IMG/VR virus record: IMGVR_UViG_3300026549_000062
Location: 1 to 64,000 of that record
Strand: one strand, 5' to 3'
Source: a virus
Lineage: Duplodnaviria > Caudoviricetes
Length of the DNA: 64,000 nt
Shown: piece by piece, positions 1-64,000 of the stretch
Position numbering within the stretch: position 1 is the first letter of the stretch
Layout of the letters: each line of letters begins with the position of its first letter
Program-made: the position numbers and the translations under genes
The notes under the pieces: generated by a model
Databases searched by the model: none
What the model was told of the DNA's origin: nothing
The model's input: only the letters and a program-made list of their open reading frames with translations

Positions 1-61
1 AGAAGCTGTAGATAATATTAGAAAAAATATCCCATTGCTATAAGAGGAGGAGAATCAATAT

Positions 62-853
62 ATGCAACCTATTTTAGAGATTCCGATAGACTATGATAAA
101 CTACTATATGCATTACAACTTGCTAAGATGAATAAAACAGAGTATTCTGTAATACCAAGATTATTGTGCGGGGACTATAGAATTTATGGAGAATCATTTG
201 ATTCCATAGCAACTCTATCTAGAAACCCAGAAATGGATATTGTAAACTTTATGGAATTATGGTCAGATGAAACATATCTAGAATCTATAATCTTCATGAC
301 TAAAGATATTAATCTATTTATAAGACTTATGCAAGATAATAAGATTAAAGAGTGTTATCTTGGATATAGACAATATGTTGTAAATGGTAAAAATGTAGGA
401 ATTGGAGTATATATAACTGCTAAACAACAAGTAGAATATAAATCTGCTCAAGGAACTGTTAAGTGTATTCCAAATATTCAGTTAACTCCATATGGCTATA
501 ATATAGAAAATAGGGTTAGAGATATTATAACCTTATTTGATAATTGTAAGTTTAAGAGTCCTGTATATGAAATAGATGATGATGAAGACTTCTTAAATAT
601 ACAGGATATGAAAGCAACAGATGGTGCTAGACTATGGGTTCCAAATCCAGATAAATATCCAGAGATAAGAAATGAATTAGTATATCTTTCTAAGGTTATG
701 TTTCCAGTAGCTAAGAGAGATAAAGTATATGTGAATATAGCTAATAATATCCCTGGGTATAATAGTAGGTATTTTATGGCTAACTTTACTGTAGAGAAAA
801 AGAGCAAGCATAGAATACTCAGTTATTACATCATTGGAGCATATTTAAATTAA
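62..853 (+). CDS. Hypothetical protein (possible divergent sliding-clamp fold)
   Basis: 263 aa ORF with GAGGAG RBS at ~45-50, followed by a terminator hairpin; no catalytic motif; alpha/beta pattern loosely resembles T4 gp45. Confidence 0.75.
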   Translation: MQPILEIPIDYDKLLYALQLAKMNKTEYSVIPRLLCGDYRIYGESFDSIATLSRNPEMDIVNFMELWSDETYLESIIFMTKDINLFIRLMQDNKIKECYLGYRQYVVNGKNVGIGVYITAKQQVEYKSAQGTVKCIPNIQLTPYGYNIENRVRDIITLFDNCKFKSPVYEIDDDEDFLNIQDMKATDGARLWVPNPDKYPEIRNELVYLSKVMFPVAKRDKVYVNIANNIPGYNSRYFMANFTVEKKSKHRILSYYIIGAYLN

Positions 854-864
854 CCAATATTACT

Positions 865-901
865 ATCCCTAGCCTGATTATAGGCTAGGGATGTATTTTT
901 T
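865..901 (+). terminator. Intrinsic terminator
   Basis: ATCCCTAGCCT-gattat-AGGCTAGGGAT hairpin followed by a T run. Confidence 0.8.
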
Positions 902-902
902 A

Positions 903-941
903 TGTAAAAATCGATATTTTTAATGACGTAATATAGCAGTG
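903..941 (+). promoter_or_regulatory. Early-type phage promoter (TGACGTAATATAG variant)
   Basis: TGTAAAA...TTTTTAATGACGTAATATAGCAGTG; 31 nt identical to 14598-14628; sits between a terminator and a small gene. Confidence 0.7.
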
Positions 942-989
942 AAGAAGGGATAATTTATAACTGCGTGTTACCATAAGGAGGTAAACATC

Positions 990-1238
990 ATGTTTGAAAT
1001 CGTTGCTATCGCTGCTTCCGTCATCGCTCTCGCTTTCATCTTCGTTGTTCCGTTCTACACGGAGAAAAAGGGCAAAGAAGAAAAGGCACGCAAAGAAGCA
1101 GAAGAAAAACGAATCGCAAAAGCTCATGAAGACTTCGAAAGAGATATGGACAAATTAGTTGGCAATCTCTGCGAAGACTTCGCCAAAATGATGATCCAAG
1201 TACCGTTCGAGATTGCAAAGGAGGAATCCAAGCACTAA
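990..1238 (+). CDS. Small early membrane-anchored protein
   Basis: AAGGAGG RBS, N-terminal hydrophobic helix, charged coiled tail; own promoter and terminator (1254-1290). Confidence 0.8.
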   Translation: MFEIVAIAASVIALAFIFVVPFYTEKKGKEEKARKEAEEKRIAKAHEDFERDMDKLVGNLCEDFAKMMIQVPFEIAKEESKH

Positions 1239-1291
1239 TCTCGAACGGAACAGAAAATGGGGAACGACATTTGGTCGTTCCCCATTTTTTC

Positions 1292-1303
1292 CACATTTAG
1301 ATA
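1292..1303 (+). promoter_or_regulatory. Late-type promoter (VACA-N6-TA)
   Basis: CACATTTAGATA upstream of a structural gene; same motif at 15 other late genes or transcripts. Confidence 0.6.
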
Positions 1304-1329
1304 ATGATTGATATAAGGAGGTTATTTTT

Positions 1330-2097
1330 ATGACTATGGCAAATGAGATGACTCTATTACTAAATAAGATAGAGCATCGCTTAGGAACTCAGTCTTTAAA
1401 CTTGCCAGAGAATATGTCTAAAGATCATTGGGCTAAAGACGTTATATGTAAAGAAACGTTAGATACATTCTCTCGTTATTTTCCTAATAAGATTCCTTAT
1501 GTTTTAGGGCCCGAAAATAAAAAGAATGATTATTATCTTATAGACGAATCTATATGTGAAAACGTTACTATACTAGGAGCTGGAGATATAGATTGGCACG
1601 CATGGTCTGCACACTATCCTGGATTGTTATATGGTGGTGTAAATTCATATGATATGATGACAAGTGGTGTAGACTTTGAGACATTAGTAGATGTACAGAT
1701 GATGGCTGACCATGTATCTGCATTTTCTAATGGTATCTATGTAGAATTTATACCTCCTAATAAGATTAAACTCAATATAGTAATAGCATCTTCATTCTTA
1801 ACAAACTTCCAAAGAATTCCTATACATCTTTTTGTAAAACATGCTGATAATTTAAAAACTATAGAACCTACTAAAATGGAAGTATTTGAGAGATTAGCAA
1901 CAGATGATGTTGCAGTATTCTTATACGAACAATTAAAGATGTATGATAATCTAGAAACTGCATATGCTAATATTGATCTTAAACTTGCATCTCTAGAAGA
2001 GAAAGCAAGAGATAGACAAGCATGTATAGATTTCATGGAGAATAACTTTGTTAGTGCTGCTAATAAGAATCAGCCTGTTATGATTACTATAAACTAA
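1330..2097 (+). CDS. Neck / head-tail adaptor protein, T4 gp13-like
   Basis: N-terminal LNKIEHRLGTQSLNL...TLDTFSRYFP and C-terminal FERLATDDVAVFLYEQL...LEEKARDR parallel gp13 (ILRRLGAP...YATALAKE...LIEEA); late promoter. Confidence 0.6.
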   Translation: MTMANEMTLLLNKIEHRLGTQSLNLPENMSKDHWAKDVICKETLDTFSRYFPNKIPYVLGPENKKNDYYLIDESICENVTILGAGDIDWHAWSAHYPGLLYGGVNSYDMMTSGVDFETLVDVQMMADHVSAFSNGIYVEFIPPNKIKLNIVIASSFLTNFQRIPIHLFVKHADNLKTIEPTKMEVFERLATDDVAVFLYEQLKMYDNLETAYANIDLKLASLEEKARDRQACIDFMENNFVSAANKNQPVMITIN

Positions 2098-2112
2098 AAA
2101 TAAAAATAATAT

Positions 2113-2137
2113 GGGGATGGAGATATTCTCCATCCCC
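2113..2137. terminator. Bidirectional terminator between convergent genes
   Basis: GGGGATGGAGA-tat-TCTCCATCCCC. Confidence 0.75.
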
Positions 2138-2187
2138 TATTAAATAAGAGACAAATACAGGAATTAAAAGGAATTAACCCATATTAC

Positions 2188-2988
2188 TTATTTGTTAGGT
2201 TTAAAAAGTCTTATAGTTTCTATTGTCTTATTTAGAGAAAGTTTTGTTTTTAAAATATTTTCACCAAGAGATTTTTTAACTATAAGAGAATTTGGAATAG
2301 GAGGATTATTTATAAAATTATAGTTATAAAATATATCTTTCATAAATTCATACATTCCGTTCATCTGAGACAATAATTCTATTTGTGATATATTTTTATT
2401 ATATAAATAATTAATAACAATCATATCATCATAATATAATAATCTGTCTCTTAATATTTGGAATGTAGAATATTTCCTATCCAGTTTTGTTCTTGCTTTG
2501 TTATTTGAAGTAGAAATAGTACCACATATACGATTATGAGCTTCTTCATAAGTAGAATATGGACCATAAATATTAGATTTTAAATCTATACCTTTATTAC
2601 TATTATAAACTTCGGATGCATTTGCATAATTTATAATATATACCTCTGATCTTATTTTTACCAAAGGAACAACATGACCGTATACAATTTGATCATTAGT
2701 TTTCCTTATTTTATCTTCAAATTGAGGAAGTATGTTTATAAATGAGAATGATATATCATAATCTAACATTCTACATTTAAAATAAGTAACAATACAATAT
2801 GTAAATATAGCAAAATCTAAACAATTTCCTTCTTTTACTTTTAAAAGCATATCTGGCCAACAGACCAGTTTAGAATTAGATATTGGATTATTTACATATC
2901 TAAAATTTTGATCAAAATATTTTATCCATTTAAATGGATTTTCCATTCCTTTATAACTGCAAAAATTATCGAAACTAGAAAATTTCAT
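2188..2988 (-). CDS. Transglutaminase-like (papain-fold) protein, paralog 1
   Basis: WPDMLLKVKEGNCLDFA (Cys) and YGHVVPLV (His); start moved to ATG 2988 behind an AAGGAG RBS; paralogs at 35218 and 37337. Confidence 0.65.
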   Translation of the reverse strand: MKFSSFDNFCSYKGMENPFKWIKYFDQNFRYVNNPISNSKLVCWPDMLLKVKEGNCLDFAIFTYCIVTYFKCRMLDYDISFSFINILPQFEDKIRKTNDQIVYGHVVPLVKIRSEVYIINYANASEVYNSNKGIDLKSNIYGPYSTYEEAHNRICGTISTSNNKARTKLDRKYSTFQILRDRLLYYDDMIVINYLYNKNISQIELLSQMNGMYEFMKDIFYNYNFINNPPIPNSLIVKKSLGENILKTKLSLNKTIETIRLFKPNK

Positions 2989-3014
2989 TTTTTTAATTAC
3001 TCCTTTGAATATTA

Positions 3015-3449
3015 TCATCCAAACAAGCAATTGATTGGGTCTATTCCATTTTCTAACTCTATTTGTTTCCTATATATGTCTCTTACTAAATTGTAAGGAT
3101 AATTTTTATAATTATCTTTAAATGCCTTTTTATAAAATTCTGATGCTTTTATTCCAAAATTATCGCTTAGATAAAATTTTATTTGTTTTTTATTTTTTAC
3201 AATCTCTTTATAATATTTTCTTTCTTTATCTGTTTCACAATCTCCATATTCTATTGTGTTATTTTTACACATATCATTTAAAAATCTCATTTCATTATTA
3301 AATACATAATCTCTATCTATAAAATTTGTTTTTACAAGAAATTCTGATATATCTCTTCTTATATTATCTTTAAAATAATCTTTTAAAAGACAAAGATATT
3401 TTATGATATATTCTGTTCTTTCATTTTCCATATCAAATACATTTATCAT
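3015..3449 (-). CDS. Small helical partner protein of the TGase-like module, paralog 1
   Basis: FYKKAFKDNYKNYPYNLV motif shared with 34750 and 36870; always directly upstream of the TGase-like gene. Confidence 0.75.
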   Translation of the reverse strand: MINVFDMENERTEYIIKYLCLLKDYFKDNIRRDISEFLVKTNFIDRDYVFNNEMRFLNDMCKNNTIEYGDCETDKERKYYKEIVKNKKQIKFYLSDNFGIKASEFYKKAFKDNYKNYPYNLVRDIYRKQIELENGIDPINCLFG

Positions 3450-3504
3450 ATTTAAAATACCTCCTTAAAATTTTTATGGTGTAGACTATATAGTCTACAC
3501 CATG

Positions 3505-4287
3505 TTATTTTTTCTTATTATTCTTTGTAAAGAATCCTTGTTTAGAATTGCTTCTATCTAGTTGTAATGGAGTTGGACTTTCGTATTTAAAGTTGGATAT
3601 ATCAGATACAATTTGACCAGTTCCCATATCATATAGATTACAACCCATCATGTCATTACACATATATGAATTTAGCATACTAGATGCATAAGTATGAATA
3701 TCAAATAATCTAATGAATCTTATTAATCCATATAATTCATTAAATCTCATTACGCTCATTGTATTTACATTTCCATTCATATATACTTCAATACAACCTT
3801 CTAGATCGTCATTATATAATTTATGGACTCCTGGTCTTAATATCAAATAATTCTTATCTGATATATTTATCATGAAAGTCATCTTCTCTAATGTAAGATC
3901 TTTGGTTTCATTTATATATACTTTATTATTCTCTCTTCTTACAAATAATTCAGATTGATTAGAGAGAAACCATTCTAATTTAGGTATCATAGCATATCTT
4001 AGAAACTCTAATTCTTTTGATCTTAAACTCATAAATTCTTTTGTTGAAGATGATCTTATATTTTCTAACGTTATAAATGCATCTATGTGACGAGTTAGTT
4101 TTCTTGTAAAATATCCTGCTTTGTCTATGTATTGAACTTCTTTATAGAAGAATCTTCTATCATTATATCTCTCTGATATGGTATATAACATTACATTCAT
4201 ATTCATCACCATATTAGAACCGAGGTACATAATAAAATCTGTTAATTTACCATATACTGCTCTTTCTCCTATTTTCTCGTTATCCAT
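3505..4287 (-). CDS. Hypothetical protein
   Basis: 260 aa ORF with GAGGAG RBS; downstream terminator at 3477-3503. Confidence 0.8.
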   Translation of the reverse strand: MDNEKIGERAVYGKLTDFIMYLGSNMVMNMNVMLYTISERYNDRRFFYKEVQYIDKAGYFTRKLTRHIDAFITLENIRSSSTKEFMSLRSKELEFLRYAMIPKLEWFLSNQSELFVRRENNKVYINETKDLTLEKMTFMINISDKNYLILRPGVHKLYNDDLEGCIEVYMNGNVNTMSVMRFNELYGLIRFIRLFDIHTYASSMLNSYMCNDMMGCNLYDMGTGQIVSDISNFKYESPTPLQLDRSNSKQGFFTKNNKKK

Positions 4288-4341
4288 AACTACTCCTCTT
4301 AAAAAAGACTTTATACCTGTTAGTATAAAGTCTTCACAATA

Positions 4342-5823
4342 TTACGACTCTACTACAGAGTCATAAGAGAAACCATAAAACTGAGGATCTTCATCTACAT
4401 CTTTTGCTGTAGATACTGGAATGCTAGACCCTGTTGGTTGAATGGTTGGTTGTACCATAGTATTTTGTACCTGGTTAGACTGTTTGATTAGATTGTTCAT
4501 ATAGATTTCAAAATCGCATTCTGGACACTTAGGACTCATATATGTATCAGCAATATCACCTGGATCAAGATATATTGTCTTTCCAAATGTTTTCTTATAA
4601 TACTCAATTGCTTCTTCTGGATTACATACATGAATCTCTAGATTATAAGATGTGAGATAGAATACGTTTTTGAATCTACTATATAAACCAAAGCAGCTAC
4701 CATCCAGAAAGAATGGTTTACTTAATACCATCTTAGTTTGTCTATCAAGGACTTCTGGACAATATGTATTTAATTGTAAGATTGTATAATAGATTCTTTT
4801 CAAAGTAAGTATCTCAATATCTTCATCATAGTTATCCAAGAAATCCAGAGAATTCTTATCTACATGATCAATGATAATTTCTCTAATCTTACCAGTTAGA
4901 TCTGCTTGATTTATTTCCCCTATAAGTTCAGTAATAGTCTTTTGTTCCCCAAGTCTAAACTGAACTGCTGGAATTACATCAAGTGTATTTGTATCTACTT
5001 GTTTATTGAATAAGGTAAACATGTTTGGACCATAGATCTTATATAGTTTATAAGTTAGCACTTCCTTTCTTTTAAATATCTCTTTGAATCTATTTACTAC
5101 ATCGAGATTGTTCTTAAGAGATGGAATTTCTATACCATTTCTTTTTATGGTATCTGCATACATACTTGCTTCTTTCTCTGCATTTCTGATTGTAGATAAC
5201 AGAATATCTGGATTTATGAGAGATGCTACAAACCACATATGTGGATAATTCACTATCATATTTCCAGCATTGATCTCGAAGTCAGACATATGATTTTGGA
5301 AATACTCTTCATCAATCTTAGGATTCATATTATGAATTCTTCTAACTAAGATATTAGAAGTATTCCAATAGGATATATCTTCACTAAGTACACATGTTTT
5401 CTTAATATTGATATGATTTGTAATATTATATTTTATTTCTTCTTCACTAGGAAGCTTGAATGACTTCTTTTTATCAATTAATTTTCCTTTCTCTGTATTT
5501 CCTCTTGCCCAATTCATAATTACTCTAAGTAAGTGAGTAAGAGACATTCCTTCTGTAATTCTTAATTGGCTTCTTGTTGGGATATAATCGAATACTTCAG
5601 TTTTATCCAATAGCTCAATTGGTGTTTCCTTTAATAATCCAATACTATCTATTGTTTTGGTATATCCGATATTTCCAAACAACATACTGAGATATTGGAT
5701 TTCTGTTAGTGGTTCTATACCATTTACGATATTACCACTTTCATAATACATTAGTCTATCATAACTAATTATGTTTCTTTTTACTCCACCAATTATGATT
5801 GTTTGATACTCTTTCATTTTCAT
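4342..5823 (-). CDS. Hypothetical protein (~490 aa)
   Basis: Long ORF; GAGGAG RBS points to ATG 5823; early-type promoter immediately upstream (5832-5870). Confidence 0.8.
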   Translation of the reverse strand: MKMKEYQTIIIGGVKRNIISYDRLMYYESGNIVNGIEPLTEIQYLSMLFGNIGYTKTIDSIGLLKETPIELLDKTEVFDYIPTRSQLRITEGMSLTHLLRVIMNWARGNTEKGKLIDKKKSFKLPSEEEIKYNITNHINIKKTCVLSEDISYWNTSNILVRRIHNMNPKIDEEYFQNHMSDFEINAGNMIVNYPHMWFVASLINPDILLSTIRNAEKEASMYADTIKRNGIEIPSLKNNLDVVNRFKEIFKRKEVLTYKLYKIYGPNMFTLFNKQVDTNTLDVIPAVQFRLGEQKTITELIGEINQADLTGKIREIIIDHVDKNSLDFLDNYDEDIEILTLKRIYYTILQLNTYCPEVLDRQTKMVLSKPFFLDGSCFGLYSRFKNVFYLTSYNLEIHVCNPEEAIEYYKKTFGKTIYLDPGDIADTYMSPKCPECDFEIYMNNLIKQSNQVQNTMVQPTIQPTGSSIPVSTAKDVDEDPQFYGFSYDSVVES

Positions 5824-5908
5824 CAACTCCTCATTACTATAGTATATCATTCAAACAAAATTTATAGAGGATAGGGAAATTCCCTATCCTCTTTTAAAGT
5901 CATTTATT

Positions 5909-6154
5909 TTAGGTTATATTGATAATTAAATCTTTATATTCTAATCCTACGTCTATAGATACTCCAGCACCAGTTTCATTCTTAAACCATACTGCTTTAA
6001 TACCATATTGGCGTAGTTTGTTTATAGCATCTGTATCAAGATTATCTTTATCTTTAACACAATATGCTTTACTAAACATTATAGCTTTATTAATATCATT
6101 TTCATCTTTGGTCTCATAAGCGTGTTTTATGATACTTGCTATTTGTTCTTCCAT
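5909..6154 (-). CDS. Small hypothetical protein
   Basis: 81 aa, translationally coupled downstream of the DNA polymerase gene. Confidence 0.7.
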   Translation of the reverse strand: MEEQIASIIKHAYETKDENDINKAIMFSKAYCVKDKDNLDTDAINKLRQYGIKAVWFKNETGAGVSIDVGLEYKDLIINIT

Positions 6155-6155
6155 A

Positions 6156-8255
6156 TTAGAACCTCATAATATTGGTATGAGTAATATTCTTACTTTCCAT
6201 CTTACTAATACCAATCTCTTCTAGCGGGAAATTCTTCAGATTATCATGAATAATTGTAATATAATCAATAAACGGAACAATCCAGTCTGGAATCTCTATA
6301 TCTGTTGGAATTGCAATAGATTCAATAGATCCTCCAAATTCTTTTGTATCTAATAACTTTCTGAGTCTGATATAATGCTGTGGAAATTTATCCATAATCT
6401 TATTACAGTTCTTCTTATTAATAACTGTTTTAATGATCAACACAGTATTTCTTTCTTCAAGATCAATATTCTCTTCTTGTGGAGATCTAATATTGTTATA
6501 AGCAATAGCTGCTTTAACGCCTTGAATTCTCATAGGATTATCATAGAATGATTGAGATTTAATTCTTGCTGGTTTGTGATATTCTTTCTTCTTATCGTGA
6601 ATAGATTTATAGATTCTCTTTTCAAGAGCAGCAAATTTCTTAATGATATCTACCTGATCTACAAAGCTATTTCTAAGAATATCATATTCAAGAATATCTG
6701 TTAATGCTTTAGTAGTAGACTCTGGCATACCTACTTTTCTTAATGGTAAACCTTTAATATCTAATTGCTTATCTTCTGGAACTATATTACCTTCTTGAAC
6801 TAATTGAAGATCTGCATAGTTCTTACGACTCTTAGTAAGTAATAGAGATTTAAACATGAATTCATTCTTCATGATTAGTAAACAATCTCTATCATCTGAA
6901 TAAGTATTATAGTTTTCACTAAATAGTACCATATAATCCAAGATAAGCTGAGATACTACATAGCTCATTATATCTACAATACTATATCTAAGATTATCCT
7001 CTTCAATAATAACAGCAGGGTGTCTTAATCTCTTTTTTTCTACTAATTTATCGTTATAGAAATCATATTCAGTTTCTCCTTCTGTCTTAGAAGTTTCTAC
7101 AACGATCTTATCAGCAGCTTCTTTAATCTCAGCTTTAGTATACTTGATATTCATAGGAATACCAATGGTCTTAGCTAATACAAATCTATACCATTCATCA
7201 AGAGATACAATACAACTATCTGTATCTGTGATAAGTACAACATCTCTTGTCATGGTATTAACACGTTCAAGTTTATCAATATATAGATGACGATAATATA
7301 CATATTCAAACATGAGATCTTTCAACATTACAAGATCATCTTTAATCTCTTCTGGTGGTTTGTTTGGATTAAGAAATGGTTCTTTAAGAGCTACAAGAAT
7401 CTTAAGTATAAGATTAGTAACTCTCTTATTCTCACAGAACTTATAAAGATTATTCTTATAATATAATACGTTTATACATCTTTGATCGAGATTATTAATA
7501 GTATTCCAAATGATATCTCTATCTCTATCAGATGGAACCCAGGAGTTATATCCACATTCTTCCATTACTTTAAGAAAGCATTCTTCAATACTAATATTAC
7601 GATCTAATACATCCCAATCATTGAACTTATGCATATTATCTTTAGTTTGATCCATACAAATATTTTCAATGAAAGTTAGTACTTCTGTAAGAGATCCAAA
7701 TTTAACGTTATTAGCCAAGAATGATTCAAACATTGTAATCGAAGCAGAGATACATCCTCTACCTTGTCCAGTTACTGCTGTACAAAGATAGAGGTTATAA
7801 AAGATAGAACTCCAATGGCCAGCACAACCATACAATGCATTACAAGATACCTTATAATTCAATTGCTGCAGATTGTATTTGTTAAACATTTCGGAACCTT
7901 TTGGATATTGCTTCATTTTATTCTTAGCTTCTGTTCTCTTATCCAATAGATACTGAATGAAATTATAGAACGGATTTTTTACAGTTCCATGTCTAGCAAA
8001 CAATACTCCTTGTGTAGTGATAATTGCTTTATTGTTTAATAATTCATTAGCAAGAGATAATACGTCCATATCTGCTACACGATTAGTATAGTTATTATGA
8101 ACTTTAAGTGGTTCTTTTCTATATCTCTTAGAGATACTATATTTGATAACTTCGTCTAATTCCATTGGTTTTAGTCTTGGATATATCCTGCTTAGGATGT
8201 TATACATCATAGAATAGTAGTTATCAATCAATTTTCCTTCTGGAACGTTCTCCAT
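6156..8255 (-). CDS. polB: Family B DNA polymerase, C-terminal (fingers/palm/thumb) subunit of a split enzyme
   Basis: Motif B QQLNYKVSCNALYG, motif C ITDTDS, KSRKNY and DIKGL; no exonuclease motifs or DxxSLYP motif A recognised. Confidence 0.9.
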   Translation of the reverse strand: MENVPEGKLIDNYYSMMYNILSRIYPRLKPMELDEVIKYSISKRYRKEPLKVHNNYTNRVADMDVLSLANELLNNKAIITTQGVLFARHGTVKNPFYNFIQYLLDKRTEAKNKMKQYPKGSEMFNKYNLQQLNYKVSCNALYGCAGHWSSIFYNLYLCTAVTGQGRGCISASITMFESFLANNVKFGSLTEVLTFIENICMDQTKDNMHKFNDWDVLDRNISIEECFLKVMEECGYNSWVPSDRDRDIIWNTINNLDQRCINVLYYKNNLYKFCENKRVTNLILKILVALKEPFLNPNKPPEEIKDDLVMLKDLMFEYVYYRHLYIDKLERVNTMTRDVVLITDTDSCIVSLDEWYRFVLAKTIGIPMNIKYTKAEIKEAADKIVVETSKTEGETEYDFYNDKLVEKKRLRHPAVIIEEDNLRYSIVDIMSYVVSQLILDYMVLFSENYNTYSDDRDCLLIMKNEFMFKSLLLTKSRKNYADLQLVQEGNIVPEDKQLDIKGLPLRKVGMPESTTKALTDILEYDILRNSFVDQVDIIKKFAALEKRIYKSIHDKKKEYHKPARIKSQSFYDNPMRIQGVKAAIAYNNIRSPQEENIDLEERNTVLIIKTVINKKNCNKIMDKFPQHYIRLRKLLDTKEFGGSIESIAIPTDIEIPDWIVPFIDYITIIHDNLKNFPLEEIGISKMESKNITHTNIMRF

Positions 8256-8273
8256 TTTCTTGCCTCCATAACT

Positions 8274-8420
8274 TCAATTCTTTTTCCCTAGTATATGGTT
8301 AATAGCTTCTTTAATGGTTATATTTTCTTTATCTAATATCATCATTAGTATGCAAAGACCAGTAGCTCCCAAAATAGCTATAAGTTCAAATATAATTAAT
8401 AATGCTATAAAACTTTCCAT
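8274..8420 (-). CDS. Small membrane protein (48 aa; below ORF-track cutoff)
   Basis: MESFIALLIIFELIAILGATGLCILMMILDK...; GAGGT RBS; fills the gap in the polB operon. Confidence 0.65.
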   Translation of the reverse strand: MESFIALLIIFELIAILGATGLCILMMILDKENITIKEAINHILGKKN

Positions 8421-8438
8421 TTTACCTCAACTCTTTTA

Positions 8439-8651
8439 TTATTCTAAATCAATTAATGATGGGTTTCCAATTACCATGTTTGATAATTCAATAAATGCAA
8501 TATCGTCTTCTATATTAAATTGTTTAATCCCTTCAACGGTTCTATAGCATCCTTTTCTATAATCTTCTTTAGTTGCTTCATACTCTGAAACACATAATTC
8601 AATATCATCTGGAAGTTTGTCTAGTTCTTCTTTAAATTCTTTTACTGTCAT
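8439..8651 (-). CDS. Small hypothetical phage protein (MTVKEFKEELDKLPDD type)
   Basis: AGGAGGAG RBS; first gene after the minus-strand early promoter at ~8692-8720. Confidence 0.75.
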   Translation of the reverse strand: MTVKEFKEELDKLPDDIELCVSEYEATKEDYRKGCYRTVEGIKQFNIEDDIAFIELSNMVIGNPSLIDLE

Positions 8652-8812
8652 GATACTGTCTCCTCCTATATAGAGCCATTATACTTCTCATAATAATAGT
8701 ATGTAACCATTAAATATTTTAATGGTATCTTATTGTCAGTCGAAAATGCTATTCTTAAACATAACAATAATAGCTTAAGCTTAATTTTAAATCCTATATA
8801 GGAGGTATCATT

Positions 8813-9292
8813 ATGTATTTTAGAGATAATAATGCAAAAGATCAGGATATCATGGCAGAAGAAACCGAGAATATCTTTGATGAATCAGAGGAAACAGAAG
8901 GCGATGGTATCCAGGATGACAATGCACTTCTTGAAACATTCCTTGTTGATCAGGTTTCAAATATGAGTGATGCTGATAGAAAAGCATATCTTGAATCAGA
9001 TGAATTCAATGCTCTTGTTGAAGCAGGTGTTGTTGGCCGTCGTTCAATTGTTCGTATGAATAAGCAGGATGATCTTCAGAGACGTATCCATCTTGCTTCA
9101 ATCCAGAAAGCAAGAGAAGTCGGCGATGCAGATTGGGAAGCTCTTCGTAAGAATCGTATTAATGAGCGTAGACTCCTTAATAAGATTTATATGAAGTATT
9201 CTAATCGTGTTCGTAGAGATGCAGTCCAGAGTCAGAAGCGTATCATAAAGCTTTCTCCAAGGGCATTTGATGTAACTAGAGCAGTTCGTTAA
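8813..9292 (+). CDS. Putative inner-head protein (acidic propeptide, basic C-terminus)
   Basis: Late motif AACATAACAATA at 8758; acidic N-half with LLE/LVE sites; Arg/Lys-rich C-half. Confidence 0.55.
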   Translation: MYFRDNNAKDQDIMAEETENIFDESEETEGDGIQDDNALLETFLVDQVSNMSDADRKAYLESDEFNALVEAGVVGRRSIVRMNKQDDLQRRIHLASIQKAREVGDADWEALRKNRINERRLLNKIYMKYSNRVRRDAVQSQKRIIKLSPRAFDVTRAVR

Positions 9293-9311
9293 TATTTACT
9301 TTTAAATATTG

Positions 9312-9338
9312 CAGGGTAGGTCATTTTGACCTACCCTG
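9312..9338 (+). terminator. Intrinsic terminator
   Basis: CAGGGTAGGTCA-ttt-TGACCTACCCTG. Confidence 0.8.
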
Positions 9339-9346
9339 TTTATTTG

Positions 9347-9385
9347 TGTAAAAGTATTTATTTTCATTTACATACTATAGAGGTG
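9347..9385 (+). promoter_or_regulatory. Early-type phage promoter
   Basis: TGTAAAA-N13-TTTACATACTATAGAGGTG. Confidence 0.75.
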
Positions 9386-9620
9386 ATGAATGAGAAAAGA
9401 TGTATGACTATAGCATACATTCTGCGAAAGCAGTATCTCATCAGAGTGGAGAAAATTCCTTACCCCGTCGCGCCACTCTGATGAGACATGTTTCTCATTC
9501 TGAAAGTAGGAAAGGCGACAAAGGGGCACGTACGTGGAACAAGATGTGAAGCGTACAGATCAGGTGCAAATCCTGATTGAAAGTATAAACAAGCGGAGAA
9601 GGATTCTCGCTTGTTTTTCC
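9381..9620 (+). ncRNA. Structured ncRNA A (4-way junction, pseudoknot, T-loop hairpin, terminator)
   Basis: Own early promoter and terminator; stems 9388-9397/9491-9500 (10 bp) and 9436-9449/9473-9486 (14 bp); CTGC-GAAA-GCAG; ATCAGG-TGCAAAT-CCTGAT; no well-spaced RBS/ORF. Confidence 0.7.
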
Positions 9621-9655
9621 TTTATTCAATATTTTTTTCGTTTACATACTATTAT

Positions 9656-9860
9656 AGTGAATAGAGTTCAATCTCTATTCATTACAAATTTAAAAAAGGG
9701 TATTCCTAGTTAAAACCCTTTTCCTTCCCTTGGATAGATGATTGACACTTCTTCAAAACAAACATCCTCCAGAAAATCCAAGGTTACTTTCTAAGCCGGA
9801 AAGTGTAAAACACATGTGGCTATGGGGTGAAATATATTTTGTATATTTCACCCTTTGTTT
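9656..9860 (+). ncRNA. Structured RNA B (sRNA or leader of the RNAP beta' operon)
   Basis: Early promoter core at 9641-9653; four successive stems; terminator GGGTGAAATATA/TATATTTCACCC plus T tract; no ORF with an RBS. Confidence 0.55.
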
Positions 9861-9936
9861 TTGTTTAATCTTAAGTTTACAGATAACTTTACTGTAAACA
9901 ATGTTGTTATATATAAAGGTGGAAGGAGTATAACAC

Positions 9937-12177
9937 ATGCTGGAAAACTATCAGAATTACTATGTTTATGCAGACTTAGTAAAACAAGGACGATTATTGG
10001 TAAAAGCAGAAGATATCAATCTTCAAACTTGGGAATCCCATTATAATGGTATTTTCAATATTCTTAGAGACGGAGTAGAGACGGATTATATACAGAACAT
10101 GTTTGTTTCTGTAGACTTTGGAAATGGAGAAATTGTTGATTTAACATTACCAGATTATTACTTCAATCTCCTTATGTGGAGATTGATAGTTTATATTCCC
10201 AATAAGAAGATTGGTCCTCAGCATCTTTTGTTTAAAGACAGTATCACTGCTGGAGATATTAAGAAATATATTGATAAGTTCTTTATAATTCCAGAGAAGA
10301 ACAAACTTCCTAATATTACTCTTAATAATGTAATTGCAGATACACTGTATTATTTCATGGATATTGATCAATTTGCTATGTTCCTAGCAAATACATTGAA
10401 TCTTGAGGATTCTATTGACCTTATGGAAGCTTGCCCAGAATATGATAAGATTCTCCATTCTGATTTGAGTAACGTACCTTTAGAGAAAGTAAAGAACAAA
10501 GGTATGGAACTTGTTCATGAAGCTCAGCATTACATTATGGAATCTGAGAAATATACTGGTCATGAGCATTGCCTTCGTAACCCATTTGCTGCTAAAGAAG
10601 GAATTAATGAACGTCAATATAAAGACAATAGTATCAATATCGGTACAAAACCAGATGGTCAAGGTTCTGTTTATCATGACATGATTAATCAGTCTTATAT
10701 CACTGGTGGTCTTAATAAACTTATTTATCAGTATATTGATGATGCATCTGCTCGTGTTGCTCAGATTATCTCTAAGAAGAACGTCGGTGATTCTGGCGGA
10801 TTCTCTCGTATTCTTGGTCTTAATAATGTAATCTCATTCTTAAATCCAGATCTTGATTATGATTGCGGAACTAATAATCTAATTCCACAATTCATTCCAA
10901 ACAAAGATATTCTTTCTATGCTTGAGGGAAGATATTATAAACTTAATTATAATAGTAATCTTAGAAAGATTGGTCCTAATGACTCCTTCCTTATTGGACA
11001 AACAATTCTTTTAAGATCTCCTATTACTTGTGCTAGTGCAGCAGCAGGTCATGGTGTATGCCATCATTGCTATGGTGATCTTGCATATACCAATACTGAT
11101 ATCAATATTGGTCGTATTGCTACAGAAATTATTACGTCTCAGTATACACAGATGCGTCTATCTGCTAAGCATCTTCTTGAAGCTAAGCTTAAAGAGATTC
11201 TCTGGGTTAATGAATTCTATAACTTCTTTAGAATTGATATCAATACTATCAATCTTAGAGATGATCTTGATATGAAGACATTTAAAGGTTGGAAGTTTGT
11301 ATTCAATTTTGATGATATTCAGTTAGAGAATGATGATGATTTCTTCCAACACAAGTTCTATATGGGAGATATGTATTCTGATACAGATGAAACCCCACTG
11401 TATAATGAATATATTAATGAATTCAAAGTAGTAGATCCAGATGGTAATGAATATAAGATTGATGCTGATATTGATGGTGAAGATGGGGTTAAAGCCAAAC
11501 TATTCATCACAGCTAGTCTGAGTAAGCTTATTAGAGAACATATCTCTATTGATGATGAATCTGATGATATTATTATTAATCTTACTGAACTTGATAAAAT
11601 TCCTATCTTTCTAGTTAAGATGGAGAACAATGATCTCGGTAAATCTCTTGATGAATTCAATGAGCTTATCAATAAGAAAGCTGTAACCAAACAGTTCAAT
11701 ATTCCAGAACTTCTACAGAAGATTCAACTTAATACCAAAAAGGGTGGAATTCATTGTACTTCTGTACATCTTGAAATCATCCTTATGAATCAGGTTAGAT
11801 CTGCTAAGAATAGACTTATGATGCCTAATTGGAGAAACTATAATGAACCATATGAAGTTCTAACTCTTAATGAGGCACTTACTGACAATCCATCTATTAT
11901 TATTTCTACTACATATAGAAAACTAGCTAAGGCACTTAACTATCCACTTAGTTTCGAGAAATGCGCTCCATCCATCTTTGATCTATTCTTTATGAGAAAA
12001 CCAAAGAAATTTATTAATGTTGACCATGAAGTTCTTGATATTCCAAATCAGTCTTCCCAGAAACCATTTACTTCTCCAGTAGTGTATTTCCATGATCATT
12101 CTGGAAAGAGACCTCTTAATATTAGAGAAGCTGTAAAGAACCTAGACAAATCTCCTAAAACAAGACTAGATGATTAA
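9937..12177 (+). CDS. rpoC: Multisubunit RNA polymerase beta' C-terminal subunit (probably non-virion RNAP)
   Basis: Bridge helix SKKNVGDSGGFSRILG, DCGT, zinc site RSPITC...GVCHHCYG, trigger loop NIGRIATEIITSQYTQMRLSAKH; carries the far C-terminus (HLEIILMNQVR). Confidence 0.9.
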   Translation: MLENYQNYYVYADLVKQGRLLVKAEDINLQTWESHYNGIFNILRDGVETDYIQNMFVSVDFGNGEIVDLTLPDYYFNLLMWRLIVYIPNKKIGPQHLLFKDSITAGDIKKYIDKFFIIPEKNKLPNITLNNVIADTLYYFMDIDQFAMFLANTLNLEDSIDLMEACPEYDKILHSDLSNVPLEKVKNKGMELVHEAQHYIMESEKYTGHEHCLRNPFAAKEGINERQYKDNSINIGTKPDGQGSVYHDMINQSYITGGLNKLIYQYIDDASARVAQIISKKNVGDSGGFSRILGLNNVISFLNPDLDYDCGTNNLIPQFIPNKDILSMLEGRYYKLNYNSNLRKIGPNDSFLIGQTILLRSPITCASAAAGHGVCHHCYGDLAYTNTDINIGRIATEIITSQYTQMRLSAKHLLEAKLKEILWVNEFYNFFRIDINTINLRDDLDMKTFKGWKFVFNFDDIQLENDDDFFQHKFYMGDMYSDTDETPLYNEYINEFKVVDPDGNEYKIDADIDGEDGVKAKLFITASLSKLIREHISIDDESDDIIINLTELDKIPIFLVKMENNDLGKSLDEFNELINKKAVTKQFNIPELLQKIQLNTKKGGIHCTSVHLEIILMNQVRSAKNRLMMPNWRNYNEPYEVLTLNEALTDNPSIIISTTYRKLAKALNYPLSFEKCAPSIFDLFFMRKPKKFINVDHEVLDIPNQSSQKPFTSPVVYFHDHSGKRPLNIREAVKNLDKSPKTRLDD

Positions 12178-12230
12178 AATTCTGGAGTATGGGAATTTCC
12201 CATACTCCTTTATATTTAAGGAGGATAAAT

Positions 12231-13001
12231 ATGTATTCACTAACTACATCTGCTCATCTATTAAATTTCTTTAATATAAATGATAAAGACTTAAACTATC
12301 TTCATGAGATATTTGATGAACCATATAATCAATCAATTTTTAGGGATATTGTTTATGTAACTAGTGATATTGATATAAGATTTGCATTAGGATCTAGCGA
12401 ATCAGCTAAACCAAAAATTATAAAAGCATTACTATTAGACTTATATATCATCAGGAATGAAGTTCCAGATTATGATTTCTTTAATTGTATGAAGGATTAT
12501 ATTCCTGATGTAATTAATCAACTTAGTGAACTTCCTAATGATGATACATTTATGGAAGCATATGGAAAGTACATTAAATCTAATAAAAAAGAATGGTCTA
12601 CATACAATAAACTATATAACATGGATTTTGTTATGGTATGTTATGATTATAACAAATTTATATTTGTTGACGATATTGAATCTCAATTATTTGGTGCTTG
12701 TATAATTGGATTTAAATGGGTAGCACCTGATAGTATTCTTATTATGTGCTCTTCTAAAGAAACTCCTGTTTATATTACTAAATTCATTTGGGATATATTA
12801 GATACTATTTCTAGATTAGATAAAAACCATGATGTTAGAGTAAATTATCATTCTTGTACTTTAGATAAAAAGAATGCTTCATATAAAGTAGTTACTAGAA
12901 ATGCTGTTAATGAGTGTAACCTTGATAGTGATACTTTAAAAGAAAGTGTATATAATTTTATTTTAGAGAGGTATAACCTATGTATGGGCCTGTTGAAATA
13001 A
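12231..13001 (+). CDS. Hypothetical protein
   Basis: AAGGAGG RBS before ATG 12231; the upstream in-frame part of the track ORF overlaps a terminator. Confidence 0.8.
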   Translation: MYSLTTSAHLLNFFNINDKDLNYLHEIFDEPYNQSIFRDIVYVTSDIDIRFALGSSESAKPKIIKALLLDLYIIRNEVPDYDFFNCMKDYIPDVINQLSELPNDDTFMEAYGKYIKSNKKEWSTYNKLYNMDFVMVCYDYNKFIFVDDIESQLFGACIIGFKWVAPDSILIMCSSKETPVYITKFIWDILDTISRLDKNHDVRVNYHSCTLDKKNASYKVVTRNAVNECNLDSDTLKESVYNFILERYNLCMGLLK

Positions 13002-14548
13002 GATATTCGTGTATTATAATTCATAATTACAATCCTGGTGATAATGAGAGATTAGAAAGAATGTTTTCAATATATGATCCTCTATATCATCAGGTTTATA
13101 TTAAGATTTTAAGATATGATGCAGAAAAGAAAGATCTATATATCCCTGCAGGTGTAGCATTATTTAATATTATAGATTCTTTCGATTCTTCTAGATTAAT
13201 AGAAAAGGGATCTCCAGATCCATATGATGATATTGGTACAGTAAGAATCAAATACAAACCGAGAGATGAAGAACAAGCAAAAGCTATCAGATTCTGTCTT
13301 GGTTTGGGAGAGTTTACTAATAATAGGGGAGCCTCTCAGATTAGTTTGAATCTAAATACAGGTAAAGGAAAGACGTATATCGCTATATACGTATTCTCTG
13401 TATATAGAATGAGAACTATGATGATTACTTCATCTATAGATTGGCTAGTACAATGGGAAAATAAGATACTAGAATATACAGATCTTAAGAAAGATGAAAT
13501 CTATATTATTTCTGGTGCTAATTCCATTGCTAAACTTAAGATAGGATTGAAAGATCCTAAAAAGATTAGATTTTATCTATGCTCTCATAGTACACTGGAA
13601 GCATATGCTAAGAAGAATGGATGGGAAGCTATAAGAGAATTATTCCAGTTCTTAAGAATTGGTATTAAGATATTCGATGAAGCACACCTATTCTTTGATA
13701 ATATCTGTAATATAGATTATTCTACTAATTGTTGGAAAACATATTATCTTACAGCAACCCCAATGAAGTCTGATAGAAAAGAAGACTATATTTATCAGAA
13801 TTCATTTAGAACTATTCCTAAGATAGATTTGTTCAATGAGAATACAGATCCTCATACTGCTTATACTGCTATATTGTTTAACTCACATCCATCTCCTGTT
13901 GATATTAACCATTGCCAGAATCCATATGGATTCTCTAGATTAGGATATATAGAATACTTTGTTCAAAGACCAGCTTATACTAAGATGCTTATTATCATAA
14001 TGGATAAGATTCTAAAAGAAACTTCTCCAATGGGTAAAGTATTAATTTATATAGGAACAAACAATGCTATACTAATTACTTATAGATGGATGAAATATTT
14101 CTATCCAAATATTCCAATTGGTATATTCACATCTATAGTTCCTAAAGAGAGAAAACAATTAGAGTTAAATAATAAGATTATACTCACAACTACTAAGTCT
14201 GCTGGTGCTGCATTAGATATCCAAGGATTGGAGAAGACTATAGTCTTTAATGAACCATTTAATTCTAAAGTAATTGCTAGACAGACTCTTGGTAGAACAA
14301 GATCTGATAATACTGAATATATTGAATTAGTAGACGTTGGATTTAATACTCTTATAAGATATTATAGAAACAAAGTAAGAAATGTATATATGAAATATGC
14401 TACCTCATGTAATGAGATTAAGATGAATGATAGATATATAGACGATGCTATAACATCTATCTGGGGTCAAAGAACAGTTAATATTAAACAACAAATGACT
14501 GAAAATAAAAATTTAAAACAAGTTGCTTATATAGAAAAGAGAGACTAA
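12980..14548 (+). CDS. Superfamily 2 (UvsW/Rad25-like) helicase
   Basis: Walker A TGKGKT, DEAH, LTATP, motif VI QTLGRTR. Confidence 0.9.
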   Translation: MYGPVEIRYSCIIIHNYNPGDNERLERMFSIYDPLYHQVYIKILRYDAEKKDLYIPAGVALFNIIDSFDSSRLIEKGSPDPYDDIGTVRIKYKPRDEEQAKAIRFCLGLGEFTNNRGASQISLNLNTGKGKTYIAIYVFSVYRMRTMMITSSIDWLVQWENKILEYTDLKKDEIYIISGANSIAKLKIGLKDPKKIRFYLCSHSTLEAYAKKNGWEAIRELFQFLRIGIKIFDEAHLFFDNICNIDYSTNCWKTYYLTATPMKSDRKEDYIYQNSFRTIPKIDLFNENTDPHTAYTAILFNSHPSPVDINHCQNPYGFSRLGYIEYFVQRPAYTKMLIIIMDKILKETSPMGKVLIYIGTNNAILITYRWMKYFYPNIPIGIFTSIVPKERKQLELNNKIILTTTKSAGAALDIQGLEKTIVFNEPFNSKVIARQTLGRTRSDNTEYIELVDVGFNTLIRYYRNKVRNVYMKYATSCNEIKMNDRYIDDAITSIWGQRTVNIKQQMTENKNLKQVAYIEKRD

Positions 14549-14663
14549 TTAGGAGAAGCCTTAATTGGCTTCTCCTAATTTTTTGTAAAAGTTGTATTTT
14601 TTAATGACGTAATATAGCAGTGAAGAAGTGAATATTCCAGCAACTTTAAGGAGGTTGTTTATC

Positions 14664-14825
14664 ATGGAAGAAACTATCTGGAAAGAAACGTACAAATCTC
14701 TTATAAAAGACCATACGAAAGAAGAACTGATCGCATCGTATTGGTTCATCCGTCAGAATTGCCCTGGAGTGAATGACGGCCATACGGAAGCTATGCTCTT
14801 GGACGCAATCCGCAACAAACACTAA
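14664..14825 (+). CDS. Small early protein
   Basis: Early promoter 14584-14622; AAGGAGG RBS; terminator at ~14850-14897. Confidence 0.7.
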   Translation: MEETIWKETYKSLIKDHTKEELIASYWFIRQNCPGVNDGHTEAMLLDAIRNKH

Positions 14826-14950
14826 ACACTTTACCCTGGTAAATCCAGGAAGAAATAAATCACATTCCCAAGGAAGAGTGTGGTTTATTTCTTTTTGTAA
14901 TTGTAATATATTTTATTTACATACTATAGTAGTGAAGGAGTATGATTATC

Positions 14951-15070
14951 ATGAAAGATATTTTAATCCTCATGGCCAAAGTTTCTGGATTGACTTTTGT
15001 AGGAAATTTGCTTATAAAATCTCTGGAAACAAAAGTCGAAAAACTCTCTTCAAAGAAGGGAGGGAAATAA
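14951..15070 (+). CDS. Small early peptide (39 aa)
   Basis: MKDILILMAKVSGLTFVGNLLIKSLETKVEKLSSKKGGK; AAGGAG RBS after the early promoter at 14916. Confidence 0.55.
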   Translation: MKDILILMAKVSGLTFVGNLLIKSLETKVEKLSSKKGGK

Positions 15071-15072
15071 TT

Positions 15073-15177
15073 ATGTGGTTACTTATTAAAGAATTTGCAG
15101 GAGCAGCCTGCGGAGTGGGAATTGTACTTGTATTGTATTATGCTTGGGAATTTATCAAATATCTTCTTGGATTTTGA
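15073..15177 (+). CDS. Small hydrophobic peptide (34 aa)
   Basis: MWLLIKEFAGAACGVGIVLVLYYAWEFIKYLLGF; GGAGG RBS overlaps the previous ORF end; terminator follows. Confidence 0.6.
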   Translation: MWLLIKEFAGAACGVGIVLVLYYAWEFIKYLLGF

Positions 15178-15239
15178 AACTTCTCAAGCAAACATGGGAA
15201 TGCCTTGGGGTAACTCACCCCAAGGCATTTTTGTATTAA

Positions 15240-17657
15240 TTAGAATCCACCTTGTGGTTGCATACCATTCATTTGATCCTGAGATTGGCTACCTCTCATT
15301 TCAGCCAATTCTATCTTAGCCTCATCAGCCATCTTATCTATTTCTTCCATAGGTAAGAATGACTTAAAGTAGTATTTCATTAATTTTCCTATAAATACAG
15401 ACTTGAGTTGTTCGTCTTGTTCTCCGCCCATTTTCATCTGTACTATATTCTGTATTAATTCGTTAGCAACTGTTAGTATCTGAGATGTATTAGTAAAGTT
15501 AAGCATTACTGGAGGTGGTAGATTAACCTCTAGATCATCTTCTACACCATATTCACATTGATAAATTTTTGTAAATATCTCAGACAGTATATCTGCATAT
15601 TGTTGTTGTCTAGCAAATATTTTTACCAAGAATCTAGCATTAGTCATTGTAATATGAGTAGCAGTTTGTTCTTGATCTCTACTATTAACCATTTCTAGAG
15701 ATACACCTGTTTGACTAACAGCCATTTCTTCTAGCATATTCATGAACTCTGTTTTTACTTCTACATTCTGTCCTGGCATAATCTCAAAATTAACTGGAGA
15801 TTCACCATTAGCATTCTGTGGGATAACAAGATCGTTGAATCTGCCCGTTATATTAAGAATATTGTTCATATTCTCAATCTGTCTAAGATTAAAGTTTGAT
15901 TGCTTAATCTGATTAATAACGTTTAGCAGTACCGCTTGTATATTTGTATCTGCTGCTGAATTTCTAACATGATAAACTCTCTTATCATATCCTCTTGTAA
16001 GAAGTGCTATTTCATTAGAAATATATAAACAGCTAAGAAGTTTAGCAGGGAATAAAGAACGCTTTAGGTCAGATTCTCCTCTATGGGTTTTCTCATTTAG
16101 ACTAAAATAACTATGAACTATATCTTCTGGAGGTATAAAGCTTACTCTAATCTTAGATACTTTTCCACTACCATGTTCAGAATTATATTTTAATATACCA
16201 TAAATTTCTTTTGCTAGATCCTGATTAGCATTAACAAAAGTAGCATCTATTTTCTGGGATATCTGTTTTGCTATCTTTATTAATACATCATTATCCTGAT
16301 CTGTTCTATTCATATTCTCTCTAGCTCTTGTGCTTCTTCTAGGTCTTAAACCTCCAAGTGTGCTAGAGAATGTAGTCTGTACGTCCATATCCATGTTTCT
16401 ATTGCATTCTATATAATAATATCCTAAGCAGATGTCTTTTATATAGATTGGCTTAACCATAGTATGGTCTAATACTTCAACTACACAGCCAGGAATATTT
16501 ATCTGTTGTTGATCATCTTGTTTCTTTTTATCTACGAATCCATCTGTTGCTAAATTTGTAGGGGACTTTAAAGTACCTCCTTTAGCAAAGCTAGAAAATT
16601 CTTTTCTTCTAGCATTAAAATAATCTCTATTAGTAAGATTAGTCTCTCGTGGATAAAGCCCATCCGCCTCAACTAAGGATGCTGTTTCTTTCATAATGCG
16701 TTCTATTTTAGCCATCCTCTGGAGGACCCCTGGTATAACTCCAGTTTTGTTTAATTCTACACTTATAGAATCATAATCATTATTATTTGCAAGATTAATT
16801 GTAGATGAATTTTCTTCATTTAAACAATATACATTCTCATTTAAACCTATAATATCATTTACATCTTTTTCTGTATATTTAAAATCAAGTGTTTCATTTA
16901 CTGAAGCTAATTCTGTATCTATAGCTTCTTCATTTAATATACCATCTTCTGATAGTAAATCACTATTCTGACCTTTATTAAGCAATCTTCCTAATGCTTT
17001 ATTATAGGCTACTATATAAATGAATTGTTCACCATATTTTGCTGTCTTTTCATATATAGAATGAGCAAGTTCTATTAGATGATATTTCTTTTTAAACGAA
17101 TCTATATCACTCTTAGCAGCATATTGATTTGTTTGATTATCATTTGTATTGTTTCCATTTGAAGTAGCATTAGTAATCTGATTAATTTCTAGATTATCAT
17201 TTTTCTTGTTAAAATGATCTGCACAGAGAACATGATCTGTTTTAATATCTAATGCAGCTGCTAGTTTAGGAACGTACTTACATACTACATCTATTTCTCT
17301 ATCTATATCTCTCTGTATTGCATTTTGAGAATACATATCCATTATATCGGATAGCATTGATTCATCTTGCAATATAGATTTGAACTCTTTCATCATTTCA
17401 TTATCATTAGTAGCAAGAGTTCTAGCATATAGCTGAGATATATTATTACCATTGTTTCTCAATTTAGTTCTATCTATAAGACCTGATAGATCTTTGTCCA
17501 TATTACGTCTTATAGAGTCTATGTATTTAGCATTTTTATTATCTGTATAATATGTTTTCTTATATGCATTATCTACATCTGTCTGTATCTTTTGAGCTAT
17601 CTTTTTATTTAAGGAAGGATCTAAGAATGATAGATCTTCTTTATTATCACGGGCCAA
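15240..17657 (-). CDS. Portal vertex protein, T4 gp20-like
   Basis: PEDIVH, GESDLKRSLFPAKLL...ALLTRGYDKRVYHV, DLVIPQNANGESPVNFEIMPGQN match gp20 segments; TTG start; late motif at 17687-17698. Confidence 0.85.
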   Translation of the reverse strand: MARDNKEDLSFLDPSLNKKIAQKIQTDVDNAYKKTYYTDNKNAKYIDSIRRNMDKDLSGLIDRTKLRNNGNNISQLYARTLATNDNEMMKEFKSILQDESMLSDIMDMYSQNAIQRDIDREIDVVCKYVPKLAAALDIKTDHVLCADHFNKKNDNLEINQITNATSNGNNTNDNQTNQYAAKSDIDSFKKKYHLIELAHSIYEKTAKYGEQFIYIVAYNKALGRLLNKGQNSDLLSEDGILNEEAIDTELASVNETLDFKYTEKDVNDIIGLNENVYCLNEENSSTINLANNNDYDSISVELNKTGVIPGVLQRMAKIERIMKETASLVEADGLYPRETNLTNRDYFNARRKEFSSFAKGGTLKSPTNLATDGFVDKKKQDDQQQINIPGCVVEVLDHTMVKPIYIKDICLGYYYIECNRNMDMDVQTTFSSTLGGLRPRRSTRARENMNRTDQDNDVLIKIAKQISQKIDATFVNANQDLAKEIYGILKYNSEHGSGKVSKIRVSFIPPEDIVHSYFSLNEKTHRGESDLKRSLFPAKLLSCLYISNEIALLTRGYDKRVYHVRNSAADTNIQAVLLNVINQIKQSNFNLRQIENMNNILNITGRFNDLVIPQNANGESPVNFEIMPGQNVEVKTEFMNMLEEMAVSQTGVSLEMVNSRDQEQTATHITMTNARFLVKIFARQQQYADILSEIFTKIYQCEYGVEDDLEVNLPPPVMLNFTNTSQILTVANELIQNIVQMKMGGEQDEQLKSVFIGKLMKYYFKSFLPMEEIDKMADEAKIELAEMRGSQSQDQMNGMQPQGGF

Positions 17658-17717
17658 AATAGTATCCTCCTTTAAATTAACTGAATTATGGGTATGTCTC
17701 CAGATATAAACAATAAA

Positions 17718-17741
17718 GACCTAGCTCAAATGAGCTAGGTC
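17718..17741. terminator. Intergenic hairpin/terminator
   Basis: GACCTAGCTCA-aa-TGAGCTAGGTC. Confidence 0.65.
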
Positions 17742-17787
17742 TATTAATGTGTGTAAAAGTATAAAATTTGAATTATATATTATTGGT

Positions 17788-18095
17788 ATGATGTAGAAGA
17801 GAGATAATCGAAACACGTATTGATCGTCGTAAGATATGATGTTTCAGAAAGGAAGGTGATAGTATGATCTATCATAATTTTAAGGGAAGAAATCACCCTT
17901 ACAACGGTATGAACTATACTATTGGCTATGGTACCAACAACCTCGGTCAAAAAGTAACGTATATCGTTACAAAAAAACGGGATTAAATCTGTAAGGATTT
18001 AATTACCTAGCCACGTTCAACTCTCTATATGATTATGCTAAGCAGATAATTATATAATAATACAAACCTGCTGTATCTCTTCTACATCATTTTTA
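17788..18095 (+). ncRNA. End-paired RNA C containing a small ORF
   Basis: Perfect 17 bp inverted repeat 17788-17804/18074-18090 directly after an early promoter and followed by a T run. Confidence 0.65.
17864..17986 (+). CDS. Small basic peptide (40 aa) inside RNA C
   Basis: GGAAGGTGA RBS; MIYHNFKGRNHPYNGMNYTIGYGTNNLGQKVTYIVTKKRD; N-terminus matches the peptide at 62111. Confidence 0.65.
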   Translation: MIYHNFKGRNHPYNGMNYTIGYGTNNLGQKVTYIVTKKRD

Positions 18096-18173
18096 TGTTA
18101 TTTATTTTTTACAAAATTAATAAACCAGAGCCCATTACAGACTCTGGTAATAGATTTGAACTTGATATAAAAA

Positions 18174-19121
18174 TTAGCGTGAAACATTACCGCCGTTCTT
18201 GGAGAAGTTAGCAGCAAGAGGACTACTGATATTCTTACCAGCGGAGTTAGCAGCTTCAACTTCATCGACCGTCTTCTCATTGTCACCAAGGATCTGATAG
18301 CCGAATTCCATTTCATCAAAGCAGGTGTTTTCATTGATATACTCAAGGAAGTCACATGCTTTGCTGTTAACAATTTTACCAGAAATAGGAATACCATTGT
18401 ACTGGACAGCCATTTCATTGAAGCCAATTTCACCACGGGTAACGTTGTAGATACTCGTATTAGCAAGAGATGGCTGGCAAGATGCAAGGATATATGCCTT
18501 TTCAACATTAAGAGCTGTATTGTCTGTGACAATAAGCAGATAATGGAAAATTTCGTACTGGTAACCCTTATCGTTCATAAGGTTATTAGAAGAACTATTC
18601 GAGGTTTCTTGTGTATTGCCACGAGAGGTAAGTCTACCACGAAGAAGGCCATTGTATCTCTTAACCTGCGTACGTGGATCTTTGATACCACGAAGGAAGA
18701 GTTCATGTGTCTTTGTAATGATAGAACCAGAACGCTCGAAGTAGTTCATCGTAAACGAAGAACCACCCTGCTCTGTAACTCTCGTAATAATATTAAGGTC
18801 AGTAATACCATTTGAAAGTGGAGAAGTTTCTGACGTAATATCTTCAATACCCTGAGCACCACGGAACTCATACTCTATGATATGACGATAGTTATCAATT
18901 AGAGTCTTATAACCACCAGTTTCCTGAGACATGCTGCAAAGCTTATCAAGGAACGTTGGAATCTGGAGACAAATAAGGAAGCTATAACCAGTTTCGTACA
19001 GATCAAACTGAGCAAGGTTAGTGTAATCTGTAACACCACGGAAGAGTGTATACTGCGTAACCGGTGTAGGAGCTAGCGTATCTTGGAAGATGTTGTCAAC
19101 TGTTTCGCCGTTATTAGTCAT
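18174..19121 (-). CDS. Tail tube protein (gp19-like)
   Basis: 315 aa beta-rich ORF immediately downstream of the sheath gene in a late operon. Confidence 0.75.
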   Translation of the reverse strand: MTNNGETVDNIFQDTLAPTPVTQYTLFRGVTDYTNLAQFDLYETGYSFLICLQIPTFLDKLCSMSQETGGYKTLIDNYRHIIEYEFRGAQGIEDITSETSPLSNGITDLNIITRVTEQGGSSFTMNYFERSGSIITKTHELFLRGIKDPRTQVKRYNGLLRGRLTSRGNTQETSNSSSNNLMNDKGYQYEIFHYLLIVTDNTALNVEKAYILASCQPSLANTSIYNVTRGEIGFNEMAVQYNGIPISGKIVNSKACDFLEYINENTCFDEMEFGYQILGDNEKTVDEVEAANSAGKNISSPLAANFSKNGGNVSR

Positions 19122-19141
19122 TTCTAATCACACCCTCCCTA

Positions 19142-21103
19142 TTAAGACTGAAGTGCTATGATCTTAAAGACTTCTGTCTGAACGAAGTTACGGAACTTCA
19201 GTTCAATTGTTGCATAGATAATCTTGTTCGAATCATAGTTGGCATTAGTAACGTAATTGATTGTGCAGGACTGGAATCTATCCGCATAACGGTCGATTAC
19301 CATGTTCTGAACATCTTTCTTATATTTAACAAGATCGTCGCCATCAAGGAAGCTATAACGGATCTTCGGGCAAAGAGCACGAATAGCCTTAATAAGCTCC
19401 TGAACAGCAAGAACGTTATTAACCCAAGAAAGCTGAGTAAGTTCTGTCTGTGAAGTATACTCTGTATTCATCGTAAGGATGTTTCCATCGTAGTAAGACA
19501 GATAATTTATCCTAAGAGTATCAAATGTCTTTCTCTGGTCTTCGCTTGGTGTACGCTTTGGAGAGAAATTAAGTGTACCATCAACAAAAGTATCTGATGG
19601 AATAACAATATCATACTTCTGACCGCAGAATGGACGTACACGACCATTGATAAAATGCTTAACAAACAGACGTGCAAGATCATACATGACTGTTACTGTG
19701 ATCTGTTTACGAGTATACGGATCGTAAATATCATAGCTGTTCATGTAAGATGCACAGAATCTTGAATGTGAGCCATACGTATCAATGAGCTGGACCATTG
19801 CAAGACCATTTACTTCTGTACCAAAGTCACGGAAGTAAACAAGATCTTCACGGAAGTTTGCAAGACTTTCAATTGATCTCTTAACTTCCTGATGATAGTT
19901 AGCATCAAAGATGCAGTCAACTCTGTTATTATCGAGATCGTAAATATCATCACCATCATCGAGGTCAGAGTTAATACTACCACTAAATGCCTTCTTCATT
20001 ACAACGTCAACAACATTCATTGCACCGCTAGCACCCTTAGCGAGCTGGGCTGGTGAATCTGTGAAGTTACCGTTGCTGCCATTTGGAAGTGGGAAACCAA
20101 TTAGTGGAGAAAGCATCGTTGCACCATCTGTGTTATAATGCTTAATAGCCTTACCAGATAGATCAATACCGAAGAGTGGATCTTTCCTATCAAAATTGGT
20201 TGTACCAGTTAGGAAGTTAACGTTTTCAATGAAGTCCTCATAAATATCATCAAAGAACTTGCATCTAACCTGATATGAACTCGTAAGAATAGCATTCTGG
20301 AGAGACATGTTATGTTCTTTTTCAATTATATCAGGATTAAGTGTGAATGGAATTGTTTCAAGAACTTCACCATTCTCACTAACTTCAACGAAATAACGGG
20401 AATAAACTGTTGGATGAGAAACAGTAGAATCCGGATAAATACGGATTCTCTTATTTGATTCGCCACGACCGTTATCCGTTATAATGAAAAGTGGATAAAT
20501 GTTGTTGTTACCAACTGGAACTTTTGTATAGCCGGATTTAGCAAGACTTACATACGTGCTCATCTTTACACAACCAACCATACCAGGAAGTGAAGAAAGA
20601 ATGTATGAAACATTCGTGCAAGCTACAGTATGAGGACCTGTAACAGTTGCAGTTGATGGAATAGACATAGTACCAGGGGTTGGCATTGTTGGATTAGCTA
20701 CTGTACCAGTTGTACTAGAAGCACTATCAACCCAATCCCAAAGAGGTACACTTGACTCATCTGTATCCTGTTCTGTACCCTGCGTTATTTTAGCAGAAAC
20801 AACAACGTTTGCGAGAGTTGAATCATCTGCGCAAACACGTTTTACGGTTAAATAACCACCGGCATTGATAATATTAGCTGCCTGAAGTAGAGGCTGACCA
20901 TGTCTCTTAAATGAAGGAGTTCTTCCATAATATTTAAAGAAGTCTTCACCATAGACTTTATGCTTCCATTCCTCAGGACCTTTGTCAGCGGTTATAACAG
21001 TCATAAATATCGGGCGATCTACAGTATCTTCCTCAGGGGGAGTTATTCCAGAATTGATCTGAGACTTGTCAACCCATTCGATTGTTACACCAGGTACTGG
21101 CAT
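19142..21103 (-). CDS. Tail sheath protein
   Basis: MPVPGVTIEWVDKS start; C-terminal QLSWVNNVLAVQELIKAIR...IIYATIELKFRNFVQTEVFKI sheath signature; late motif at 21220-21231. Confidence 0.9.
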   Translation of the reverse strand: MPVPGVTIEWVDKSQINSGITPPEEDTVDRPIFMTVITADKGPEEWKHKVYGEDFFKYYGRTPSFKRHGQPLLQAANIINAGGYLTVKRVCADDSTLANVVVSAKITQGTEQDTDESSVPLWDWVDSASSTTGTVANPTMPTPGTMSIPSTATVTGPHTVACTNVSYILSSLPGMVGCVKMSTYVSLAKSGYTKVPVGNNNIYPLFIITDNGRGESNKRIRIYPDSTVSHPTVYSRYFVEVSENGEVLETIPFTLNPDIIEKEHNMSLQNAILTSSYQVRCKFFDDIYEDFIENVNFLTGTTNFDRKDPLFGIDLSGKAIKHYNTDGATMLSPLIGFPLPNGSNGNFTDSPAQLAKGASGAMNVVDVVMKKAFSGSINSDLDDGDDIYDLDNNRVDCIFDANYHQEVKRSIESLANFREDLVYFRDFGTEVNGLAMVQLIDTYGSHSRFCASYMNSYDIYDPYTRKQITVTVMYDLARLFVKHFINGRVRPFCGQKYDIVIPSDTFVDGTLNFSPKRTPSEDQRKTFDTLRINYLSYYDGNILTMNTEYTSQTELTQLSWVNNVLAVQELIKAIRALCPKIRYSFLDGDDLVKYKKDVQNMVIDRYADRFQSCTINYVTNANYDSNKIIYATIELKFRNFVQTEVFKIIALQS

Positions 21104-21301
21104 CGTGAGATTCCTCCTTTATATCAAGTTTCAAAGCTATATTATTTTATATAAGATAACTTATCATACTTTTGTTTTAAGTAAGCGGATTATTAGCATA
21201 ATAGAGTAGCCTACCTAATTACTTATATGTTCCTAAACGTCCTCTGGGGTTGCTTGAAACACATTGAAAAGTCTACACCAATTAAGGTGTAGACTTTAAC
21301 A

Positions 21302-22057
21302 TTATTCTTCCGTATCTGTATCACCAACAAGTACTTTTTCAAGTGGGGTATCTTTAGGAGTCTGATTAAGCATACCATAAGCAATAGATTCATCAAAATC
21401 TTCTGATAGAATGGCAGTATATGGAGAAACTAGTTTAGATATTTGTTTTACAGAGCAGGATTTATATTTATGAAGATCTGTTTCTTTGGCTAATCTAAAT
21501 GGAACGGATTCATCTTTCTGTGATCTACATAATTCTGATACTGTAAATCCAATAACCTGTATATTTAGTCCATATCCGTTACCATTCAATGCTATATTAT
21601 CCAGTATATAATCCGGAAGTTTATCATATGGAATCGTATTCAATATGAACCCAAGCATATACCAAAGATTGAGTAACTTTTCGCAATTACCAACGAATTG
21701 TATAGTAGATGTTGAGGTTACTATTTCATCTCCATCTTCATAATGAAGAACTCTATAATCCATCTCGTCCATATAATTAGTAAGTTTTACTTTTCTTACT
21801 TTTTCTACAGATGAAGGCTTAGTAGTAAATACTGTAGGATATCTAAAGTTCTTCAATCCTATATTTTTACCAGTCTTAGTATCTGTAACTGTATAATCGA
21901 ATATACCGAGTATATCTATATATTCACCATTTTGTTCTGCTATAGAACGTTCAAAATACTTCTCTGGTACATAAGCTAAGAATTCTTTATTAGGTCCACC
22001 ATTAAACAAGAGTTTTTCTTTGTCTTCTTTTATAAAAGAAGGAAGTCCATTAGCCAT
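21302..22057 (-). CDS. Probable far C-terminal beta' fragment of the virion RNAP
   Basis: DYILDNIALNGNGYGLNIQVIGFTVSELCR and SVKQISKLVSPYTAILSEDFDESI...PLEKVLVG parallel RpoC ([45 protein letters not shown]...LKENVIVG); late motif at 22082. Confidence 0.6.
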   Translation of the reverse strand: MANGLPSFIKEDKEKLLFNGGPNKEFLAYVPEKYFERSIAEQNGEYIDILGIFDYTVTDTKTGKNIGLKNFRYPTVFTTKPSSVEKVRKVKLTNYMDEMDYRVLHYEDGDEIVTSTSTIQFVGNCEKLLNLWYMLGFILNTIPYDKLPDYILDNIALNGNGYGLNIQVIGFTVSELCRSQKDESVPFRLAKETDLHKYKSCSVKQISKLVSPYTAILSEDFDESIAYGMLNQTPKDTPLEKVLVGDTDTEE

Positions 22058-22107
22058 TAATATACCTCCTTATATATTCATTATGCGAATGTCTTAGACA
22101 GAAAATA

Positions 22108-22135
22108 TGACCTAGGCTAATATTAGCCTAGGTCA
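22108..22135. terminator. Intergenic hairpin/terminator
   Basis: TGACCTAGGCTAA-ta-TTAGCCTAGGTCA. Confidence 0.65.
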
Positions 22136-22180
22136 TTAAAGTGTGTAAAACTCTTTATTTTGAGTTACATACTGTGTTTA

Positions 22181-22445
22181 TGAGATAGAGAATGTTTATA
22201 TAAAGTAGGAGGTAATCTCTTATGGATACATTCAAAAACACATATTTAGAGTCTTGTATTCTTCCTCCATCTCCAATAACAAAAGAAGAATATGATGAGT
22301 TAAGTGACAAAGAAAAGAGTATGATAAAAATCATTACTCCTTTCTTTATTTATGATAATAACTTTAATTACAGGATAAACCTGTAAACGTAACATAATAC
22401 ATTTCTCTATCTCACTGGAGGATGTTCGCAGCATCCTCTTTTACT
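22181..22445 (+). ncRNA. End-paired early transcript D containing a small ORF
   Basis: TGAGATAGAGAATGT (22181-22195) pairs with ACATTTCTCTATCTCA (22399-22414); terminator at 22418-22445. Confidence 0.5.
22222..22386 (+). CDS. Small protein (54 aa) inside transcript D
   Basis: AGGAGG RBS; MDTFKNTYLESCILPPSPITKEEYDELSDKEKSMIKIITPFFIYDNNFNYRINL. Confidence 0.7.
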   Translation: MDTFKNTYLESCILPPSPITKEEYDELSDKEKSMIKIITPFFIYDNNFNYRINL

Positions 22446-22550
22446 TTTTTGTTTATAAAGCATTTAATGTGTAAAAGTCGATTTTTTCATTGATATAATA
22501 TAGAGATGAAGAAGATCAACCATAACTAGTTTACTTAGGGGGTAAACATC

Positions 22551-22829
22551 ATGACGAAACTTGAAGCCAAATACATCGGACTCATTCTCTGCGTTCTCTC
22601 CCGCAACTTCATCGACGAAGTAAAGGTTCCCGAATATGAAGAACTCGGGAAACTGATGAGGGCTTTGGCATTTCTCCAGAAAGGAGAATGCTCCAAAGCA
22701 GCGAAGAGAAACATCGACTACATCTGCTGGGAATATGGAGACTCGCTGTCGAAGAAGTTCCAGGAGCACTACAAAGAGTTCAAGAACATGACTCCGACGC
22801 TTGAAACCCACTACGACCTCCGTAAGTAA
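22551..22829 (+). CDS. Small early protein
   Basis: Early promoter 22470-22505; GGGGG RBS; C-ending codon usage. Confidence 0.8.
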   Translation: MTKLEAKYIGLILCVLSRNFIDEVKVPEYEELGKLMRALAFLQKGECSKAAKRNIDYICWEYGDSLSKKFQEHYKEFKNMTPTLETHYDLRK

Positions 22830-22887
22830 TCAAGCAGCATCGCCAGATGTAAAAATGGAAAACAATGCTAGGTCTTGACAGACATCG

Positions 22888-23643
22888 TCATTGTTTTTCT
22901 TGCAAACGTTTAGCTAAGAGATTATGGAACATCTCTTCATCTTTTTTACAAAATCTTTTTTCATCATTTTTAAGAAGAGTCTTAAATGCTAAATCATTAT
23001 TAGCATGAATATCCGCACCATGGTCTATAAGTCTCATAGCATCTTCATAATTTCCGTGTTTAATAGCAATAGGAAGAGATATAGAATTGCACTTACTTGG
23101 ATCTGCACCACAATCTAATAGCTTGGCTAGTAATTTAGAACTATTATCTAGTTTAGCAACTCCTACTAAACCATCGCCATTACCAACATTACCAAATGTA
23201 CCAAACATAGGTTTTATATTATTATCTTCTGCATATTTGCATATCTTACCAAAGTATGCAGTATCATTAGTAGATAAAATAGAAAGAAGCACAGAATCTA
23301 TAATTCTAGACTTTTCTTCATCTGTAAAATCATTTGTATCTATATAGAGTTCTATTAATCTACTAGTAAACTTTTTATCATACTTTGTTACTATAGACGC
23401 TTTTATAATATCTGTAGACATAATGTGTTCATCTATGAAGTATTTAACTATATCATTCATCTTATTCTTAAACAGAATACCCCATAAGACTTGGTTTTCC
23501 CACCAACGTTTATATTTTACTATGGAAGGAGTTTTTGCTATATCTTCGTCTGTGGTCTCATTTTCGATATAATCAAAATCTTTAATGTTTATTTTTCTTG
23601 CTTTTAATAGAGACATAACCTGTTGTTTGGATACTATTCTCAT
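22888..23643 (-). CDS. Ankyrin-repeat protein
   Basis: LLAKLLDCGADPSKCNSISLPIAIKHGNYEDAMRLIDHGADIHANNDLAF is a canonical ankyrin GAD motif repeated twice. Confidence 0.8.
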   Translation of the reverse strand: MRIVSKQQVMSLLKARKINIKDFDYIENETTDEDIAKTPSIVKYKRWWENQVLWGILFKNKMNDIVKYFIDEHIMSTDIIKASIVTKYDKKFTSRLIELYIDTNDFTDEEKSRIIDSVLLSILSTNDTAYFGKICKYAEDNNIKPMFGTFGNVGNGDGLVGVAKLDNSSKLLAKLLDCGADPSKCNSISLPIAIKHGNYEDAMRLIDHGADIHANNDLAFKTLLKNDEKRFCKKDEEMFHNLLAKRLQEKQ

Positions 23644-23705
23644 ATTTGCTAAACCTCCATAATAAAATCTCCTAGAGAAATTCTCTAGGAGATTGTATTT
23701 TCTTT

Positions 23706-25202
23706 TTAATCTTCTTTAAATAACCATTTATCACTGAGATTTGTGTATAGACCAGGAGAATCATCCCTATTAACCATAAGAAGAAGATCTTTATAATTCT
23801 TTCTTACAGTGATTCCTTGAATATCTGTATTTACTTTGTCATAATCTGGATTCTGAAGAACCTCTTTAACTATAGGAGAATCTTTAGATATAGCAGCATT
23901 AGGAACAAATGTACCACCTGTTGTAGTAGATGAACCGGTTGTTCTACCACCAGATGCTACACCACCTTTAACTGTAGCTCCTATAATTACATTACCAACT
24001 TTAGTACCACCTATAATAGTACCACCAGTTACTACACCACCAGTAGTGGTTAATTTATTATTTCCAGATGGTTTTGTAATACCACCAGAAATAACATAGG
24101 TTTTATCATCATCTTTTATAGAGTATGCAGTGCCACCATTTACAATACCACCAGTTGTTATACCACCTGTGGTAATATCTCCAGCTGTAATACCGCCAGT
24201 AGTAACCATATCAGATCCAGTAACCATACCATCTATAACTATAGCATTAGAGAGTTCTGGTTCTATTACAGTACCTCCTTCAGTTTTGCAATCCGTAATG
24301 ATAGAATCTATTATTACAGCTTCTGATATAATACCTTTAACAGTAGCATTAGTTACATAACCAGTTGTTGGATCTTTGTCTCCATCTATATCACCAGATA
24401 TAGCAATAGCATTTAGTATATAACCACTTGCTATAGAACCATTAGTAGAAGTGCCATTAATTACATAAATCTCATGACCACTTCTATTAGTTCCTTTGGC
24501 TATACCATCTACTGTCTTAGAGCCATTTAGAGAACCCTGTACAATAACACCTTTAAGAATATTACCATTAGCATCTAGCTCTGCATTAGTAACTATAGCA
24601 TCTTTTATAAGAGCTGCTACAGTAGTACCATAAGAATGCGTAGATGTGTCTATAGTAGTATCTTCATCAGCATATTTTACATAAGCTCTTACATCTCTGA
24701 TTTGATCTGATTTGATAACAACTACATTGTTATTATAGTTTACAGAGCAATCTAACTTAATTTTATATATACCAGTTTCTTCATCTAATGCATATACTTT
24801 ATATATATCTTTTACCATACCAGAGCATTGTTTTAATTCACCATCTTCTAGATATTGAATCGTATACATATTTCCTGGTATAATATCTACAGCATGATTA
24901 AAATCTGTATTTGTATAAATCATCTCTATTGTGAGAACTATCTTAGCTGTAGTTTCTACATTAGTAAGCATTGTAGTAGTATGAGCACATTCACAATTGC
25001 ATGTTAATGGGCCATCTTTTCTATAAAGACCACTCATAATACCTGGCTGTGAAACAGATATTTTATTGGTACAATCGTGACCGTATTGATGATTCCACGT
25101 ACCATAAAATGCTGGTGGATTAGGATCAAATATATGATTTATATCATTGCAATCATGGAAGACTACATGCTCATGAAAATGATTGTTGCAGTTGCATGAC
25201 AT
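23706..25202 (-). CDS. Virion structural protein with His/Cys-rich N-terminus and Gly/Thr beta-helix repeats
   Basis: Late motif 25230-25241; repeats such as TTGGITAGDITTGGITTGG and TTTGGVVTGGTIIGG. Confidence 0.6.
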   Translation of the reverse strand: MSCNCNNHFHEHVVFHDCNDINHIFDPNPPAFYGTWNHQYGHDCTNKISVSQPGIMSGLYRKDGPLTCNCECAHTTTMLTNVETTAKIVLTIEMIYTNTDFNHAVDIIPGNMYTIQYLEDGELKQCSGMVKDIYKVYALDEETGIYKIKLDCSVNYNNNVVVIKSDQIRDVRAYVKYADEDTTIDTSTHSYGTTVAALIKDAIVTNAELDANGNILKGVIVQGSLNGSKTVDGIAKGTNRSGHEIYVINGTSTNGSIASGYILNAIAISGDIDGDKDPTTGYVTNATVKGIISEAVIIDSIITDCKTEGGTVIEPELSNAIVIDGMVTGSDMVTTGGITAGDITTGGITTGGIVNGGTAYSIKDDDKTYVISGGITKPSGNNKLTTTGGVVTGGTIIGGTKVGNVIIGATVKGGVASGGRTTGSSTTTGGTFVPNAAISKDSPIVKEVLQNPDYDKVNTDIQGITVRKNYKDLLLMVNRDDSPGLYTNLSDKWLFKED

Positions 25203-25228
25203 TGAGAGAACCTCCTTTATTCATTTCA

Positions 25229-25921
25229 TTAATGAGATGTGGAGTTTACCTCTTTAAGTCTATTATGCTCTAATACAACAATATAGTTTATCATTTTGAT
25301 ATAGTTTCTAGCGCAGTCTAGAATCCATGGATATTTATCTACTGTTTCTTGAGTACAATAGGAAAGGGTAGATAGATTATTCATTATATTCATTATATAC
25401 CAGATATTGGCATAATCATATGGAGATATAGAGAATGCATATCTAGATAGAGCAGCAGTAAATAAAATATCATAATCTTCCGATAAGTTATCTTTATTTG
25501 TTAAATGATATCCAAAAGCCATACTAAAAGCTCTAACAATATCTGGTAGATAATAAGAATCAAAATCAAACCCGGACTTATATACTATGCTATATAAATC
25601 ATTGAAAGTTCTATTTAATCTATTTTTTTTAATTGCTTTAGATAGATTTGGCTTTTTAGAAGATACAAAACCAATAAGAGGAATAGAGATAGTATCCTTA
25701 CACATAGCTTGTATAAATCCGATAAAACAGGTTCTAACAAGCTTCTTTTGATTATCTGTAAGATCACCATCGCTTTTGGCCATTTGATAAATGTGTTTCA
25801 TTCCTTCTTCTTTAGTTTCAAAAGAATCGTGAAAAACTTTATAAAATTCTTTAGCATATTTGATTCCGAGACATTTGGAGAACATGTTTTCGGTTTGAAT
25901 AGCTTCATCTTCTAATACCAT
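25229..25921 (-). CDS. Hypothetical protein
   Basis: 230 aa ORF in the late operon downstream of terminase. Confidence 0.75.
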   Translation of the reverse strand: MVLEDEAIQTENMFSKCLGIKYAKEFYKVFHDSFETKEEGMKHIYQMAKSDGDLTDNQKKLVRTCFIGFIQAMCKDTISIPLIGFVSSKKPNLSKAIKKNRLNRTFNDLYSIVYKSGFDFDSYYLPDIVRAFSMAFGYHLTNKDNLSEDYDILFTAALSRYAFSISPYDYANIWYIMNIMNNLSTLSYCTQETVDKYPWILDCARNYIKMINYIVVLEHNRLKEVNSTSH

Positions 25922-25925
25922 GATA

Positions 25926-26720
25926 TTACCTCTTCAATTCTTCTATATCTTCTATTTTCTTTGCATGTGATTGTTGAATAGCAATTCTAATGTGTGTAAT
26001 TATTGTTGGATAGAGTTTCTCATTAAAGAGGATTTTATTAAACGTTTCAAATAATGAAGTTCTTGGAGATACATAATCCTCAAATAGATTTAGAACAGGA
26101 ACATTATTACCATATGCTACCTGATATATATATTTATCAGTAACAGGAAGATTCTTTAAATTGTTAAGAACTAAAGGAAGATTAGCAACTATATAAGCCA
26201 TTACATCATCCTCACCAAAAGATATTCTACTATAATTAGAAGACATATCTCTTTCTTTTCTCATATCTTCTAGATGGAATGTATTATAAATCTCTTCCTT
26301 CTGATCATCTATATATTGATCATAGAATGCAACCATGTAATTATTGAATCTAGATATAAAGAAATCATAGAGATAATAACACAGTGTATATAGATCCATA
26401 TACTCATCACCGTTATTATCATTTATATCTATCTGGAACCATTTAGTGATGATATCAATAATAGCTCTATAGGTTAGCATTCTAGTTTCTTCTATATTCT
26501 CTGTATCTGTAGGATACATGTTAGTTAGTTCTTTAAATATAGTTTCGTATGATTGCACTGCATTTGGGTATGGAATCATATTAAATGTAGACAACCTCTG
26601 TGCAATAGTATCTTCTATTACATTCATCACAAAATCAGAGTCAAACTGAGCTAATATAACTGATATTTGATTATTAGCTCTTAACTCGTACTCCTTATCA
26701 TTCGTTAAAAAACCGAGCAT
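25926..26720 (-). CDS. Hypothetical late protein
   Basis: AAGGAGG RBS before ATG 26720; late motif 26743-26754. Confidence 0.75.
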   Translation of the reverse strand: MLGFLTNDKEYELRANNQISVILAQFDSDFVMNVIEDTIAQRLSTFNMIPYPNAVQSYETIFKELTNMYPTDTENIEETRMLTYRAIIDIITKWFQIDINDNNGDEYMDLYTLCYYLYDFFISRFNNYMVAFYDQYIDDQKEEIYNTFHLEDMRKERDMSSNYSRISFGEDDVMAYIVANLPLVLNNLKNLPVTDKYIYQVAYGNNVPVLNLFEDYVSPRTSLFETFNKILFNEKLYPTIITHIRIAIQQSHAKKIEDIEELKR

Positions 26721-26805
26721 ATCTAATCCTCCTTTAATCAATTAATGTATTGTTTTTAAAAAATTCAAAGTATATACTAGAGGCTAATAAAAGCCTCTAG
26801 TATTT

Positions 26806-29097
26806 TTATCTCATATCGTCATCATTATATACAAATTCTCTTCTATTTAATACTTTATAAATAGAATCATTTTCCATCTCTTCTTCATCTTTATTGAAGT
26901 CTGTAAACAGAGATGGAGGAAGAGTTTGCTCTGATCCATAACTTCCAGAAGCATCGTTTATATCTACAGACTCTTTTGGAACTCCATAATGTCTAGAATA
27001 TGCTTCTCTTGCATTTTCATCTCTTAATAGTAGTTTAAGATGTTCTGATTCTAGTTTTCTTTCTTTATTTACAAATTCAGAGAAAAGAACACCTTTAGCT
27101 CTATTCATTTCTGTATTCTGAACTTGTATTTTCTGTTCCATAGATCCATCTGGAGTATTTATAGCAGCTATAGAAGGGGTCATATTTACTGCATTTGTGG
27201 CTCCGTCTAACTCTACTATATCATCTACAGATTCTTCTGTTTTAATACCAAACTTCTCTATACCAAATATCTCTTTTAAGTTCTTTCCTTCATACCAAAC
27301 ATAAAGAGCCATTAGATATGAGAATATCTGGTCATCATGGGTTAGATCAGAATGATCTACTCTACCGTTCTTCTTTATTTCTAGACCTCTTAATTCATCA
27401 TATAGAGTTTTAGAGATAAACTTATCTTTGTGATAAGTCATTCTTTCTCTAAGAATTTCTATTAGTTCGTCTCTAATATCTTTAGTATTATCTAAGCCAT
27501 ATACTTTTGTAAGTTTCTTATTCTTTACAACTCTACCATTAAGTATAGACTCCTCTAATACTCTTTCTTTCATCTCATAGTAAAGATTTTTCTTAACTTT
27601 AGTTTCTTTTAGTTTGCCTATAATTGCTTTACCAAAACCACCATTACGTTCAATATTAATTATAGCATTAGGCATCATATTGGTTACAATATACTCTAGT
27701 ACTCTTGCCACATCAATAAGAGAAACAGTATTAGATCTTAATTCAGCAAATACTCTAGTTGTTCTAGAATCTACAAATGTTATGCATGAATAGTCTCTAG
27801 ATACACCACCAGCAGGGTCAACACCGATTATAGGAGGATACTTAGGAACCAGATTAGATTTAAGAGGAATCTCTTCAAATATTTTAAGTTCATATTTACC
27901 AAATATAAGAATAGTCTTCTTAGGAGGTTTGCAGAACTTTCTTACTACATCTAGTTCTTCTTTAGTAAATGGGCAATTCTCTGCTTCATCAGACCACTCA
28001 AGAAGATACTCTCTTCTAATAAGTGGCATATCCCAATCAGCTTTCTTACATTTATCATAGAACCATTCTTCAGAATATCCTAGTTCTTGATAGGTATACT
28101 GTATGAATACAAACGTGCTCATCTTATTAGAATCTATGATATTTCTTATCTGGAAATATGTAAGATCATACCATGCTTCATTCCATGGAGTTGCATTATT
28201 AATAACAGAGTAGGCATATTTGCCTTCATCTGTTGTTAAAAATCCTGGTGTTGTTGTATATAGAATACCATATGGTACATTATTCTTTTGGGCTATCTCG
28301 GTAGCCTTGCCCATAGCAGGAATCATGTTTCCATAAATGGTTTTCATAAATGGAATAAAAGCATACTCGTCTGCCCAGAGTAATGGAAAAGTCTGACCAC
28401 GAAGTAAGTTAGCAGCAGCTAATTCATTTCTTGCTTTAGCATACGTTCTAAGCTTATTATGATTTACAGAATTCTCCATATAAACTGCTGTATTAGGAAC
28501 TTTAGTCTTCTTACCATTAACAAGAGAAAATACAGCATCAAATCTAAGATACGTGGGAAGTAGGTCTCTTATAGCTCTTATTCTTGACAAGTTTTCCTTA
28601 GAATCTTTGAACTCTTTATTTAATAGAGAAATCTGTGTATTCTGTGTTCTAAAGTTGTATATATAAGTATAGAATGCAGCAGCACCTATTGTCTTACCTG
28701 TCTGACGAGGCATTATCTGTATGCAGTTTATATTCATTGTAGCTAAATATAAAAATGCCATATTGCCTCTATTAAGTATAAACTTACTAGGTTCACCAGC
28801 AGATGGAATACGTACTACTTCTCTTAAATAATACCAGAAGTTATTTCTAACTTCTGCTAATACTTTCATTTTATACTGATAAGATATATTAGGATCATGA
28901 GGATCTATATTAGCAAGGTCAGGATCTAGAAGAGATAGCATAAATCTATTATTCTTAATACCAATAGCCTTTAAATAGTTACTCATTTCTACAAATGAGG
29001 TATTAGATGTAGACCGTTGGTAATATATTCGTATATTTTGATTCTCTACTAACTGAACTTGCTGAGAAGGAGAAACATTGCTATTATTTAACTGCAT
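26806..29097 (-). CDS. terL: Terminase large subunit
   Basis: Walker A MPRQTGKT, Walker B LWADEY, coupling motif TTTP, nuclease IGVDP and HDD. Confidence 0.93.
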   Translation of the reverse strand: MQLNNSNVSPSQQVQLVENQNIRIYYQRSTSNTSFVEMSNYLKAIGIKNNRFMLSLLDPDLANIDPHDPNISYQYKMKVLAEVRNNFWYYLREVVRIPSAGEPSKFILNRGNMAFLYLATMNINCIQIMPRQTGKTIGAAAFYTYIYNFRTQNTQISLLNKEFKDSKENLSRIRAIRDLLPTYLRFDAVFSLVNGKKTKVPNTAVYMENSVNHNKLRTYAKARNELAAANLLRGQTFPLLWADEYAFIPFMKTIYGNMIPAMGKATEIAQKNNVPYGILYTTTPGFLTTDEGKYAYSVINNATPWNEAWYDLTYFQIRNIIDSNKMSTFVFIQYTYQELGYSEEWFYDKCKKADWDMPLIRREYLLEWSDEAENCPFTKEELDVVRKFCKPPKKTILIFGKYELKIFEEIPLKSNLVPKYPPIIGVDPAGGVSRDYSCITFVDSRTTRVFAELRSNTVSLIDVARVLEYIVTNMMPNAIINIERNGGFGKAIIGKLKETKVKKNLYYEMKERVLEESILNGRVVKNKKLTKVYGLDNTKDIRDELIEILRERMTYHKDKFISKTLYDELRGLEIKKNGRVDHSDLTHDDQIFSYLMALYVWYEGKNLKEIFGIEKFGIKTEESVDDIVELDGATNAVNMTPSIAAINTPDGSMEQKIQVQNTEMNRAKGVLFSEFVNKERKLESEHLKLLLRDENAREAYSRHYGVPKESVDINDASGSYGSEQTLPPSLFTDFNKDEEEMENDSIYKVLNRREFVYNDDDMR

Positions 29098-29187
29098 TAA
29101 ATTTCACTTCTTTCACAAGATACTGTTTTACTAGAAAGTTGGAAAGTTAATTTTGTTTACATACTATAATAGTGAGGAGATGATAAA

Positions 29188-29943
29188 TTGATTACTAAAG
29201 ATGAAATAAGAAATATTGTAGAAATAACAAAGAATTTTTGGATACAGAAGAATATTACATTTACTCCGTATATAAACGTAATAGATATAAGTGGGTTAAA
29301 TTTTGGAAAGTCTAATATCATTTATGGTATATGCTTATTTAATAATATAGGAATAGATATAGACAATATAGAGCATTTGATTAATGTAGAAAATCTTAAT
29401 AGAGAAAGATATTTAGGATTCATAATCCATATAGTAACTCATGAATTCTGCCATTTAGATCAAGATATATCTTATTATAAACTAAACAATATTCCAAGAT
29501 ATATACTAGAGAATGATTGTGAAGCAATGGCTATAAAGTATATAAAGTCTAACTATAATGAATTATGCAATGTATTTAATTGTAATATAGAGCAATATAC
29601 ACCTAGTAGATATAATGGATCTATAAATCATTCATATATAAGATATAATAGCATTCATTCTAAGATTAAGACTTATATATTCTCTATTCTATTAGATGGA
29701 ATAAATGAAAGTGATTATAAAAGAATGTGTGGTCTAAATCCAATGAAAAAGATCTATATATCTTATATACTAAATAATATTATTCAGAAAAATATATTAT
29801 TATTTGATCAAATCTATATAGTATCCGAAGAACTATTGAAATTCTTAGGATATCATGCAATGCAATATCTTATTATGAGAAGAAAATTTAATGTATTCAT
29901 AAAAGAATATGATGAAGCAGTTTATATTTACATAAAAGAATAA
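29188..29943 (+). CDS. HExxH zinc metallopeptidase-like early protein
   Basis: VTHEFCHLDQ followed by ENDCEAMA; early promoter at 29156; TTG start with GAGGAG RBS. Confidence 0.6.
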   Translation: MITKDEIRNIVEITKNFWIQKNITFTPYINVIDISGLNFGKSNIIYGICLFNNIGIDIDNIEHLINVENLNRERYLGFIIHIVTHEFCHLDQDISYYKLNNIPRYILENDCEAMAIKYIKSNYNELCNVFNCNIEQYTPSRYNGSINHSYIRYNSIHSKIKTYIFSILLDGINESDYKRMCGLNPMKKIYISYILNNIIQKNILLFDQIYIVSEELLKFLGYHAMQYLIMRRKFNVFIKEYDEAVYIYIKE

Positions 29944-29986
29944 CCTATATAGGATGGGATATTATTCCCATCCTATATAAATTTTT

Positions 29987-30808
29987 TCATAACAAGTTTA
30001 CCATATTAAAGGCCTTATTTTCTTTTATTTTTCTTTTTTCATAGTTTCTTATCTTGTCCCTCTTATAGACCACTATATTGTGATAAGAACTGTCAATCAT
30101 CGTTTTAATCGTTCCTAAGATATAGATATAATTGAGAGAATCTTTATTAAACCATGACTGCTGATATAACTTCATTACTATACTTTCAAATATATCAGCA
30201 ACGACGCTTTCAAAAGGAGATTTCCCTCCTTTCTTAACGTCAAAAAAGATTAAACTATAGAAATTTCTATAATCATTATTCTTAAGATAATCAAAGCATT
30301 TTATAGGAACTGTTCTAACATCTTTACTCAGGATCATATTATTCAGATTATCAAAATACATTGTTATTATCTTTTCACATATAGACGTTAGAATTATAAC
30401 GTTTAATTTATCTTTATGATCTATAGGTTGTGTAAAATATGGTTCTCTTGAAGAATCATATGCCTTGAATCTGCATTTGATACGATTTATAATTGTAAAT
30501 GTAAGGGAAATGGTTCTCCTTGCATAATATATTTCTTCTTTTATGTTTGATATATGAATCCTATTAACAAGAGCTATTAGCATTATAACTCCGATAAAGC
30601 ATGTAAATATAGATGCACTTATAATAGTTTCAAAATTAAAGCCTATACTAAGAATCAAAGAAGAAATTATTGGTAATATGATACCCATAGAAAGAAGAAG
30701 ACAGGTTAATGCTATTGTATAAGGTTCTAGACCCCATTTTATCTTAAAATGATTATACAATACCTCTAGTATTCGTTTATCTTCTTTTAGTTTTAATATG
30801 TAACCCAT
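29987..30808 (-). CDS. Membrane protein (two N-terminal TM helices)
   Basis: Hydrophobic segments ALTCLLLSMGIILPIISSLILSIG and IISASIFTCFIGVIMLIALV. Confidence 0.7.
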   Translation of the reverse strand: MGYILKLKEDKRILEVLYNHFKIKWGLEPYTIALTCLLLSMGIILPIISSLILSIGFNFETIISASIFTCFIGVIMLIALVNRIHISNIKEEIYYARRTISLTFTIINRIKCRFKAYDSSREPYFTQPIDHKDKLNVIILTSICEKIITMYFDNLNNMILSKDVRTVPIKCFDYLKNNDYRNFYSLIFFDVKKGGKSPFESVVADIFESIVMKLYQQSWFNKDSLNYIYILGTIKTMIDSSYHNIVVYKRDKIRNYEKRKIKENKAFNMVNLL

Positions 30809-30819
30809 GATACATTCCT

Positions 30820-31590
30820 CTATTCAAATTTCTTTATATGGTCAATAACCTCGTTAATCATATTAGTATAATTTTCAGAGTCCGTAAGGGTTCCATCCCA
30901 AATATCTATAACTGTAATAGGAGATTGATTAATAGTAAGAATTTTAGACTCTTCTATATACATTTTGTATATAGACTTAATACTCTCTTCCTTGTCATTA
31001 TACTCATTACTAGACCTTTCTTTAGCATGTTTTAAAACAACGTGCAAAGGGGGCAATATTAAGAACAACTCATCTATGGATACTTGAGTTGAACAATAAT
31101 ATTTACTTATAATGTCCAGGTCACCCATTTTTTCCATTTCTTTATAGAGAGTACCACCATTGAGTTTATTGTATACAATGGTTGATAATATAGATCTATC
31201 TACAATATACATTGAGTATACATCGTCTTGTTTATATATCTTAGATGATTTGGATTCTATTTTATTAAATGCATCTAACTGGTTTATGATATTTAGTGAT
31301 TGAAGAATATCCGTTGGATAATTCTTGTATTCATCTGTAAGAAGACTTCTTATAAACGAATATCCATAAGAATTCTTATCAGGAAGACAAAGAGAGTTAA
31401 TCTCTATATCTGTATTATCTATTTCTTCTTCTTTAAGTGTTTTCACTATAGTATCAGTCATAGTTGTTTTTCCACAGCCATCTACGCCTTCAAGAATGAA
31501 TACTTTAGGATCTACAAATATAGAACCGTCTTCATCTTCATAATAATCTGTTTCTTTATGGAAATATTTAATATTACCCACGAATTTCAT
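30820..31590 (-). CDS. tmk: Thymidylate-kinase family dNMP kinase
   Basis: P-loop ILEGVDGCGKTT, QSL...NQLD, VDRSILSTIVY. Confidence 0.85.
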   Translation of the reverse strand: MKFVGNIKYFHKETDYYEDEDGSIFVDPKVFILEGVDGCGKTTMTDTIVKTLKEEEIDNTDIEINSLCLPDKNSYGYSFIRSLLTDEYKNYPTDILQSLNIINQLDAFNKIESKSSKIYKQDDVYSMYIVDRSILSTIVYNKLNGGTLYKEMEKMGDLDIISKYYCSTQVSIDELFLILPPLHVVLKHAKERSSNEYNDKEESIKSIYKMYIEESKILTINQSPITVIDIWDGTLTDSENYTNMINEVIDHIKKFE

Positions 31591-32662
31591 CCTCCCCAAT
31601 CTCCTCATCTACATAGATATCGTTATCTTCTGAAAATGATTTACATAGAGATCCCTCAGAAGAGAGTTTGTTATTATTATCAAAATATCTTAAAAATAAG
31701 AAAGTATTATCATTGTTAGGAGTAAATACAATAACTTTCCTATCATCATAAAACTCTCCTACTTTATCCATGTTATCCATGAAAGAGAGTATATTTTTTC
31801 TTGTATTCATTCTCCCATTACTTACTAATTTACAAACCATCTTACTATTTAAATCAGGCATCTTATTATTTAATATGATACCAAGATAAGCTATATGAAC
31901 AGGATCTGCTAAAGAATCCTTAATATAATCCATTACAGTTATACTTTTAGATATATTCATCTTTCTCATTAATTCTTCTACCAAATCCCAAGTATTAGAA
32001 TAAATCTTTGGTATAAATGAGAAATTCTTTAATAAACTCTTAGCTTGATTATCTAATGAATCATCAGCATCTTTGAATATCTTATTTATATAATCATAAT
32101 TGAATGGTTTGATCTTAAAGAGTTCATCTTTACATTCTCTTATTATAGCAGCTGCATTATAAATTGTTATTATATTATAAACTTCATTGATAGATCTATA
32201 AAGAAGTTTTAAATCTATCTTAAACTTTACAGCCATTTGAGGTCCTTCTTGTTTCTCTAGATCTGTGAGTTTCTTATTCATATTTCTAGAGATTACATCT
32301 AGAGATAGATTATGACTATTCTTTTCTCTATCTGTAGTATTCATGCTCAGTTCAGTGCATAAGCAGAGAAGAATAACAGACCTCATCTTTTCAAACCATT
32401 CTTCGTCTTTTTTAAATTCTCCTAATTCACTTACTTTAACAGAATCTTTTATTACATTATCTATATTGAATACAAATTTGTTAGTATCGAATCTTATCAT
32501 ACTAGAAATTCCAACAACATCTTTAAACTCTATTGTTTTATTTGATACTATAGTATTTGCCAAATATGTATCTCTTATTAGATTATAGTATCTTCTTGTA
32601 GAATACTTAAGGCTATTTAATTCTCTTTGAGTTAATTGAATCATTAAGATCTCTTCTTTCAA
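31574..32662 (-). CDS. Hypothetical protein
   Basis: 362 aa ORF overlapping the tmk start. Confidence 0.75.
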   Translation of the reverse strand: MKEEILMIQLTQRELNSLKYSTRRYYNLIRDTYLANTIVSNKTIEFKDVVGISSMIRFDTNKFVFNIDNVIKDSVKVSELGEFKKDEEWFEKMRSVILLCLCTELSMNTTDREKNSHNLSLDVISRNMNKKLTDLEKQEGPQMAVKFKIDLKLLYRSINEVYNIITIYNAAAIIRECKDELFKIKPFNYDYINKIFKDADDSLDNQAKSLLKNFSFIPKIYSNTWDLVEELMRKMNISKSITVMDYIKDSLADPVHIAYLGIILNNKMPDLNSKMVCKLVSNGRMNTRKNILSFMDNMDKVGEFYDDRKVIVFTPNNDNTFLFLRYFDNNNKLSSEGSLCKSFSEDNDIYVDEEIGEDEIRG

Positions 32663-32707
32663 TTTGAAGTATGGATAGCCAAAAAATTCGGCTATCCATA
32701 TGTAATC

Positions 32708-33604
32708 TTAAAATAATTTATTGATCTCGTTGATTAGTTCTTTCTGTACTGATTGCTCTAGACTTAACTCTACAGTGTTTCCATCTTTTGTTTTCATTGT
32801 AACAAGATCCATATTTGGGTTTATTTTCATTGATTCATATAGAACGTCAAATGTATTCATAGCAAGTTTAACATTAGCAGACTCTGTTACAATATAATTA
32901 CTTATCTGGCTCTGTGTTAGAGGAATCTGAATAGTTGATTCCATTACAGGAGAATTGCCCTTTTGGGCTTGCTTATTAATCTCCATTGCTTTAGAGAAAT
33001 AATAATCATCTGGATCTATATTGTATACATTGTATTTTACAGGTTCAGCAACAACAGATTCTGTTGTTACAATCTTTGTAGTATAAGCTTTAGAGTGCGA
33101 TGGGAAATATACACGATCGTATGTGATCATCTGCATATTTCTAACAGTCATTCTACCTCCTTCATTAACAAGAGAACCAAGAGCTCTTAGAGAGAATGAA
33201 GGATGTTGCCCACGTTTAAGATCTTCATTGAATGATCTACCAAGATCATTAGAAGTACCAGTAAAATGAGCTTTTACTAGATCTCCTTCCATCCAAATCT
33301 TCTTATACCAGACTTGAACATTAGTTGGATCTATTTTAGCCTGTCTCTGTAATGATGCATCTGATGGATGTCCTGCTTCACCCATTAGATTTCCAGTAGT
33401 CATAAGTTCTACAATACGTGGAGAATGTATTGCTCTATTAAGTTCTTCTGTAGGATAATAACGCTTATTTCTATTTACAGCATTACCATTCTGAAGAACT
33501 CCTTCAGCTAGAACAAAACCAGATTTATCTTCGCTTTTTATTTTAAATTCAACAGCATCGGATACCTCTTCACTAAGAAGGTACCCAACTATATTATCTT
33601 TCAT
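32708..33604 (-). CDS. Prohead core protease, T4 gp21-like
   Basis: GVLQNGNAVNRNKRYYP, GEAGHP (His), PSFSLRALGS (Ser), TYDRVYFPS; late motif 33643-33654. Confidence 0.9.
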   Translation of the reverse strand: MKDNIVGYLLSEEVSDAVEFKIKSEDKSGFVLAEGVLQNGNAVNRNKRYYPTEELNRAIHSPRIVELMTTGNLMGEAGHPSDASLQRQAKIDPTNVQVWYKKIWMEGDLVKAHFTGTSNDLGRSFNEDLKRGQHPSFSLRALGSLVNEGGRMTVRNMQMITYDRVYFPSHSKAYTTKIVTTESVVAEPVKYNVYNIDPDDYYFSKAMEINKQAQKGNSPVMESTIQIPLTQSQISNYIVTESANVKLAMNTFDVLYESMKINPNMDLVTMKTKDGNTVELSLEQSVQKELINEINKLF

Positions 33605-33709
33605 ATAAATCACCTTATCTAGTACTAAGTAAGTAATGTCATTATTACAATGTCTGGAAAATGGGAGTATGCCATTTTAGCATACTCCCTGTAATTATAA
33701 TATATAAAA

Positions 33710-34219
33710 TTATTTATGATTCTTATTATTGTTATGATTATTGTAGTTCTTGCTATTATTGTTATTCTGTGAAGTAACAGTAGCCTTGATATCAGCTTTG
33801 ACCTCTGTTTTAACTTCTTCTTTCTTTTCTTCCTTAGCTGGAGCAGTTTCTTCTTTAAGAGCAACTTTTACATTATTCTGTTTATTGTTCTTCTTACTGC
33901 TCTTACCATAAAAAGAGACCGTATCAACAACTTTACCAGACTGATCTGTAATATTAACATTATTCTTTGAATAAGACTTAATATTGGTTGCAGCAACAGC
34001 ACTCTCTGGAACAGTCGAGATACCATTTTCTGTGTTGTAATTATTAAAGTCTAGAGGAACTGTTTTACCACCAAGAAGAACCTCTTCTACTAGAGCCTTG
34101 TTTTCTATGCAGACTTTAATAGCTTCTGAATCTAGAATAACACCAACACAATTACCGGCAAATGGAATACCATTAATGGAGAACGGGCGATAACATGAAA
34201 TATTTACCTTCTTAAGCAT
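33710..34219 (-). CDS. Hypothetical late protein with low-complexity Lys/Asn tail
   Basis: AGGAGG RBS; late motif 34252-34263. Confidence 0.75.
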   Translation of the reverse strand: MLKKVNISCYRPFSINGIPFAGNCVGVILDSEAIKVCIENKALVEEVLLGGKTVPLDFNNYNTENGISTVPESAVAATNIKSYSKNNVNITDQSGKVVDTVSFYGKSSKKNNKQNNVKVALKEETAPAKEEKKEEVKTEVKADIKATVTSQNNNNSKNYNNHNNNKNHK

Positions 34220-34274
34220 TTACTATAAACCTCCTAAAAAATGAAAAAGATTATCTTACTGTTGACTATGTAAA

Positions 34275-34466
34275 TTAATAGTCATAGTTTGGATCTTGCT
34301 GGTCTACCATATCTATCATATTAAAATCTGGATTCGAGTACATAAGATCATCTTCTGCTTCATTACCTTCATCTATATCCATATCAGCAACTAGCATAGC
34401 AGGATCATTAATTATTTCGTCTCTAAATCTTCCATCATCCATTGAATCTATTATATCTTGATCCAT
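34275..34466 (-). CDS. Small acidic late protein
   Basis: Asp/Met-rich; GAGGTG RBS before ATG 34466. Confidence 0.65.
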   Translation of the reverse strand: MDQDIIDSMDDGRFRDEIINDPAMLVADMDIDEGNEAEDDLMYSNPDFNMIDMVDQQDPNYDY

Positions 34467-34478
34467 GTTTATCACCTC

Positions 34479-34634
34479 TTAAAATAGCTGATCATCATCC
34501 ACTACAGAATCTGTTTCTTCATCATAACCAATCATAGTATCTATAGCTTGTTTAAAAGAATATTTATCTTGTAAATCTACTCTGTCTTCTTCTAACATAT
34601 TTTGAAGAAGAACTTCATCAACAGCTTTTGACAT
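34479..34634 (-). CDS. Small acidic late protein (51 aa)
   Basis: MSKAVDEVLLQNMLEEDRVD...DDDQLF; AAGGAGG RBS; late motif 34659-34670. Confidence 0.65.
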   Translation of the reverse strand: MSKAVDEVLLQNMLEEDRVDLQDKYSFKQAIDTMIGYDEETDSVVDDDQLF

Positions 34635-34749
34635 TATAAGTCCTCCTTTTGACTTAATTACTTAAATGTGGGATAGTAAATTTTCTTTGAAATACATACT
34701 ATAGAAATGATGGTATTATATATAGTGGCATTTTAGGAGGTAATCTTTT

Positions 34750-35196
34750 ATGTTTTTAAGTGGAGTTAAAAGAAAAAAATATATATTCGAAAAGGAAAAA
34801 CTTATTAGAAGTATAACCGATATGAAGAATATACTAAATATTTACAAAAATATTAAAAATGAAGATGAATTAGATAAATACATAATATCTCTAAATTTAA
34901 ACGAATGCAGGATAAGAGATATTTTAGGATCTTATTATCCAATTTCAGAAATAATAAATATAAATCCTCCAGAATATTTAAAAAACACATTCGAAGAAAA
35001 TAAAAAAATTGTTGATATATTGGAAAAAGAAAAAGATGCATTTTATAATGAATTTTATGAGTTTTTATGTATATCTTCCGACTTTTATAAAAAAGCATTT
35101 AAGAATAATTTCATAGATTATCCATACAATTTAATAAATGAAGAAGTAAAGAAAATAATAATCTATAGTTTTAGTAGAGGGATGTTCGACTATTAA
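34750..35196 (+). CDS. Small helical partner of the TGase-like module, paralog 2
   Basis: FYKKAFKNNFIDYPYNLI motif; early promoter at ~34694. Confidence 0.75.
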   Translation: MFLSGVKRKKYIFEKEKLIRSITDMKNILNIYKNIKNEDELDKYIISLNLNECRIRDILGSYYPISEIININPPEYLKNTFEENKKIVDILEKEKDAFYNEFYEFLCISSDFYKKAFKNNFIDYPYNLINEEVKKIIIYSFSRGMFDY

Positions 35197-35217
35197 TCAA
35201 ATAGGAAGGGTAATAAA

Positions 35218-36054
35218 ATGATAAATATAAATTTTAGTGATTCATTTAAATCTTTGTGTGAAAATTATCAATTTGAGAATCCAAAAATGCTTATTAAATT
35301 TATAAATGATAATTTAGCACATGATGGATCTATTACAGGGGATTATAATATTCATAATATTCAATGGCCCGAAATGTTATTGAAATCATGCATTGGTAAT
35401 TGTATAGATTTATCAGTATTTGTTTATTATGTATATTACTATTTAAAGAATCTTCCATTTAAGAAATATAAATATGATGCATGTATACTTTTAATGAATA
35501 TATTGGCATTATCTATAGAAGATATGAGTAATAAAGAAAATGTTTATAGATTCTTTTCACATGCAGTTCCAATAATAAAAATCAATGATGATTTTTATGA
35601 AGTGAACTGTGATTCATATTTCTCTAAAAATGGTATGAAAATAAGAGATTCCAACTATATAGGGCCGTTCAAATCTTTTGAAGATGCTGCTAATAAAATA
35701 TTTGGGTATTTTCAATCTACTATATTAAAATATAATGAAGGAAATTTTAAGAATTTTGAAAATAAACAATATGAAAAATATTGTTTACTTTATGAAAAAG
35801 ATATGAATTATATAAGTAGCTTTTATGGGAAAGAGAATATAAGGTAAAAAGATTTATTAAATAATATACCAAAAGCTAGAGAAATGCAATATCTATTCGA
35901 TTCTGTAGTAAAAACAGTTAGTACTAATGTAATATATATGCCAACAAACAATAATACCTATCGTATGATGAAATATTTAGGTTTTACAAAGTACAGTATA
36001 AATAAAAATCTAAAATCATCATATTATAAAACAAAATTATTTAAATCAAAATAA
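35218..36054 (+). pseudogene. Transglutaminase-like protein, paralog 2, interrupted by an in-frame TAA at 35845-35847
   Basis: WPEMLLKSCIGNCIDLS and SHAVP; the frame continues 68 codons past the TAA to ...SSYYKTKLFKSK*, matching paralog 3 ...NSYIKTKMFKCQ*. Confidence 0.65.
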
Positions 36055-36184
36055 TAGAACAACAAATATATAAGCGATCAATATTCAAACATGCTTCGCT
36101 TCTTCTTTTATTCCATGGATGCTGTAATAGCATCCATGGTCTTAATGTGTAAAATATAAATATCTGTACAAAGGAGTGTTGAAT

Positions 36185-36811
36185 ATGTATAGACTTGTTA
36201 TGCATAACAAGCCAAAAGATCCAGTTTATGATGAACAAATCATAGATACAGTTTTATATGAAGGAGATGATGTAGAAAAACTAATGTATCTATATACGTG
36301 TTACAATTATTTCTATAAAGATAAAGAAAATTATACATTAGAAGCAACTAAACATGAAAATCTAAATATTCCAGATGTAGATATGCTTCTTATGTGTGTT
36401 CAAAAAGCATATATGGATAATGGAAGAATTATGAGATTTGAACAATATGATCTTATTCATGAAGATGGATATCTAAAAAATGATGAAGCAGTAAATAGAG
36501 CTTTAGATAGAGTTATTAAAAATAGCTTCCAAAATTATTGTGTATTAGATAAAGATGGTAACGTTGTAGATATTCCTGTGGATATTACAATTCCAAAAAA
36601 TTATAAAGATATTCTTCCAGAAGAGAAAGTCTTTAAAGTATATAAGGTAGAAGATCCAAGAAATGTTAACAAAGAAGATTTGAATAATAATCCAGATATA
36701 CTGGTTGCATGGAAACATGTATATGTAAAGCCATCTAATATAAATGTAGTAAAGCTTAATTGTTTTAATATGTTACAAACTATCATTGAATCATACGTTG
36801 AAAGAAAATAA
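36185..36811 (+). CDS. Hypothetical protein
   Basis: AAGGAG RBS; terminator 36822-36845. Confidence 0.75.
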   Translation: MYRLVMHNKPKDPVYDEQIIDTVLYEGDDVEKLMYLYTCYNYFYKDKENYTLEATKHENLNIPDVDMLLMCVQKAYMDNGRIMRFEQYDLIHEDGYLKNDEAVNRALDRVIKNSFQNYCVLDKDGNVVDIPVDITIPKNYKDILPEEKVFKVYKVEDPRNVNKEDLNNNPDILVAWKHVYVKPSNINVVKLNCFNMLQTIIESYVERK

Positions 36812-36869
36812 ATAGTATAATAGGAGTAGACTAATTGTCTACTCCTATTATTTTGTATTTGAAAGGAAA

Positions 36870-37343
36870 ATGTATATGTCATGTTTAGATATCTATAAAG
36901 CAAATTTTAAATATAATTTTGATAAAAAAGAAATTATAAGTTCTCTAAAAATAATGCTATCTATAATCAAAACTTACAATTCTGGAAATTATAATTATGA
37001 ATATATAATTTCACTAGATCTATCAGATATAATGTGTTATAATGTATTATCTTATCACTATTACAATGTATTTGAAAATCCTAATGATAAAGCTGTGAAC
37101 GTAATAAAAAATAGGAATAATATTATCATTTATGAATTATTGACTAATCATAAAGATGATTTTTATAATATCTTTTCTAAATATTGTTTTAGCAAATCAA
37201 AGAATTTTTATATAGAAGCAATTAGAAACAAATTCTCTGAATATCCGTACAATTTGATAAAAGAAAGAAATAGGAAAATAGTGTTTAATCTTCTATTTGG
37301 TGATTTTTACGATTATTCAAAGGGGAAGTTATCATTATGGTAA
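36870..37343 (+). CDS. Small helical partner of the TGase-like module, paralog 3
   Basis: FYIEAIRNKFSEYPYNLI motif; overlaps the start of the TGase-like gene. Confidence 0.75.
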   Translation: MYMSCLDIYKANFKYNFDKKEIISSLKIMLSIIKTYNSGNYNYEYIISLDLSDIMCYNVLSYHYYNVFENPNDKAVNVIKNRNNIIIYELLTNHKDDFYNIFSKYCFSKSKNFYIEAIRNKFSEYPYNLIKERNRKIVFNLLFGDFYDYSKGKLSLW

Positions 37344-38191
37344 TTTATTCTAAGGAATTCTCTGAATTTTGTGATTCACTAAATTTAGACGATCCAGGAA
37401 AATTAATAGATTTTTTAAACAACAATATATATCATGATGGAACATTTTTTGATCCATCATTAGGTAGATTGAATAGTAAACATATAATGCAATGGCCAGA
37501 ATTAACTATAAAGAAAAGATGCGGGGATTGCGTAGATTTAGCCTACTTAGTATATTCTATTTATCAATATTTCAAATCTAGACCATTATTGAATAGATAT
37601 GATTCTGCAATAATGCTTTTAATATCAGTAGCTACAACAATTGATGATTTGAGTAATAGAAATAATGATAAGAGGATTTTTGCACATGCTATTCCTATGA
37701 TAAGTCTAGATGATGATGTTTATATTGTAAACTGCGATTCATGCTACGATAATAAAGGGAACAAAATAAAAAATTCATCTTTATTTGGTTCATTTAAATC
37801 TTTTGATTTAGCATCAGGAAAATTATTTGAACTTTGGCAATTGGAAGTAACCAAAATAGAACATAGTCCAATTTTATTCAAAGGGCAAAGATATTTACAA
37901 TATTGTGTATTGTATGAAAAAGACTTAGAACCAATAGATAAATATTATGGAAATACTATGATGTACCAAGGAGAAATACTAAATAAAATATATAAAGTAC
38001 AAGTTATAACCAAAAATATAGAAGAGTCTTTAAATATGACTATCAAAACAGGCATGTCTGATAGAGTTACATATGTTAATATGCATCTAAACAATAAAAA
38101 GGTTGCAAAATTCTTTAATCAAACTATGCAATCTATAAAGAGAGATTATAAAAACTCTTATATTAAAACTAAAATGTTTAAATGTCAATAA
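37337..38191 (+). CDS. Transglutaminase-like protein, paralog 3
   Basis: QWPELTIKKRCGDCVDLA, FAHAIPMI, VNCD. Confidence 0.7.
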   Translation: MVIYSKEFSEFCDSLNLDDPGKLIDFLNNNIYHDGTFFDPSLGRLNSKHIMQWPELTIKKRCGDCVDLAYLVYSIYQYFKSRPLLNRYDSAIMLLISVATTIDDLSNRNNDKRIFAHAIPMISLDDDVYIVNCDSCYDNKGNKIKNSSLFGSFKSFDLASGKLFELWQLEVTKIEHSPILFKGQRYLQYCVLYEKDLEPIDKYYGNTMMYQGEILNKIYKVQVITKNIEESLNMTIKTGMSDRVTYVNMHLNNKKVAKFFNQTMQSIKRDYKNSYIKTKMFKCQ

Positions 38192-38354
38192 CAAATAATT
38201 AATAGGATAATTTGTAAAAATCAACCTATTTCTTTCTTTTAAAAGGGGTAGTGGAAATTCCACTACCCCTATTTATGTGTAAAAATCAATATTTTTAGTT
38301 ACATACTATAGCGGTGCAAAGTCAACAATATATAAAGATAAGGAGTTGTTTATC

Positions 38355-38621
38355 ATGTATTTTGGTATGTTCTCTGGCGATGCTCTTGTTGATTTCCTTC
38401 TGTTTTCGTACCTGATGGTGACGGTTGTTTATAACACTGTCACCCATCGTTGGAAGGAATACTTCAAGGAGGGATGGTATGGTATGAACTGTCCTGAATG
38501 CTTGAACGCTATGTGGAATCTGAAAATCACAAAGATCTTCCGCGTGGCTCTTGTCGTGATTCTTCAGGGAATCATTGATTTCGTTTCTCTCTCCGTCCAA
38601 ATTATCAAAGGGCGGAGATGA
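38355..38621 (+). CDS. Small early membrane protein
   Basis: Early promoter 38278-38315; AAGGAG RBS; hydrophobic helices. Confidence 0.75.
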   Translation: MYFGMFSGDALVDFLLFSYLMVTVVYNTVTHRWKEYFKEGWYGMNCPECLNAMWNLKITKIFRVALVVILQGIIDFVSLSVQIIKGRR

Positions 38622-38734
38622 GAAACAAAAACAACGAAATGGCGGGACTTCGGTCTCGTCATTTTTGCCTTAATAGCCTAATTCTGACATAATGATAAGA
38701 TAAACATTTTTTTAAATAAGGAGATGATTGGAGG

Positions 38735-39031
38735 GTGTTGGACGAAATTATAAATCCTGATAAACAGTATGAAGAACTTCTAACAGACAATAGTAAATAT
38801 AAGATAAGAGTGGATTTCTTAAAAGAAGAAGCAAAAGCATTTGTTAAATTAAAAACAATGATAGATAATTGCTCTAGTGAGAAATCATTCTTGGAAAATT
38901 TAGACGAAATGATCGGATTGTGTAATAAGATTAGAAGCGTGAGCTTAAACATACTGTATGATAAATACAAGATATATCAAATAAAGAAACGCAATTATAT
39001 AAGAAAACTAAGAGAAAAAATTCAAAGATGA
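38735..39031 (+). CDS. Hypothetical coiled-coil protein
   Basis: GGAGG RBS, TTG start, terminator 39033-39058. Confidence 0.65.
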   Translation: MLDEIINPDKQYEELLTDNSKYKIRVDFLKEEAKAFVKLKTMIDNCSSEKSFLENLDEMIGLCNKIRSVSLNILYDKYKIYQIKKRNYIRKLREKIQR

Positions 39032-39158
39032 TACACCTAGATCGAGTGATCTAGGTGTTAAAATTGTTTGTAAATATATTTTTTTCATTTACATACTATA
39101 GTAGTGATAGCAGTACAAGATACGTAAGACTATCGTATACTATATAGGAGGAATAGTT

Positions 39159-39458
39159 ATGACAAGAACCGAAATGGATCTGTTCGGTCAGCTCCTCAGT
39201 CACAGTGCTGATGGATCAATGGCCGAAATGGGGGATATCCACAGTTTGTGCGACCATATCTCCGAATTCGGACTCCGCGACGAACTCCAGTACAAGATCG
39301 CCAAACTCGCATTGGTGAACTGGGTTGGTTCTACCCCTATGAGCGATATTAATCGTGACCGTCAGTTGATCAAGGCTGCAGTTGAGTATTACGAGCTCCG
39401 CCACGACATCAGCCAGCAGAAGAGAGAGCTTAGCGATATAGACATCTTCTACTACTAA
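39159..39458 (+). CDS. Small early protein
   Basis: Early promoter 39067-39105; AGGAGG RBS. Confidence 0.8.
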   Translation: MTRTEMDLFGQLLSHSADGSMAEMGDIHSLCDHISEFGLRDELQYKIAKLALVNWVGSTPMSDINRDRQLIKAAVEYYELRHDISQQKRELSDIDIFYY

Positions 39459-39580
39459 TTTCAGTAGAAAGAAGGAAAATGAACTTGAGGAGTCATTTGT
39501 ATAGTGACTCCTTATTTTTTATTAAATTTAGTTTCATTTACATACTATAATACTGAAAGTATATCATTAAGGAGGTAAAA

Positions 39581-39778
39581 ATGTTATTCATATTTTGTTT
39601 ACTATCTTTTAGTATTGGTATTAAATATGGAATGCTTAAAAGTTTAAAAGAAGAAGAGAACGCTAAACCATCTTTTATTCTAAGAATTCTATATTCATTA
39701 GTACCTGCTATGAAAGTTTATATTATTTACCAAATCTATTTATTCATTACTAAATTAAAAATTATATTTGGAATCTAA
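39581..39778 (+). CDS. Small early membrane protein
   Basis: Early promoter ~39537; AAGGAGG RBS; two hydrophobic segments. Confidence 0.7.
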   Translation: MLFIFCLLSFSIGIKYGMLKSLKEEENAKPSFILRILYSLVPAMKVYIIYQIYLFITKLKIIFGI

Positions 39779-39791
39779 GGAGCATTTTACT

Positions 39792-39959
39792 ATGAATCTT
39801 TCTGAATTGGACCATATAATCAAATACGTCATTTCCAATCCATCTCTTAATAGAGATGGATTTGTTCGTCTGCTAAATAAGATTAGTAAATACTATGATG
39901 ATATGAAATTACTAAAATATTCTACTCCAATGGAGGTATATAATGATTTAATCCATTAA
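39792..39959 (+). CDS. Small hypothetical protein
   Basis: AAGGAG RBS before ATG 39792; terminator 39974-40009. Confidence 0.65.
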   Translation: MNLSELDHIIKYVISNPSLNRDGFVRLLNKISKYYDDMKLLKYSTPMEVYNDLIH

Positions 39960-39973
39960 AAACACAAAGGAGT

Positions 39974-40162
39974 ATGCAGGATGGAACCGAACCCATCCTG
40001 CATTTTTTGGAAATGAACTCAAGAAAAAGAAGACAGAAAATAGGATACTTTTAAAATATAGTGTATGTGGAAGGAGGACTATATTGCATAATATAACCCA
40101 TGCCAAATTATATTATGCTACGGAAATAAGACGGAAAATTATTTCCTTAAAAATATCCTATT
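39974..40162 (-). ncRNA. Candidate late sRNA F with an anti-Shine-Dalgarno loop
   Basis: Late motif AACAATATAGTA at 40162-40173 (minus) with no downstream gene; three tandem hairpins, one loop CCTCCTTCCACATAC. Confidence 0.45.
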
Positions 40163-40182
40163 ACTATATTGTTCCGGGATAT

Positions 40183-41475
40183 TTATTTTCTAACAGCATA
40201 ACACTTTTCCATATATTCTTTACTGTCATCATCTGTAGTGGATGATGACGTATTATCTGTCTGCAAAGACATAGCATAATCTTTTATTATATACATAAGA
40301 ATTGGTATTTCATAAAATAGATCTTTAGAATATCTATAATTGAGATTTATAAGATTATCTATTTCCACATCATTTACAGAGAAATCTTCATTATTCATAT
40401 AATTGATAATGATATTTCTATATATAGGATTCTTTATATCATCTTCATCATAAGGCAAATTATTTTGTATTCTATCAAATAGATCATTATCTAACCAATT
40501 TATAGGATGCTGGAGTGAATGATGAAGATTTATAGACAATTCAAAATAATCTTCCATTCTATCTACTAATAGACTATTTGGATCGTGAACAGGAACTGGA
40601 TAGCAGCTATTAGTATGAAGTAATGGTTCTTTATTTTCCACATCTCTAAATATTGTATGATCATACTCTATTGCAAATGTAGATGGGATATGAACTGCTT
40701 GAGATACGTAGAGATATGATTCATCATCTGTTACATAGAGTCTATTACGTATAATAAACTCTGTTAAATATGGATCATATATAAACATATCTAAATATCC
40801 ATATATGAATGCTTGTACATTTCTTCTATAAAATAGATTCATATAGTAAGACTTTAGAGTGCTATATATAGAATCTAATTTAGAAATTAACTGTGCATCA
40901 GACGATTCTAGTAATGCTATAAAGTTAGATCCAGCATTAGACGGTATATATTCGTATTCTTTAACAAGTTGACGATTATTTAGAGACTCTAAATAATCTT
41001 CTCTTGTATTGTCTAGTACAAAGTCTATTTTATAAAAATTAGCACCGGATTCTATTGTATCATTTGATACTTTGTTTACTCTAAACAATAATGACTTATC
41101 TTTAGCATAAGTAATTGTAAAATAATCATCTGGAAATGGTATTAAAGTATTTGGTAATATTAAAGCTTCTCCTTGAAGAGGAGAGGATTCTATACCATAT
41201 TCTTCTAGATTAAGATCTACTATAAAACGCGGAATACCATATAATTGGAAGTTGTTTATCTTATTATATCTTAATGGAGACTTTTCTCCTAATTGATCGT
41301 AAGTTGTCTTAGATCCTTGATCTAAAGTTGACTTCTTCGTGTTTATATTCCAGTATGTAACGGTAGTAGGTTTCTTATCAGAAAACTTATAATAAGGATT
41401 ATCTAATCTATTTTGAAGTCCAGTAACAAGACTATCTACAGTAGTCCTATAGGTTGTATTAGTGAAGTTGCCCAA
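40183..41475 (-). CDS. Virion structural protein, possibly head-closure (gp14-like) N-domain
   Basis: Late motif 41503-41514; beta-barrel-like segment ALILPNTLIPFPDDYFTI...LLFRVNKV...FYKIDF. Confidence 0.5.
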   Translation of the reverse strand: MGNFTNTTYRTTVDSLVTGLQNRLDNPYYKFSDKKPTTVTYWNINTKKSTLDQGSKTTYDQLGEKSPLRYNKINNFQLYGIPRFIVDLNLEEYGIESSPLQGEALILPNTLIPFPDDYFTITYAKDKSLLFRVNKVSNDTIESGANFYKIDFVLDNTREDYLESLNNRQLVKEYEYIPSNAGSNFIALLESSDAQLISKLDSIYSTLKSYYMNLFYRRNVQAFIYGYLDMFIYDPYLTEFIIRNRLYVTDDESYLYVSQAVHIPSTFAIEYDHTIFRDVENKEPLLHTNSCYPVPVHDPNSLLVDRMEDYFELSINLHHSLQHPINWLDNDLFDRIQNNLPYDEDDIKNPIYRNIIINYMNNEDFSVNDVEIDNLINLNYRYSKDLFYEIPILMYIIKDYAMSLQTDNTSSSTTDDDSKEYMEKCYAVRK

Positions 41476-41540
41476 CGTATTTCTCTCCTTCCATATTTCT
41501 ATTAACTAGATGTGGAAGAAAGCTATTAAGGAGGATATTC

Positions 41541-42188
41541 ATGGTATACTATGTGTTAAAAGAAATCAAAAACAATAAGTTTAAAAATGTTGCGTTCTTT
41601 AAAGATAGAGAAGAAGCTGAGAAGTTAAGAGACAAATTAGAAAATATATCTATAAATGGTTCTGATTGGTGGTATGAAACTGATAAAAAGAATCATATTG
41701 ACCATTCTGTATTAAGGGGACAAAATATAACTTATTATAAAATCGAATGTGAAGGATTTAATTTGTTAAATAGTGCTGATGATTATGTAATTGAAGAACA
41801 AAAAGATTCTAAAGAAAAGTACAAATATTTATTAATTAATATTTATGCTTTAAGATCAGAGAAAGATAAAAATGAATTTGAATTAGATATGTATTCTGAA
41901 AGATGTGAAGAGATTGAGCATAATTATATGATTAAGAGAGTTACAGAGCAGGATATTTCTCTGTTTGGTATAGATATAACTAGAAGATGCCTGATGTATT
42001 CGGATGCTATTGATGTTAGAGATATCAAAACATTTAATGAATTAGATAAGAAAGTATCAAATATAGTAGATGAAGGGCAAGCGCACCTTACTTTAGCTAT
42101 ATCAAGACGTTATCACTCTAAAAATATTATCAATCTTATTGATACCCAAAAGATGTTGTATACTAAATATGATTATATAGATGATTGA
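41541..42188 (+). CDS. Accessory protein, 'Y-v-l...F.d.eeAe' family
   Basis: N-terminus MVYYVLK...AFFKDREEAEKLRDKLENISING.DWWYETD nearly collinear with 42274. Confidence 0.75.
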   Translation: MVYYVLKEIKNNKFKNVAFFKDREEAEKLRDKLENISINGSDWWYETDKKNHIDHSVLRGQNITYYKIECEGFNLLNSADDYVIEEQKDSKEKYKYLLINIYALRSEKDKNEFELDMYSERCEEIEHNYMIKRVTEQDISLFGIDITRRCLMYSDAIDVRDIKTFNELDKKVSNIVDEGQAHLTLAISRRYHSKNIINLIDTQKMLYTKYDYIDD

Positions 42189-42273
42189 TTAAATTTAAAA
42201 AATACTAAAAATGTATGAATAAAAATATATCTATTGTCTAAATGGAAACAAAACTATCTAGGAGAAAATAACC

Positions 42274-42693
42274 TTGAAAGTATTTGTGTTAAAAAAGACT
42301 GTAAATAATAAAGAAGAAATTATAGCACTTTTTAGAAATAAAGAGGAAGCGCAAAAATTAAAAAATAGATTAGAATTTATTTCTATCAATGATCCTAATT
42401 GGTGGTATGAAACAGATGCTCTTTATAGTAAATGTGGAGGGAAAACTGATAAATTAAATTTTATGTATAGTAGAAATATTCCATATTATAAAATTGAGGA
42501 TAAAGAATATACATTATTTGACGATGCTGATGATTATACTACTGGAGATATTAAAATTTGCCCTTCTAAAAAATTTCTAATTATTTACGTAATTGCTGTT
42601 AAAGATAAAGTAGAAAAAATTTCTCATACCATTTTCAAAGGGTATAATATAAAAGAAATAAAATTGATAAGAGATTATGATGATTTAGATTAA
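42274..42693 (+). CDS. Accessory protein, paralog of 41541 (shorter)
   Basis: MKVFVLK...ALFRNKEEAQKLKNRLEFISINDPNWWYETD; TTG start with AGGAG RBS. Confidence 0.7.
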   Translation: MKVFVLKKTVNNKEEIIALFRNKEEAQKLKNRLEFISINDPNWWYETDALYSKCGGKTDKLNFMYSRNIPYYKIEDKEYTLFDDADDYTTGDIKICPSKKFLIIYVIAVKDKVEKISHTIFKGYNIKEIKLIRDYDDLD

Positions 42694-42888
42694 GAGGAAA
42701 ATATATAATGGAATATTCATTAAGAAAAAGATAACAAAAGATAGAAAGACCGGTAAAATATTATTTAGAGAAGATCTGCCAAATAAATATGCAGATATAA
42801 GAATGGGAAGAACGTAAAGAAAAGATATGGAATTCCATGGAAGCTAAAGTGAAAGAATACGAAGAGTATGTAAAGAGGAGGTCTAATA

Positions 42889-43512
42889 ATGAAGATATAT
42901 AATCTTGTAAGATATGTATTGGAAGAAAAAATTAAACATAATGAAGATGAAAGCAATGAGTTTTCATCTATTGCAGACTATTTTAATTCTCACACTATAA
43001 TTAAAGAAAGAACAATTATTAAGTCGTTTAAAGATTTATCTTTAGCGCAAAGATATTTAGACTATATAAATTTTAGAGATTTATATATGAATTTTGATGA
43101 TTCATATAGTTATCAGATAGAAGAAATAGATCTAGATAAGGAAGATGAAGAAAACAAAATGGAATATTGTTGTTTTCTAGATAATAGTAAAGTGATTAAA
43201 GAAGTTCTTGTAGAATGCGTTATCAGAGTAGATGATATGGATTATAACCAGGTAAATGTGTTAAAATATTTTGTTTGTCCTCCCAAGTACTATAATGGTA
43301 CTAATATGAAAATAGATAAACCATATACAGAAAATTGTATGGATGGTTATACAGACTATTGTTACAATTTCATTATTAAATATAATTTTAAAGAAGATAT
43401 TAAAGACTTTGTAAAGAGACTTGAAGATAAATGTAAAGAAATTATTGATAAACACTTTAAAGATCTAGATGTAAAACGTATTGAATTTGCTAGATATGAG
43501 GATGAATTGTAA
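42889..43512 (+). CDS. Accessory protein, same N-terminal family
   Basis: MKIYNLV...IIKSFKDLSLAQRY...YQIEEIDLD; GAGGAGG RBS. Confidence 0.75.
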   Translation: MKIYNLVRYVLEEKIKHNEDESNEFSSIADYFNSHTIIKERTIIKSFKDLSLAQRYLDYINFRDLYMNFDDSYSYQIEEIDLDKEDEENKMEYCCFLDNSKVIKEVLVECVIRVDDMDYNQVNVLKYFVCPPKYYNGTNMKIDKPYTENCMDGYTDYCYNFIIKYNFKEDIKDFVKRLEDKCKEIIDKHFKDLDVKRIEFARYEDEL

Positions 43513-43598
43513 AAATCTTTCCATTTATATACTATATATTTGATACCATATGTAATATGGTAAAGACTATTCATATTATATACTAAGGAGAAATTAAA

Positions 43599-43904
43599 AT
43601 AAAAGAATATCAGGCACGTAAATGCAAAGAAAATAATTCAAAAAATTATATTGTAGAATGTGTATTTGATATTGACCAGATGATTTTCTACAATAAACCT
43701 AATGTATTAGGTTTTATGGTTAAGGAAATTAAAGATGAAGAATTAGAGAATTATACTATTAGCAAAATATACCAACAGGGTAATTACGTGAAATATAACT
43801 TCAATGGTACTTATCCATTAGATATTCGATTAAAAGATGTATTATTGTTTATTGAAAAAGACGTAAAACAAATTGCTAAGGATAAATTTAAAAATAATAA
43901 ATAG
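43599..43904 (+). CDS. Hypothetical early protein, probable ATA start
   Basis: AAGGAG RBS 8 nt before an in-frame ATA; frame open to the track ORF (43680); early promoter 43508-43540. Confidence 0.55.
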   Translation: MKEYQARKCKENNSKNYIVECVFDIDQMIFYNKPNVLGFMVKEIKDEELENYTISKIYQQGNYVKYNFNGTYPLDIRLKDVLLFIEKDVKQIAKDKFKNNK

Positions 43905-43919
43905 AAAGGTTTGGGATAT

Positions 43920-44192
43920 ATGATATTTAGAATTAAAAGTGCAAAGAAACCATATTGTCGTAATGATGATGAATTATATAATAGTTTAATTTCAGAATAT
44001 CCTATTTTAAAGAAATATAACTTTAGAAAAACTGAAAATGAAACATTTGGAGATTATTTACTTATAAATATAGAAGATTTAGAAAGCTTTTTAAAATTCC
44101 AAGAGGAATTAAAAGAAGATATTATTTATAAAGGAAAATTTGAGGATGAAGATTATCCTACTTTGGTTATTTATGACGATTATGTAGAATAA
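43920..44192 (+). CDS. Small hypothetical protein
   Basis: ORF ending LVIYDDYVE. Confidence 0.7.
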   Translation: MIFRIKSAKKPYCRNDDELYNSLISEYPILKKYNFRKTENETFGDYLLINIEDLESFLKFQEELKEDIIYKGKFEDEDYPTLVIYDDYVE

Positions 44193-44202
44193 AATATATT
44201 AT

Positions 44203-44703
44203 ATGGGTATGGATATAAATCCATACCCATATAATATTTCTAGAGAAAAGGAGAAGAAAATGATTCATAAGATATTCAGTAATAAAATTAAAGGTGTAAA
44301 AAATGGAGAATACAATATAGTGCATTTGTTCTTGCATGATCATATGATGAGGATTATCTTTCCTCCATGTTTTAAAAAGCAAGTAATAAATATTGTTGGT
44401 AATTATGGATTTTATGTAGGGTTTAGATGTAAAAGACCAATTGGAAAGAAGCTTAGCGAATATATTGAAGATCAAATCTATGATGGGCTAGAAGAAATTG
44501 ATAATGATGGTATCAATATCTATATCTACATTGTAGAAGATAAAGATGAAATAAATAAAACTAGAAATGAAATGAGAAAAGCAGATTTTGAGAGAAAGAA
44601 TAAAGACTTATTAAAAGAATGCAATTACAAGTATAAGCAATGTAAATTAAAAGGCCCTATCAAAGGAGATTATAAAGGGCTTTTATTCAGCAAAGATAAA
44701 TAA
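44203..44703 (+). CDS. Hypothetical protein
   Basis: 166 aa ORF in the accessory operon; true start may be 44260 (AAGGAG RBS). Confidence 0.65.
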   Translation: MGMDINPYPYNISREKEKKMIHKIFSNKIKGVKNGEYNIVHLFLHDHMMRIIFPPCFKKQVINIVGNYGFYVGFRCKRPIGKKLSEYIEDQIYDGLEEIDNDGINIYIYIVEDKDEINKTRNEMRKADFERKNKDLLKECNYKYKQCKLKGPIKGDYKGLLFSKDK

Positions 44704-44714
44704 AGGAGGAAATT

Positions 44715-45383
44715 ATGTATACAGTTATAAAGAAACAAGAATACGAAAAAGATGAAATTTTAAAAACTTTTGATACAAAAGAAGAAGCAGAAGAATATAA
44801 AGATTATTATGAAAGACTGCATTTTGATTATATACTAGATAGAGATAGTTGCTATGATAGAACAGAAGTATTCGTTGTACAAGAAAAGAAACCTACAGAT
44901 AAAAATATTTATAAACCTAAATTTGTAAATAGTATTATGAACGTTTCGATTAAATTAAGTGAAAGAATTAATAGCGAACCATTTCTTATTATCGAAATTA
45001 ATATTGATAAAACACGAGATAGTGAAAATATGGTTGATACCGAAAAAGTATTTGAAAATGACGGTAAATTTGCTTGTTGTTCGTTTATTAGGTATAGTAA
45101 AAATATGAATTTTATAGATTATTGCAGATTAGCGCGGGAAGAATTCTTTAAGAACGTAACAAAGATTTTCTGTGAAATGAATGATAATTTAGAAGATTTT
45201 GGACTTGTTAAATTGGCATGTATTAATAGTGGAACAATTATGTGTATAGAAAGAGAAACAAATTTATTCTATGAAAAATATTTAGATAATGTAAAAGATA
45301 TTGATAACAGGATCAAATTAAAATTATTAGATTGCTATAATGAAGCTAATACAAGATTTGGTAGTGAAAGTTATGAATTATGA
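44715..45383 (+). CDS. Accessory protein, same N-terminal family as 41541
   Basis: MYTVIKK...ILKTFDTKEEAEEYKDY; AAGGAGG RBS. Confidence 0.75.
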   Translation: MYTVIKKQEYEKDEILKTFDTKEEAEEYKDYYERLHFDYILDRDSCYDRTEVFVVQEKKPTDKNIYKPKFVNSIMNVSIKLSERINSEPFLIIEINIDKTRDSENMVDTEKVFENDGKFACCSFIRYSKNMNFIDYCRLAREEFFKNVTKIFCEMNDNLEDFGLVKLACINSGTIMCIERETNLFYEKYLDNVKDIDNRIKLKLLDCYNEANTRFGSESYEL

Positions 45384-45583
45384 CAGAAGTATATGATTTT
45401 AAAGATCTTGATTTAGATAAGAAAATAGAAGTATTTATAGATTGTATAAATGATATTAAGAATAATATATAATGGTATCTTAAATGATACCATTATATAT
45501 TTTTGTAAAAAATTTTTATTTTTCATTTACATACTATAGTGGTGAGCATTAGTTATGAGTATTTAACGAAGGAGGTAATAACG

Positions 45584-46009
45584 ATGCTTGATGTTAAAAT
45601 GAAGTACGGGAGAAACTATGATGGCGATGGAAGCACATATTTATCCAGAACGTCTGGAAACGTCAAAGAGACCTTGGTCTGGTTTAATGAATATTCTGAT
45701 ATTGATCAGGAAATCGAAACCCCTCAATGCATGGTAGCAACCATTCCAGTGAACAGAGTGAAGGCTACCTATTATGGTACCAAAAAAGAACTAAAAATCA
45801 TATGCATCAACTTCCATCGGGAAGAGAAAGTGATCAATTTCACTCACGGTGGTTATGACTATTACCCAGTGCCGGACAATCTTATCAGGATTTTCTCTGA
45901 TGGGAAGCTGGTGCACCAGTACTCATTGGGTGGTGATTTCCATCTCACGAAAGAAAAATTTGCAAAGGAGGTGAAAGGAGAACTTAGTTACTTAGTCACA
46001 GAGAAATGA
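45584..46009 (+). CDS. Early hypothetical protein
   Basis: Early promoter 45504-45545; AAGGAGG RBS; terminator 46029-46058. Confidence 0.8.
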   Translation: MLDVKMKYGRNYDGDGSTYLSRTSGNVKETLVWFNEYSDIDQEIETPQCMVATIPVNRVKATYYGTKKELKIICINFHREEKVINFTHGGYDYYPVPDNLIRIFSDGKLVHQYSLGGDFHLTKEKFAKEVKGELSYLVTEK

Positions 46010-46132
46010 TCAACTCAATATCAATTATCCCCGTGGAATTTTCCACGGGGATCTTTTTGTAAAATCTTTGTTTTTTATTTACATACTATAGAAGTGGAGA
46101 AGGTCGATTTCTATTCACAGGAGGATAAAGAA

Positions 46133-46576
46133 ATGAAAGAATTTGCTGACTTCAAAAAAGAGGCCTATCTCTGCCTCTCCGAAATCTTCGGACTCTTCGA
46201 GTTCCTGAGCATGTACAAAAAGATGTACAACATGGACGAGAAGAGCAAACTTCCGGAAGCTTTCGATATCATCATCTGGTTCATCTACAGCAAAAAGGAG
46301 GAGCTGAAGGGGATGAGAAAAGAAAATATGAATTTCACAGACGAATACCACGATCGTTTCTATGCAAAATGCATGAAAGATTCTGAAATCAAACATCTGA
46401 AAAGCATAAAACGTTTCATGGCTGAGTCGGTCAAAATGGAAATCAATTCGTGGGATCTGCAGAAATTGCAGTATACCTATGATCGGCTTCTGGACCGTAT
46501 GCCAAACACTGAGTTCGCAGCAGTTGTAAAGAGGATCGTCATCGACAAACTCTTGGAGAAAGGAGGAAATCTCTAA
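46133..46576 (+). CDS. Early hypothetical protein
   Basis: Early promoter 46057-46095; AGGAGG RBS before ATG 46133. Confidence 0.8.
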   Translation: MKEFADFKKEAYLCLSEIFGLFEFLSMYKKMYNMDEKSKLPEAFDIIIWFIYSKKEELKGMRKENMNFTDEYHDRFYAKCMKDSEIKHLKSIKRFMAESVKMEINSWDLQKLQYTYDRLLDRMPNTEFAAVVKRIVIDKLLEKGGNL

Positions 46577-46710
46577 TCCAAGAAGTTTGTCATCACTACA
46601 GAATCCGGTACTATATAGTACCGGATTTTTATATAAATTTTATTTTATTTACATACTATAATAGTGAGAAGTGTTAACTATATTATTTTATACTATAGGA
46701 GGTATAAATA

Positions 46711-47046
46711 ATGCTGTACGCAAGAAAAGTAGTTGGTCTCTTCAGTATCGAAGATCGTCCTGAATATGTGATATTTAAGGACAAAGAAGATTGTTTTGTA
46801 AAAGGACCAGGATGCGCAAAGAATGCAAAATTCTATACTATGATTGAAACTCACAGAGTAGATAACAAACCAGATTACAGATATGCTGATATTGTGATTC
46901 TCCCAAGCAAAATGGGTTTTCCTGACTATCATCATCCGTTGTATAGGGAAGTGATCAAAGACTCGGAATGCAATGATGGTGTTCTCATTGATAAGACTTC
47001 TAATTATCTCAAAGAAGATATTGAAGTAGTAGACACAAGAAGCTAA
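46711..47046 (+). CDS. Early hypothetical protein
   Basis: Early promoter ~46647; AGGAGG RBS; bidirectional terminator 47071-47096. Confidence 0.75.
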   Translation: MLYARKVVGLFSIEDRPEYVIFKDKEDCFVKGPGCAKNAKFYTMIETHRVDNKPDYRYADIVILPSKMGFPDYHHPLYREVIKDSECNDGVLIDKTSNYLKEDIEVVDTRS

Positions 47047-47103
47047 AAAGAAAATAATTAAATATAAATTCCCCATACTCAATATGAGTATGGGGAATAT
47101 TTT

Positions 47104-48150
47104 TTATACTAATTTATATACATATTCTCTTATATGATTTTTATCTACACCAAAATCTTTTTCTCCGGTAAATGTATTTACATGTACCCATATACTTATC
47201 TCTAAATTTTTAAAAGTTCTTTGTATATTTGGTAGTACATATTTCTTTATATCGTTATCTATGTATATATGAAATTCAGCATTTACTATTCCTAATTCAC
47301 ATATGCAATATTCGATAACCTTCTCATATGTATTACCACCAATACTAATATATACATTATTTTTTCTATTAGCATTTCTAAGATTATAGAATACAGATAA
47401 TATATCAAAAGTTCCTTCTGCTAAATGTATCTGTATCATATCATATAGATTACATAAACTAGGAATGATATAATACCCAAAGAATGGATTATTGTTAAAT
47501 AGTTTATACTTCACATATCTATCACTAATAGACTCTGGAAGTTTAATATCTCCATTAGTTATATTTCTAAATATAATAGAAGAGTTATTGTTTGTTAAGA
47601 AACCAACAAAGTATTTATCCAAACAATTTATAATATATTCGTTTCTAGTAATCTGGTTTATATAGTTATACTTTATAAGATTAGTAAGGCTAAATACTAT
47701 CTTATCCTTTAATAGTTCATCAAAGGATAGATCCAATCCTAAACGCTTACAGATATACTGTCTTTTTAGTTCATCTTCTTTTCTAATGTAAGGAGATACT
47801 TTAAAGTTATACTTACCATTATTCCTAATAGTATATCTAACCCTATTATATTCTCTTTTACTATTAGACTTTAGTTTATCCATTAAATCATCGTTAACTA
47901 AGACAGGATTATCCACTAAAGAGGACAAAGCCTCTTTAGTGAGTAAACCTTTATGGGTAGAATCTTTAAAACAATTGTACTGTGGAGCTCCTTTATATCC
48001 CAAAGATATATACATGTGATGACCATGATCCTCGTGTCCTTCTCTCTTACATAAAGGACAATTAATCATAACCTCAGTCTTAGCCCCATTATCTTTAGCA
48101 TCTGGAAATAAATAGTGTAAATGATTTCTTAGTTCATCTTGAATACTCAT
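47104..48150 (-). CDS. DNA primase (Zn finger plus TOPRIM)
   Basis: INCPLC...H..H..YIS...YNCF zinc-binding domain; TOPRIM HLAEGTFDILSV and YIDND. Confidence 0.85.
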   Translation of the reverse strand: MSIQDELRNHLHYLFPDAKDNGAKTEVMINCPLCKREGHEDHGHHMYISLGYKGAPQYNCFKDSTHKGLLTKEALSSLVDNPVLVNDDLMDKLKSNSKREYNRVRYTIRNNGKYNFKVSPYIRKEDELKRQYICKRLGLDLSFDELLKDKIVFSLTNLIKYNYINQITRNEYIINCLDKYFVGFLTNNNSSIIFRNITNGDIKLPESISDRYVKYKLFNNNPFFGYYIIPSLCNLYDMIQIHLAEGTFDILSVFYNLRNANRKNNVYISIGGNTYEKVIEYCICELGIVNAEFHIYIDNDIKKYVLPNIQRTFKNLEISIWVHVNTFTGEKDFGVDKNHIREYVYKLV

Positions 48151-49928
48151 ATTAGCATCACAAACCTACAAACCTCTTCTGATACAATATCTGGAATGAT
48201 ATTGATCTGGATACCGTTATTCTCTGGATTATAGTAGTCTATAGTCTGGAACTCTGAAGATAGTATTTGAGCAATAAGGGACAGAAGTACATCTTTCTCA
48301 ATCTTTTCATTATTATACTTCTTATGAATAAGAGGATAATACTTAGAAGATTCTATTTTTTGCAGTTCTTTCTTATTAATATTCTTTCTAGTTACAACAC
48401 GATTTACACGTCCACCAATAATATATGGTAATTGATACATACCATAAGACTGTAATAATCTTCTAGCAGCAATGATAAGAATAATATATTGACGAATATT
48501 GATAATACGAGCAGACTGTGGATCATCAAATTCTTTAGCAAAGAGATAAGTAACCAAAGTCTTTTGAAGAGAATTTACTGTAAATTGACCATTCTTACAA
48601 AGCTGAGTATAATAGAACTTAATCTCATTTTCATCAAATGGTCCATAAGAAAGTTCTATACGTTGCATTGTAGTATTGCAATTTACATTAGTCTGAATCA
48701 TGATTGCTTCGTTAATCTTAGCAGCATGAGCTTCAAACTTATCACATTCACTATTGTTATCTTCATCTCTATTTGAAGAGGAAAGAACTACAAATCCAAA
48801 TTCGTATGGCACTTCTGTTACTTTATACTTAAGGTCTCTATTAATAGCATTATAATTGAAGTGAATGATATTCTTATTATAGCTATACTTTGGGATAATC
48901 TGCATGATAATGTTTTCTTCTGTTTCTATAGAATGTGTTGTAGCATTCTTAGAACGGATAGGTTGCATTTCCCAAAGAGTAGAGTTATTTGAGATATTCT
49001 TAGTAACGTTAGATGAAGTTGTCTCATAAATCTTAGAGCCAATATCTACGTTATAAATCTCATTAGAAATTTGGAATAGAAGATCAAATGCTTTTAAGAG
49101 AATACCTCTAATATCTTTCTGATCAATATTACGTTTAGTAATAAAGTGAGTAATAAGAGGAATCATCATATTCTGCATAACAGAAATCTTAAGCATAATC
49201 TTAGCATGGAAATTAGAATACTCAAGTACAGGAGACTTATTATTCTTATAATCCAATACAAGATTATACTGTTCATTATTCATCTTATCTAGGCAATAGT
49301 TAAGATATTGAGAGGTATAAGTACAATTAGGATTGATAAAGTCTTTCCATAAATCATGAAGAAACATATCAAGATTGTAACGTGGTTCGCAATCAATCAT
49401 ATATTTCTCTTTAGCATATAAACCTAGGAGTTGCAATTCTTTATCATAATAGGTTTCAAAGTAATTCATGTAGTTTGTGCAATGATCTCTAAAACCTACA
49501 TTAACTTTACCGTCTTTAATCTTTGTATCACTATTATAGCATCTTTTCGCGGTAACATAGAAAAAGTCGATCATATTTATAGCTTCAGTATTATCGTCAC
49601 TAATACCAAAGAACTTATGAATCGGCGCAATGATAGCCCCACGAATGTGAGTAAAAATTCTTTCTTCTGGTTTAGTAGGAACCCATTCATCAATAGGAAT
49701 TTGATGTTCTATATTAGGATTTCCTTCATCTGTCTTCAAGTAACTTCTCTTATCATGTGTTGAAATCTTATTAGCGTTGGAATAAATATTCTTATTAATC
49801 TGAATAGCAGCAGGAATAAGCTTTCCTTCCGGATATAGAGATTTGTCCAACGTATAATGAGGAGCATAGAATCGTTGGTCATTATAAGTTAATTTACCAT
49901 CGTTAATAGATTTCTCGTCATATGGCAT
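48147..49928 (-). CDS. Probable sigma-like promoter-specificity subunit of the non-virion RNAP (AR9 gp226 / phiKZ gp68-like)
   Basis: MQIIPKYSYNKNIIHFNYNAINRDL resembles sigma region 2 (AVEKFD...FSTYATWWIRQAI); early promoter at 49967-50005; two genes from the chaperonin, as for AR9 gp226/gp228. Confidence 0.6.
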   Translation of the reverse strand: MPYDEKSINDGKLTYNDQRFYAPHYTLDKSLYPEGKLIPAAIQINKNIYSNANKISTHDKRSYLKTDEGNPNIEHQIPIDEWVPTKPEERIFTHIRGAIIAPIHKFFGISDDNTEAINMIDFFYVTAKRCYNSDTKIKDGKVNVGFRDHCTNYMNYFETYYDKELQLLGLYAKEKYMIDCEPRYNLDMFLHDLWKDFINPNCTYTSQYLNYCLDKMNNEQYNLVLDYKNNKSPVLEYSNFHAKIMLKISVMQNMMIPLITHFITKRNIDQKDIRGILLKAFDLLFQISNEIYNVDIGSKIYETTSSNVTKNISNNSTLWEMQPIRSKNATTHSIETEENIIMQIIPKYSYNKNIIHFNYNAINRDLKYKVTEVPYEFGFVVLSSSNRDEDNNSECDKFEAHAAKINEAIMIQTNVNCNTTMQRIELSYGPFDENEIKFYYTQLCKNGQFTVNSLQKTLVTYLFAKEFDDPQSARIINIRQYIILIIAARRLLQSYGMYQLPYIIGGRVNRVVTRKNINKKELQKIESSKYYPLIHKKYNNEKIEKDVLLSLIAQILSSEFQTIDYYNPENNGIQINIIPDIVSEEVCRFVMLI

Positions 49929-49999
49929 GTTTCATTTTCCTCCCTTTACTATTATACCCTTCCTGTATACATTACTATAGTAAGTAAACGAAAATAATT

Positions 50000-50791
50000 T
50001 TAATAATGTTTATTAACGTATTTAACAGTTTTAGAACTTCGTTTTTTGTTATCTCTTTCTACCATTTTAGTATGTTTAATACTCTTAGTTCTAGAGGTAT
50101 ATCTATTTACTTTATCTGAAATTTCTCCTTCATTCTCAGGATTTGCTATATGAACATTTCCATACTTAATATCCTTACTAAGTTTAGATAGAGATTGTGC
50201 TTGTATAACCTTATTCTCTGAATTCATTACCCATCTATTAATAAATCCCTCAAATCTAGATATATCGGCTGCATTAATCCACATGAGCTTATTATCTAGA
50301 CCTCTGCTTTTTATAAACAGATAAGCAAAATAAATAGACTTTACATAACCAACCATCTTATTTGGGTTGGTTGTTTTTGGTTTTTCTTTTAATGATTTAG
50401 GAGATAATTTAGATTTGAGTTCTGGGATTATAAGTCCTCTTTTATTAAATACGTAAGCGTAAGTAAATGTAAAGTTTGGATCGTTAGAGAAGAATCTAAC
50501 ATAATAACCGTTTAAATTACCAATTCTCTTTTTAACGTCTTCTGTAGTTATAAAGTCTAATACTACATCATAAAACAACTTAGGTGTATTCTCTGAAGGA
50601 ATCTTAAGATAGATTATATATCTTTCTTGGTCCTTCTTAAATAATACATAATTTATATTATTGGCTACTTTGAGCATAAGTTTGTTATACTTATCAGTAT
50701 AAACATTTCTTGCTACTTCTTCTTCACCAGTAATTCTTGTTCTTGCTCCACTAGGATTTTTAATATATTGATCGAGTGTAATCTTATCCAT
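50000..50791 (-). CDS. Hypothetical protein with basic C-terminus
   Basis: 263 aa ORF between the chaperonin and the sigma-like gene. Confidence 0.8.
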   Translation of the reverse strand: MDKITLDQYIKNPSGARTRITGEEEVARNVYTDKYNKLMLKVANNINYVLFKKDQERYIIYLKIPSENTPKLFYDVVLDFITTEDVKKRIGNLNGYYVRFFSNDPNFTFTYAYVFNKRGLIIPELKSKLSPKSLKEKPKTTNPNKMVGYVKSIYFAYLFIKSRGLDNKLMWINAADISRFEGFINRWVMNSENKVIQAQSLSKLSKDIKYGNVHIANPENEGEISDKVNRYTSRTKSIKHTKMVERDNKKRSSKTVKYVNKHY

Positions 50792-50891
50792 AAAATTTCC
50801 TCAACTTTAATTGTGGGTAGGAATTTTAAATCCTACCCACAATCTATATTTTCTAGTAGTTTATAAAATTCTTATTTAATAATTATGTTCT

Positions 50892-52844
50892 TCAGTCTTT
50901 ATTAATTAATTCTGATACAGGAACTGATTCTGGTTTCTGTTCAACAACTTCTGGTTCTGTAACATTCTCAACCTGCTTTGTGTTATTAATAGAAATCTTA
51001 TCATCTCCCATAGTATAAATATTGAACTGTGGAGATGGGAGAAGGAACTGATTAGTATCATAGAGAATACTCATAATTCTTGAGATAGAATCAAGAATAG
51101 CAGGTTCTGTCTTAATAGAAGTCAGAACCTTATCATCAAAGTCTTCTGAGATGATATTAAATGGCTTTCTAAGGCTTTCATCTTCATTAGCAAGGCTAAG
51201 AGCAACAATCTTAAGAGCATCTTTTTCATTATCATCAGTATATGGAAGATAAATAAGCTCTACAAGTCTTACGTAAGAACGAAGAAGAGCATCGGATACT
51301 TCAGCTTTAATCTTAGCAATAAGAAGTTCATCTTCAGATGCATTCTTATTGTCTTCAACTTTCTTAAGTTCTTCTTCATATTTAGAACTCATAGAATTAA
51401 AGACTCTAAGACCTTCATAATTGGCACCATAACCAACACCATCTTGAGCTGCTGAACGGCAATTAAGAACAGCATCTTCTACAGAATCTGATAGAGCCAT
51501 TCTATCTGTTGTACCAATACCACCAACAAATAGATCTACCATGTTACCACAGAGACGATTGATTCTTCTCTTTAGTTTACCAATAAGAACGACTTCCTGA
51601 TTGGTTTCTTCGTACTTAGCAAGTTCTGCTTTAAGCGAATCAATATACTGGTTAAAGAAAGTAGAAAGTTCTCCCTTTTCATCATACTTCTTAGAAGGAT
51701 TAATAATTTTCATAGAGGTAGAGTCGATAACAGCCTTTTCTGTAGTTCCAGCAAATGTTTTAATATTCATTGCTGTTGGGAAGAGACCTTCTTTTTCATC
51801 GCGTTTCTTCTCTTCTGGATCAATATACTTCTTAATAGTCTTACCACCAGTAAGTTCTTTGATATCAATGATATCATTTTCGTCTTTAAATCCAGAAACA
51901 ATGCAGAACTTAGCACGCTGTTCAACTGGTGTATTGGTAAAGTTAGTAACAAGAGAATCAATATAACTATTTGCATCTCTTGTAATAAATGGGCAAATAA
52001 TAAGAATATCATTAGGCCATGGGGTTTTAATCTTATTAGGATTCTGTGTCTTCTGATATTCTGCATTGATCTTTCTATATGGAGCATCCACTTCAACAAT
52101 ATAGATCATCTTGAGAATATCAATCATTTCTGGAGTATCAATTGGAGAATGGAATAGATAAACATGAGGATTATTGAGAACACAAGAATTTGTAGTTGGA
52201 TCATTGATAAAGCATGGATCAATATAACCGCAATTATAATCCATACCACCATAAACCTTAATCACAGTATCTGGTGTGTTAGATGCTGATACATCAATAA
52301 ATGTATCAAACCCATTCTTATCATAAATATCCCTAATTGTCTTAGCCATCTCTTCATTACCATTAAGAGACGTAAAAGCAATGTTATAGATATCATCTAG
52401 AGTGCATTTATGGCCTTTAGACTCTATCTCTTTACTTGCTTCCTTAATAAGTTCCTTAAAGACCTTGATAATCTTTCTCTTTGGGAATCCTTTATTCTGA
52501 AGATCTAGAAGAGAATTAAAGATATTGTAAGCAAGAATTGTAGCTGATGTGGTTCCGTCACCTACAGTCTTAATTACCTGAGTACAGATAGTAATAATCT
52601 CTTCTCTAATCATAGCTTCAATAGGCTTATCTACTTGAATATTTTTAAGAACGGTAAAACCATCCTTAGAGTAATTACAAACTACTGAAGTTTGTGATTT
52701 AGACGAAGTAGATCTACTATAAGCAGAATATCCACCCATAGGGCCATATGTATGACCAACTGTATCTGCCATTAATTTAAGAGCTCTAAGCTGAGCTTCT
52801 CTAAGCTGTTTTTCTGGTACGACGTTATCAACAAGTTTTTGCAT
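50892..52844 (-). CDS. groEL: Phage chaperonin, GroEL-like
   Basis: TVGHTYGPMG, SKDGFTVLK, VGDGTTSATILA, SVEDAVLNCRSAAQDGVGYG. Confidence 0.93.
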   Translation of the reverse strand: MQKLVDNVVPEKQLREAQLRALKLMADTVGHTYGPMGGYSAYSRSTSSKSQTSVVCNYSKDGFTVLKNIQVDKPIEAMIREEIITICTQVIKTVGDGTTSATILAYNIFNSLLDLQNKGFPKRKIIKVFKELIKEASKEIESKGHKCTLDDIYNIAFTSLNGNEEMAKTIRDIYDKNGFDTFIDVSASNTPDTVIKVYGGMDYNCGYIDPCFINDPTTNSCVLNNPHVYLFHSPIDTPEMIDILKMIYIVEVDAPYRKINAEYQKTQNPNKIKTPWPNDILIICPFITRDANSYIDSLVTNFTNTPVEQRAKFCIVSGFKDENDIIDIKELTGGKTIKKYIDPEEKKRDEKEGLFPTAMNIKTFAGTTEKAVIDSTSMKIINPSKKYDEKGELSTFFNQYIDSLKAELAKYEETNQEVVLIGKLKRRINRLCGNMVDLFVGGIGTTDRMALSDSVEDAVLNCRSAAQDGVGYGANYEGLRVFNSMSSKYEEELKKVEDNKNASEDELLIAKIKAEVSDALLRSYVRLVELIYLPYTDDNEKDALKIVALSLANEDESLRKPFNIISEDFDDKVLTSIKTEPAILDSISRIMSILYDTNQFLLPSPQFNIYTMGDDKISINNTKQVENVTEPEVVEQKPESVPVSELINKD

Positions 52845-52859
52845 ATTGTTTCCTCCTAT

Positions 52860-53522
52860 TTATCCTTCAGGTAATCTGAAATCAGCATATGGAGATATAA
52901 ACTTAAACTCTACTGAATCAGCATATTTAACAACCGTAGGATTTATAGCTTTGTTTTCCATATCAAAATCTAAATAATTCAAAGCATAATCGAATACGTA
53001 TATAGTCTTACATATTACATTCTTCATATTATTCAATTCATTTAGATCATGTATATATAAGCATCCATAATCAGATACATCTTCTTCATTTATCTTAGTA
53101 ATCCAATTAGTATTCTTAGCTACTATCTCAATATGTTTCTTCTCATACTCATTTCTACAATTTATATATATTCTATACCCAGATTTCTTATAACCAGAAT
53201 AGATCATTTTGAGAATATCGGTACGAGGAGAAAATTTAATTACATTAACCCATCTTTTATCTAATAATTCTTTATATAGATTATCAGCGGATGATTGGTA
53301 ATCTTTATTTAGTAATATACAAATAGGATTTACTTCTTTTCTAGTAATAGAAGCATATTTGAAGAAAAATATATTATCTTGAAATAAATATGGCTTAAAG
53401 AATTTAGACCTAGGATATCTATCCATAAGATAATATAGAACCCCTAAATCAGTATCAAATAGCATATTAAAGTCTACTAATATATTCCTTCTTTTTGCTT
53501 GCTCAACATAATGATCTTCCAT
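52860..53522 (-). CDS. Possible HAD-like (nucleotidase-type) protein
   Basis: N-terminal ILVDFNMLFDTD resembles a degenerate HAD motif I; LYIHD near the C-terminus. Confidence 0.35.
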   Translation of the reverse strand: MEDHYVEQAKRRNILVDFNMLFDTDLGVLYYLMDRYPRSKFFKPYLFQDNIFFFKYASITRKEVNPICILLNKDYQSSADNLYKELLDKRWVNVIKFSPRTDILKMIYSGYKKSGYRIYINCRNEYEKKHIEIVAKNTNWITKINEEDVSDYGCLYIHDLNELNNMKNVICKTIYVFDYALNYLDFDMENKAINPTVVKYADSVEFKFISPYADFRLPEG

Positions 53523-53600
53523 GTATCTCTATCTCCTAAAAATAAATCACTCCATAAGACTTTCATCTTATGGAGTGATATTCTTATAAGATAATTTAAA

Positions 53601-54368
53601 TTATTGAATTAGGTTCTTAAATTGTGATGCATCATAAGTCTGAGTTGTTGTCTGACCATTCATCTGAAAACCATTAGTTGCCTGACCTTGCTGGCCACCA
53701 GTAAAGAAACCAGACTTACGCTGATAATTAGTTGAAAGATCTACACCAACTTTAGCTGCAATTTTATCGAGATATGGATAAAGTTCATGAGCAACAGTAA
53801 ATGCAATAGTCTTCGTCATGGCTACATAATACTGCTCAAGTTGTTCGATAATCATATCAATATCAAGGTTCTTAAACATCTCAAAATCCTGTTTATAGTC
53901 TTTTGGAGATGAAGCACTGAATCCCACCACTGAGCTATAGAAGTCATTGCGGCATTCATAAGAATAAGAGAGCTCAATGTTACCAGCATCGCCGAGTTTA
54001 CGAATAGTAATAACTGGATCATTGGTATCTTTGCCAAAAGTCTTTGCGCTATCTACAGAAATAATGCATTGAGGAGTATTAACACCATAGTTTGAATACT
54101 TCTCCGGGTCTTCTTTAAACTTCTTAAGAATTGTAGCAAACATGTGTGCTTTAGACGGAGTTAAAAAGATTGTAGCTGAATTGCGATAATCATATTTAGC
54201 AGGTTCATCATTACCAGCACCACTTTCGATAACAGGAATGATAGAAACCTTAAGAGTAGTTTTCCACATACTAAATGTAAGACCAGTTTTATCAATTGTA
54301 GACACTGGGTTATACATTGCATAACCACTATAAACTGTTGGCGAATAACCTTGATCCTGATAACTCAT
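53601..54368 (-). CDS. Hypothetical protein, possible ssDNA-binding (PC4/Whirly-like)
   Basis: Beta-strand runs ending in SATIFLTPSKAHMFATIL; flexible Gly/Gln/Thr tail; both early (54460-54490) and late (54397-54408) motifs upstream. Confidence 0.4.
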   Translation of the reverse strand: MSYQDQGYSPTVYSGYAMYNPVSTIDKTGLTFSMWKTTLKVSIIPVIESGAGNDEPAKYDYRNSATIFLTPSKAHMFATILKKFKEDPEKYSNYGVNTPQCIISVDSAKTFGKDTNDPVITIRKLGDAGNIELSYSYECRNDFYSSVVGFSASSPKDYKQDFEMFKNLDIDMIIEQLEQYYVAMTKTIAFTVAHELYPYLDKIAAKVGVDLSTNYQRKSGFFTGGQQGQATNGFQMNGQTTTQTYDASQFKNLIQ

Positions 54369-54488
54369 ACATAGTCCTCCTTAAAAATAAATGAACTATA
54401 AAGATGTTGAAGACGTTGTAAAGTACTAGAGGACAAAGCCTCTAGTACTCTTTATCTTCATAATAATAGTATGTAAACAAAAAATCTT

Positions 54489-55664
54489 TTACTGCATATC
54501 AGCAGCTTTGTATGTATTAATCATCTTTCTCTGTGGAACGTAATAACCTTTACTTGTAATCTGTTTACGTCTTTTTGCAAGCTCTTGGTACATAGCATTC
54601 CACTGTTTAAATGCATCTTTATCTGTCTCATGATTTTCTGCATAATCTTTCATGAGCATCATATTATTATTTATAGAATGAAGAAGATCTGGAATTGCAT
54701 CCGGCTCATTGTGATCTAGATTCTCTTGCTTAAGAACAATACCAACTAAATCATTCTTTGAAATATCCAGACAATCAAATACGTTTGTATCTACTGGGTA
54801 TTTGGATTTACGAATAGATTCTAATAGAGGGTCTACAGACTCTAGTAGAGTATCATCATCTATACGAGATAATCTACGGGCCATATTATTCATTTCTTTT
54901 CTCTCTATTTGTGATGCAGTGAGTAGCTGGCAACGTTGTAGAGTTTTTAGAGCTCTAATACGATTACCAAGAACGTCTTTATAAATTCTCATTACCCAAG
55001 AGAGACAAATAAATTTATTATCTACTTCTCTATTGTAGTTATCCCACATCTTATCTATCTTATTGAAACCAGACTGTACACAATCTGCATAATTGGTCCA
55101 TGTAATAAAGTCTGCCATTATATCGTTCTCTCTATCATAAGAGCCTTTTTCAAATATAGTAGTAGACTTTCTAACAGCATCTCTAAAACCATAAGATAAA
55201 ATTTCTTTATAATGGATAGAATCAGATAGCTTTAAAGTCTCATGATTATCTTTAAGATACTGGTCTATATTCTTATTTACTTCTTCACATGGAGAAGAGT
55301 CATTAACCATAGAACCAATATCATGAATAAGAAGAGCAGTTATCTCTTTCTTAGTAAGGTTTACAGTAAAGCTAAAGAGTTTAGAATCTAGTTCTACATA
55401 GTATTCTTTTACTCTATAACGTTTGTCTGTAGTAATAACTTTTATAACCTCATCTGCTGGAATAACTGGCATTGTATATATACCGAAGAATAGTTTATCT
55501 ATATTATTTGTATATATAACACCTTTGCACTTAGAATCATTAAAGAATTTATTTAAAGAATCTCTTAATTCATTAAGAAACTTTTGAGAAGGATCACTCA
55601 TTATATTAGTGACACTTATTTCCACGTCTTCATAAGCATCTTTTATTTTACTTTCTGAAAGCAT
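54489..55664 (-). CDS. Putative head (inner) structural protein
   Basis: Late motif 55696-55707; LLES/LLES candidate cleavage sites. Confidence 0.55.
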   Translation of the reverse strand: MLSESKIKDAYEDVEISVTNIMSDPSQKFLNELRDSLNKFFNDSKCKGVIYTNNIDKLFFGIYTMPVIPADEVIKVITTDKRYRVKEYYVELDSKLFSFTVNLTKKEITALLIHDIGSMVNDSSPCEEVNKNIDQYLKDNHETLKLSDSIHYKEILSYGFRDAVRKSTTIFEKGSYDRENDIMADFITWTNYADCVQSGFNKIDKMWDNYNREVDNKFICLSWVMRIYKDVLGNRIRALKTLQRCQLLTASQIERKEMNNMARRLSRIDDDTLLESVDPLLESIRKSKYPVDTNVFDCLDISKNDLVGIVLKQENLDHNEPDAIPDLLHSINNNMMLMKDYAENHETDKDAFKQWNAMYQELAKRRKQITSKGYYVPQRKMINTYKAADMQ

Positions 55665-55735
55665 ATGTATATAAACCTCCTTAGCACAGACATATTAACA
55701 AGATGTCTCTGAATGCTTATTTTAGGAGGTTTGTA

Positions 55736-55891
55736 ATGAATAATAGAGCTTTGAATGATTATACAGCAAATAAAAGTAATGAAGTAAAGAAAGATTGGAA
55801 AGAACCTAAAAAAGTAGATAAGATAATTGATAGTGATTCTCCAATGGAGAATAGTAATACATCATATGTGTATGCAGGAAAAAATAAATAA
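55736..55891 (+). CDS. Small hypothetical protein
   Basis: AGGAGG RBS before ATG 55736; terminator 55899-55923. Confidence 0.55.
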   Translation: MNNRALNDYTANKSNEVKKDWKEPKKVDKIIDSDSPMENSNTSYVYAGKNK

Positions 55892-55949
55892 AAAATAATC
55901 CCAGAGCTTGATTGCTCTGGGATTATTATATTAATTGAACCTAAGTGTA

Positions 55950-56492
55950 TTACTTAGATTCACTGGAGGATGCATTTTCATCCTTCTGTGGAAGGTTTGG
56001 CTTCACACCATAGAGACTCTCAAGACGGTTCCTTGCTTCGCTAGCGAGATGATTGATCTCACTCTTATCGTGAAGTTTCAGAATCTCTTCTTTATAGCTA
56101 TCAACAATGCTCTTTGATGCAATGTTGAAAGCACTGAGAATCTCCGGTGACGGAGCAGTACTTTTGAGGATAATATGACTCTGGCAAATTGTGATACGAG
56201 CGATAGCACCATAACGGATACGGTCAAGATTTGCTTCGACACGCATCTCCTCAAGAGTATTTCTCATTTCATCTGTAATGAAAGAGCAATCTTCAAGTCC
56301 TTCATAGCGCTTGAGATCGTTCTCAATCGGATTGAATTTCTTTTTCTTTCCGTTGCTTTCAATTTCATTCTTTTTACGGAATTCTTTCTGGTTTTCATCC
56401 AGCTTCGAATCACTGCTGTCTACTACAGCCTTAAGCTTTTTGAGGTCTTCCTGCGAGACTTCTGCTTTTTCATTTTTGATTTCTTCTGACAT
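55950..56492 (-). CDS. Early hypothetical protein
   Basis: GGAGG RBS before ATG 56492; C-ending codon usage; long structured leader from the early promoter at ~56680. Confidence 0.8.
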   Translation of the reverse strand: MSEEIKNEKAEVSQEDLKKLKAVVDSSDSKLDENQKEFRKKNEIESNGKKKKFNPIENDLKRYEGLEDCSFITDEMRNTLEEMRVEANLDRIRYGAIARITICQSHIILKSTAPSPEILSAFNIASKSIVDSYKEEILKLHDKSEINHLASEARNRLESLYGVKPNLPQKDENASSSESK

Positions 56493-56746
56493 TTTGTTTT
56501 CCTCCAGTTTCAAATTGTCTATTAGCAACTCCTATATTACTAATAGAACTAGTCTCTGATATTTGTATAGAATAGATATATTTATCCCATACTTATATCT
56601 TACTCAGTAATCTCATTTCATTTTCACTATCCTCCTTAGAATGAAATGAGATATAGTATAATTGAATAGATATACTATTCACTAATATAGTATGTAAATG
56701 AAAAAAATATTAAAAATCCGCAGACTATACAAATCTGCGGATTTCA

Positions 56747-56923
56747 TCAGAGAACATTGTACTTCACGATAGTGAAGACAATGCCCTCTTTGGTAACCAC
56801 ACGGTTGTTTTTGATTTCCTCGTTTCCAACGCGGTCCTTGATGCATTCCACTGCATTTTCAAGAAACTTAAACTTGTTGCCGAGGAAATCATGGCCATTC
56901 ATTTTTACAACAAACATACACAT
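56747..56923 (-). CDS. Small early protein
   Basis: TGACGTAATATAG-type promoter 56961-57000 (minus); AAGGAG RBS; terminator 56715-56742. Confidence 0.7.
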   Translation of the reverse strand: MCMFVVKMNGHDFLGNKFKFLENAVECIKDRVGNEEIKNNRVVTKEGIVFTIVKYNVL

Positions 56924-57039
56924 ATGAATCATCTCCTTCGTTATACATGTGCTGTTTATCACTTCTATATTACGTCAATAAAAAAATACTATTTTTACAA
57001 AAATATAGGGCTAGACCATATTGGTCTAGCCCTAATAAG

Positions 57040-57234
57040 TCATAATACAGGTTCTTCAACAATATAATACTTGATATTCTGTACATCTTTCTCTTCATAG
57101 ATAGATTCTAATTTTTCTTTATAGATTGAAGCATCCATTTTTTCTTTGAAGATATAGATAAGATTATTATCTATTTCTCCGTTTAGTTTCTGATATGCCA
57201 TAAAGAGTGCATATACTACTTCTTGTTGTTCCAT
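57040..57234 (-). CDS. Small early protein, related to the 41541 family N-domain
   Basis: VYALF...IYIFKEKMDASIYKEKL...YYIVEEPVL; AGGAGG RBS; early promoter 57275-57300. Confidence 0.7.
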   Translation of the reverse strand: MEQQEVVYALFMAYQKLNGEIDNNLIYIFKEKMDASIYKEKLESIYEEKDVQNIKYYIVEEPVL

Positions 57235-57303
57235 AAGATTTACCTCCTATACATATGATATTACCATACCATATCTATAGTATGTAAATCAAACAACATT
57301 TAA

Positions 57304-57330
57304 AAGGGTAGACCAATTTGGTCTACCCTT
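57304..57330. terminator. Terminator downstream of the capsid gene
   Basis: AAGGGTAGACCA-at-TGGTCTACCCTT-like hairpin. Confidence 0.7.
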
Positions 57331-57354
57331 GAATAGTCTAGATAAAAATTTATA

Positions 57355-59403
57355 TTAGTGTTTACCACCATTAACTGGAGGGAAAATTGTTGATGGATTA
57401 GCAGGAGCTGGGTTTGATGGATCATATGTTGCATAGTTTGGTCCATAGATGTACTTAACATCACGAACAGCATCTGCGAATTCACCTGGAGCAGCCGTCT
57501 CAGGATCAATAGCGCTATGTGGCGTGTTAGGAATTGCATCCTTATCGAACTCAACAAACTTCTTCGTATCTCTATCATACGTAACTTTGTTAGCCGTATA
57601 GTCATTCATAGCACGATCACCAATTGGATTATCATTGTCGATCTGCTCACGGAGACCCGTCGGGTTGACAATCTGGATACGACCCTGAACTGGCTGATAG
57701 CTGATGAAGAGGAATCTCTCAAAAGCCGTTACAGCTGGGAGCTGGTAGTTATCCGTATCACGGATTTCATTACCAACGTAGAGCTGATAATCGTAAATCT
57801 TGTAGATTACACGATTGCTGTTTCTTGGGCAAAGAATAATGATAAGGTTGTTATCATTACGAAGCTTGTTTGAAGAAATGAACTGATAAATACGATTATC
57901 ACTCGTCTTAACAGTCTTCTTATAATCAAGCATAACAGGACCAATGTTTGGAGGCGTTACATAAGAATACTCTTTTGGTGTAATCTTACGGATGAGTTCT
58001 GGACGACCAAAAATACTAACAGTTACATTCTCATCATTGAGAACCTGGAGGAGATACGTAACCTGAGTATCAAGGTAATCCATGAACGTCTCATAACGCC
58101 ACGTAACGAAGGACCCCATGAAGCTGTCAGGAGGAGCAAAATCAAATGCACCAGAGACTTTGGAGGTCTGTGGGAGGTTGAGGAAGGACGTATCGAGATC
58201 TTCAAGAATCTTATCATCCTTGTAGTTGAGAAGCGCAAGCTTGATCATGCTCATGATCTTCGTGAGCTGATTGACGTTGTACATAGCCTGAACGTCTTTC
58301 GTCTCTTCTGGGGAGATCGTGACCGTGATGTGTGGTGCTTCTGGAATCTCGAAGTAATCCGTACGAGCGCTCCATTTAACTTTTGGCGTCTCATATGCTG
58401 CACTTGAAACATCAAGAGCTGCAGAAAGGATAACATGCGTAACATTAGCTGACGTGCTCATGAACGTAAACTTGTTGTTATGCATTGAACCAGCAAGCTG
58501 GAACTCTTCATTACGAACTGTACCCGTACCATCCGTTGGAAGAATCATATCAATTCTCTTCTGGAACGTACGATCATACTGACCAAATGAAGCAACAAAA
58601 CGAATTGGCTCAATTGGAATAATCTTCTCAGCAAGAGCACCAGTATCAGACGTATAAACCTGAACCTTCTTCTGGCCAGGATTATCTGGATCATCAACTA
58701 GAACTTCGTCACCCTTTGTTGCCCAAACATCTTTGACAACGAGTTTCGTGACCTTTGATGCACGAGAAACATTTGCCGTAGCTCTATTAACAGCACCAAG
58801 TAGGCCAAGAACATCTGTCTTCTGGTCTTCTGGAACTGGGATAATAATATCCTTACGAGGAACAGCAGACTCAATCATATCCTTGATCTTGTTCTGCTCA
58901 AGGAACATATCAATCTGCGTACCATCTGGAGCATAAAGAGTTCTCGTTTCCATGGTGAGCGTGAACTGTGGACCAGCAGCTACATCCTTTGGAATTGCAC
59001 CTTTATCAAATACAGTCGTCATAAGAAGATTCTTATGCATTGGGAAGGTAATACCAACCACTGGGTTATAAGCACCAAGTGGAGCAGCCTCACAAAGACC
59101 ATTAACATCGTTCTCATAAAGACGATTAAGGTCAGCATAAGCTTCATTAACAGCTTCTGGATCATCCTTATACTTAGGATCATTTGGGTCAAATGCAGAC
59201 TCGATGAAGAACTTCTTCATCTGATTTGAAAGTGTCGGATTCTGGAAGAATCTTGACGGATCAGAATAGAAATCAACACCCTCATTTAGACCTGCCTTAG
59301 CAATATCAGTAAACTGCTCAGCAAGGCCGTGGAGCGGATTTTTATTATAACTACGAAGTACTTCGCTATTCTGCTGTTTTTTATCTGTTCCAACAACAGC
59401 CAT
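57355..59403 (-). CDS. Major capsid protein (HK97 fold, jumbo-phage type)
   Basis: 682 aa; strongly biased high-expression codons; late motif 59523-59534; N-terminal propeptide ending GLCE/AAPLG; SPEETKDVQAMYNVN...LALLNYKDDKILEDL resembles the gp23 TQELAQDL...IMxEINREV region. Confidence 0.85.
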   Translation of the reverse strand: MAVVGTDKKQQNSEVLRSYNKNPLHGLAEQFTDIAKAGLNEGVDFYSDPSRFFQNPTLSNQMKKFFIESAFDPNDPKYKDDPEAVNEAYADLNRLYENDVNGLCEAAPLGAYNPVVGITFPMHKNLLMTTVFDKGAIPKDVAAGPQFTLTMETRTLYAPDGTQIDMFLEQNKIKDMIESAVPRKDIIIPVPEDQKTDVLGLLGAVNRATANVSRASKVTKLVVKDVWATKGDEVLVDDPDNPGQKKVQVYTSDTGALAEKIIPIEPIRFVASFGQYDRTFQKRIDMILPTDGTGTVRNEEFQLAGSMHNNKFTFMSTSANVTHVILSAALDVSSAAYETPKVKWSARTDYFEIPEAPHITVTISPEETKDVQAMYNVNQLTKIMSMIKLALLNYKDDKILEDLDTSFLNLPQTSKVSGAFDFAPPDSFMGSFVTWRYETFMDYLDTQVTYLLQVLNDENVTVSIFGRPELIRKITPKEYSYVTPPNIGPVMLDYKKTVKTSDNRIYQFISSNKLRNDNNLIIILCPRNSNRVIYKIYDYQLYVGNEIRDTDNYQLPAVTAFERFLFISYQPVQGRIQIVNPTGLREQIDNDNPIGDRAMNDYTANKVTYDRDTKKFVEFDKDAIPNTPHSAIDPETAAPGEFADAVRDVKYIYGPNYATYDPSNPAPANPSTIFPPVNGGKH

Positions 59404-59570
59404 TGTATAATTCCTCCTTTAAAGGTCTTTGTCTATATTAATTAATATAACAAAGTCATTATTTAAATATTCAAAATATAGCAACGGTATATAACGAAAG
59501 CCGCAAAAAGCTATATTGATATTACAGTGATGTTTATAAAAGGACTTTCTAATGCACTAAATATAAAGGG

Positions 59571-60431
59571 TTATTGTATCTCATAATTCCTACTAAATGT
59601 AGGAAGATCAAGAAAACTCTTATTGTGTTTGACCTCTTTATTTATAATCTCAGTAATCTTATTCTGACGTTTAATACGAGATTCATAGACTTTGTCCATA
59701 AGATTCGTGAGATAATTAAATACTGTAATCATTCTCTGAAGCTCTATCTCATTCTCTAAATACGTTCTTGTATTGAATGTATCTGTCAGAGTGTCTCTAG
59801 ATAAGTTCTTTAGAGCTAGAAGTTTTCTTACAATGAAATTTAATAATTCATCATCATAAGAAGTATGAGATATCTTATTTATCTTATCAATAGAATCAAT
59901 GATAATAGAATTGAGAGATCTAAATTGTTTTCTCAATTCTTTCTTCTTAATCTCCATTTGCTCTGGTTTAAGATCTTTGAAAGTATCTTGTTCTAATTGA
60001 TCTAGATCAACTGTTTGAGCTTCTGGAGATTCAGCAGACATTTCATCTCCTTCAGGAGCTTGCAAATCACTACCGTCATTATTAGGATCTTGAGGTTGTT
60101 CTTCCTGTTGTCCTTGCATTTGTGCATTAGGATCATTTGAATCTGCAGCTCCCATATCCATTCCTTGCTGATCAGGACCTTGAGCACCCATTTGTGTAGG
60201 ATCTCCTTGTGGAGCTCCTTGTTGAGTTGGATCCGGTTGCATACCAGTATCCTGTTGTTGTGATGATGCTTGTGGTGCTGCGCCCTGCTGAGCATTAGGA
60301 TCTTGTTGCTGAGTAAAATCAGGAACGTCTTGTTGATTTTGATCTATTTTATTCTGTACCGCAGGAGTTTGATTTGGTTGTTGTTTAGGAGGATTAGCTT
60401 CATGAAGTATGAATCTAGTAAATGCATCCAT
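59571..60431 (-). CDS. Putative scaffold / inner-core protein, Gln/Pro/Asp-rich N-half
   Basis: Directly upstream of the MCP gene; ILHE/A site; QQDP-type low-complexity repeats followed by helical domain. Confidence 0.55.
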   Translation of the reverse strand: MDAFTRFILHEANPPKQQPNQTPAVQNKIDQNQQDVPDFTQQQDPNAQQGAAPQASSQQQDTGMQPDPTQQGAPQGDPTQMGAQGPDQQGMDMGAADSNDPNAQMQGQQEEQPQDPNNDGSDLQAPEGDEMSAESPEAQTVDLDQLEQDTFKDLKPEQMEIKKKELRKQFRSLNSIIIDSIDKINKISHTSYDDELLNFIVRKLLALKNLSRDTLTDTFNTRTYLENEIELQRMITVFNYLTNLMDKVYESRIKRQNKITEIINKEVKHNKSFLDLPTFSRNYEIQ

Positions 60432-60438
60432 TATATTT

Positions 60439-61920
60439 TTATTCCTCCTTTCTCTCTGATTTATCTGCAACTTGTTTAAATTTATCTAAAACAGTTGGTA
60501 CTTTCTCGCCAACTGGATTTACATAACTTTGATTTGAAATACTGGAGAAATCAGGAGAATCTATTCTTCTCTTTATTTCATCATTAAGTTCATCTGTTGT
60601 TTTGTCTCGTTGTTTATCATACTCTTTTTCTAATAATTCAATGTTATTATTTACACTATCAAGATATGCAAGAAGTTTAGACTTCCTCTCACTATCTTTA
60701 GTATCTTCTATCTTTCTTTCTATAGAGCGTTTATGCTCTTTCCATTCTCTAATAGAATCTTTTAAGTATTCTTTATTCAGATGAGAATGAAGAATGATAG
60801 AAGTTATAAAGCTTAAAATACCAGGGAATATACCTACAGAGAATGCACCAAGAGTTACTAATGCATAGAAAGCAATTGCTAATGCATTATGAGTACCTTG
60901 TGCTATATCCTGTAATCTATTTATAACAAATACTGCTCTTATAGCTTCTTTAACCATTGATACTGTCTTATATGGAGCTATCTTAATCTTAGTGATTAAT
61001 TCTTTTGCTTTATCCAGTATAGCAACCTCATATATTGCTTGAAGTGATTTATTCATCACAGCAAAATCATCAAACGATTTAGACATTCCATACACAGAAT
61101 CATCTTTGTATTTATTAAGAACTTCTTTGTCATAATCAGGTTCTTGATTATTCATCTTCTTATATACAGAATCAATATAATTTATATATTCTTCTGCAAT
61201 AGGAGATATAAAGTTATCGTTCCTAATAGCACAAGATATATCTTCTATAAAGCTATCAGTATTTGTAGTACCATAATTTATAATAAAATAATCTATTACA
61301 TTCTCTAGTATAGCTTTCTCTGGTAATTGAGAAGTGTAACGATTAATTGCATACAAACAAGACTCTGTACAAACACAGAACTTTTGTTTTAATCCCATAT
61401 TATAAGTATCTATGAGTTCACAAAGAGAGTATACAAGATCTGTAATTCCTGTATTCTCTAGAATAGAATTGGCAACTATCTTGTCTATATTAAATCTCTT
61501 CATTATAGTATTATAGTTCCCAACTACTCTATCACAATCCACTTGCTCAGCTATCTTTTCTTTTATGGGCTCTGAAAAAGATTCTTCTAACTTGTTGAAG
61601 TAAGATTTATACATGTTGGGGTTTGGTAGTGAAGAGATAATATAATCATTTACTATTCTAAGTGCATTGTTCTTATCATCTATTGAACCATTCTCTTGAA
61701 CAACAGACAATATATCTACAACTTTCTTTATATTTGAATCTAATCTATTTGAATAATTATCCCACTTATACAGACTCTCAGAGAGATTATTAAAATTATA
61801 TAACTCTTTTATCTTATAAGTTTCATATAGAGGGTAATTAGTAAGTGTTCGTTGCTTTCTATATTCTAGATTATTTGTTCTTTCTTCGATAGCTTTAATT
61901 GGAATTAGAACCTTCTTCAT
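60439..61920 (-). CDS. Putative head structural protein
   Basis: Late motif 61950-61961; cotranscribed toward the MCP; LYE/LSE/ILE/IYE candidate cleavage sites. Confidence 0.55.
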   Translation of the reverse strand: MKKVLIPIKAIEERTNNLEYRKQRTLTNYPLYETYKIKELYNFNNLSESLYKWDNYSNRLDSNIKKVVDILSVVQENGSIDDKNNALRIVNDYIISSLPNPNMYKSYFNKLEESFSEPIKEKIAEQVDCDRVVGNYNTIMKRFNIDKIVANSILENTGITDLVYSLCELIDTYNMGLKQKFCVCTESCLYAINRYTSQLPEKAILENVIDYFIINYGTTNTDSFIEDISCAIRNDNFISPIAEEYINYIDSVYKKMNNQEPDYDKEVLNKYKDDSVYGMSKSFDDFAVMNKSLQAIYEVAILDKAKELITKIKIAPYKTVSMVKEAIRAVFVINRLQDIAQGTHNALAIAFYALVTLGAFSVGIFPGILSFITSIILHSHLNKEYLKDSIREWKEHKRSIERKIEDTKDSERKSKLLAYLDSVNNNIELLEKEYDKQRDKTTDELNDEIKRRIDSPDFSSISNQSYVNPVGEKVPTVLDKFKQVADKSERKEE

Positions 61921-62001
61921 TTAGTTGACCTCCCCATAAATACTTCACTTACCTTCATGTTTCAGTTTTTAATTCATTGGTATATTTTGACAAAAGATAC
62001 T

Positions 62002-62026
62002 GGGGTAGAGGAATATCCTCTACTCC
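62002..62026. terminator. Intergenic hairpin/terminator
   Basis: GGGGTAGAGGA-ata-TCCTCTACTCC. Confidence 0.65.
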
Positions 62027-62074
62027 ATATAATTTTGTATAAAATTATAAAATTTGAATTATATACTATAATTG

Positions 62075-62385
62075 TGCATAAGAGGAGAAATAAGTTTAGG
62101 AGGTGATCTAATGACTTATCTAAACTTTCGTAGCAAAACATTTAAAAAGCCACCGTTTGTTAAAAGATTAAGGATGAGAAAAGCAAGTCCAACCCTTCCA
62201 AAGTGACTACTTATTATAGCCATCCTTATATCTGAATAAAAGCAGTAAATACTCCTGTATCATATGCGGTAGTATAACCATTACTGTGATTTGTTACTTG
62301 TGATAGATACACTAAGCAGGTATCTATTTCTGAAAAGCTCAAATTGATAGAGTTACTGCTGATCTCCTCTTATGCATTATTTTTC
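62075..62385 (+). ncRNA. End-paired RNA E containing a small ORF (paralog of RNA C)
   Basis: 14 bp inverted repeat 62075-62088/62363-62376 after an early promoter, followed by a T-rich tract. Confidence 0.65.
62111..62206 (+). CDS. Small basic peptide (31 aa) inside RNA E
   Basis: GGAGGTGA RBS; MTYLNFRSKTFKKPPFVKRLRMRKASPTLPK. Confidence 0.65.
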   Translation: MTYLNFRSKTFKKPPFVKRLRMRKASPTLPK

Positions 62386-62404
62386 TGTTATACTGATAAT
62401 AAAA

Positions 62405-64000
62405 TTAGAATACTGGATCTTTTAGTTTATTTTTATCATCAGGAAGAACAAGGGTTAGATTATAAAGAGATTGTATAGCTTCCTTAGAAGCATTCATGCT
62501 ATTCTCACCACCAAGGGAGATATAATGTTTCTTAGAGTTAATCTCTTTTAACATTTCATCATTTGCCTCTATAGAGAATATACCTTTAGATGATACTGTA
62601 TCACCATCGAAGTCACCACCAATAGAATCTAGGCGAACGTTATTTGGTAGTGCTACATCAACAAACTTGTTTGTAGTATTTTTATTGATATCCTGTATAC
62701 GAATCTTTGGGTATTCTCTATAAAAAGTATTGTTTACTATCATAGGTTCTGTATCTATTGTAGATACAACTTTTATTTTAGCAGGGAACTGGTTCCAGTA
62801 TGTATCTACAGGGAAACGTGTTATAAGAACTGCTTTATCCTTAGTGATTTCTATAGCAGCCATGTAAATTAGATCACACCAAGTAAGAGGGCGTTCTTTA
62901 ATATAGAAATTTAAACCATCTGTAGTCATAGAAGAACCAGTTTTTGTTTTCTCTATTATAGCTTCATCTTCTACATTATATCCTTTAAATATAAGATAAG
63001 GTTTAGCTCCTTTAGGCATTCTTATATTTTCTTCTATAGGAGCTTCTATAGCAACAAAACGGTTACTCATACCATGCATGAATCTATCTAATTCTTTCTT
63101 TATTCTATCATCAGAATATACTTCTCTCCAGTCCTTAATATGAACTGTATGGGTTTTCTTATTCTTAGGATCTACTGCTAATACGTCATCTGTATCAGTC
63201 ATATTATTTTCAAACCATTTACGAATATGATATAGCATATAAGGATAGAAATTAGCACATAGAGCTGCTATAGGAAGCCCAACAGAATCCAGATCTACAT
63301 CAATATCTGATAATGATTCTTTGCGAAGATTTTGTGTACAGATAACTAGTCTTGCACCCCAGTCGAATGATTTCTTCATTCCTGAACGTCTAATAAGACC
63401 AAGTTTTCTAGATAGACCAGTAGCTGGAGATTCTACACCGTATCTATCTCTACCAAATGCAAGAAAGTCATATACGGCTACTATAGAATCTTGTATTCTT
63501 CCTCTTAAGGAACCTGAAAGAGATAGACCATAATCATCTGATTCTTTCAATGCATTACAATCTCTTATAATAGCATTATACATTTCATTTATTTCACCTA
63601 CAGTAACCTTACCAGGTTTATCTGTAGTAACGTCTCTGTATCCAGCTGGTATTACAAGAAAATTATCTATAAATAGTTTCTCTCTATATTTTTCTAAGAA
63701 TGTAACCTTTACATTTCTCTTATCAGAATCTGTTTTAGGAATTTTTAGATCTTTGATAATTTTTCTGAGATACTTAATACCAGTTTCTCCATTTGGGTCT
63801 TGTTCTAACTTACCAGTTTCTTTATTGACTTTAAAGTTGTACATTTCATAAGCACAGAGCTTTACATTCTTATCTAATCTGCACCATATCTTGTATCCTA
63901 ATGGATGCATGAATGTTTCCCCAGCAAGATGTATATATCCAAATATAGAAGTTCTATCATCTTTAGTAATGCCAAAAATTTCATTAGAAAGAAGGCCACC
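62405..64000 (-). CDS. rpoC: Multisubunit RNA polymerase beta' N-terminal/catalytic subunit (5' end outside the window)
   Basis: Catalytic GGDFDGD, VLITRFPV, VIPAGYRD; frame stays open to the window edge (GGLLSNEIFG...FGYIHL). Confidence 0.92.
   Translation of the reverse strand, partial: GGLLSNEIFGITKDDRTSIFGYIHLAGETFMHPLGYKIWCRLDKNVKLCAYEMYNFKVNKETGKLEQDPNGETGIKYLRKIIKDLKIPKTDSDKRNVKVTFLEKYREKLFIDNFLVIPAGYRDVTTDKPGKVTVGEINEMYNAIIRDCNALKESDDYGLSLSGSLRGRIQDSIVAVYDFLAFGRDRYGVESPATGLSRKLGLIRRSGMKKSFDWGARLVICTQNLRKESLSDIDVDLDSVGLPIAALCANFYPYMLYHIRKWFENNMTDTDDVLAVDPKNKKTHTVHIKDWREVYSDDRIKKELDRFMHGMSNRFVAIEAPIEENIRMPKGAKPYLIFKGYNVEDEAIIEKTKTGSSMTTDGLNFYIKERPLTWCDLIYMAAIEITKDKAVLITRFPVDTYWNQFPAKIKVVSTIDTEPMIVNNTFYREYPKIRIQDINKNTTNKFVDVALPNNVRLDSIGGDFDGDTVSSKGIFSIEANDEMLKEINSKKHYISLGGENSMNASKEAIQSLYNLTLVLPDDKNKLKDPVF

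Follow-up and report, generated by a model that had tools for sequence, protein, structure and literature searches.

A compact structured RNA with an early-type promoter of its own lies upstream of the non-virion RNA polymerase gene in an AR9-like rumen jumbo phage

An AR9-like jumbo phage of the rumen, represented in samples from cattle and sheep gut, encodes a real and previously undescribed structured RNA, here called RNA A, upstream of the gene for the beta' subunit of its non-virion RNA polymerase. In its broad kind RNA A is familiar, being an orphan stand-alone phage non-coding RNA (ncRNA): it has its own promoter and terminator, a conserved fold, and no convincing open reading frame (ORF). 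Its architecture, however, matches none of the orphan RNAs with which it was compared. The explanation that we favour, while placing it somewhat short of an even chance, is that RNA A is an accessory early gene, transcribed as a unit of its own, and that the RNA made from it, about 200 nt long and compacted by tertiary folding, would act in trans by its shape as a protein-binding decoy or aptamer.

The DNA analysed here (the window) makes up the first 64 kb of a virus contig of 88 kb. The contig amounts to about a third of the genome; the longest strain contigs extend to 314 kb. Gene order at the locus is shared with Bacillus phage AR9: a DNA polymerase gene read from the minus strand is followed by a small gene on the plus strand, an early promoter, the gene for the beta' subunit of the non-virion RNA polymerase, and a helicase gene; in AR9 an early promoter likewise precedes the orthologous g154. 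Between the 159-aa gene upstream (8813-9292) and the polymerase gene (9937) lie 644 ORF-poor bases, which contain two promoter-terminator units, RNA A and RNA B (Table 1).

Table 1. Features of the RNA A locus, in window positions
Feature	Position	Strand	Remarks
Conserved 159-aa gene, upstream flank	8813..9292	+	position equals AR9 g153 (virion protein); match by position alone
Terminator hairpin of the 159-aa gene	9311..9339	+	insulates RNA A; RNA-library contigs from three studies end at 9281
Phage early promoter (virion RNA polymerase type)	9367..9384	+	TTTACATACTAT, then 6-nt spacer
RNA A body, about 200 nt, predicted start G9385	9385..9586	+	z -4.6; fold kept in allele II; one RNA-library contig
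31-codon ORF over the 5' domain	9386..9481	+	no ribosome-binding site within the predicted transcript; rival reading
Four-way junction domain	9388..9500	+	P1 (9388-9397/9491-9500; core 9390-9396/9492-9498) closes P2, P3 and P4
P2, 8-bp hairpin	9399..9421 (9399-9406/9414-9421)	+	invariant in all alleles
P3, GNRA (GAAA) tetraloop hairpin	9422..9433 (9422-9425/9430-9433)	+	invariant
P4, 14-bp helix	9436..9486 (9436-9449/9473-9486)	+	23-nt loop 9450-9472; only G9472U varies
Putative pseudoknot	9463..9526 (9463-9466 with 9523-9526; 9467-9471 with 9515-9519)	+	-15.7 kcal/mol
A-rich linker	9499..9510	+	small hairpin with NAAAGU loop, or T-loop docking site (A9508, G9509)
P5 with 3x3 purine internal loop (GGA/GAA) and short P5b	9530..9556 (9530-9535/9551-9556)	+	
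P6, T-loop hairpin	9559..9577 (9559-9564/9572-9577)	+	loop UGCAAAU; UGAAAAU in allele II
Intrinsic-terminator-like hairpin and U tract	9587..9622	+	hairpin 9587-9616 seen in the fold; stem invariant
RNA B, neighbouring unit with own early promoter and terminator	9641..9862	+	not homologous to RNA A
Variant early-promoter-like site directly 5' of the RNA polymerase gene	9908..9922	+	
Phage RNA polymerase beta' subunit, AR9 g154 homolog (non-virion polymerase), downstream flank	9937..12177	+	PHROG 3015, E 6e-47

A reading of the sequence alone had described this region as a stand-alone unit with an early promoter and a terminator of its own, richer in G+C than its surroundings. That description held: the promoter motif, its geometry, and the terminator hairpin were all found, and the G+C content of RNA A is 43%, against 31% for the contig. 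The motif TACATACTAT is present in 20 copies in the 88-kb contig, where 0.9 would be expected, and a G follows exactly 7 nt later in all 20. The early promoters of AR9, which are read by the virion polymerase, have the geometry motif-6N-G(+1) (PMC5312081); because the geometry is the same here, RNA A is predicted to start at G9385, and we infer that it is transcribed early by the virion polymerase. The terminator hairpin is absent from the list produced by a simple terminator scan, though present in the fold, and its U tract is extended in a second allele (allele II, described below) by C9620U. The promoter of RNA B begins directly behind it. Since this promoter (9641) and another at about 9908 both stand behind the terminator, RNA A need not control anything downstream, and no role in cis is required.

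Contigs assembled from RNA libraries are compatible with expression of RNA A, with DNA carry-over being possible. One rumen metatranscriptome contains a contig spanning 9356-9598 at a depth of 9, without strand or end information, which begins 29 nt before the predicted start. The upstream gene lies on a separate RNA-library contig (depth 25), with a gap over the terminator before the RNA A contig, and RNA B lies on yet another contig. In three other RNA runs the contigs do not cover RNA A, and such contigs are unable to show absence.

Folding of the plus strand beats 200 of 200 dinucleotide shuffles (z -4.4 with the terminator and -4.6 without it), and the pair probabilities of the helices are mostly >0.95. 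All of the helices that had been picked out from the sequence alone are present at their positions with high pair probabilities. The loop of P4 holds a pyrimidine tract, UUCCUUACCCC, together with the 5' strand of the putative pseudoknot. An alternative fold lies about 6 kcal/mol higher, and the RNA carries an internal repeat, AUGAGA/UCUCAU.

Two further structural claims of the sequence-only reading need qualification. For the pseudoknot, the complement exists as proposed (-15.7 kcal/mol), its strands being two segments that are otherwise unpaired, and pairing as good is reached by only 45 of 25,211 genomic 29-mers (0.2%). However, 10% of composition-matched shuffles do as well, and the strands are invariant across alleles, with no covariation; a pseudoknot in RNA A is a plausible element of the model. 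The T-loop hairpin had been called tRNA-like, a label that goes too far: P6 has a generic, riboswitch-type T-loop rather than GUUCRA, ARAGORN finds neither a tRNA nor a tmRNA at RNA A, an acceptor stem and a CCA end are both lacking, and C gives way to A at loop position 3 in allele II. In tRNA, C56 pairs with G19. A mimic of the tRNA elbow would be expected to have an invariant C at this T-loop position, paired with a G of a D-loop; in RNA A the accompanying change G9509U could preserve a pair there as A-U. The third base of T-loops makes long-range pairs in other RNAs as well (PMC4810234).

Strain variation provides a view of how the fold has been treated by mutation. RNA A is unchanged in nine strain contigs (L002-L010), an identity that was set aside as evidence of selection since other stretches are equally invariant in these contigs and divergence is patchy. 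Allele II is found in seven further strain contigs, reached via variant forms of the upstream protein, and promoter and terminator are intact in 17 of the 17 contigs read. Between allele II and the window, 9-10 of 202 RNA A positions differ (4.5-5%), in addition to indels, as compared with 30-33 of ~100 synonymous sites (30-33%) in the adjacent upstream gene, a comparison that is weakened by mosaic recombination in the region. In allele II no more than one change falls within the 92 nt of P2-P4, and none within the 45-nt segment that runs from the pseudoknot partner to P5; apart from G9472U, the unpaired junction and loop bases of these segments are conserved between the alleles too. Because changes are found at both ends and in the middle of RNA A, conservation of the core is not accounted for by recombination of one patch, even though the region is mosaic.

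The changes themselves largely spare the structure. Allele II breaks 2 pairs, where 5.4 would be expected for the same substitutions placed at random (P~0.02), and when such changes are introduced at random, the mutant folds are less stable by about 10 kcal/mol (P~0.04); with only two alleles of one species, these changes represent few events. A9555G in P5 and A9576G in P6 each turn a U-A pair into U.G. In P1, two terminal pairs are lost, and the pair A9396-U9492 becomes G-C provided that the insertion is assigned to the A-run; this compensatory pair depends on hand placement, as the MAFFT alignment sets the P1 insertion as a gap and the pair count then includes no two-sided change. An inserted A and G9509U leave the small hairpin after P1 in place, C9567A changes the variable third base of the T-loop, and the remaining changes fall in loops or linkers. 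These patterns offer modest evidence of selection on the fold, apparently purifying. G9509U co-occurs with C9567A, such that position 3 of the T-loop and the linker would still form a Watson-Crick pair (as A-U), with A9508 intercalating; this is one event, noticed post hoc, and the comparison is based on the T-loop docking mode with an intercalating base (PMC4810234). The T-loop may possibly dock onto the A-rich linker in this way, a reading that competes with the small hairpin in 9499-9510.

RNA A appears confined to this species. No homolog outside it was found by blastn in INPHARED and PLSDB, and all matches outside the species to exact sequence patterns (four in IMG/VR and two in GTDB) were at chance level. 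DNA and covariance-model searches of 23 phage records (18 related IMG/VR records; AR9, LPJP1, JD-Fnp1, Machias, and phiR1-37) likewise gave no homolog, though distant homologs could be missed with exact patterns and with covariance models built from one or five near-identical sequences. The two best matches from these searches lie inside coding sequence, and Lachnospiraceae matches (L127 and L153) lie antisense within a gene of an rnf-type operon; all were rejected. There is no paralog of RNA A in the 88-kb contig. Rfam 15 (4227 models) gave 0 matches in the window at the gathering threshold and only noise-level matches at relaxed E-values for both alleles, as had been anticipated for a novel RNA.

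The place that RNA A occupies is filled differently in related phages. In the nearest other species, the polymerase gene is only about 63% identical and the slot before it usually measures 130-310 bp. Among relatives the slot may be empty; elsewhere it is occupied by a gene for an antirepressor (L001), by an HNH gene together with an RNA (L072), or by folded RNAs unrelated to RNA A. The slot RNAs of L072, L088, L091, and L092 gave no covariance-model match with RNA A in either direction. As the slot is variable among relatives, RNA A is best regarded as an accessory cassette and not as a core part of the polymerase operon.

Several of these slots deserve description in their own right. Four relatives share a different structured RNA of ~210 nt (L088:2668-2870, L091:9659-9865, L092:1851-2062, and L072:2578-2785) with 77% mean column identity, six pairs with two-sided changes, no Rfam match, and a conserved anti-SD-like tract, CCUCC..CCUCCUUA; in L072 the HNH gene is found between the promoter and this RNA. 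As a candidate RNA family, it shows better conservation than RNA A. Another unrelated slot RNA, with a ACCUCCUA loop (z -2.4), is present at L093:2610-2825 and in L094, and the slot RNA at L024:3680-3935 reads, by sequence alone, as a long end-paired hairpin of 6S-like outline. Just before the DNA polymerase gene, two relatives carry a small Tad8-like (anti-Thoeris) gene, below the Pfam cut-off (L113:1053-1283 and L114:1515-1745). The 70-aa gene of the window (8439-8651) was considered as its counterpart and rejected, since it does not align to the L113/L114 gene.

The surroundings of RNA A hold further features. RNA B folds well (9659-9862, z -5.2), and its terminator stem covaries between strains, with several compensatory changes in strain L005. 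Its tracts UUCCUUCC and CAUCCUCC are complementary to the SD region of beta'; despite this, beta' seems to be served by a separate promoter of its own, near 9908. Across strains, window positions 8813-10400 are strongly mosaic, with blocks of ~30% synonymous divergence alternating with identical blocks and breakpoints close to both RNA units. Perfect inverted repeats, about 45 in number, are scattered over the intergenic parts of the contig (e.g., at window 5866, 9312, 12184, 23666, 38244, 50810, and 57304). Many have a purine-TAG/CTA-pyrimidine core and loops that are almost self-complementary, and a clear U tract is often missing; they are candidates for bidirectional terminators or protein-binding sites. 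A permuted tmRNA-like feature reported by ARAGORN at 56938-57527 at a lowered threshold is probably spurious, as it disappears at the default threshold, overlaps ORFs, and has no Rfam match. One window ORF encodes a chaperonin according to the Pfam scan (Cpn60_TCP1, E 1e-17).

How might RNA A act? By the AR9 promoter rule, the injected virion RNA polymerase would start at G9385 and stop at the hairpin near 9620. The transcript would then fold into the four-way junction, in keeping with the folding results and the pattern of allelic change, and the junction could be tied to the 3' module through the loop-to-linker pseudoknot and possibly through docking of the T-loop on the A-rich linker. Within minutes of the start of infection, the closed, stable particle would most likely bind and titrate a protein, such as a host enzyme that processes RNA or a host defence that recognises it. 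Action in trans by shape is favoured because the tertiary motifs (the GNRA loop, the 3x3 purine internal loop, and the T-loop) and the unpaired junction bases are conserved, and because the one evident seed for base pairing is matched by a partner strand within RNA A itself; the pseudoknot, if formed, would bury that seed.

The same seed underlies the main rival to a shape-acting decoy, which we consider unlikely: a base-pairing sRNA whose C-rich P4 loop pairs with G-rich single strands, either SDs, including that of beta', or the 5' arms of terminator hairpins, with the pseudoknot serving as a safety catch that opens on the target. The pseudoknot strand in the P4 loop is invariant, the beta' ribosome-binding region ranks second among the ORF start regions of the contig (-13.2 kcal/mol), C-rich loop sRNAs are known in Firmicutes, and anti-SD-like CCUCC tracts are present in the slot RNAs of relatives and in RNA B. 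Against terminator arms the loop beats shuffles (P 0.003-0.01 on two of three measures, tested after the hits had been seen). Across 56 SD-bearing start regions, however, it performs no better than shuffles (P 0.2-0.7), the intramolecular pseudoknot (-15.7 kcal/mol) is stronger than every start-region duplex, and pairing by the loop would leave the conservation of the T-loop, GNRA loop, and P5 unexplained. It is quite unlikely that RNA A is instead a dual-function or structured mRNA for a basic peptide of 25-31 aa encoded over P1-P4, with the fold controlling translation. The reading frame is open in both alleles, as allele II lacks ATG 9386 and a +1 insertion brings ATG 9390 into frame (30 codons), and the sole change in the 25-codon core, G9472U, is synonymous; yet a match of frame has a 1-in-3 chance of arising, P1 and P2 sequester the start codons in base pairs, no homologs of the ORF were found, and half of the conserved RNA lies 3' of the stop codon. 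The one SD-like sequence, GAGG, precedes the predicted transcription start and fits the general promoter spacer.

The compact multi-helix fold, the possible pseudoknot, and the invariant junction bases would also suit a new class of ribozyme, self-cleaving or trans-acting, and a hammerhead-like CUGAUGA is present at 9478-9484. This motif is locked in P4 (pair probability about 1) without formation of hammerhead geometry, the sole plus-strand match to the L3 motif of HDV-like and theta ribozymes is in the terminator and none is in the body, no Rfam ribozyme model matches, and self-cutting would seem superfluous in a unit already delimited by a promoter and a terminator; judged from such motifs, a ribozyme would be very unlikely. 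The riboswitch-like T-loop hairpin, the terminator directly after it, and the position upstream of the beta' gene could point to a riboswitch or attenuator governing read-through into RNA B and the polymerase operon. We see only a slim chance of this, as the two promoters behind the terminator (9643 and about 9908) are separate, the ensemble contains no antiterminator, no Rfam riboswitch matches above noise, and allele II carries a frameshift in the GUG ORF that follows the GGGG strand. It is highly improbable that RNA A is an RNA anti-CRISPR or a crRNA mimic. The window allele does have a hairpin (P6) followed by a AUUGAAAG handle at 9576-9583, and there is precedent in Racrs, promoter-led solitary repeats in phages, with the handle being dispensable for RacrIF1 (PMC10651486), but the handle is lost in allele II, no CRISPR repeat family gave a significant match, and the large invariant 5' domain would be unexplained. 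Lastly, RNA A could be what is left, without selection, of a mobile or duplicated element, its good folding being due to internal repeats, given its presence in one species only, its AUGAGA/UCUCAU repeat with the nearby alternative fold, and the resemblance of the P4 loop to the 3' arm of the phage's terminator palindromes. To this we assign little probability, since promoter and terminator are intact in 17/17 contigs, divergence is low, and the changes spare the structure.

To our knowledge, jumbo phages with their own RNA polymerases make ncRNAs of which almost none has been given a structure or function. RNA A is small enough for direct transcription, probing, and structure solving, with two natural alleles as built-in controls. 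The different folded RNAs found per lineage in the slot before the non-virion polymerase gene suggest an RNA-based accessory layer in early infection, and if the decoy explanation of RNA A were true, it would be an addition to the short list of RNA counter-defences. A broader proposal, possible but doubtful, is that RNA A is the first of a set of undescribed compact early phage RNAs locked by a pseudoknot and T-loop, a decoy (or catalyst) that targets some host function, and that it belongs to several RNA cassettes which AR9-like jumbo phages of the gut exchange for one another in the slot 5' of the RNA polymerase gene.

Among the known RNA classes with which RNA A was compared, the hallmarks of tRNA, tmRNA, RNase P RNA, and SRP RNA were not found, in agreement with the sequence-only reading. 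For RNase P RNA, the CR-I and CR-V motifs are absent and P1 closes the 5' half only, and the S-domain motif of SRP RNA around the GNRA loop was not found. RNA A has a branched, two-domain fold and not the one long end-paired hairpin of a 6S RNA-like polymerase decoy. Its neighbours are the 159-aa gene, RNA B, and polymerase beta', with no adjacent reverse transcriptase, TnpB, or IscB gene as in retron, DRT, or OMEGA systems; a Pfam scan of the larger ORFs of the 88-kb contig, which covers about a third of the genome, likewise turned up no reverse transcriptase, TnpB, IscB, or Ro60-like partner. Resemblances to a pistol ribozyme substrate strand, SAM-I J3/4, group II intron domain V, and a CRISPR I-C repeat were rejected, as the partner strands are missing.

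The T-loop module invites two comparisons. Complete aptamer cores of FMN, cobalamin, and SAM riboswitches are absent; the hairpin GG-UGNAAAU-CC resembles the T-loop modules of FMN and cobalamin riboswitches, and P6, alone in RNA A, weakly matches positions 85-104 (P5 region) of the FMN model. This match scores 12 bits against a gathering score of 66, and there is no regulated gene in the RNA A transcript. A T-loop hairpin near the 3' end together with a putative pseudoknot is also reminiscent of viral tRNA-like structures and Y-RNA-type tRNA mimics, from which RNA A differs in lacking the GUUCRA loop, acceptor stem, and CCA, in having C or A at loop position 3, and in the lack of a Ro60 gene in the contig scan. 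Firmicutes sRNAs with C-rich loops are known, such as RsaE/RoxS and RNAIII. Like these, RNA A displays a pyrimidine tract with CCCC in a hairpin loop; unlike them, it also contains a strand complementary to the tract, and the loop showed no enrichment for pairing with SDs.

RNA A is most comparable with orphan RNAs. Among these, GOLLD, ROOL, the raiA motif, OLE, and HEARO are ornate, stand-alone, and often phage-borne RNAs whose function is mostly unassigned. RNA A shares with them a multi-junction fold, a possible pseudoknot, and T-loop or GNRA motifs, but it matches none of their models even at E up to 10, is smaller than most, and is found in one species. Phage T4 encodes the small RNAs RNAC and RNAD, which have no assigned function and are classed as late (PMC9697503), and phiKZ also encodes non-coding RNAs (PMC13282480). 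In contrast to the late RNAC and RNAD, RNA A has its own early promoter and terminator, and it has no INPHARED or Rfam match. As with these T4 and phiKZ RNAs, it is a small phage-encoded ncRNA without an assigned function.

Follow-up and report, generated by a model that had tools for sequence, protein, structure and literature searches.

Paralogous end-paired early RNAs encoding small peptides in an uncultured jumbo phage of the ruminant gut

Units C and E and their transcription signals

The window (the whole 64,000-nt stretch analysed here) is part of an 88-kb record of an uncultured giant phage from cattle and sheep gut, of which an RNA polymerase subunit matches those of LPJP1, Goe21 and staphylococcal jumbo phages at ~30%. 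Two of its short transcription units, C and E, are members of a set of at least four dispersed ~300-nt early transcription units in this AR9/PBS1-related rumen jumbo phage. Two further paralogues were found: F, which lies beyond the window but inside the record, and G, which lies on a 313-kb contig of a relative (L171) that also bears an allele of C. The features of C and E are as follows (coordinates of the window, strand, description):

17720-17739, no strand: hairpin terminator left of C, from sequence; would be expected to halt an antisense transcript before the portal gene
17763-17783, +: early (virion RNA polymerase-type) promoter of C, by motif family; putative +1 at G17790
17790-18088, +: RNA C, end-clamped, 299 nt, folding z -5.4, matched by stand-alone RNA contigs
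17790-17802, +: closing helix of C, 5' strand, 13 bp from +1
17810-17845, +: 5'-UTR hairpin of C, its loop GTCGTAA common to C and G
17851-17859, +: Shine-Dalgarno (SD) sequence of ORF C, from sequence
17864-17986, +: ORF C, 40 aa in the window allele, 45 aa in most relatives
17980-18007, +: hairpin across the end of ORF C, with a similar one in G
18026-18056, +: hairpin carrying the pseudoknot loop of C (9 nt, invariant, 18037-18045), its stem pairs covarying across the four paralogues
18068-18072, +: CUGCU loop partner in C, predicted 5-bp pseudoknot helix
18076-18088, +: closing helix of C, 3' strand, followed by a T tract
18088-18099, -: putative backward late-type promoter of C (AACA-N6-TG), by the AR9 late consensus; predicted start at the last base of RNA C
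18124-18148, no strand: hairpin terminator, right border of C, ending the late gene pair that lies upstream (by AR9 synteny, tail tube/sheath-like)
62002-62026, no strand: hairpin terminator left of E, from sequence
62049-62069, +: early promoter of E, by motif family; putative +1 at G62076
62076-62375, +: RNA E, predicted transcript, end-clamped, 300 nt, folding z -4.3
62099-62106, +: SD sequence of ORF E, within a local hairpin with the first codons
62111-62206, +: ORF E, 31 aa, net charge +10
62302-62328, +: hairpin carrying the pseudoknot loop of E (9 nt, 62311-62319)
62356-62360, +: CUGCU loop partner in E, predicted
62378-62389, -: putative backward late-type promoter of E (AACA-N6-TA), by motif

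The units are insulated cassettes, with hairpin terminators bordering C on both sides and E on the left. The 17-nt promoter variant that an earlier note had reported for C and E is confined to these two units within the window; it belongs, as a variant, to the early motif found across the genome (~30 copies) and is not a feature of the family, as F and G carry the common form. All 21 early promoters tested have a G 7 nt after TAT (TAT-N6-G), and the passages on AR9 transcription (PMC5312081) give the same motif with the G as +1. The AR9 late motif in those passages is AACA-N6-TA/G, and some AR9 late promoters drive antisense RNA (PMC5312081). A late motif of this type lies within 3 nt of the 3' end of the RNA in all four members (exact in C, E and G; F has a single mismatch), for which the chance expectation is 0.5-1% per site.

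Contigs of RNA C are present in four metatranscriptome studies. In three of these, stand-alone contigs (17788-18072, 17795-18071 and 17798-18055) are bounded by the predicted unit, while the fourth covers RNA C at a depth of about 190; the contigs carry no strand information. Unit C has the highest depth of a 14-kb stretch in three of the four runs and the second highest in run X16, although depth cannot rank genes here because the runs were chosen with that 14-kb stretch itself. The RNA contig of the tail tube/sheath-like operon ends at 18150 (run X15), next to the right border of C.

RNA fold and distribution of the family

The common architecture of C and E proposed earlier was confirmed, with neither RNA matched in folding by any of 100 shuffles. 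Folding z-scores among the cassettes range from -4 to -7.5. The genome is 31% G+C and many of its early transcripts fold well. RNA length is held at 291-300 nt across the members, while the ORFs vary from 31 to 50 aa. The RNA is predicted to start at the early-promoter +1 G, and its first 13-17 bases pair with the last ones; C, E, F and G form the top four 5'-end duplexes among 38 early starts. The helix of C, once given as 17 bp, is perfect over 15 bp in DNA (17788-17802 with 18076-18090), and 13 bp fall inside the RNA in both copies (from G17790 in C; 62076-62088 with 62363-62375 in E, from the putative start G62076). F has no T tract and appears to continue into a small ORF downstream. Through two-sided changes across the four paralogues, the closing helix and the 3' hairpin keep their pairing, and an ORF-internal hairpin is preserved in G by compensatory changes.

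The pairing of AAGCAG with CTGCTG, described earlier as a stem stacked on the closing helix, was found as 5 bp of AGCAG with CTGCT. AGCAG lies within the 9-nt loop of the covarying hairpin; the 3' end is thus predicted to fold as a pseudoknot of the H type and not as a plain stacked stem, and E alone can also adopt a nested fold. Loop and partner are invariant across the members while the stems vary, so that covariation supports the closing helix and the hairpin but not the loop-partner helix. The loop-plus-partner motif occurs exactly three times in the 88-kb record, each time at a cassette. TAGCCA, noted after the ORF in C and E, is missing from F and G and is not a family feature.

RNA family searches gave no match at the gathering score in the window (Rfam 15), and F, G and one allele of C had no meaningful match at E<=1 (Rfam); ARAGORN found no genes, and tmRNA, SRP, RNase P, 6S, ROOL, GOLLD and self-cleaving ribozyme families gave no model match (Rfam, ARAGORN). 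Resemblances to twister, pistol and hammerhead ribozymes, SRP helix 8 and anticodon loops, which have no model match, we take to be leads at most.

The homologue search suggested by the earlier note was productive in one respect: a protein profile alone located G, which proved to have the predicted helix, loop and partner. By contrast, tblastn of two peptides and blastn of C against cultured phages gave nothing significant, peptide-alignment scans of viral and genome contigs gave no relatives, and when viral, metagenome and genome contigs were scanned with DNA patterns, the matches listed were chance ones except for G in L171, which does not establish absence elsewhere. The best outside match of a sequence model (G002, E 2e-5) falls within an ordinary ORF, has no hairpin and was rejected. 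The cassette is missing at the syntenic site in three distant relatives, motif and peptide are both missing from two complete distant relatives, and the 30-kb piece of AR9 at the syntenic site has no such repeat. F and G are less conserved than their flanks (91% versus 98-99.6% and 94.7% versus 97.6-100%); the conservation of E is uninformative because both relatives compared are 100% identical over this region. No description of such elements or of the loop motif was found in the literature searched. Unit D of the window is alike in layout but has neither the pseudoknot nor the peptide family, and is not a member:

22182-22413, +: unit D, early mRNA with paired ends and an ORF of 54 aa at 22222-22386

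Peptides of the units

Both units have a ribosome binding site (RBS) and a short basic ORF, as first described (40 and 31 aa). The likeness of the peptide N-termini holds for M, Y and N, which are invariant; the similarity of C to E is weak, and the strong family is that of C, F and G. In E the likeness is limited to the N-terminal M-x-Y-x-N, the C/F/G profile gives no match, and the peptide does not fit the C/F/G fold. The C, F and G peptides are predicted to be cationic five-strand beta mini-proteins (AlphaFold2, 12-row C/F/G alignment, pLDDT 92), and the 45-aa form of C belongs to this modelled family; C alone gives a pLDDT of 69 with the C-terminal strands unchanged. The ORF length of C is split by a homopolymer at 17971-17977, with A6 in most relatives and A7 in the window. 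The window allele is frameshifted and lacks the last predicted strand, the same allele occurs in three RNA runs, and A5, A6 and A7 alleles all occur.

The residues common to C, F and G are encoded by different codons, while amino-acid changes concentrate at residues 19-29 and the central loop varies between strains. The earlier proposal that C and E are paralogous units of structured RNA and small peptide, in which structure and peptide are kept more than DNA, is supported. The peptides are hydrophilic (GRAVY -0.44 to -0.99; pI about 10-12), and the statement that they are unlike type I toxins stood, with a beta fold predicted.

Pfam, PHROG and PDB sequence searches gave no significant match to the peptide, ESM Atlas gave no usable match, and no fold or family search pointed to a function. 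Foldseek against PDB and viral models gave no match at E<=0.001, which does not imply a new fold; the best structural match (Z 3.5, rmsd 2.2, 41 aligned) is to fibronectin type I fingers, whose arrangement is common. The C/F/G family, a small, fast-changing protein with a predicted fold, is found in none of the databases searched.

Proposed role and alternatives

Jumbo phages have only minutes in which to take over the cell, with transcripts from an injected polymerase, and to our knowledge almost nothing is known of the control of their early RNAs. The favoured reading, held at about even odds (roughly 0.5), is that the units are stabilised mRNAs for a host-facing mini-protein and are silenced late by antisense RNA. 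The virion RNA polymerase would make an mRNA of ~300 nt from the +1 G, a start placed by the AR9 rule, and the pairing of its ends may hide both termini from host 5'- and 3'-exonucleases to give a long-lived, abundant message. The 3' pseudoknot would most likely be a second nuclease block, or a site for one common phage or host factor. Translation of the message would yield the small cationic beta-sheet protein (C, F and G), which is probably produced in large amounts and directed at the host. The fast-changing central loop suggests contact with a variable host target, as in host-takeover or counter-defence proteins, and marks the mini-protein as a candidate factor of this type. Late in infection, the non-virion polymerase may fire backward from the 3' end, and the resulting antisense RNA, of nearly full length, would remove the stable message or silence it.

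A precedent for the clamp is the hbs mRNA of Bacillus subtilis, in which a 14-bp helix joining the 5'-UTR to the 3'-UTR protects from RNase Y (PMC5737220). The phage helix is of similar length (13-16 bp) and likewise encloses one short ORF; the hbs helix controls RNase access in a Bacillota cell (PMC5737220), and a phage counterpart is proposed by analogy. The phage helix differs in that it begins at the first base, occurs in multiple copies and is accompanied by a conserved pseudoknot and a backward late promoter. Should clamping stabilise mRNA in Bacillota, it would offer a simple portable stabilising element.

Stabilisation of the message leaves the invariance of the 9-nt loop unexplained, and it is possible, at rather long odds, that the RNA is the main effector or truly dual-function, with a clamped RNA of fixed size offering its pseudoknot to a host protein (such as an RNA-sensing defence nuclease, the ribosome or the SRP machinery) as a decoy or an aptamer, perhaps with the RNA complexed to its own cationic peptide. 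Consistent with this are the RNA length held despite very different ORF and UTR lengths, the fixed loop and partner on changing stems, the retention in E of the RNA module with hardly the peptide, the tolerance of frameshift alleles of C that are still present as RNA, and the GTCGTAA loop shared by the 5'-UTRs of C and G. Conservation of the C/F/G peptide at the protein level, with a confidently predicted fold, speaks against this, as does the lack of an Rfam match. In addition, the AR9-like relative G002 has an analogous but unrelated pair of ~310-nt clamped mRNAs with a 68-aa ORF and no knot; thus, size and clamp alone are an mRNA design. A more elaborate form is tentative and slightly less likely still: a new class of phage dual-function RNA, in which the invariant pseudoknot of a clamped RNA of fixed size would bind a host factor, or form a small RNP with its own mini-protein, and so disarm host defence or capture translation early, while an arms race would select for change in the peptide loop and a late antisense RNA of full length would erase the module.

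The units are probably not a type I toxin-antitoxin system. A gated cassette resembling hok/Sok or aapA/IsoA, in which the full-length RNA is silent, 3' trimming to the pseudoknot frees the 5' end so that a toxic peptide is produced, and the active form is countered by antisense RNA, is unlikely. The phage units share with those systems 5'-3' long-distance pairing, a small ORF and several copies per genome, and they have a promoter motif where aapA/IsoA and hok/Sok have a cis antisense RNA (PMC6733600). In two studies the contigs run only to 18071 and 18072, where the pseudoknot ends, short of the 3' helix strand (a weak hint), and the SD lies in a local hairpin in E and F. The long-range helix of aapA3, however, includes the SD (PMC6733600), whereas the phage closing helix ends 10-65 nt upstream of it. 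Predicted RBS accessibility (0.34-0.45) is no different from the mean of 21 early mRNAs (0.41), and the translational gating by the closing helix suggested earlier is thus not supported. Type I toxins are small hydrophobic helices, unlike the hydrophilic, cationic phage peptides, and the antisense promoter is late-type, unlike in type I systems, which would place antisense after sense RNA, the wrong order for an antitoxin.

Far less probable is that the antisense promoter and end repeats serve an RNA-circle precursor, an RNA replicon that a phage polymerase copies, or a small mobile element of DNA bounded by terminal inverted repeats. The two transcripts, sense and antisense, would start with identical sequence, and the copies are dispersed and missing from the syntenic site of the three distant relatives; the end repeats, unlike transposon ends, differ between copies by compensatory changes, and no ribozyme or intron family matches. 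The circularisation raised in the earlier note also found no support, as no back-joint was seen in four RNA runs, a weak test limited to contigs. Chance resemblance of AT-rich intergenic DNA might be favoured by the base composition and well-folding early transcripts of this genome; it is effectively refuted by the blind recovery of G, and the folding scores and the exact placement of the motif at the three cassettes of the record also speak against it.

Among known phage units, those of AR9 share the early TAT-N6-G and late AACA-N6-TA/G motifs, and the passages of that report describe no clamped, pseudoknotted mini-gene family, unlike this phage (PMC5312081). The lncRNAs of Kayvirus are likewise abundant, come from intergenic units and have no known function; they are longer (525-570 nt), adjoin tRNA genes and are described as non-coding, with no similarity found (PMC7698491). 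The PeSL units of T4-type phages pair an early promoter with a stem-loop around small, non-essential, variably present ORFs; these use sigma70-like promoters and a recombining repeated sequence, whereas the present units have a phage-polymerase promoter, only short common motifs and paired RNA ends (PMC2839356). The family combines an end clamp, a 3' pseudoknot and a backward late promoter within 300 nt, a compact and testable design; its RNA motif is not in Rfam, and its beta mini-protein of 44-50 aa is uncatalogued. Such mini-genes mostly escape annotation.

C and E in an AR9-like phage

The 88-kb virus record that holds the window has a G+C content of 31% and a completeness of about 33%, and the sequencing runs that hold the stretch come mainly from cattle and sheep gut. 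The RNA polymerase subunit (62405-63910) is closest to those of Listeria phage LPJP1, Bacillus phage Goe21 and staphylococcal jumbo phages (about 30% identity), which identifies the phage, judging from sequence, as an AR9/PBS1-related jumbo phage; its complete relatives are 311-314 kb. The early promoter motif occurs in about 30 copies, and a G sits 7 nt past the final TAT in 21 of 21 early promoters tested. Given this spacing and the +1 G rule mapped experimentally in AR9 (PMC5312081), transcription probably starts at 17790 in C and at 62076 in E, two early units for which an earlier note had claimed a common architecture.

Both units are present where that note placed them, fold far better than their shuffles (z of -5.4 for C and -4.3 for E) and stand alone, bounded by terminator hairpins and lying on the other strand from their late neighbours. 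The closing helix, in which the first bases of the RNA pair with its last, exists in C as a perfect helix of 15 bp rather than the 17 bp claimed; 13 bp of it fall inside the RNA in C and E alike. The promoter variant and TAGCCA are indeed common to C and E, but are missing from the other members of the family and thus do not define it.

A family of at least four members with a predicted 3' pseudoknot

C and E join two paralogues from outside the window, F and G, in a real, undescribed multi-copy element that belongs to no tested catalogued RNA, protein or toxin-antitoxin family. F turned up when every early promoter was scanned. When a profile built from the C, E and F peptides was run against 1.8 billion proteins, a single new protein of 44 aa came back (E 1e-3), and its DNA (copy G) carries the closing helix, hairpin, loop and loop partner all exactly as predicted.

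Members of the family
17790-18088 (window), + strand: C, early unit of about 300 nt
62076-62375 (window), + strand: E, early unit of about 300 nt
81263-80973 (88-kb record, G000:C1; also contig L011), - strand: F, third paralogue, 50-aa ORF
3222-3521 (contig L171), 9922-10221 (L261), 630-929 (L265): G, fourth paralogue, in close relatives

G shares its 313-kb contig with a C allele; the anaerobic ribonucleotide reductase genes lie a few kb upstream of it, and a topoisomerase subunit gene follows it downstream. F lacks a T tract, and an RBS with a small ORF comes immediately after it; F may thus serve as the 5' domain in a longer mRNA. The RNAs measure 299, 300, 291 and 300 nt (C, E, F and G) despite ORFs of 31-50 codons. 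Their 5'-end duplexes are the top four among 38 early starts (-22 to -24 kcal/mol against a background mean of -11.7, sd 2.9), and the closing helix covaries among the four members, a qualitative argument from four related sequences and not a statistic.

All four members include a hairpin with the 9-nt loop RCUAAGCAG on a stem of at least eight or nine consecutive pairs (one bulge in F), most positions of which differ on both sides among the members. The final five bases of the loop pair with a CUGCU that lies 22-36 nt downstream, immediately ahead of the closing helix's 3' strand, and are predicted to form with it an H-type pseudoknot inside this clamp. The loop-plus-partner combination occurs at exactly three sites in the 88-kb record, namely C, E and F. 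Since the loop-partner helix is invariant, its support is conservation without covariation; in E the pairing alternatively folds as a nested stem. Three relatives (65-73% protein identity) lack the cassette at the syntenic site, and the motif and peptide were not found in two complete genomes of such relatives. Further copies may exist, as the sequence examined covers about a third of the genome.

The peptides of C (common 45-aa allele), F (50 aa) and G (44 aa) are 32-39% identical on alignment and share motifs at both ends (N-x-x-G-R/K-N and T-K-N-G), with many common residues encoded by different codons. AlphaFold2 gives a five-strand all-beta model (pLDDT 92 from 12 rows, 69 from C alone), for which no significant family or fold match was found. 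The claimed likeness of the E and C N-termini holds for the first residues only; the family profile does not match the 31-aa E peptide. In close strains the cassettes are more diverged than their neighbours. Amino-acid changes in F and G concentrate within the model's central hairpin, residues 19-29 (the counts are small, with 6 non-synonymous and 4 synonymous codons in each), and recombination or diversifying selection may account for this block replacement; in G, compensatory changes maintain the RNA hairpin beneath these codons. The A-run of C (17971-17977) has 5, 6 or 7 A, giving a 63-, 45- or 40-aa product. The window has seven versus six in most relatives and loses the last strand; three RNA runs contain the seven-A allele, a five-A allele exists too, and the polymorphism is possibly phase variation. 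The sequence GTCGTAA, within a 5'-UTR hairpin loop, is common to C (17826-17832) and G (5' UTR in L171) and absent from E and F; it is one base off a tRNA-Thr(CGU) anticodon loop.

Expression and proposed mechanism

C was found in four rumen metatranscriptomes from four studies, with stand-alone contigs at 17788-18072, 17795-18071 and 17798-18055, a depth of about 190 versus 27 for the adjoining late operon in the fourth run, and C as the only contig within the 14 kb compared in the smallest; the stretch itself served to pick the runs, and the contigs carry neither strand nor true ends, so these values give presence and approximate bounds only. No back-joint was found in the C contigs of the four runs. 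In two studies contigs break off at 18071-18072, where the pseudoknot ends, which hints weakly at 3' trimming or a reverse-transcription block.

On the opposite strand, the late motif AACA-N6-TA/G is placed to start within 3 nt of the RNA 3' end in three members (C, E and G); F has it with one mismatch (chance of 0.5% per site genome-wide, 1% beside T runs). The 3' T tract of the earlier note is present, but is mostly the reverse of this motif. In AR9 the same motif marks late promoters, seven of which drive antisense RNA (PMC5312081); by analogy, the backward promoter may be active in the cassettes.

The most likely reading, at a probability of about 0.5, is a cassette that would stabilise and then silence the message of a host-facing mini-protein. 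Base pairing from nt 1 would block 5'-exonuclease and pyrophosphatase from the message, the pseudoknot would guard or tag its 3' end, and a late antisense RNA would remove it. Denial of the 5' end is proposed because of what is established for RNase J1. It also has a precedent in the 5'/3' pairing that protects hbs mRNA in B. subtilis (PMC5737220). Working in this way, the element would resemble known 5'/3'-paired mRNAs with cis antisense control. The main rival, in which the RNA itself is an effector, is rather unlikely; its argument is that simple stabilisation needs neither an invariant loop nor a fixed size. The type I toxin-like gating of the peptide suggested earlier is more doubtful still: neither SD position, accessibility nor timing fits, nor does hydrophobicity, all family peptides being cationic and hydrophilic.

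Related clamped units

Clamped early units outside the family
22182-22413 (window), + strand: D, early mRNA with paired ends and a conserved 54-aa ORF, no pseudoknot
L406 near 6712 and L415 near 8519, - strand: clamped mRNAs of G002, with a near-match to the backward late motif in both
L414 near 8988, - strand (G002), and L400 near 10597, + strand (phage genome G005): early RNAs with a clamp, about 280 and 240 nt long

The complete distant relative G002 has two paralogous clamped early mRNAs of ~310 nt without the knot, encoding 68-aa proteins that are 44% identical to each other and unrelated to the C/F/G family. Together with D, which has the clamp alone, this pair makes the clamp look like a recurring design of AR9-like phages; the pseudoknot and beta mini-protein are what set C, E, F and G apart. 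At the D site, the relative L132 has two tandem small ORFs. An early mRNA with a 92-aa ORF (22508-22930) appears as a separate RNA contig in three runs (depth 85 in rumen run X15) and has weaker 5'-3' pairing ahead of a T tract. Promoter-driven, ORF-free structured stretches at 9385-9620 and 9659-9900, upstream of a 746-aa gene, gave no Rfam match. The L414 and L400 RNAs, with many hairpins and no clear ORF, are candidate non-coding RNAs.
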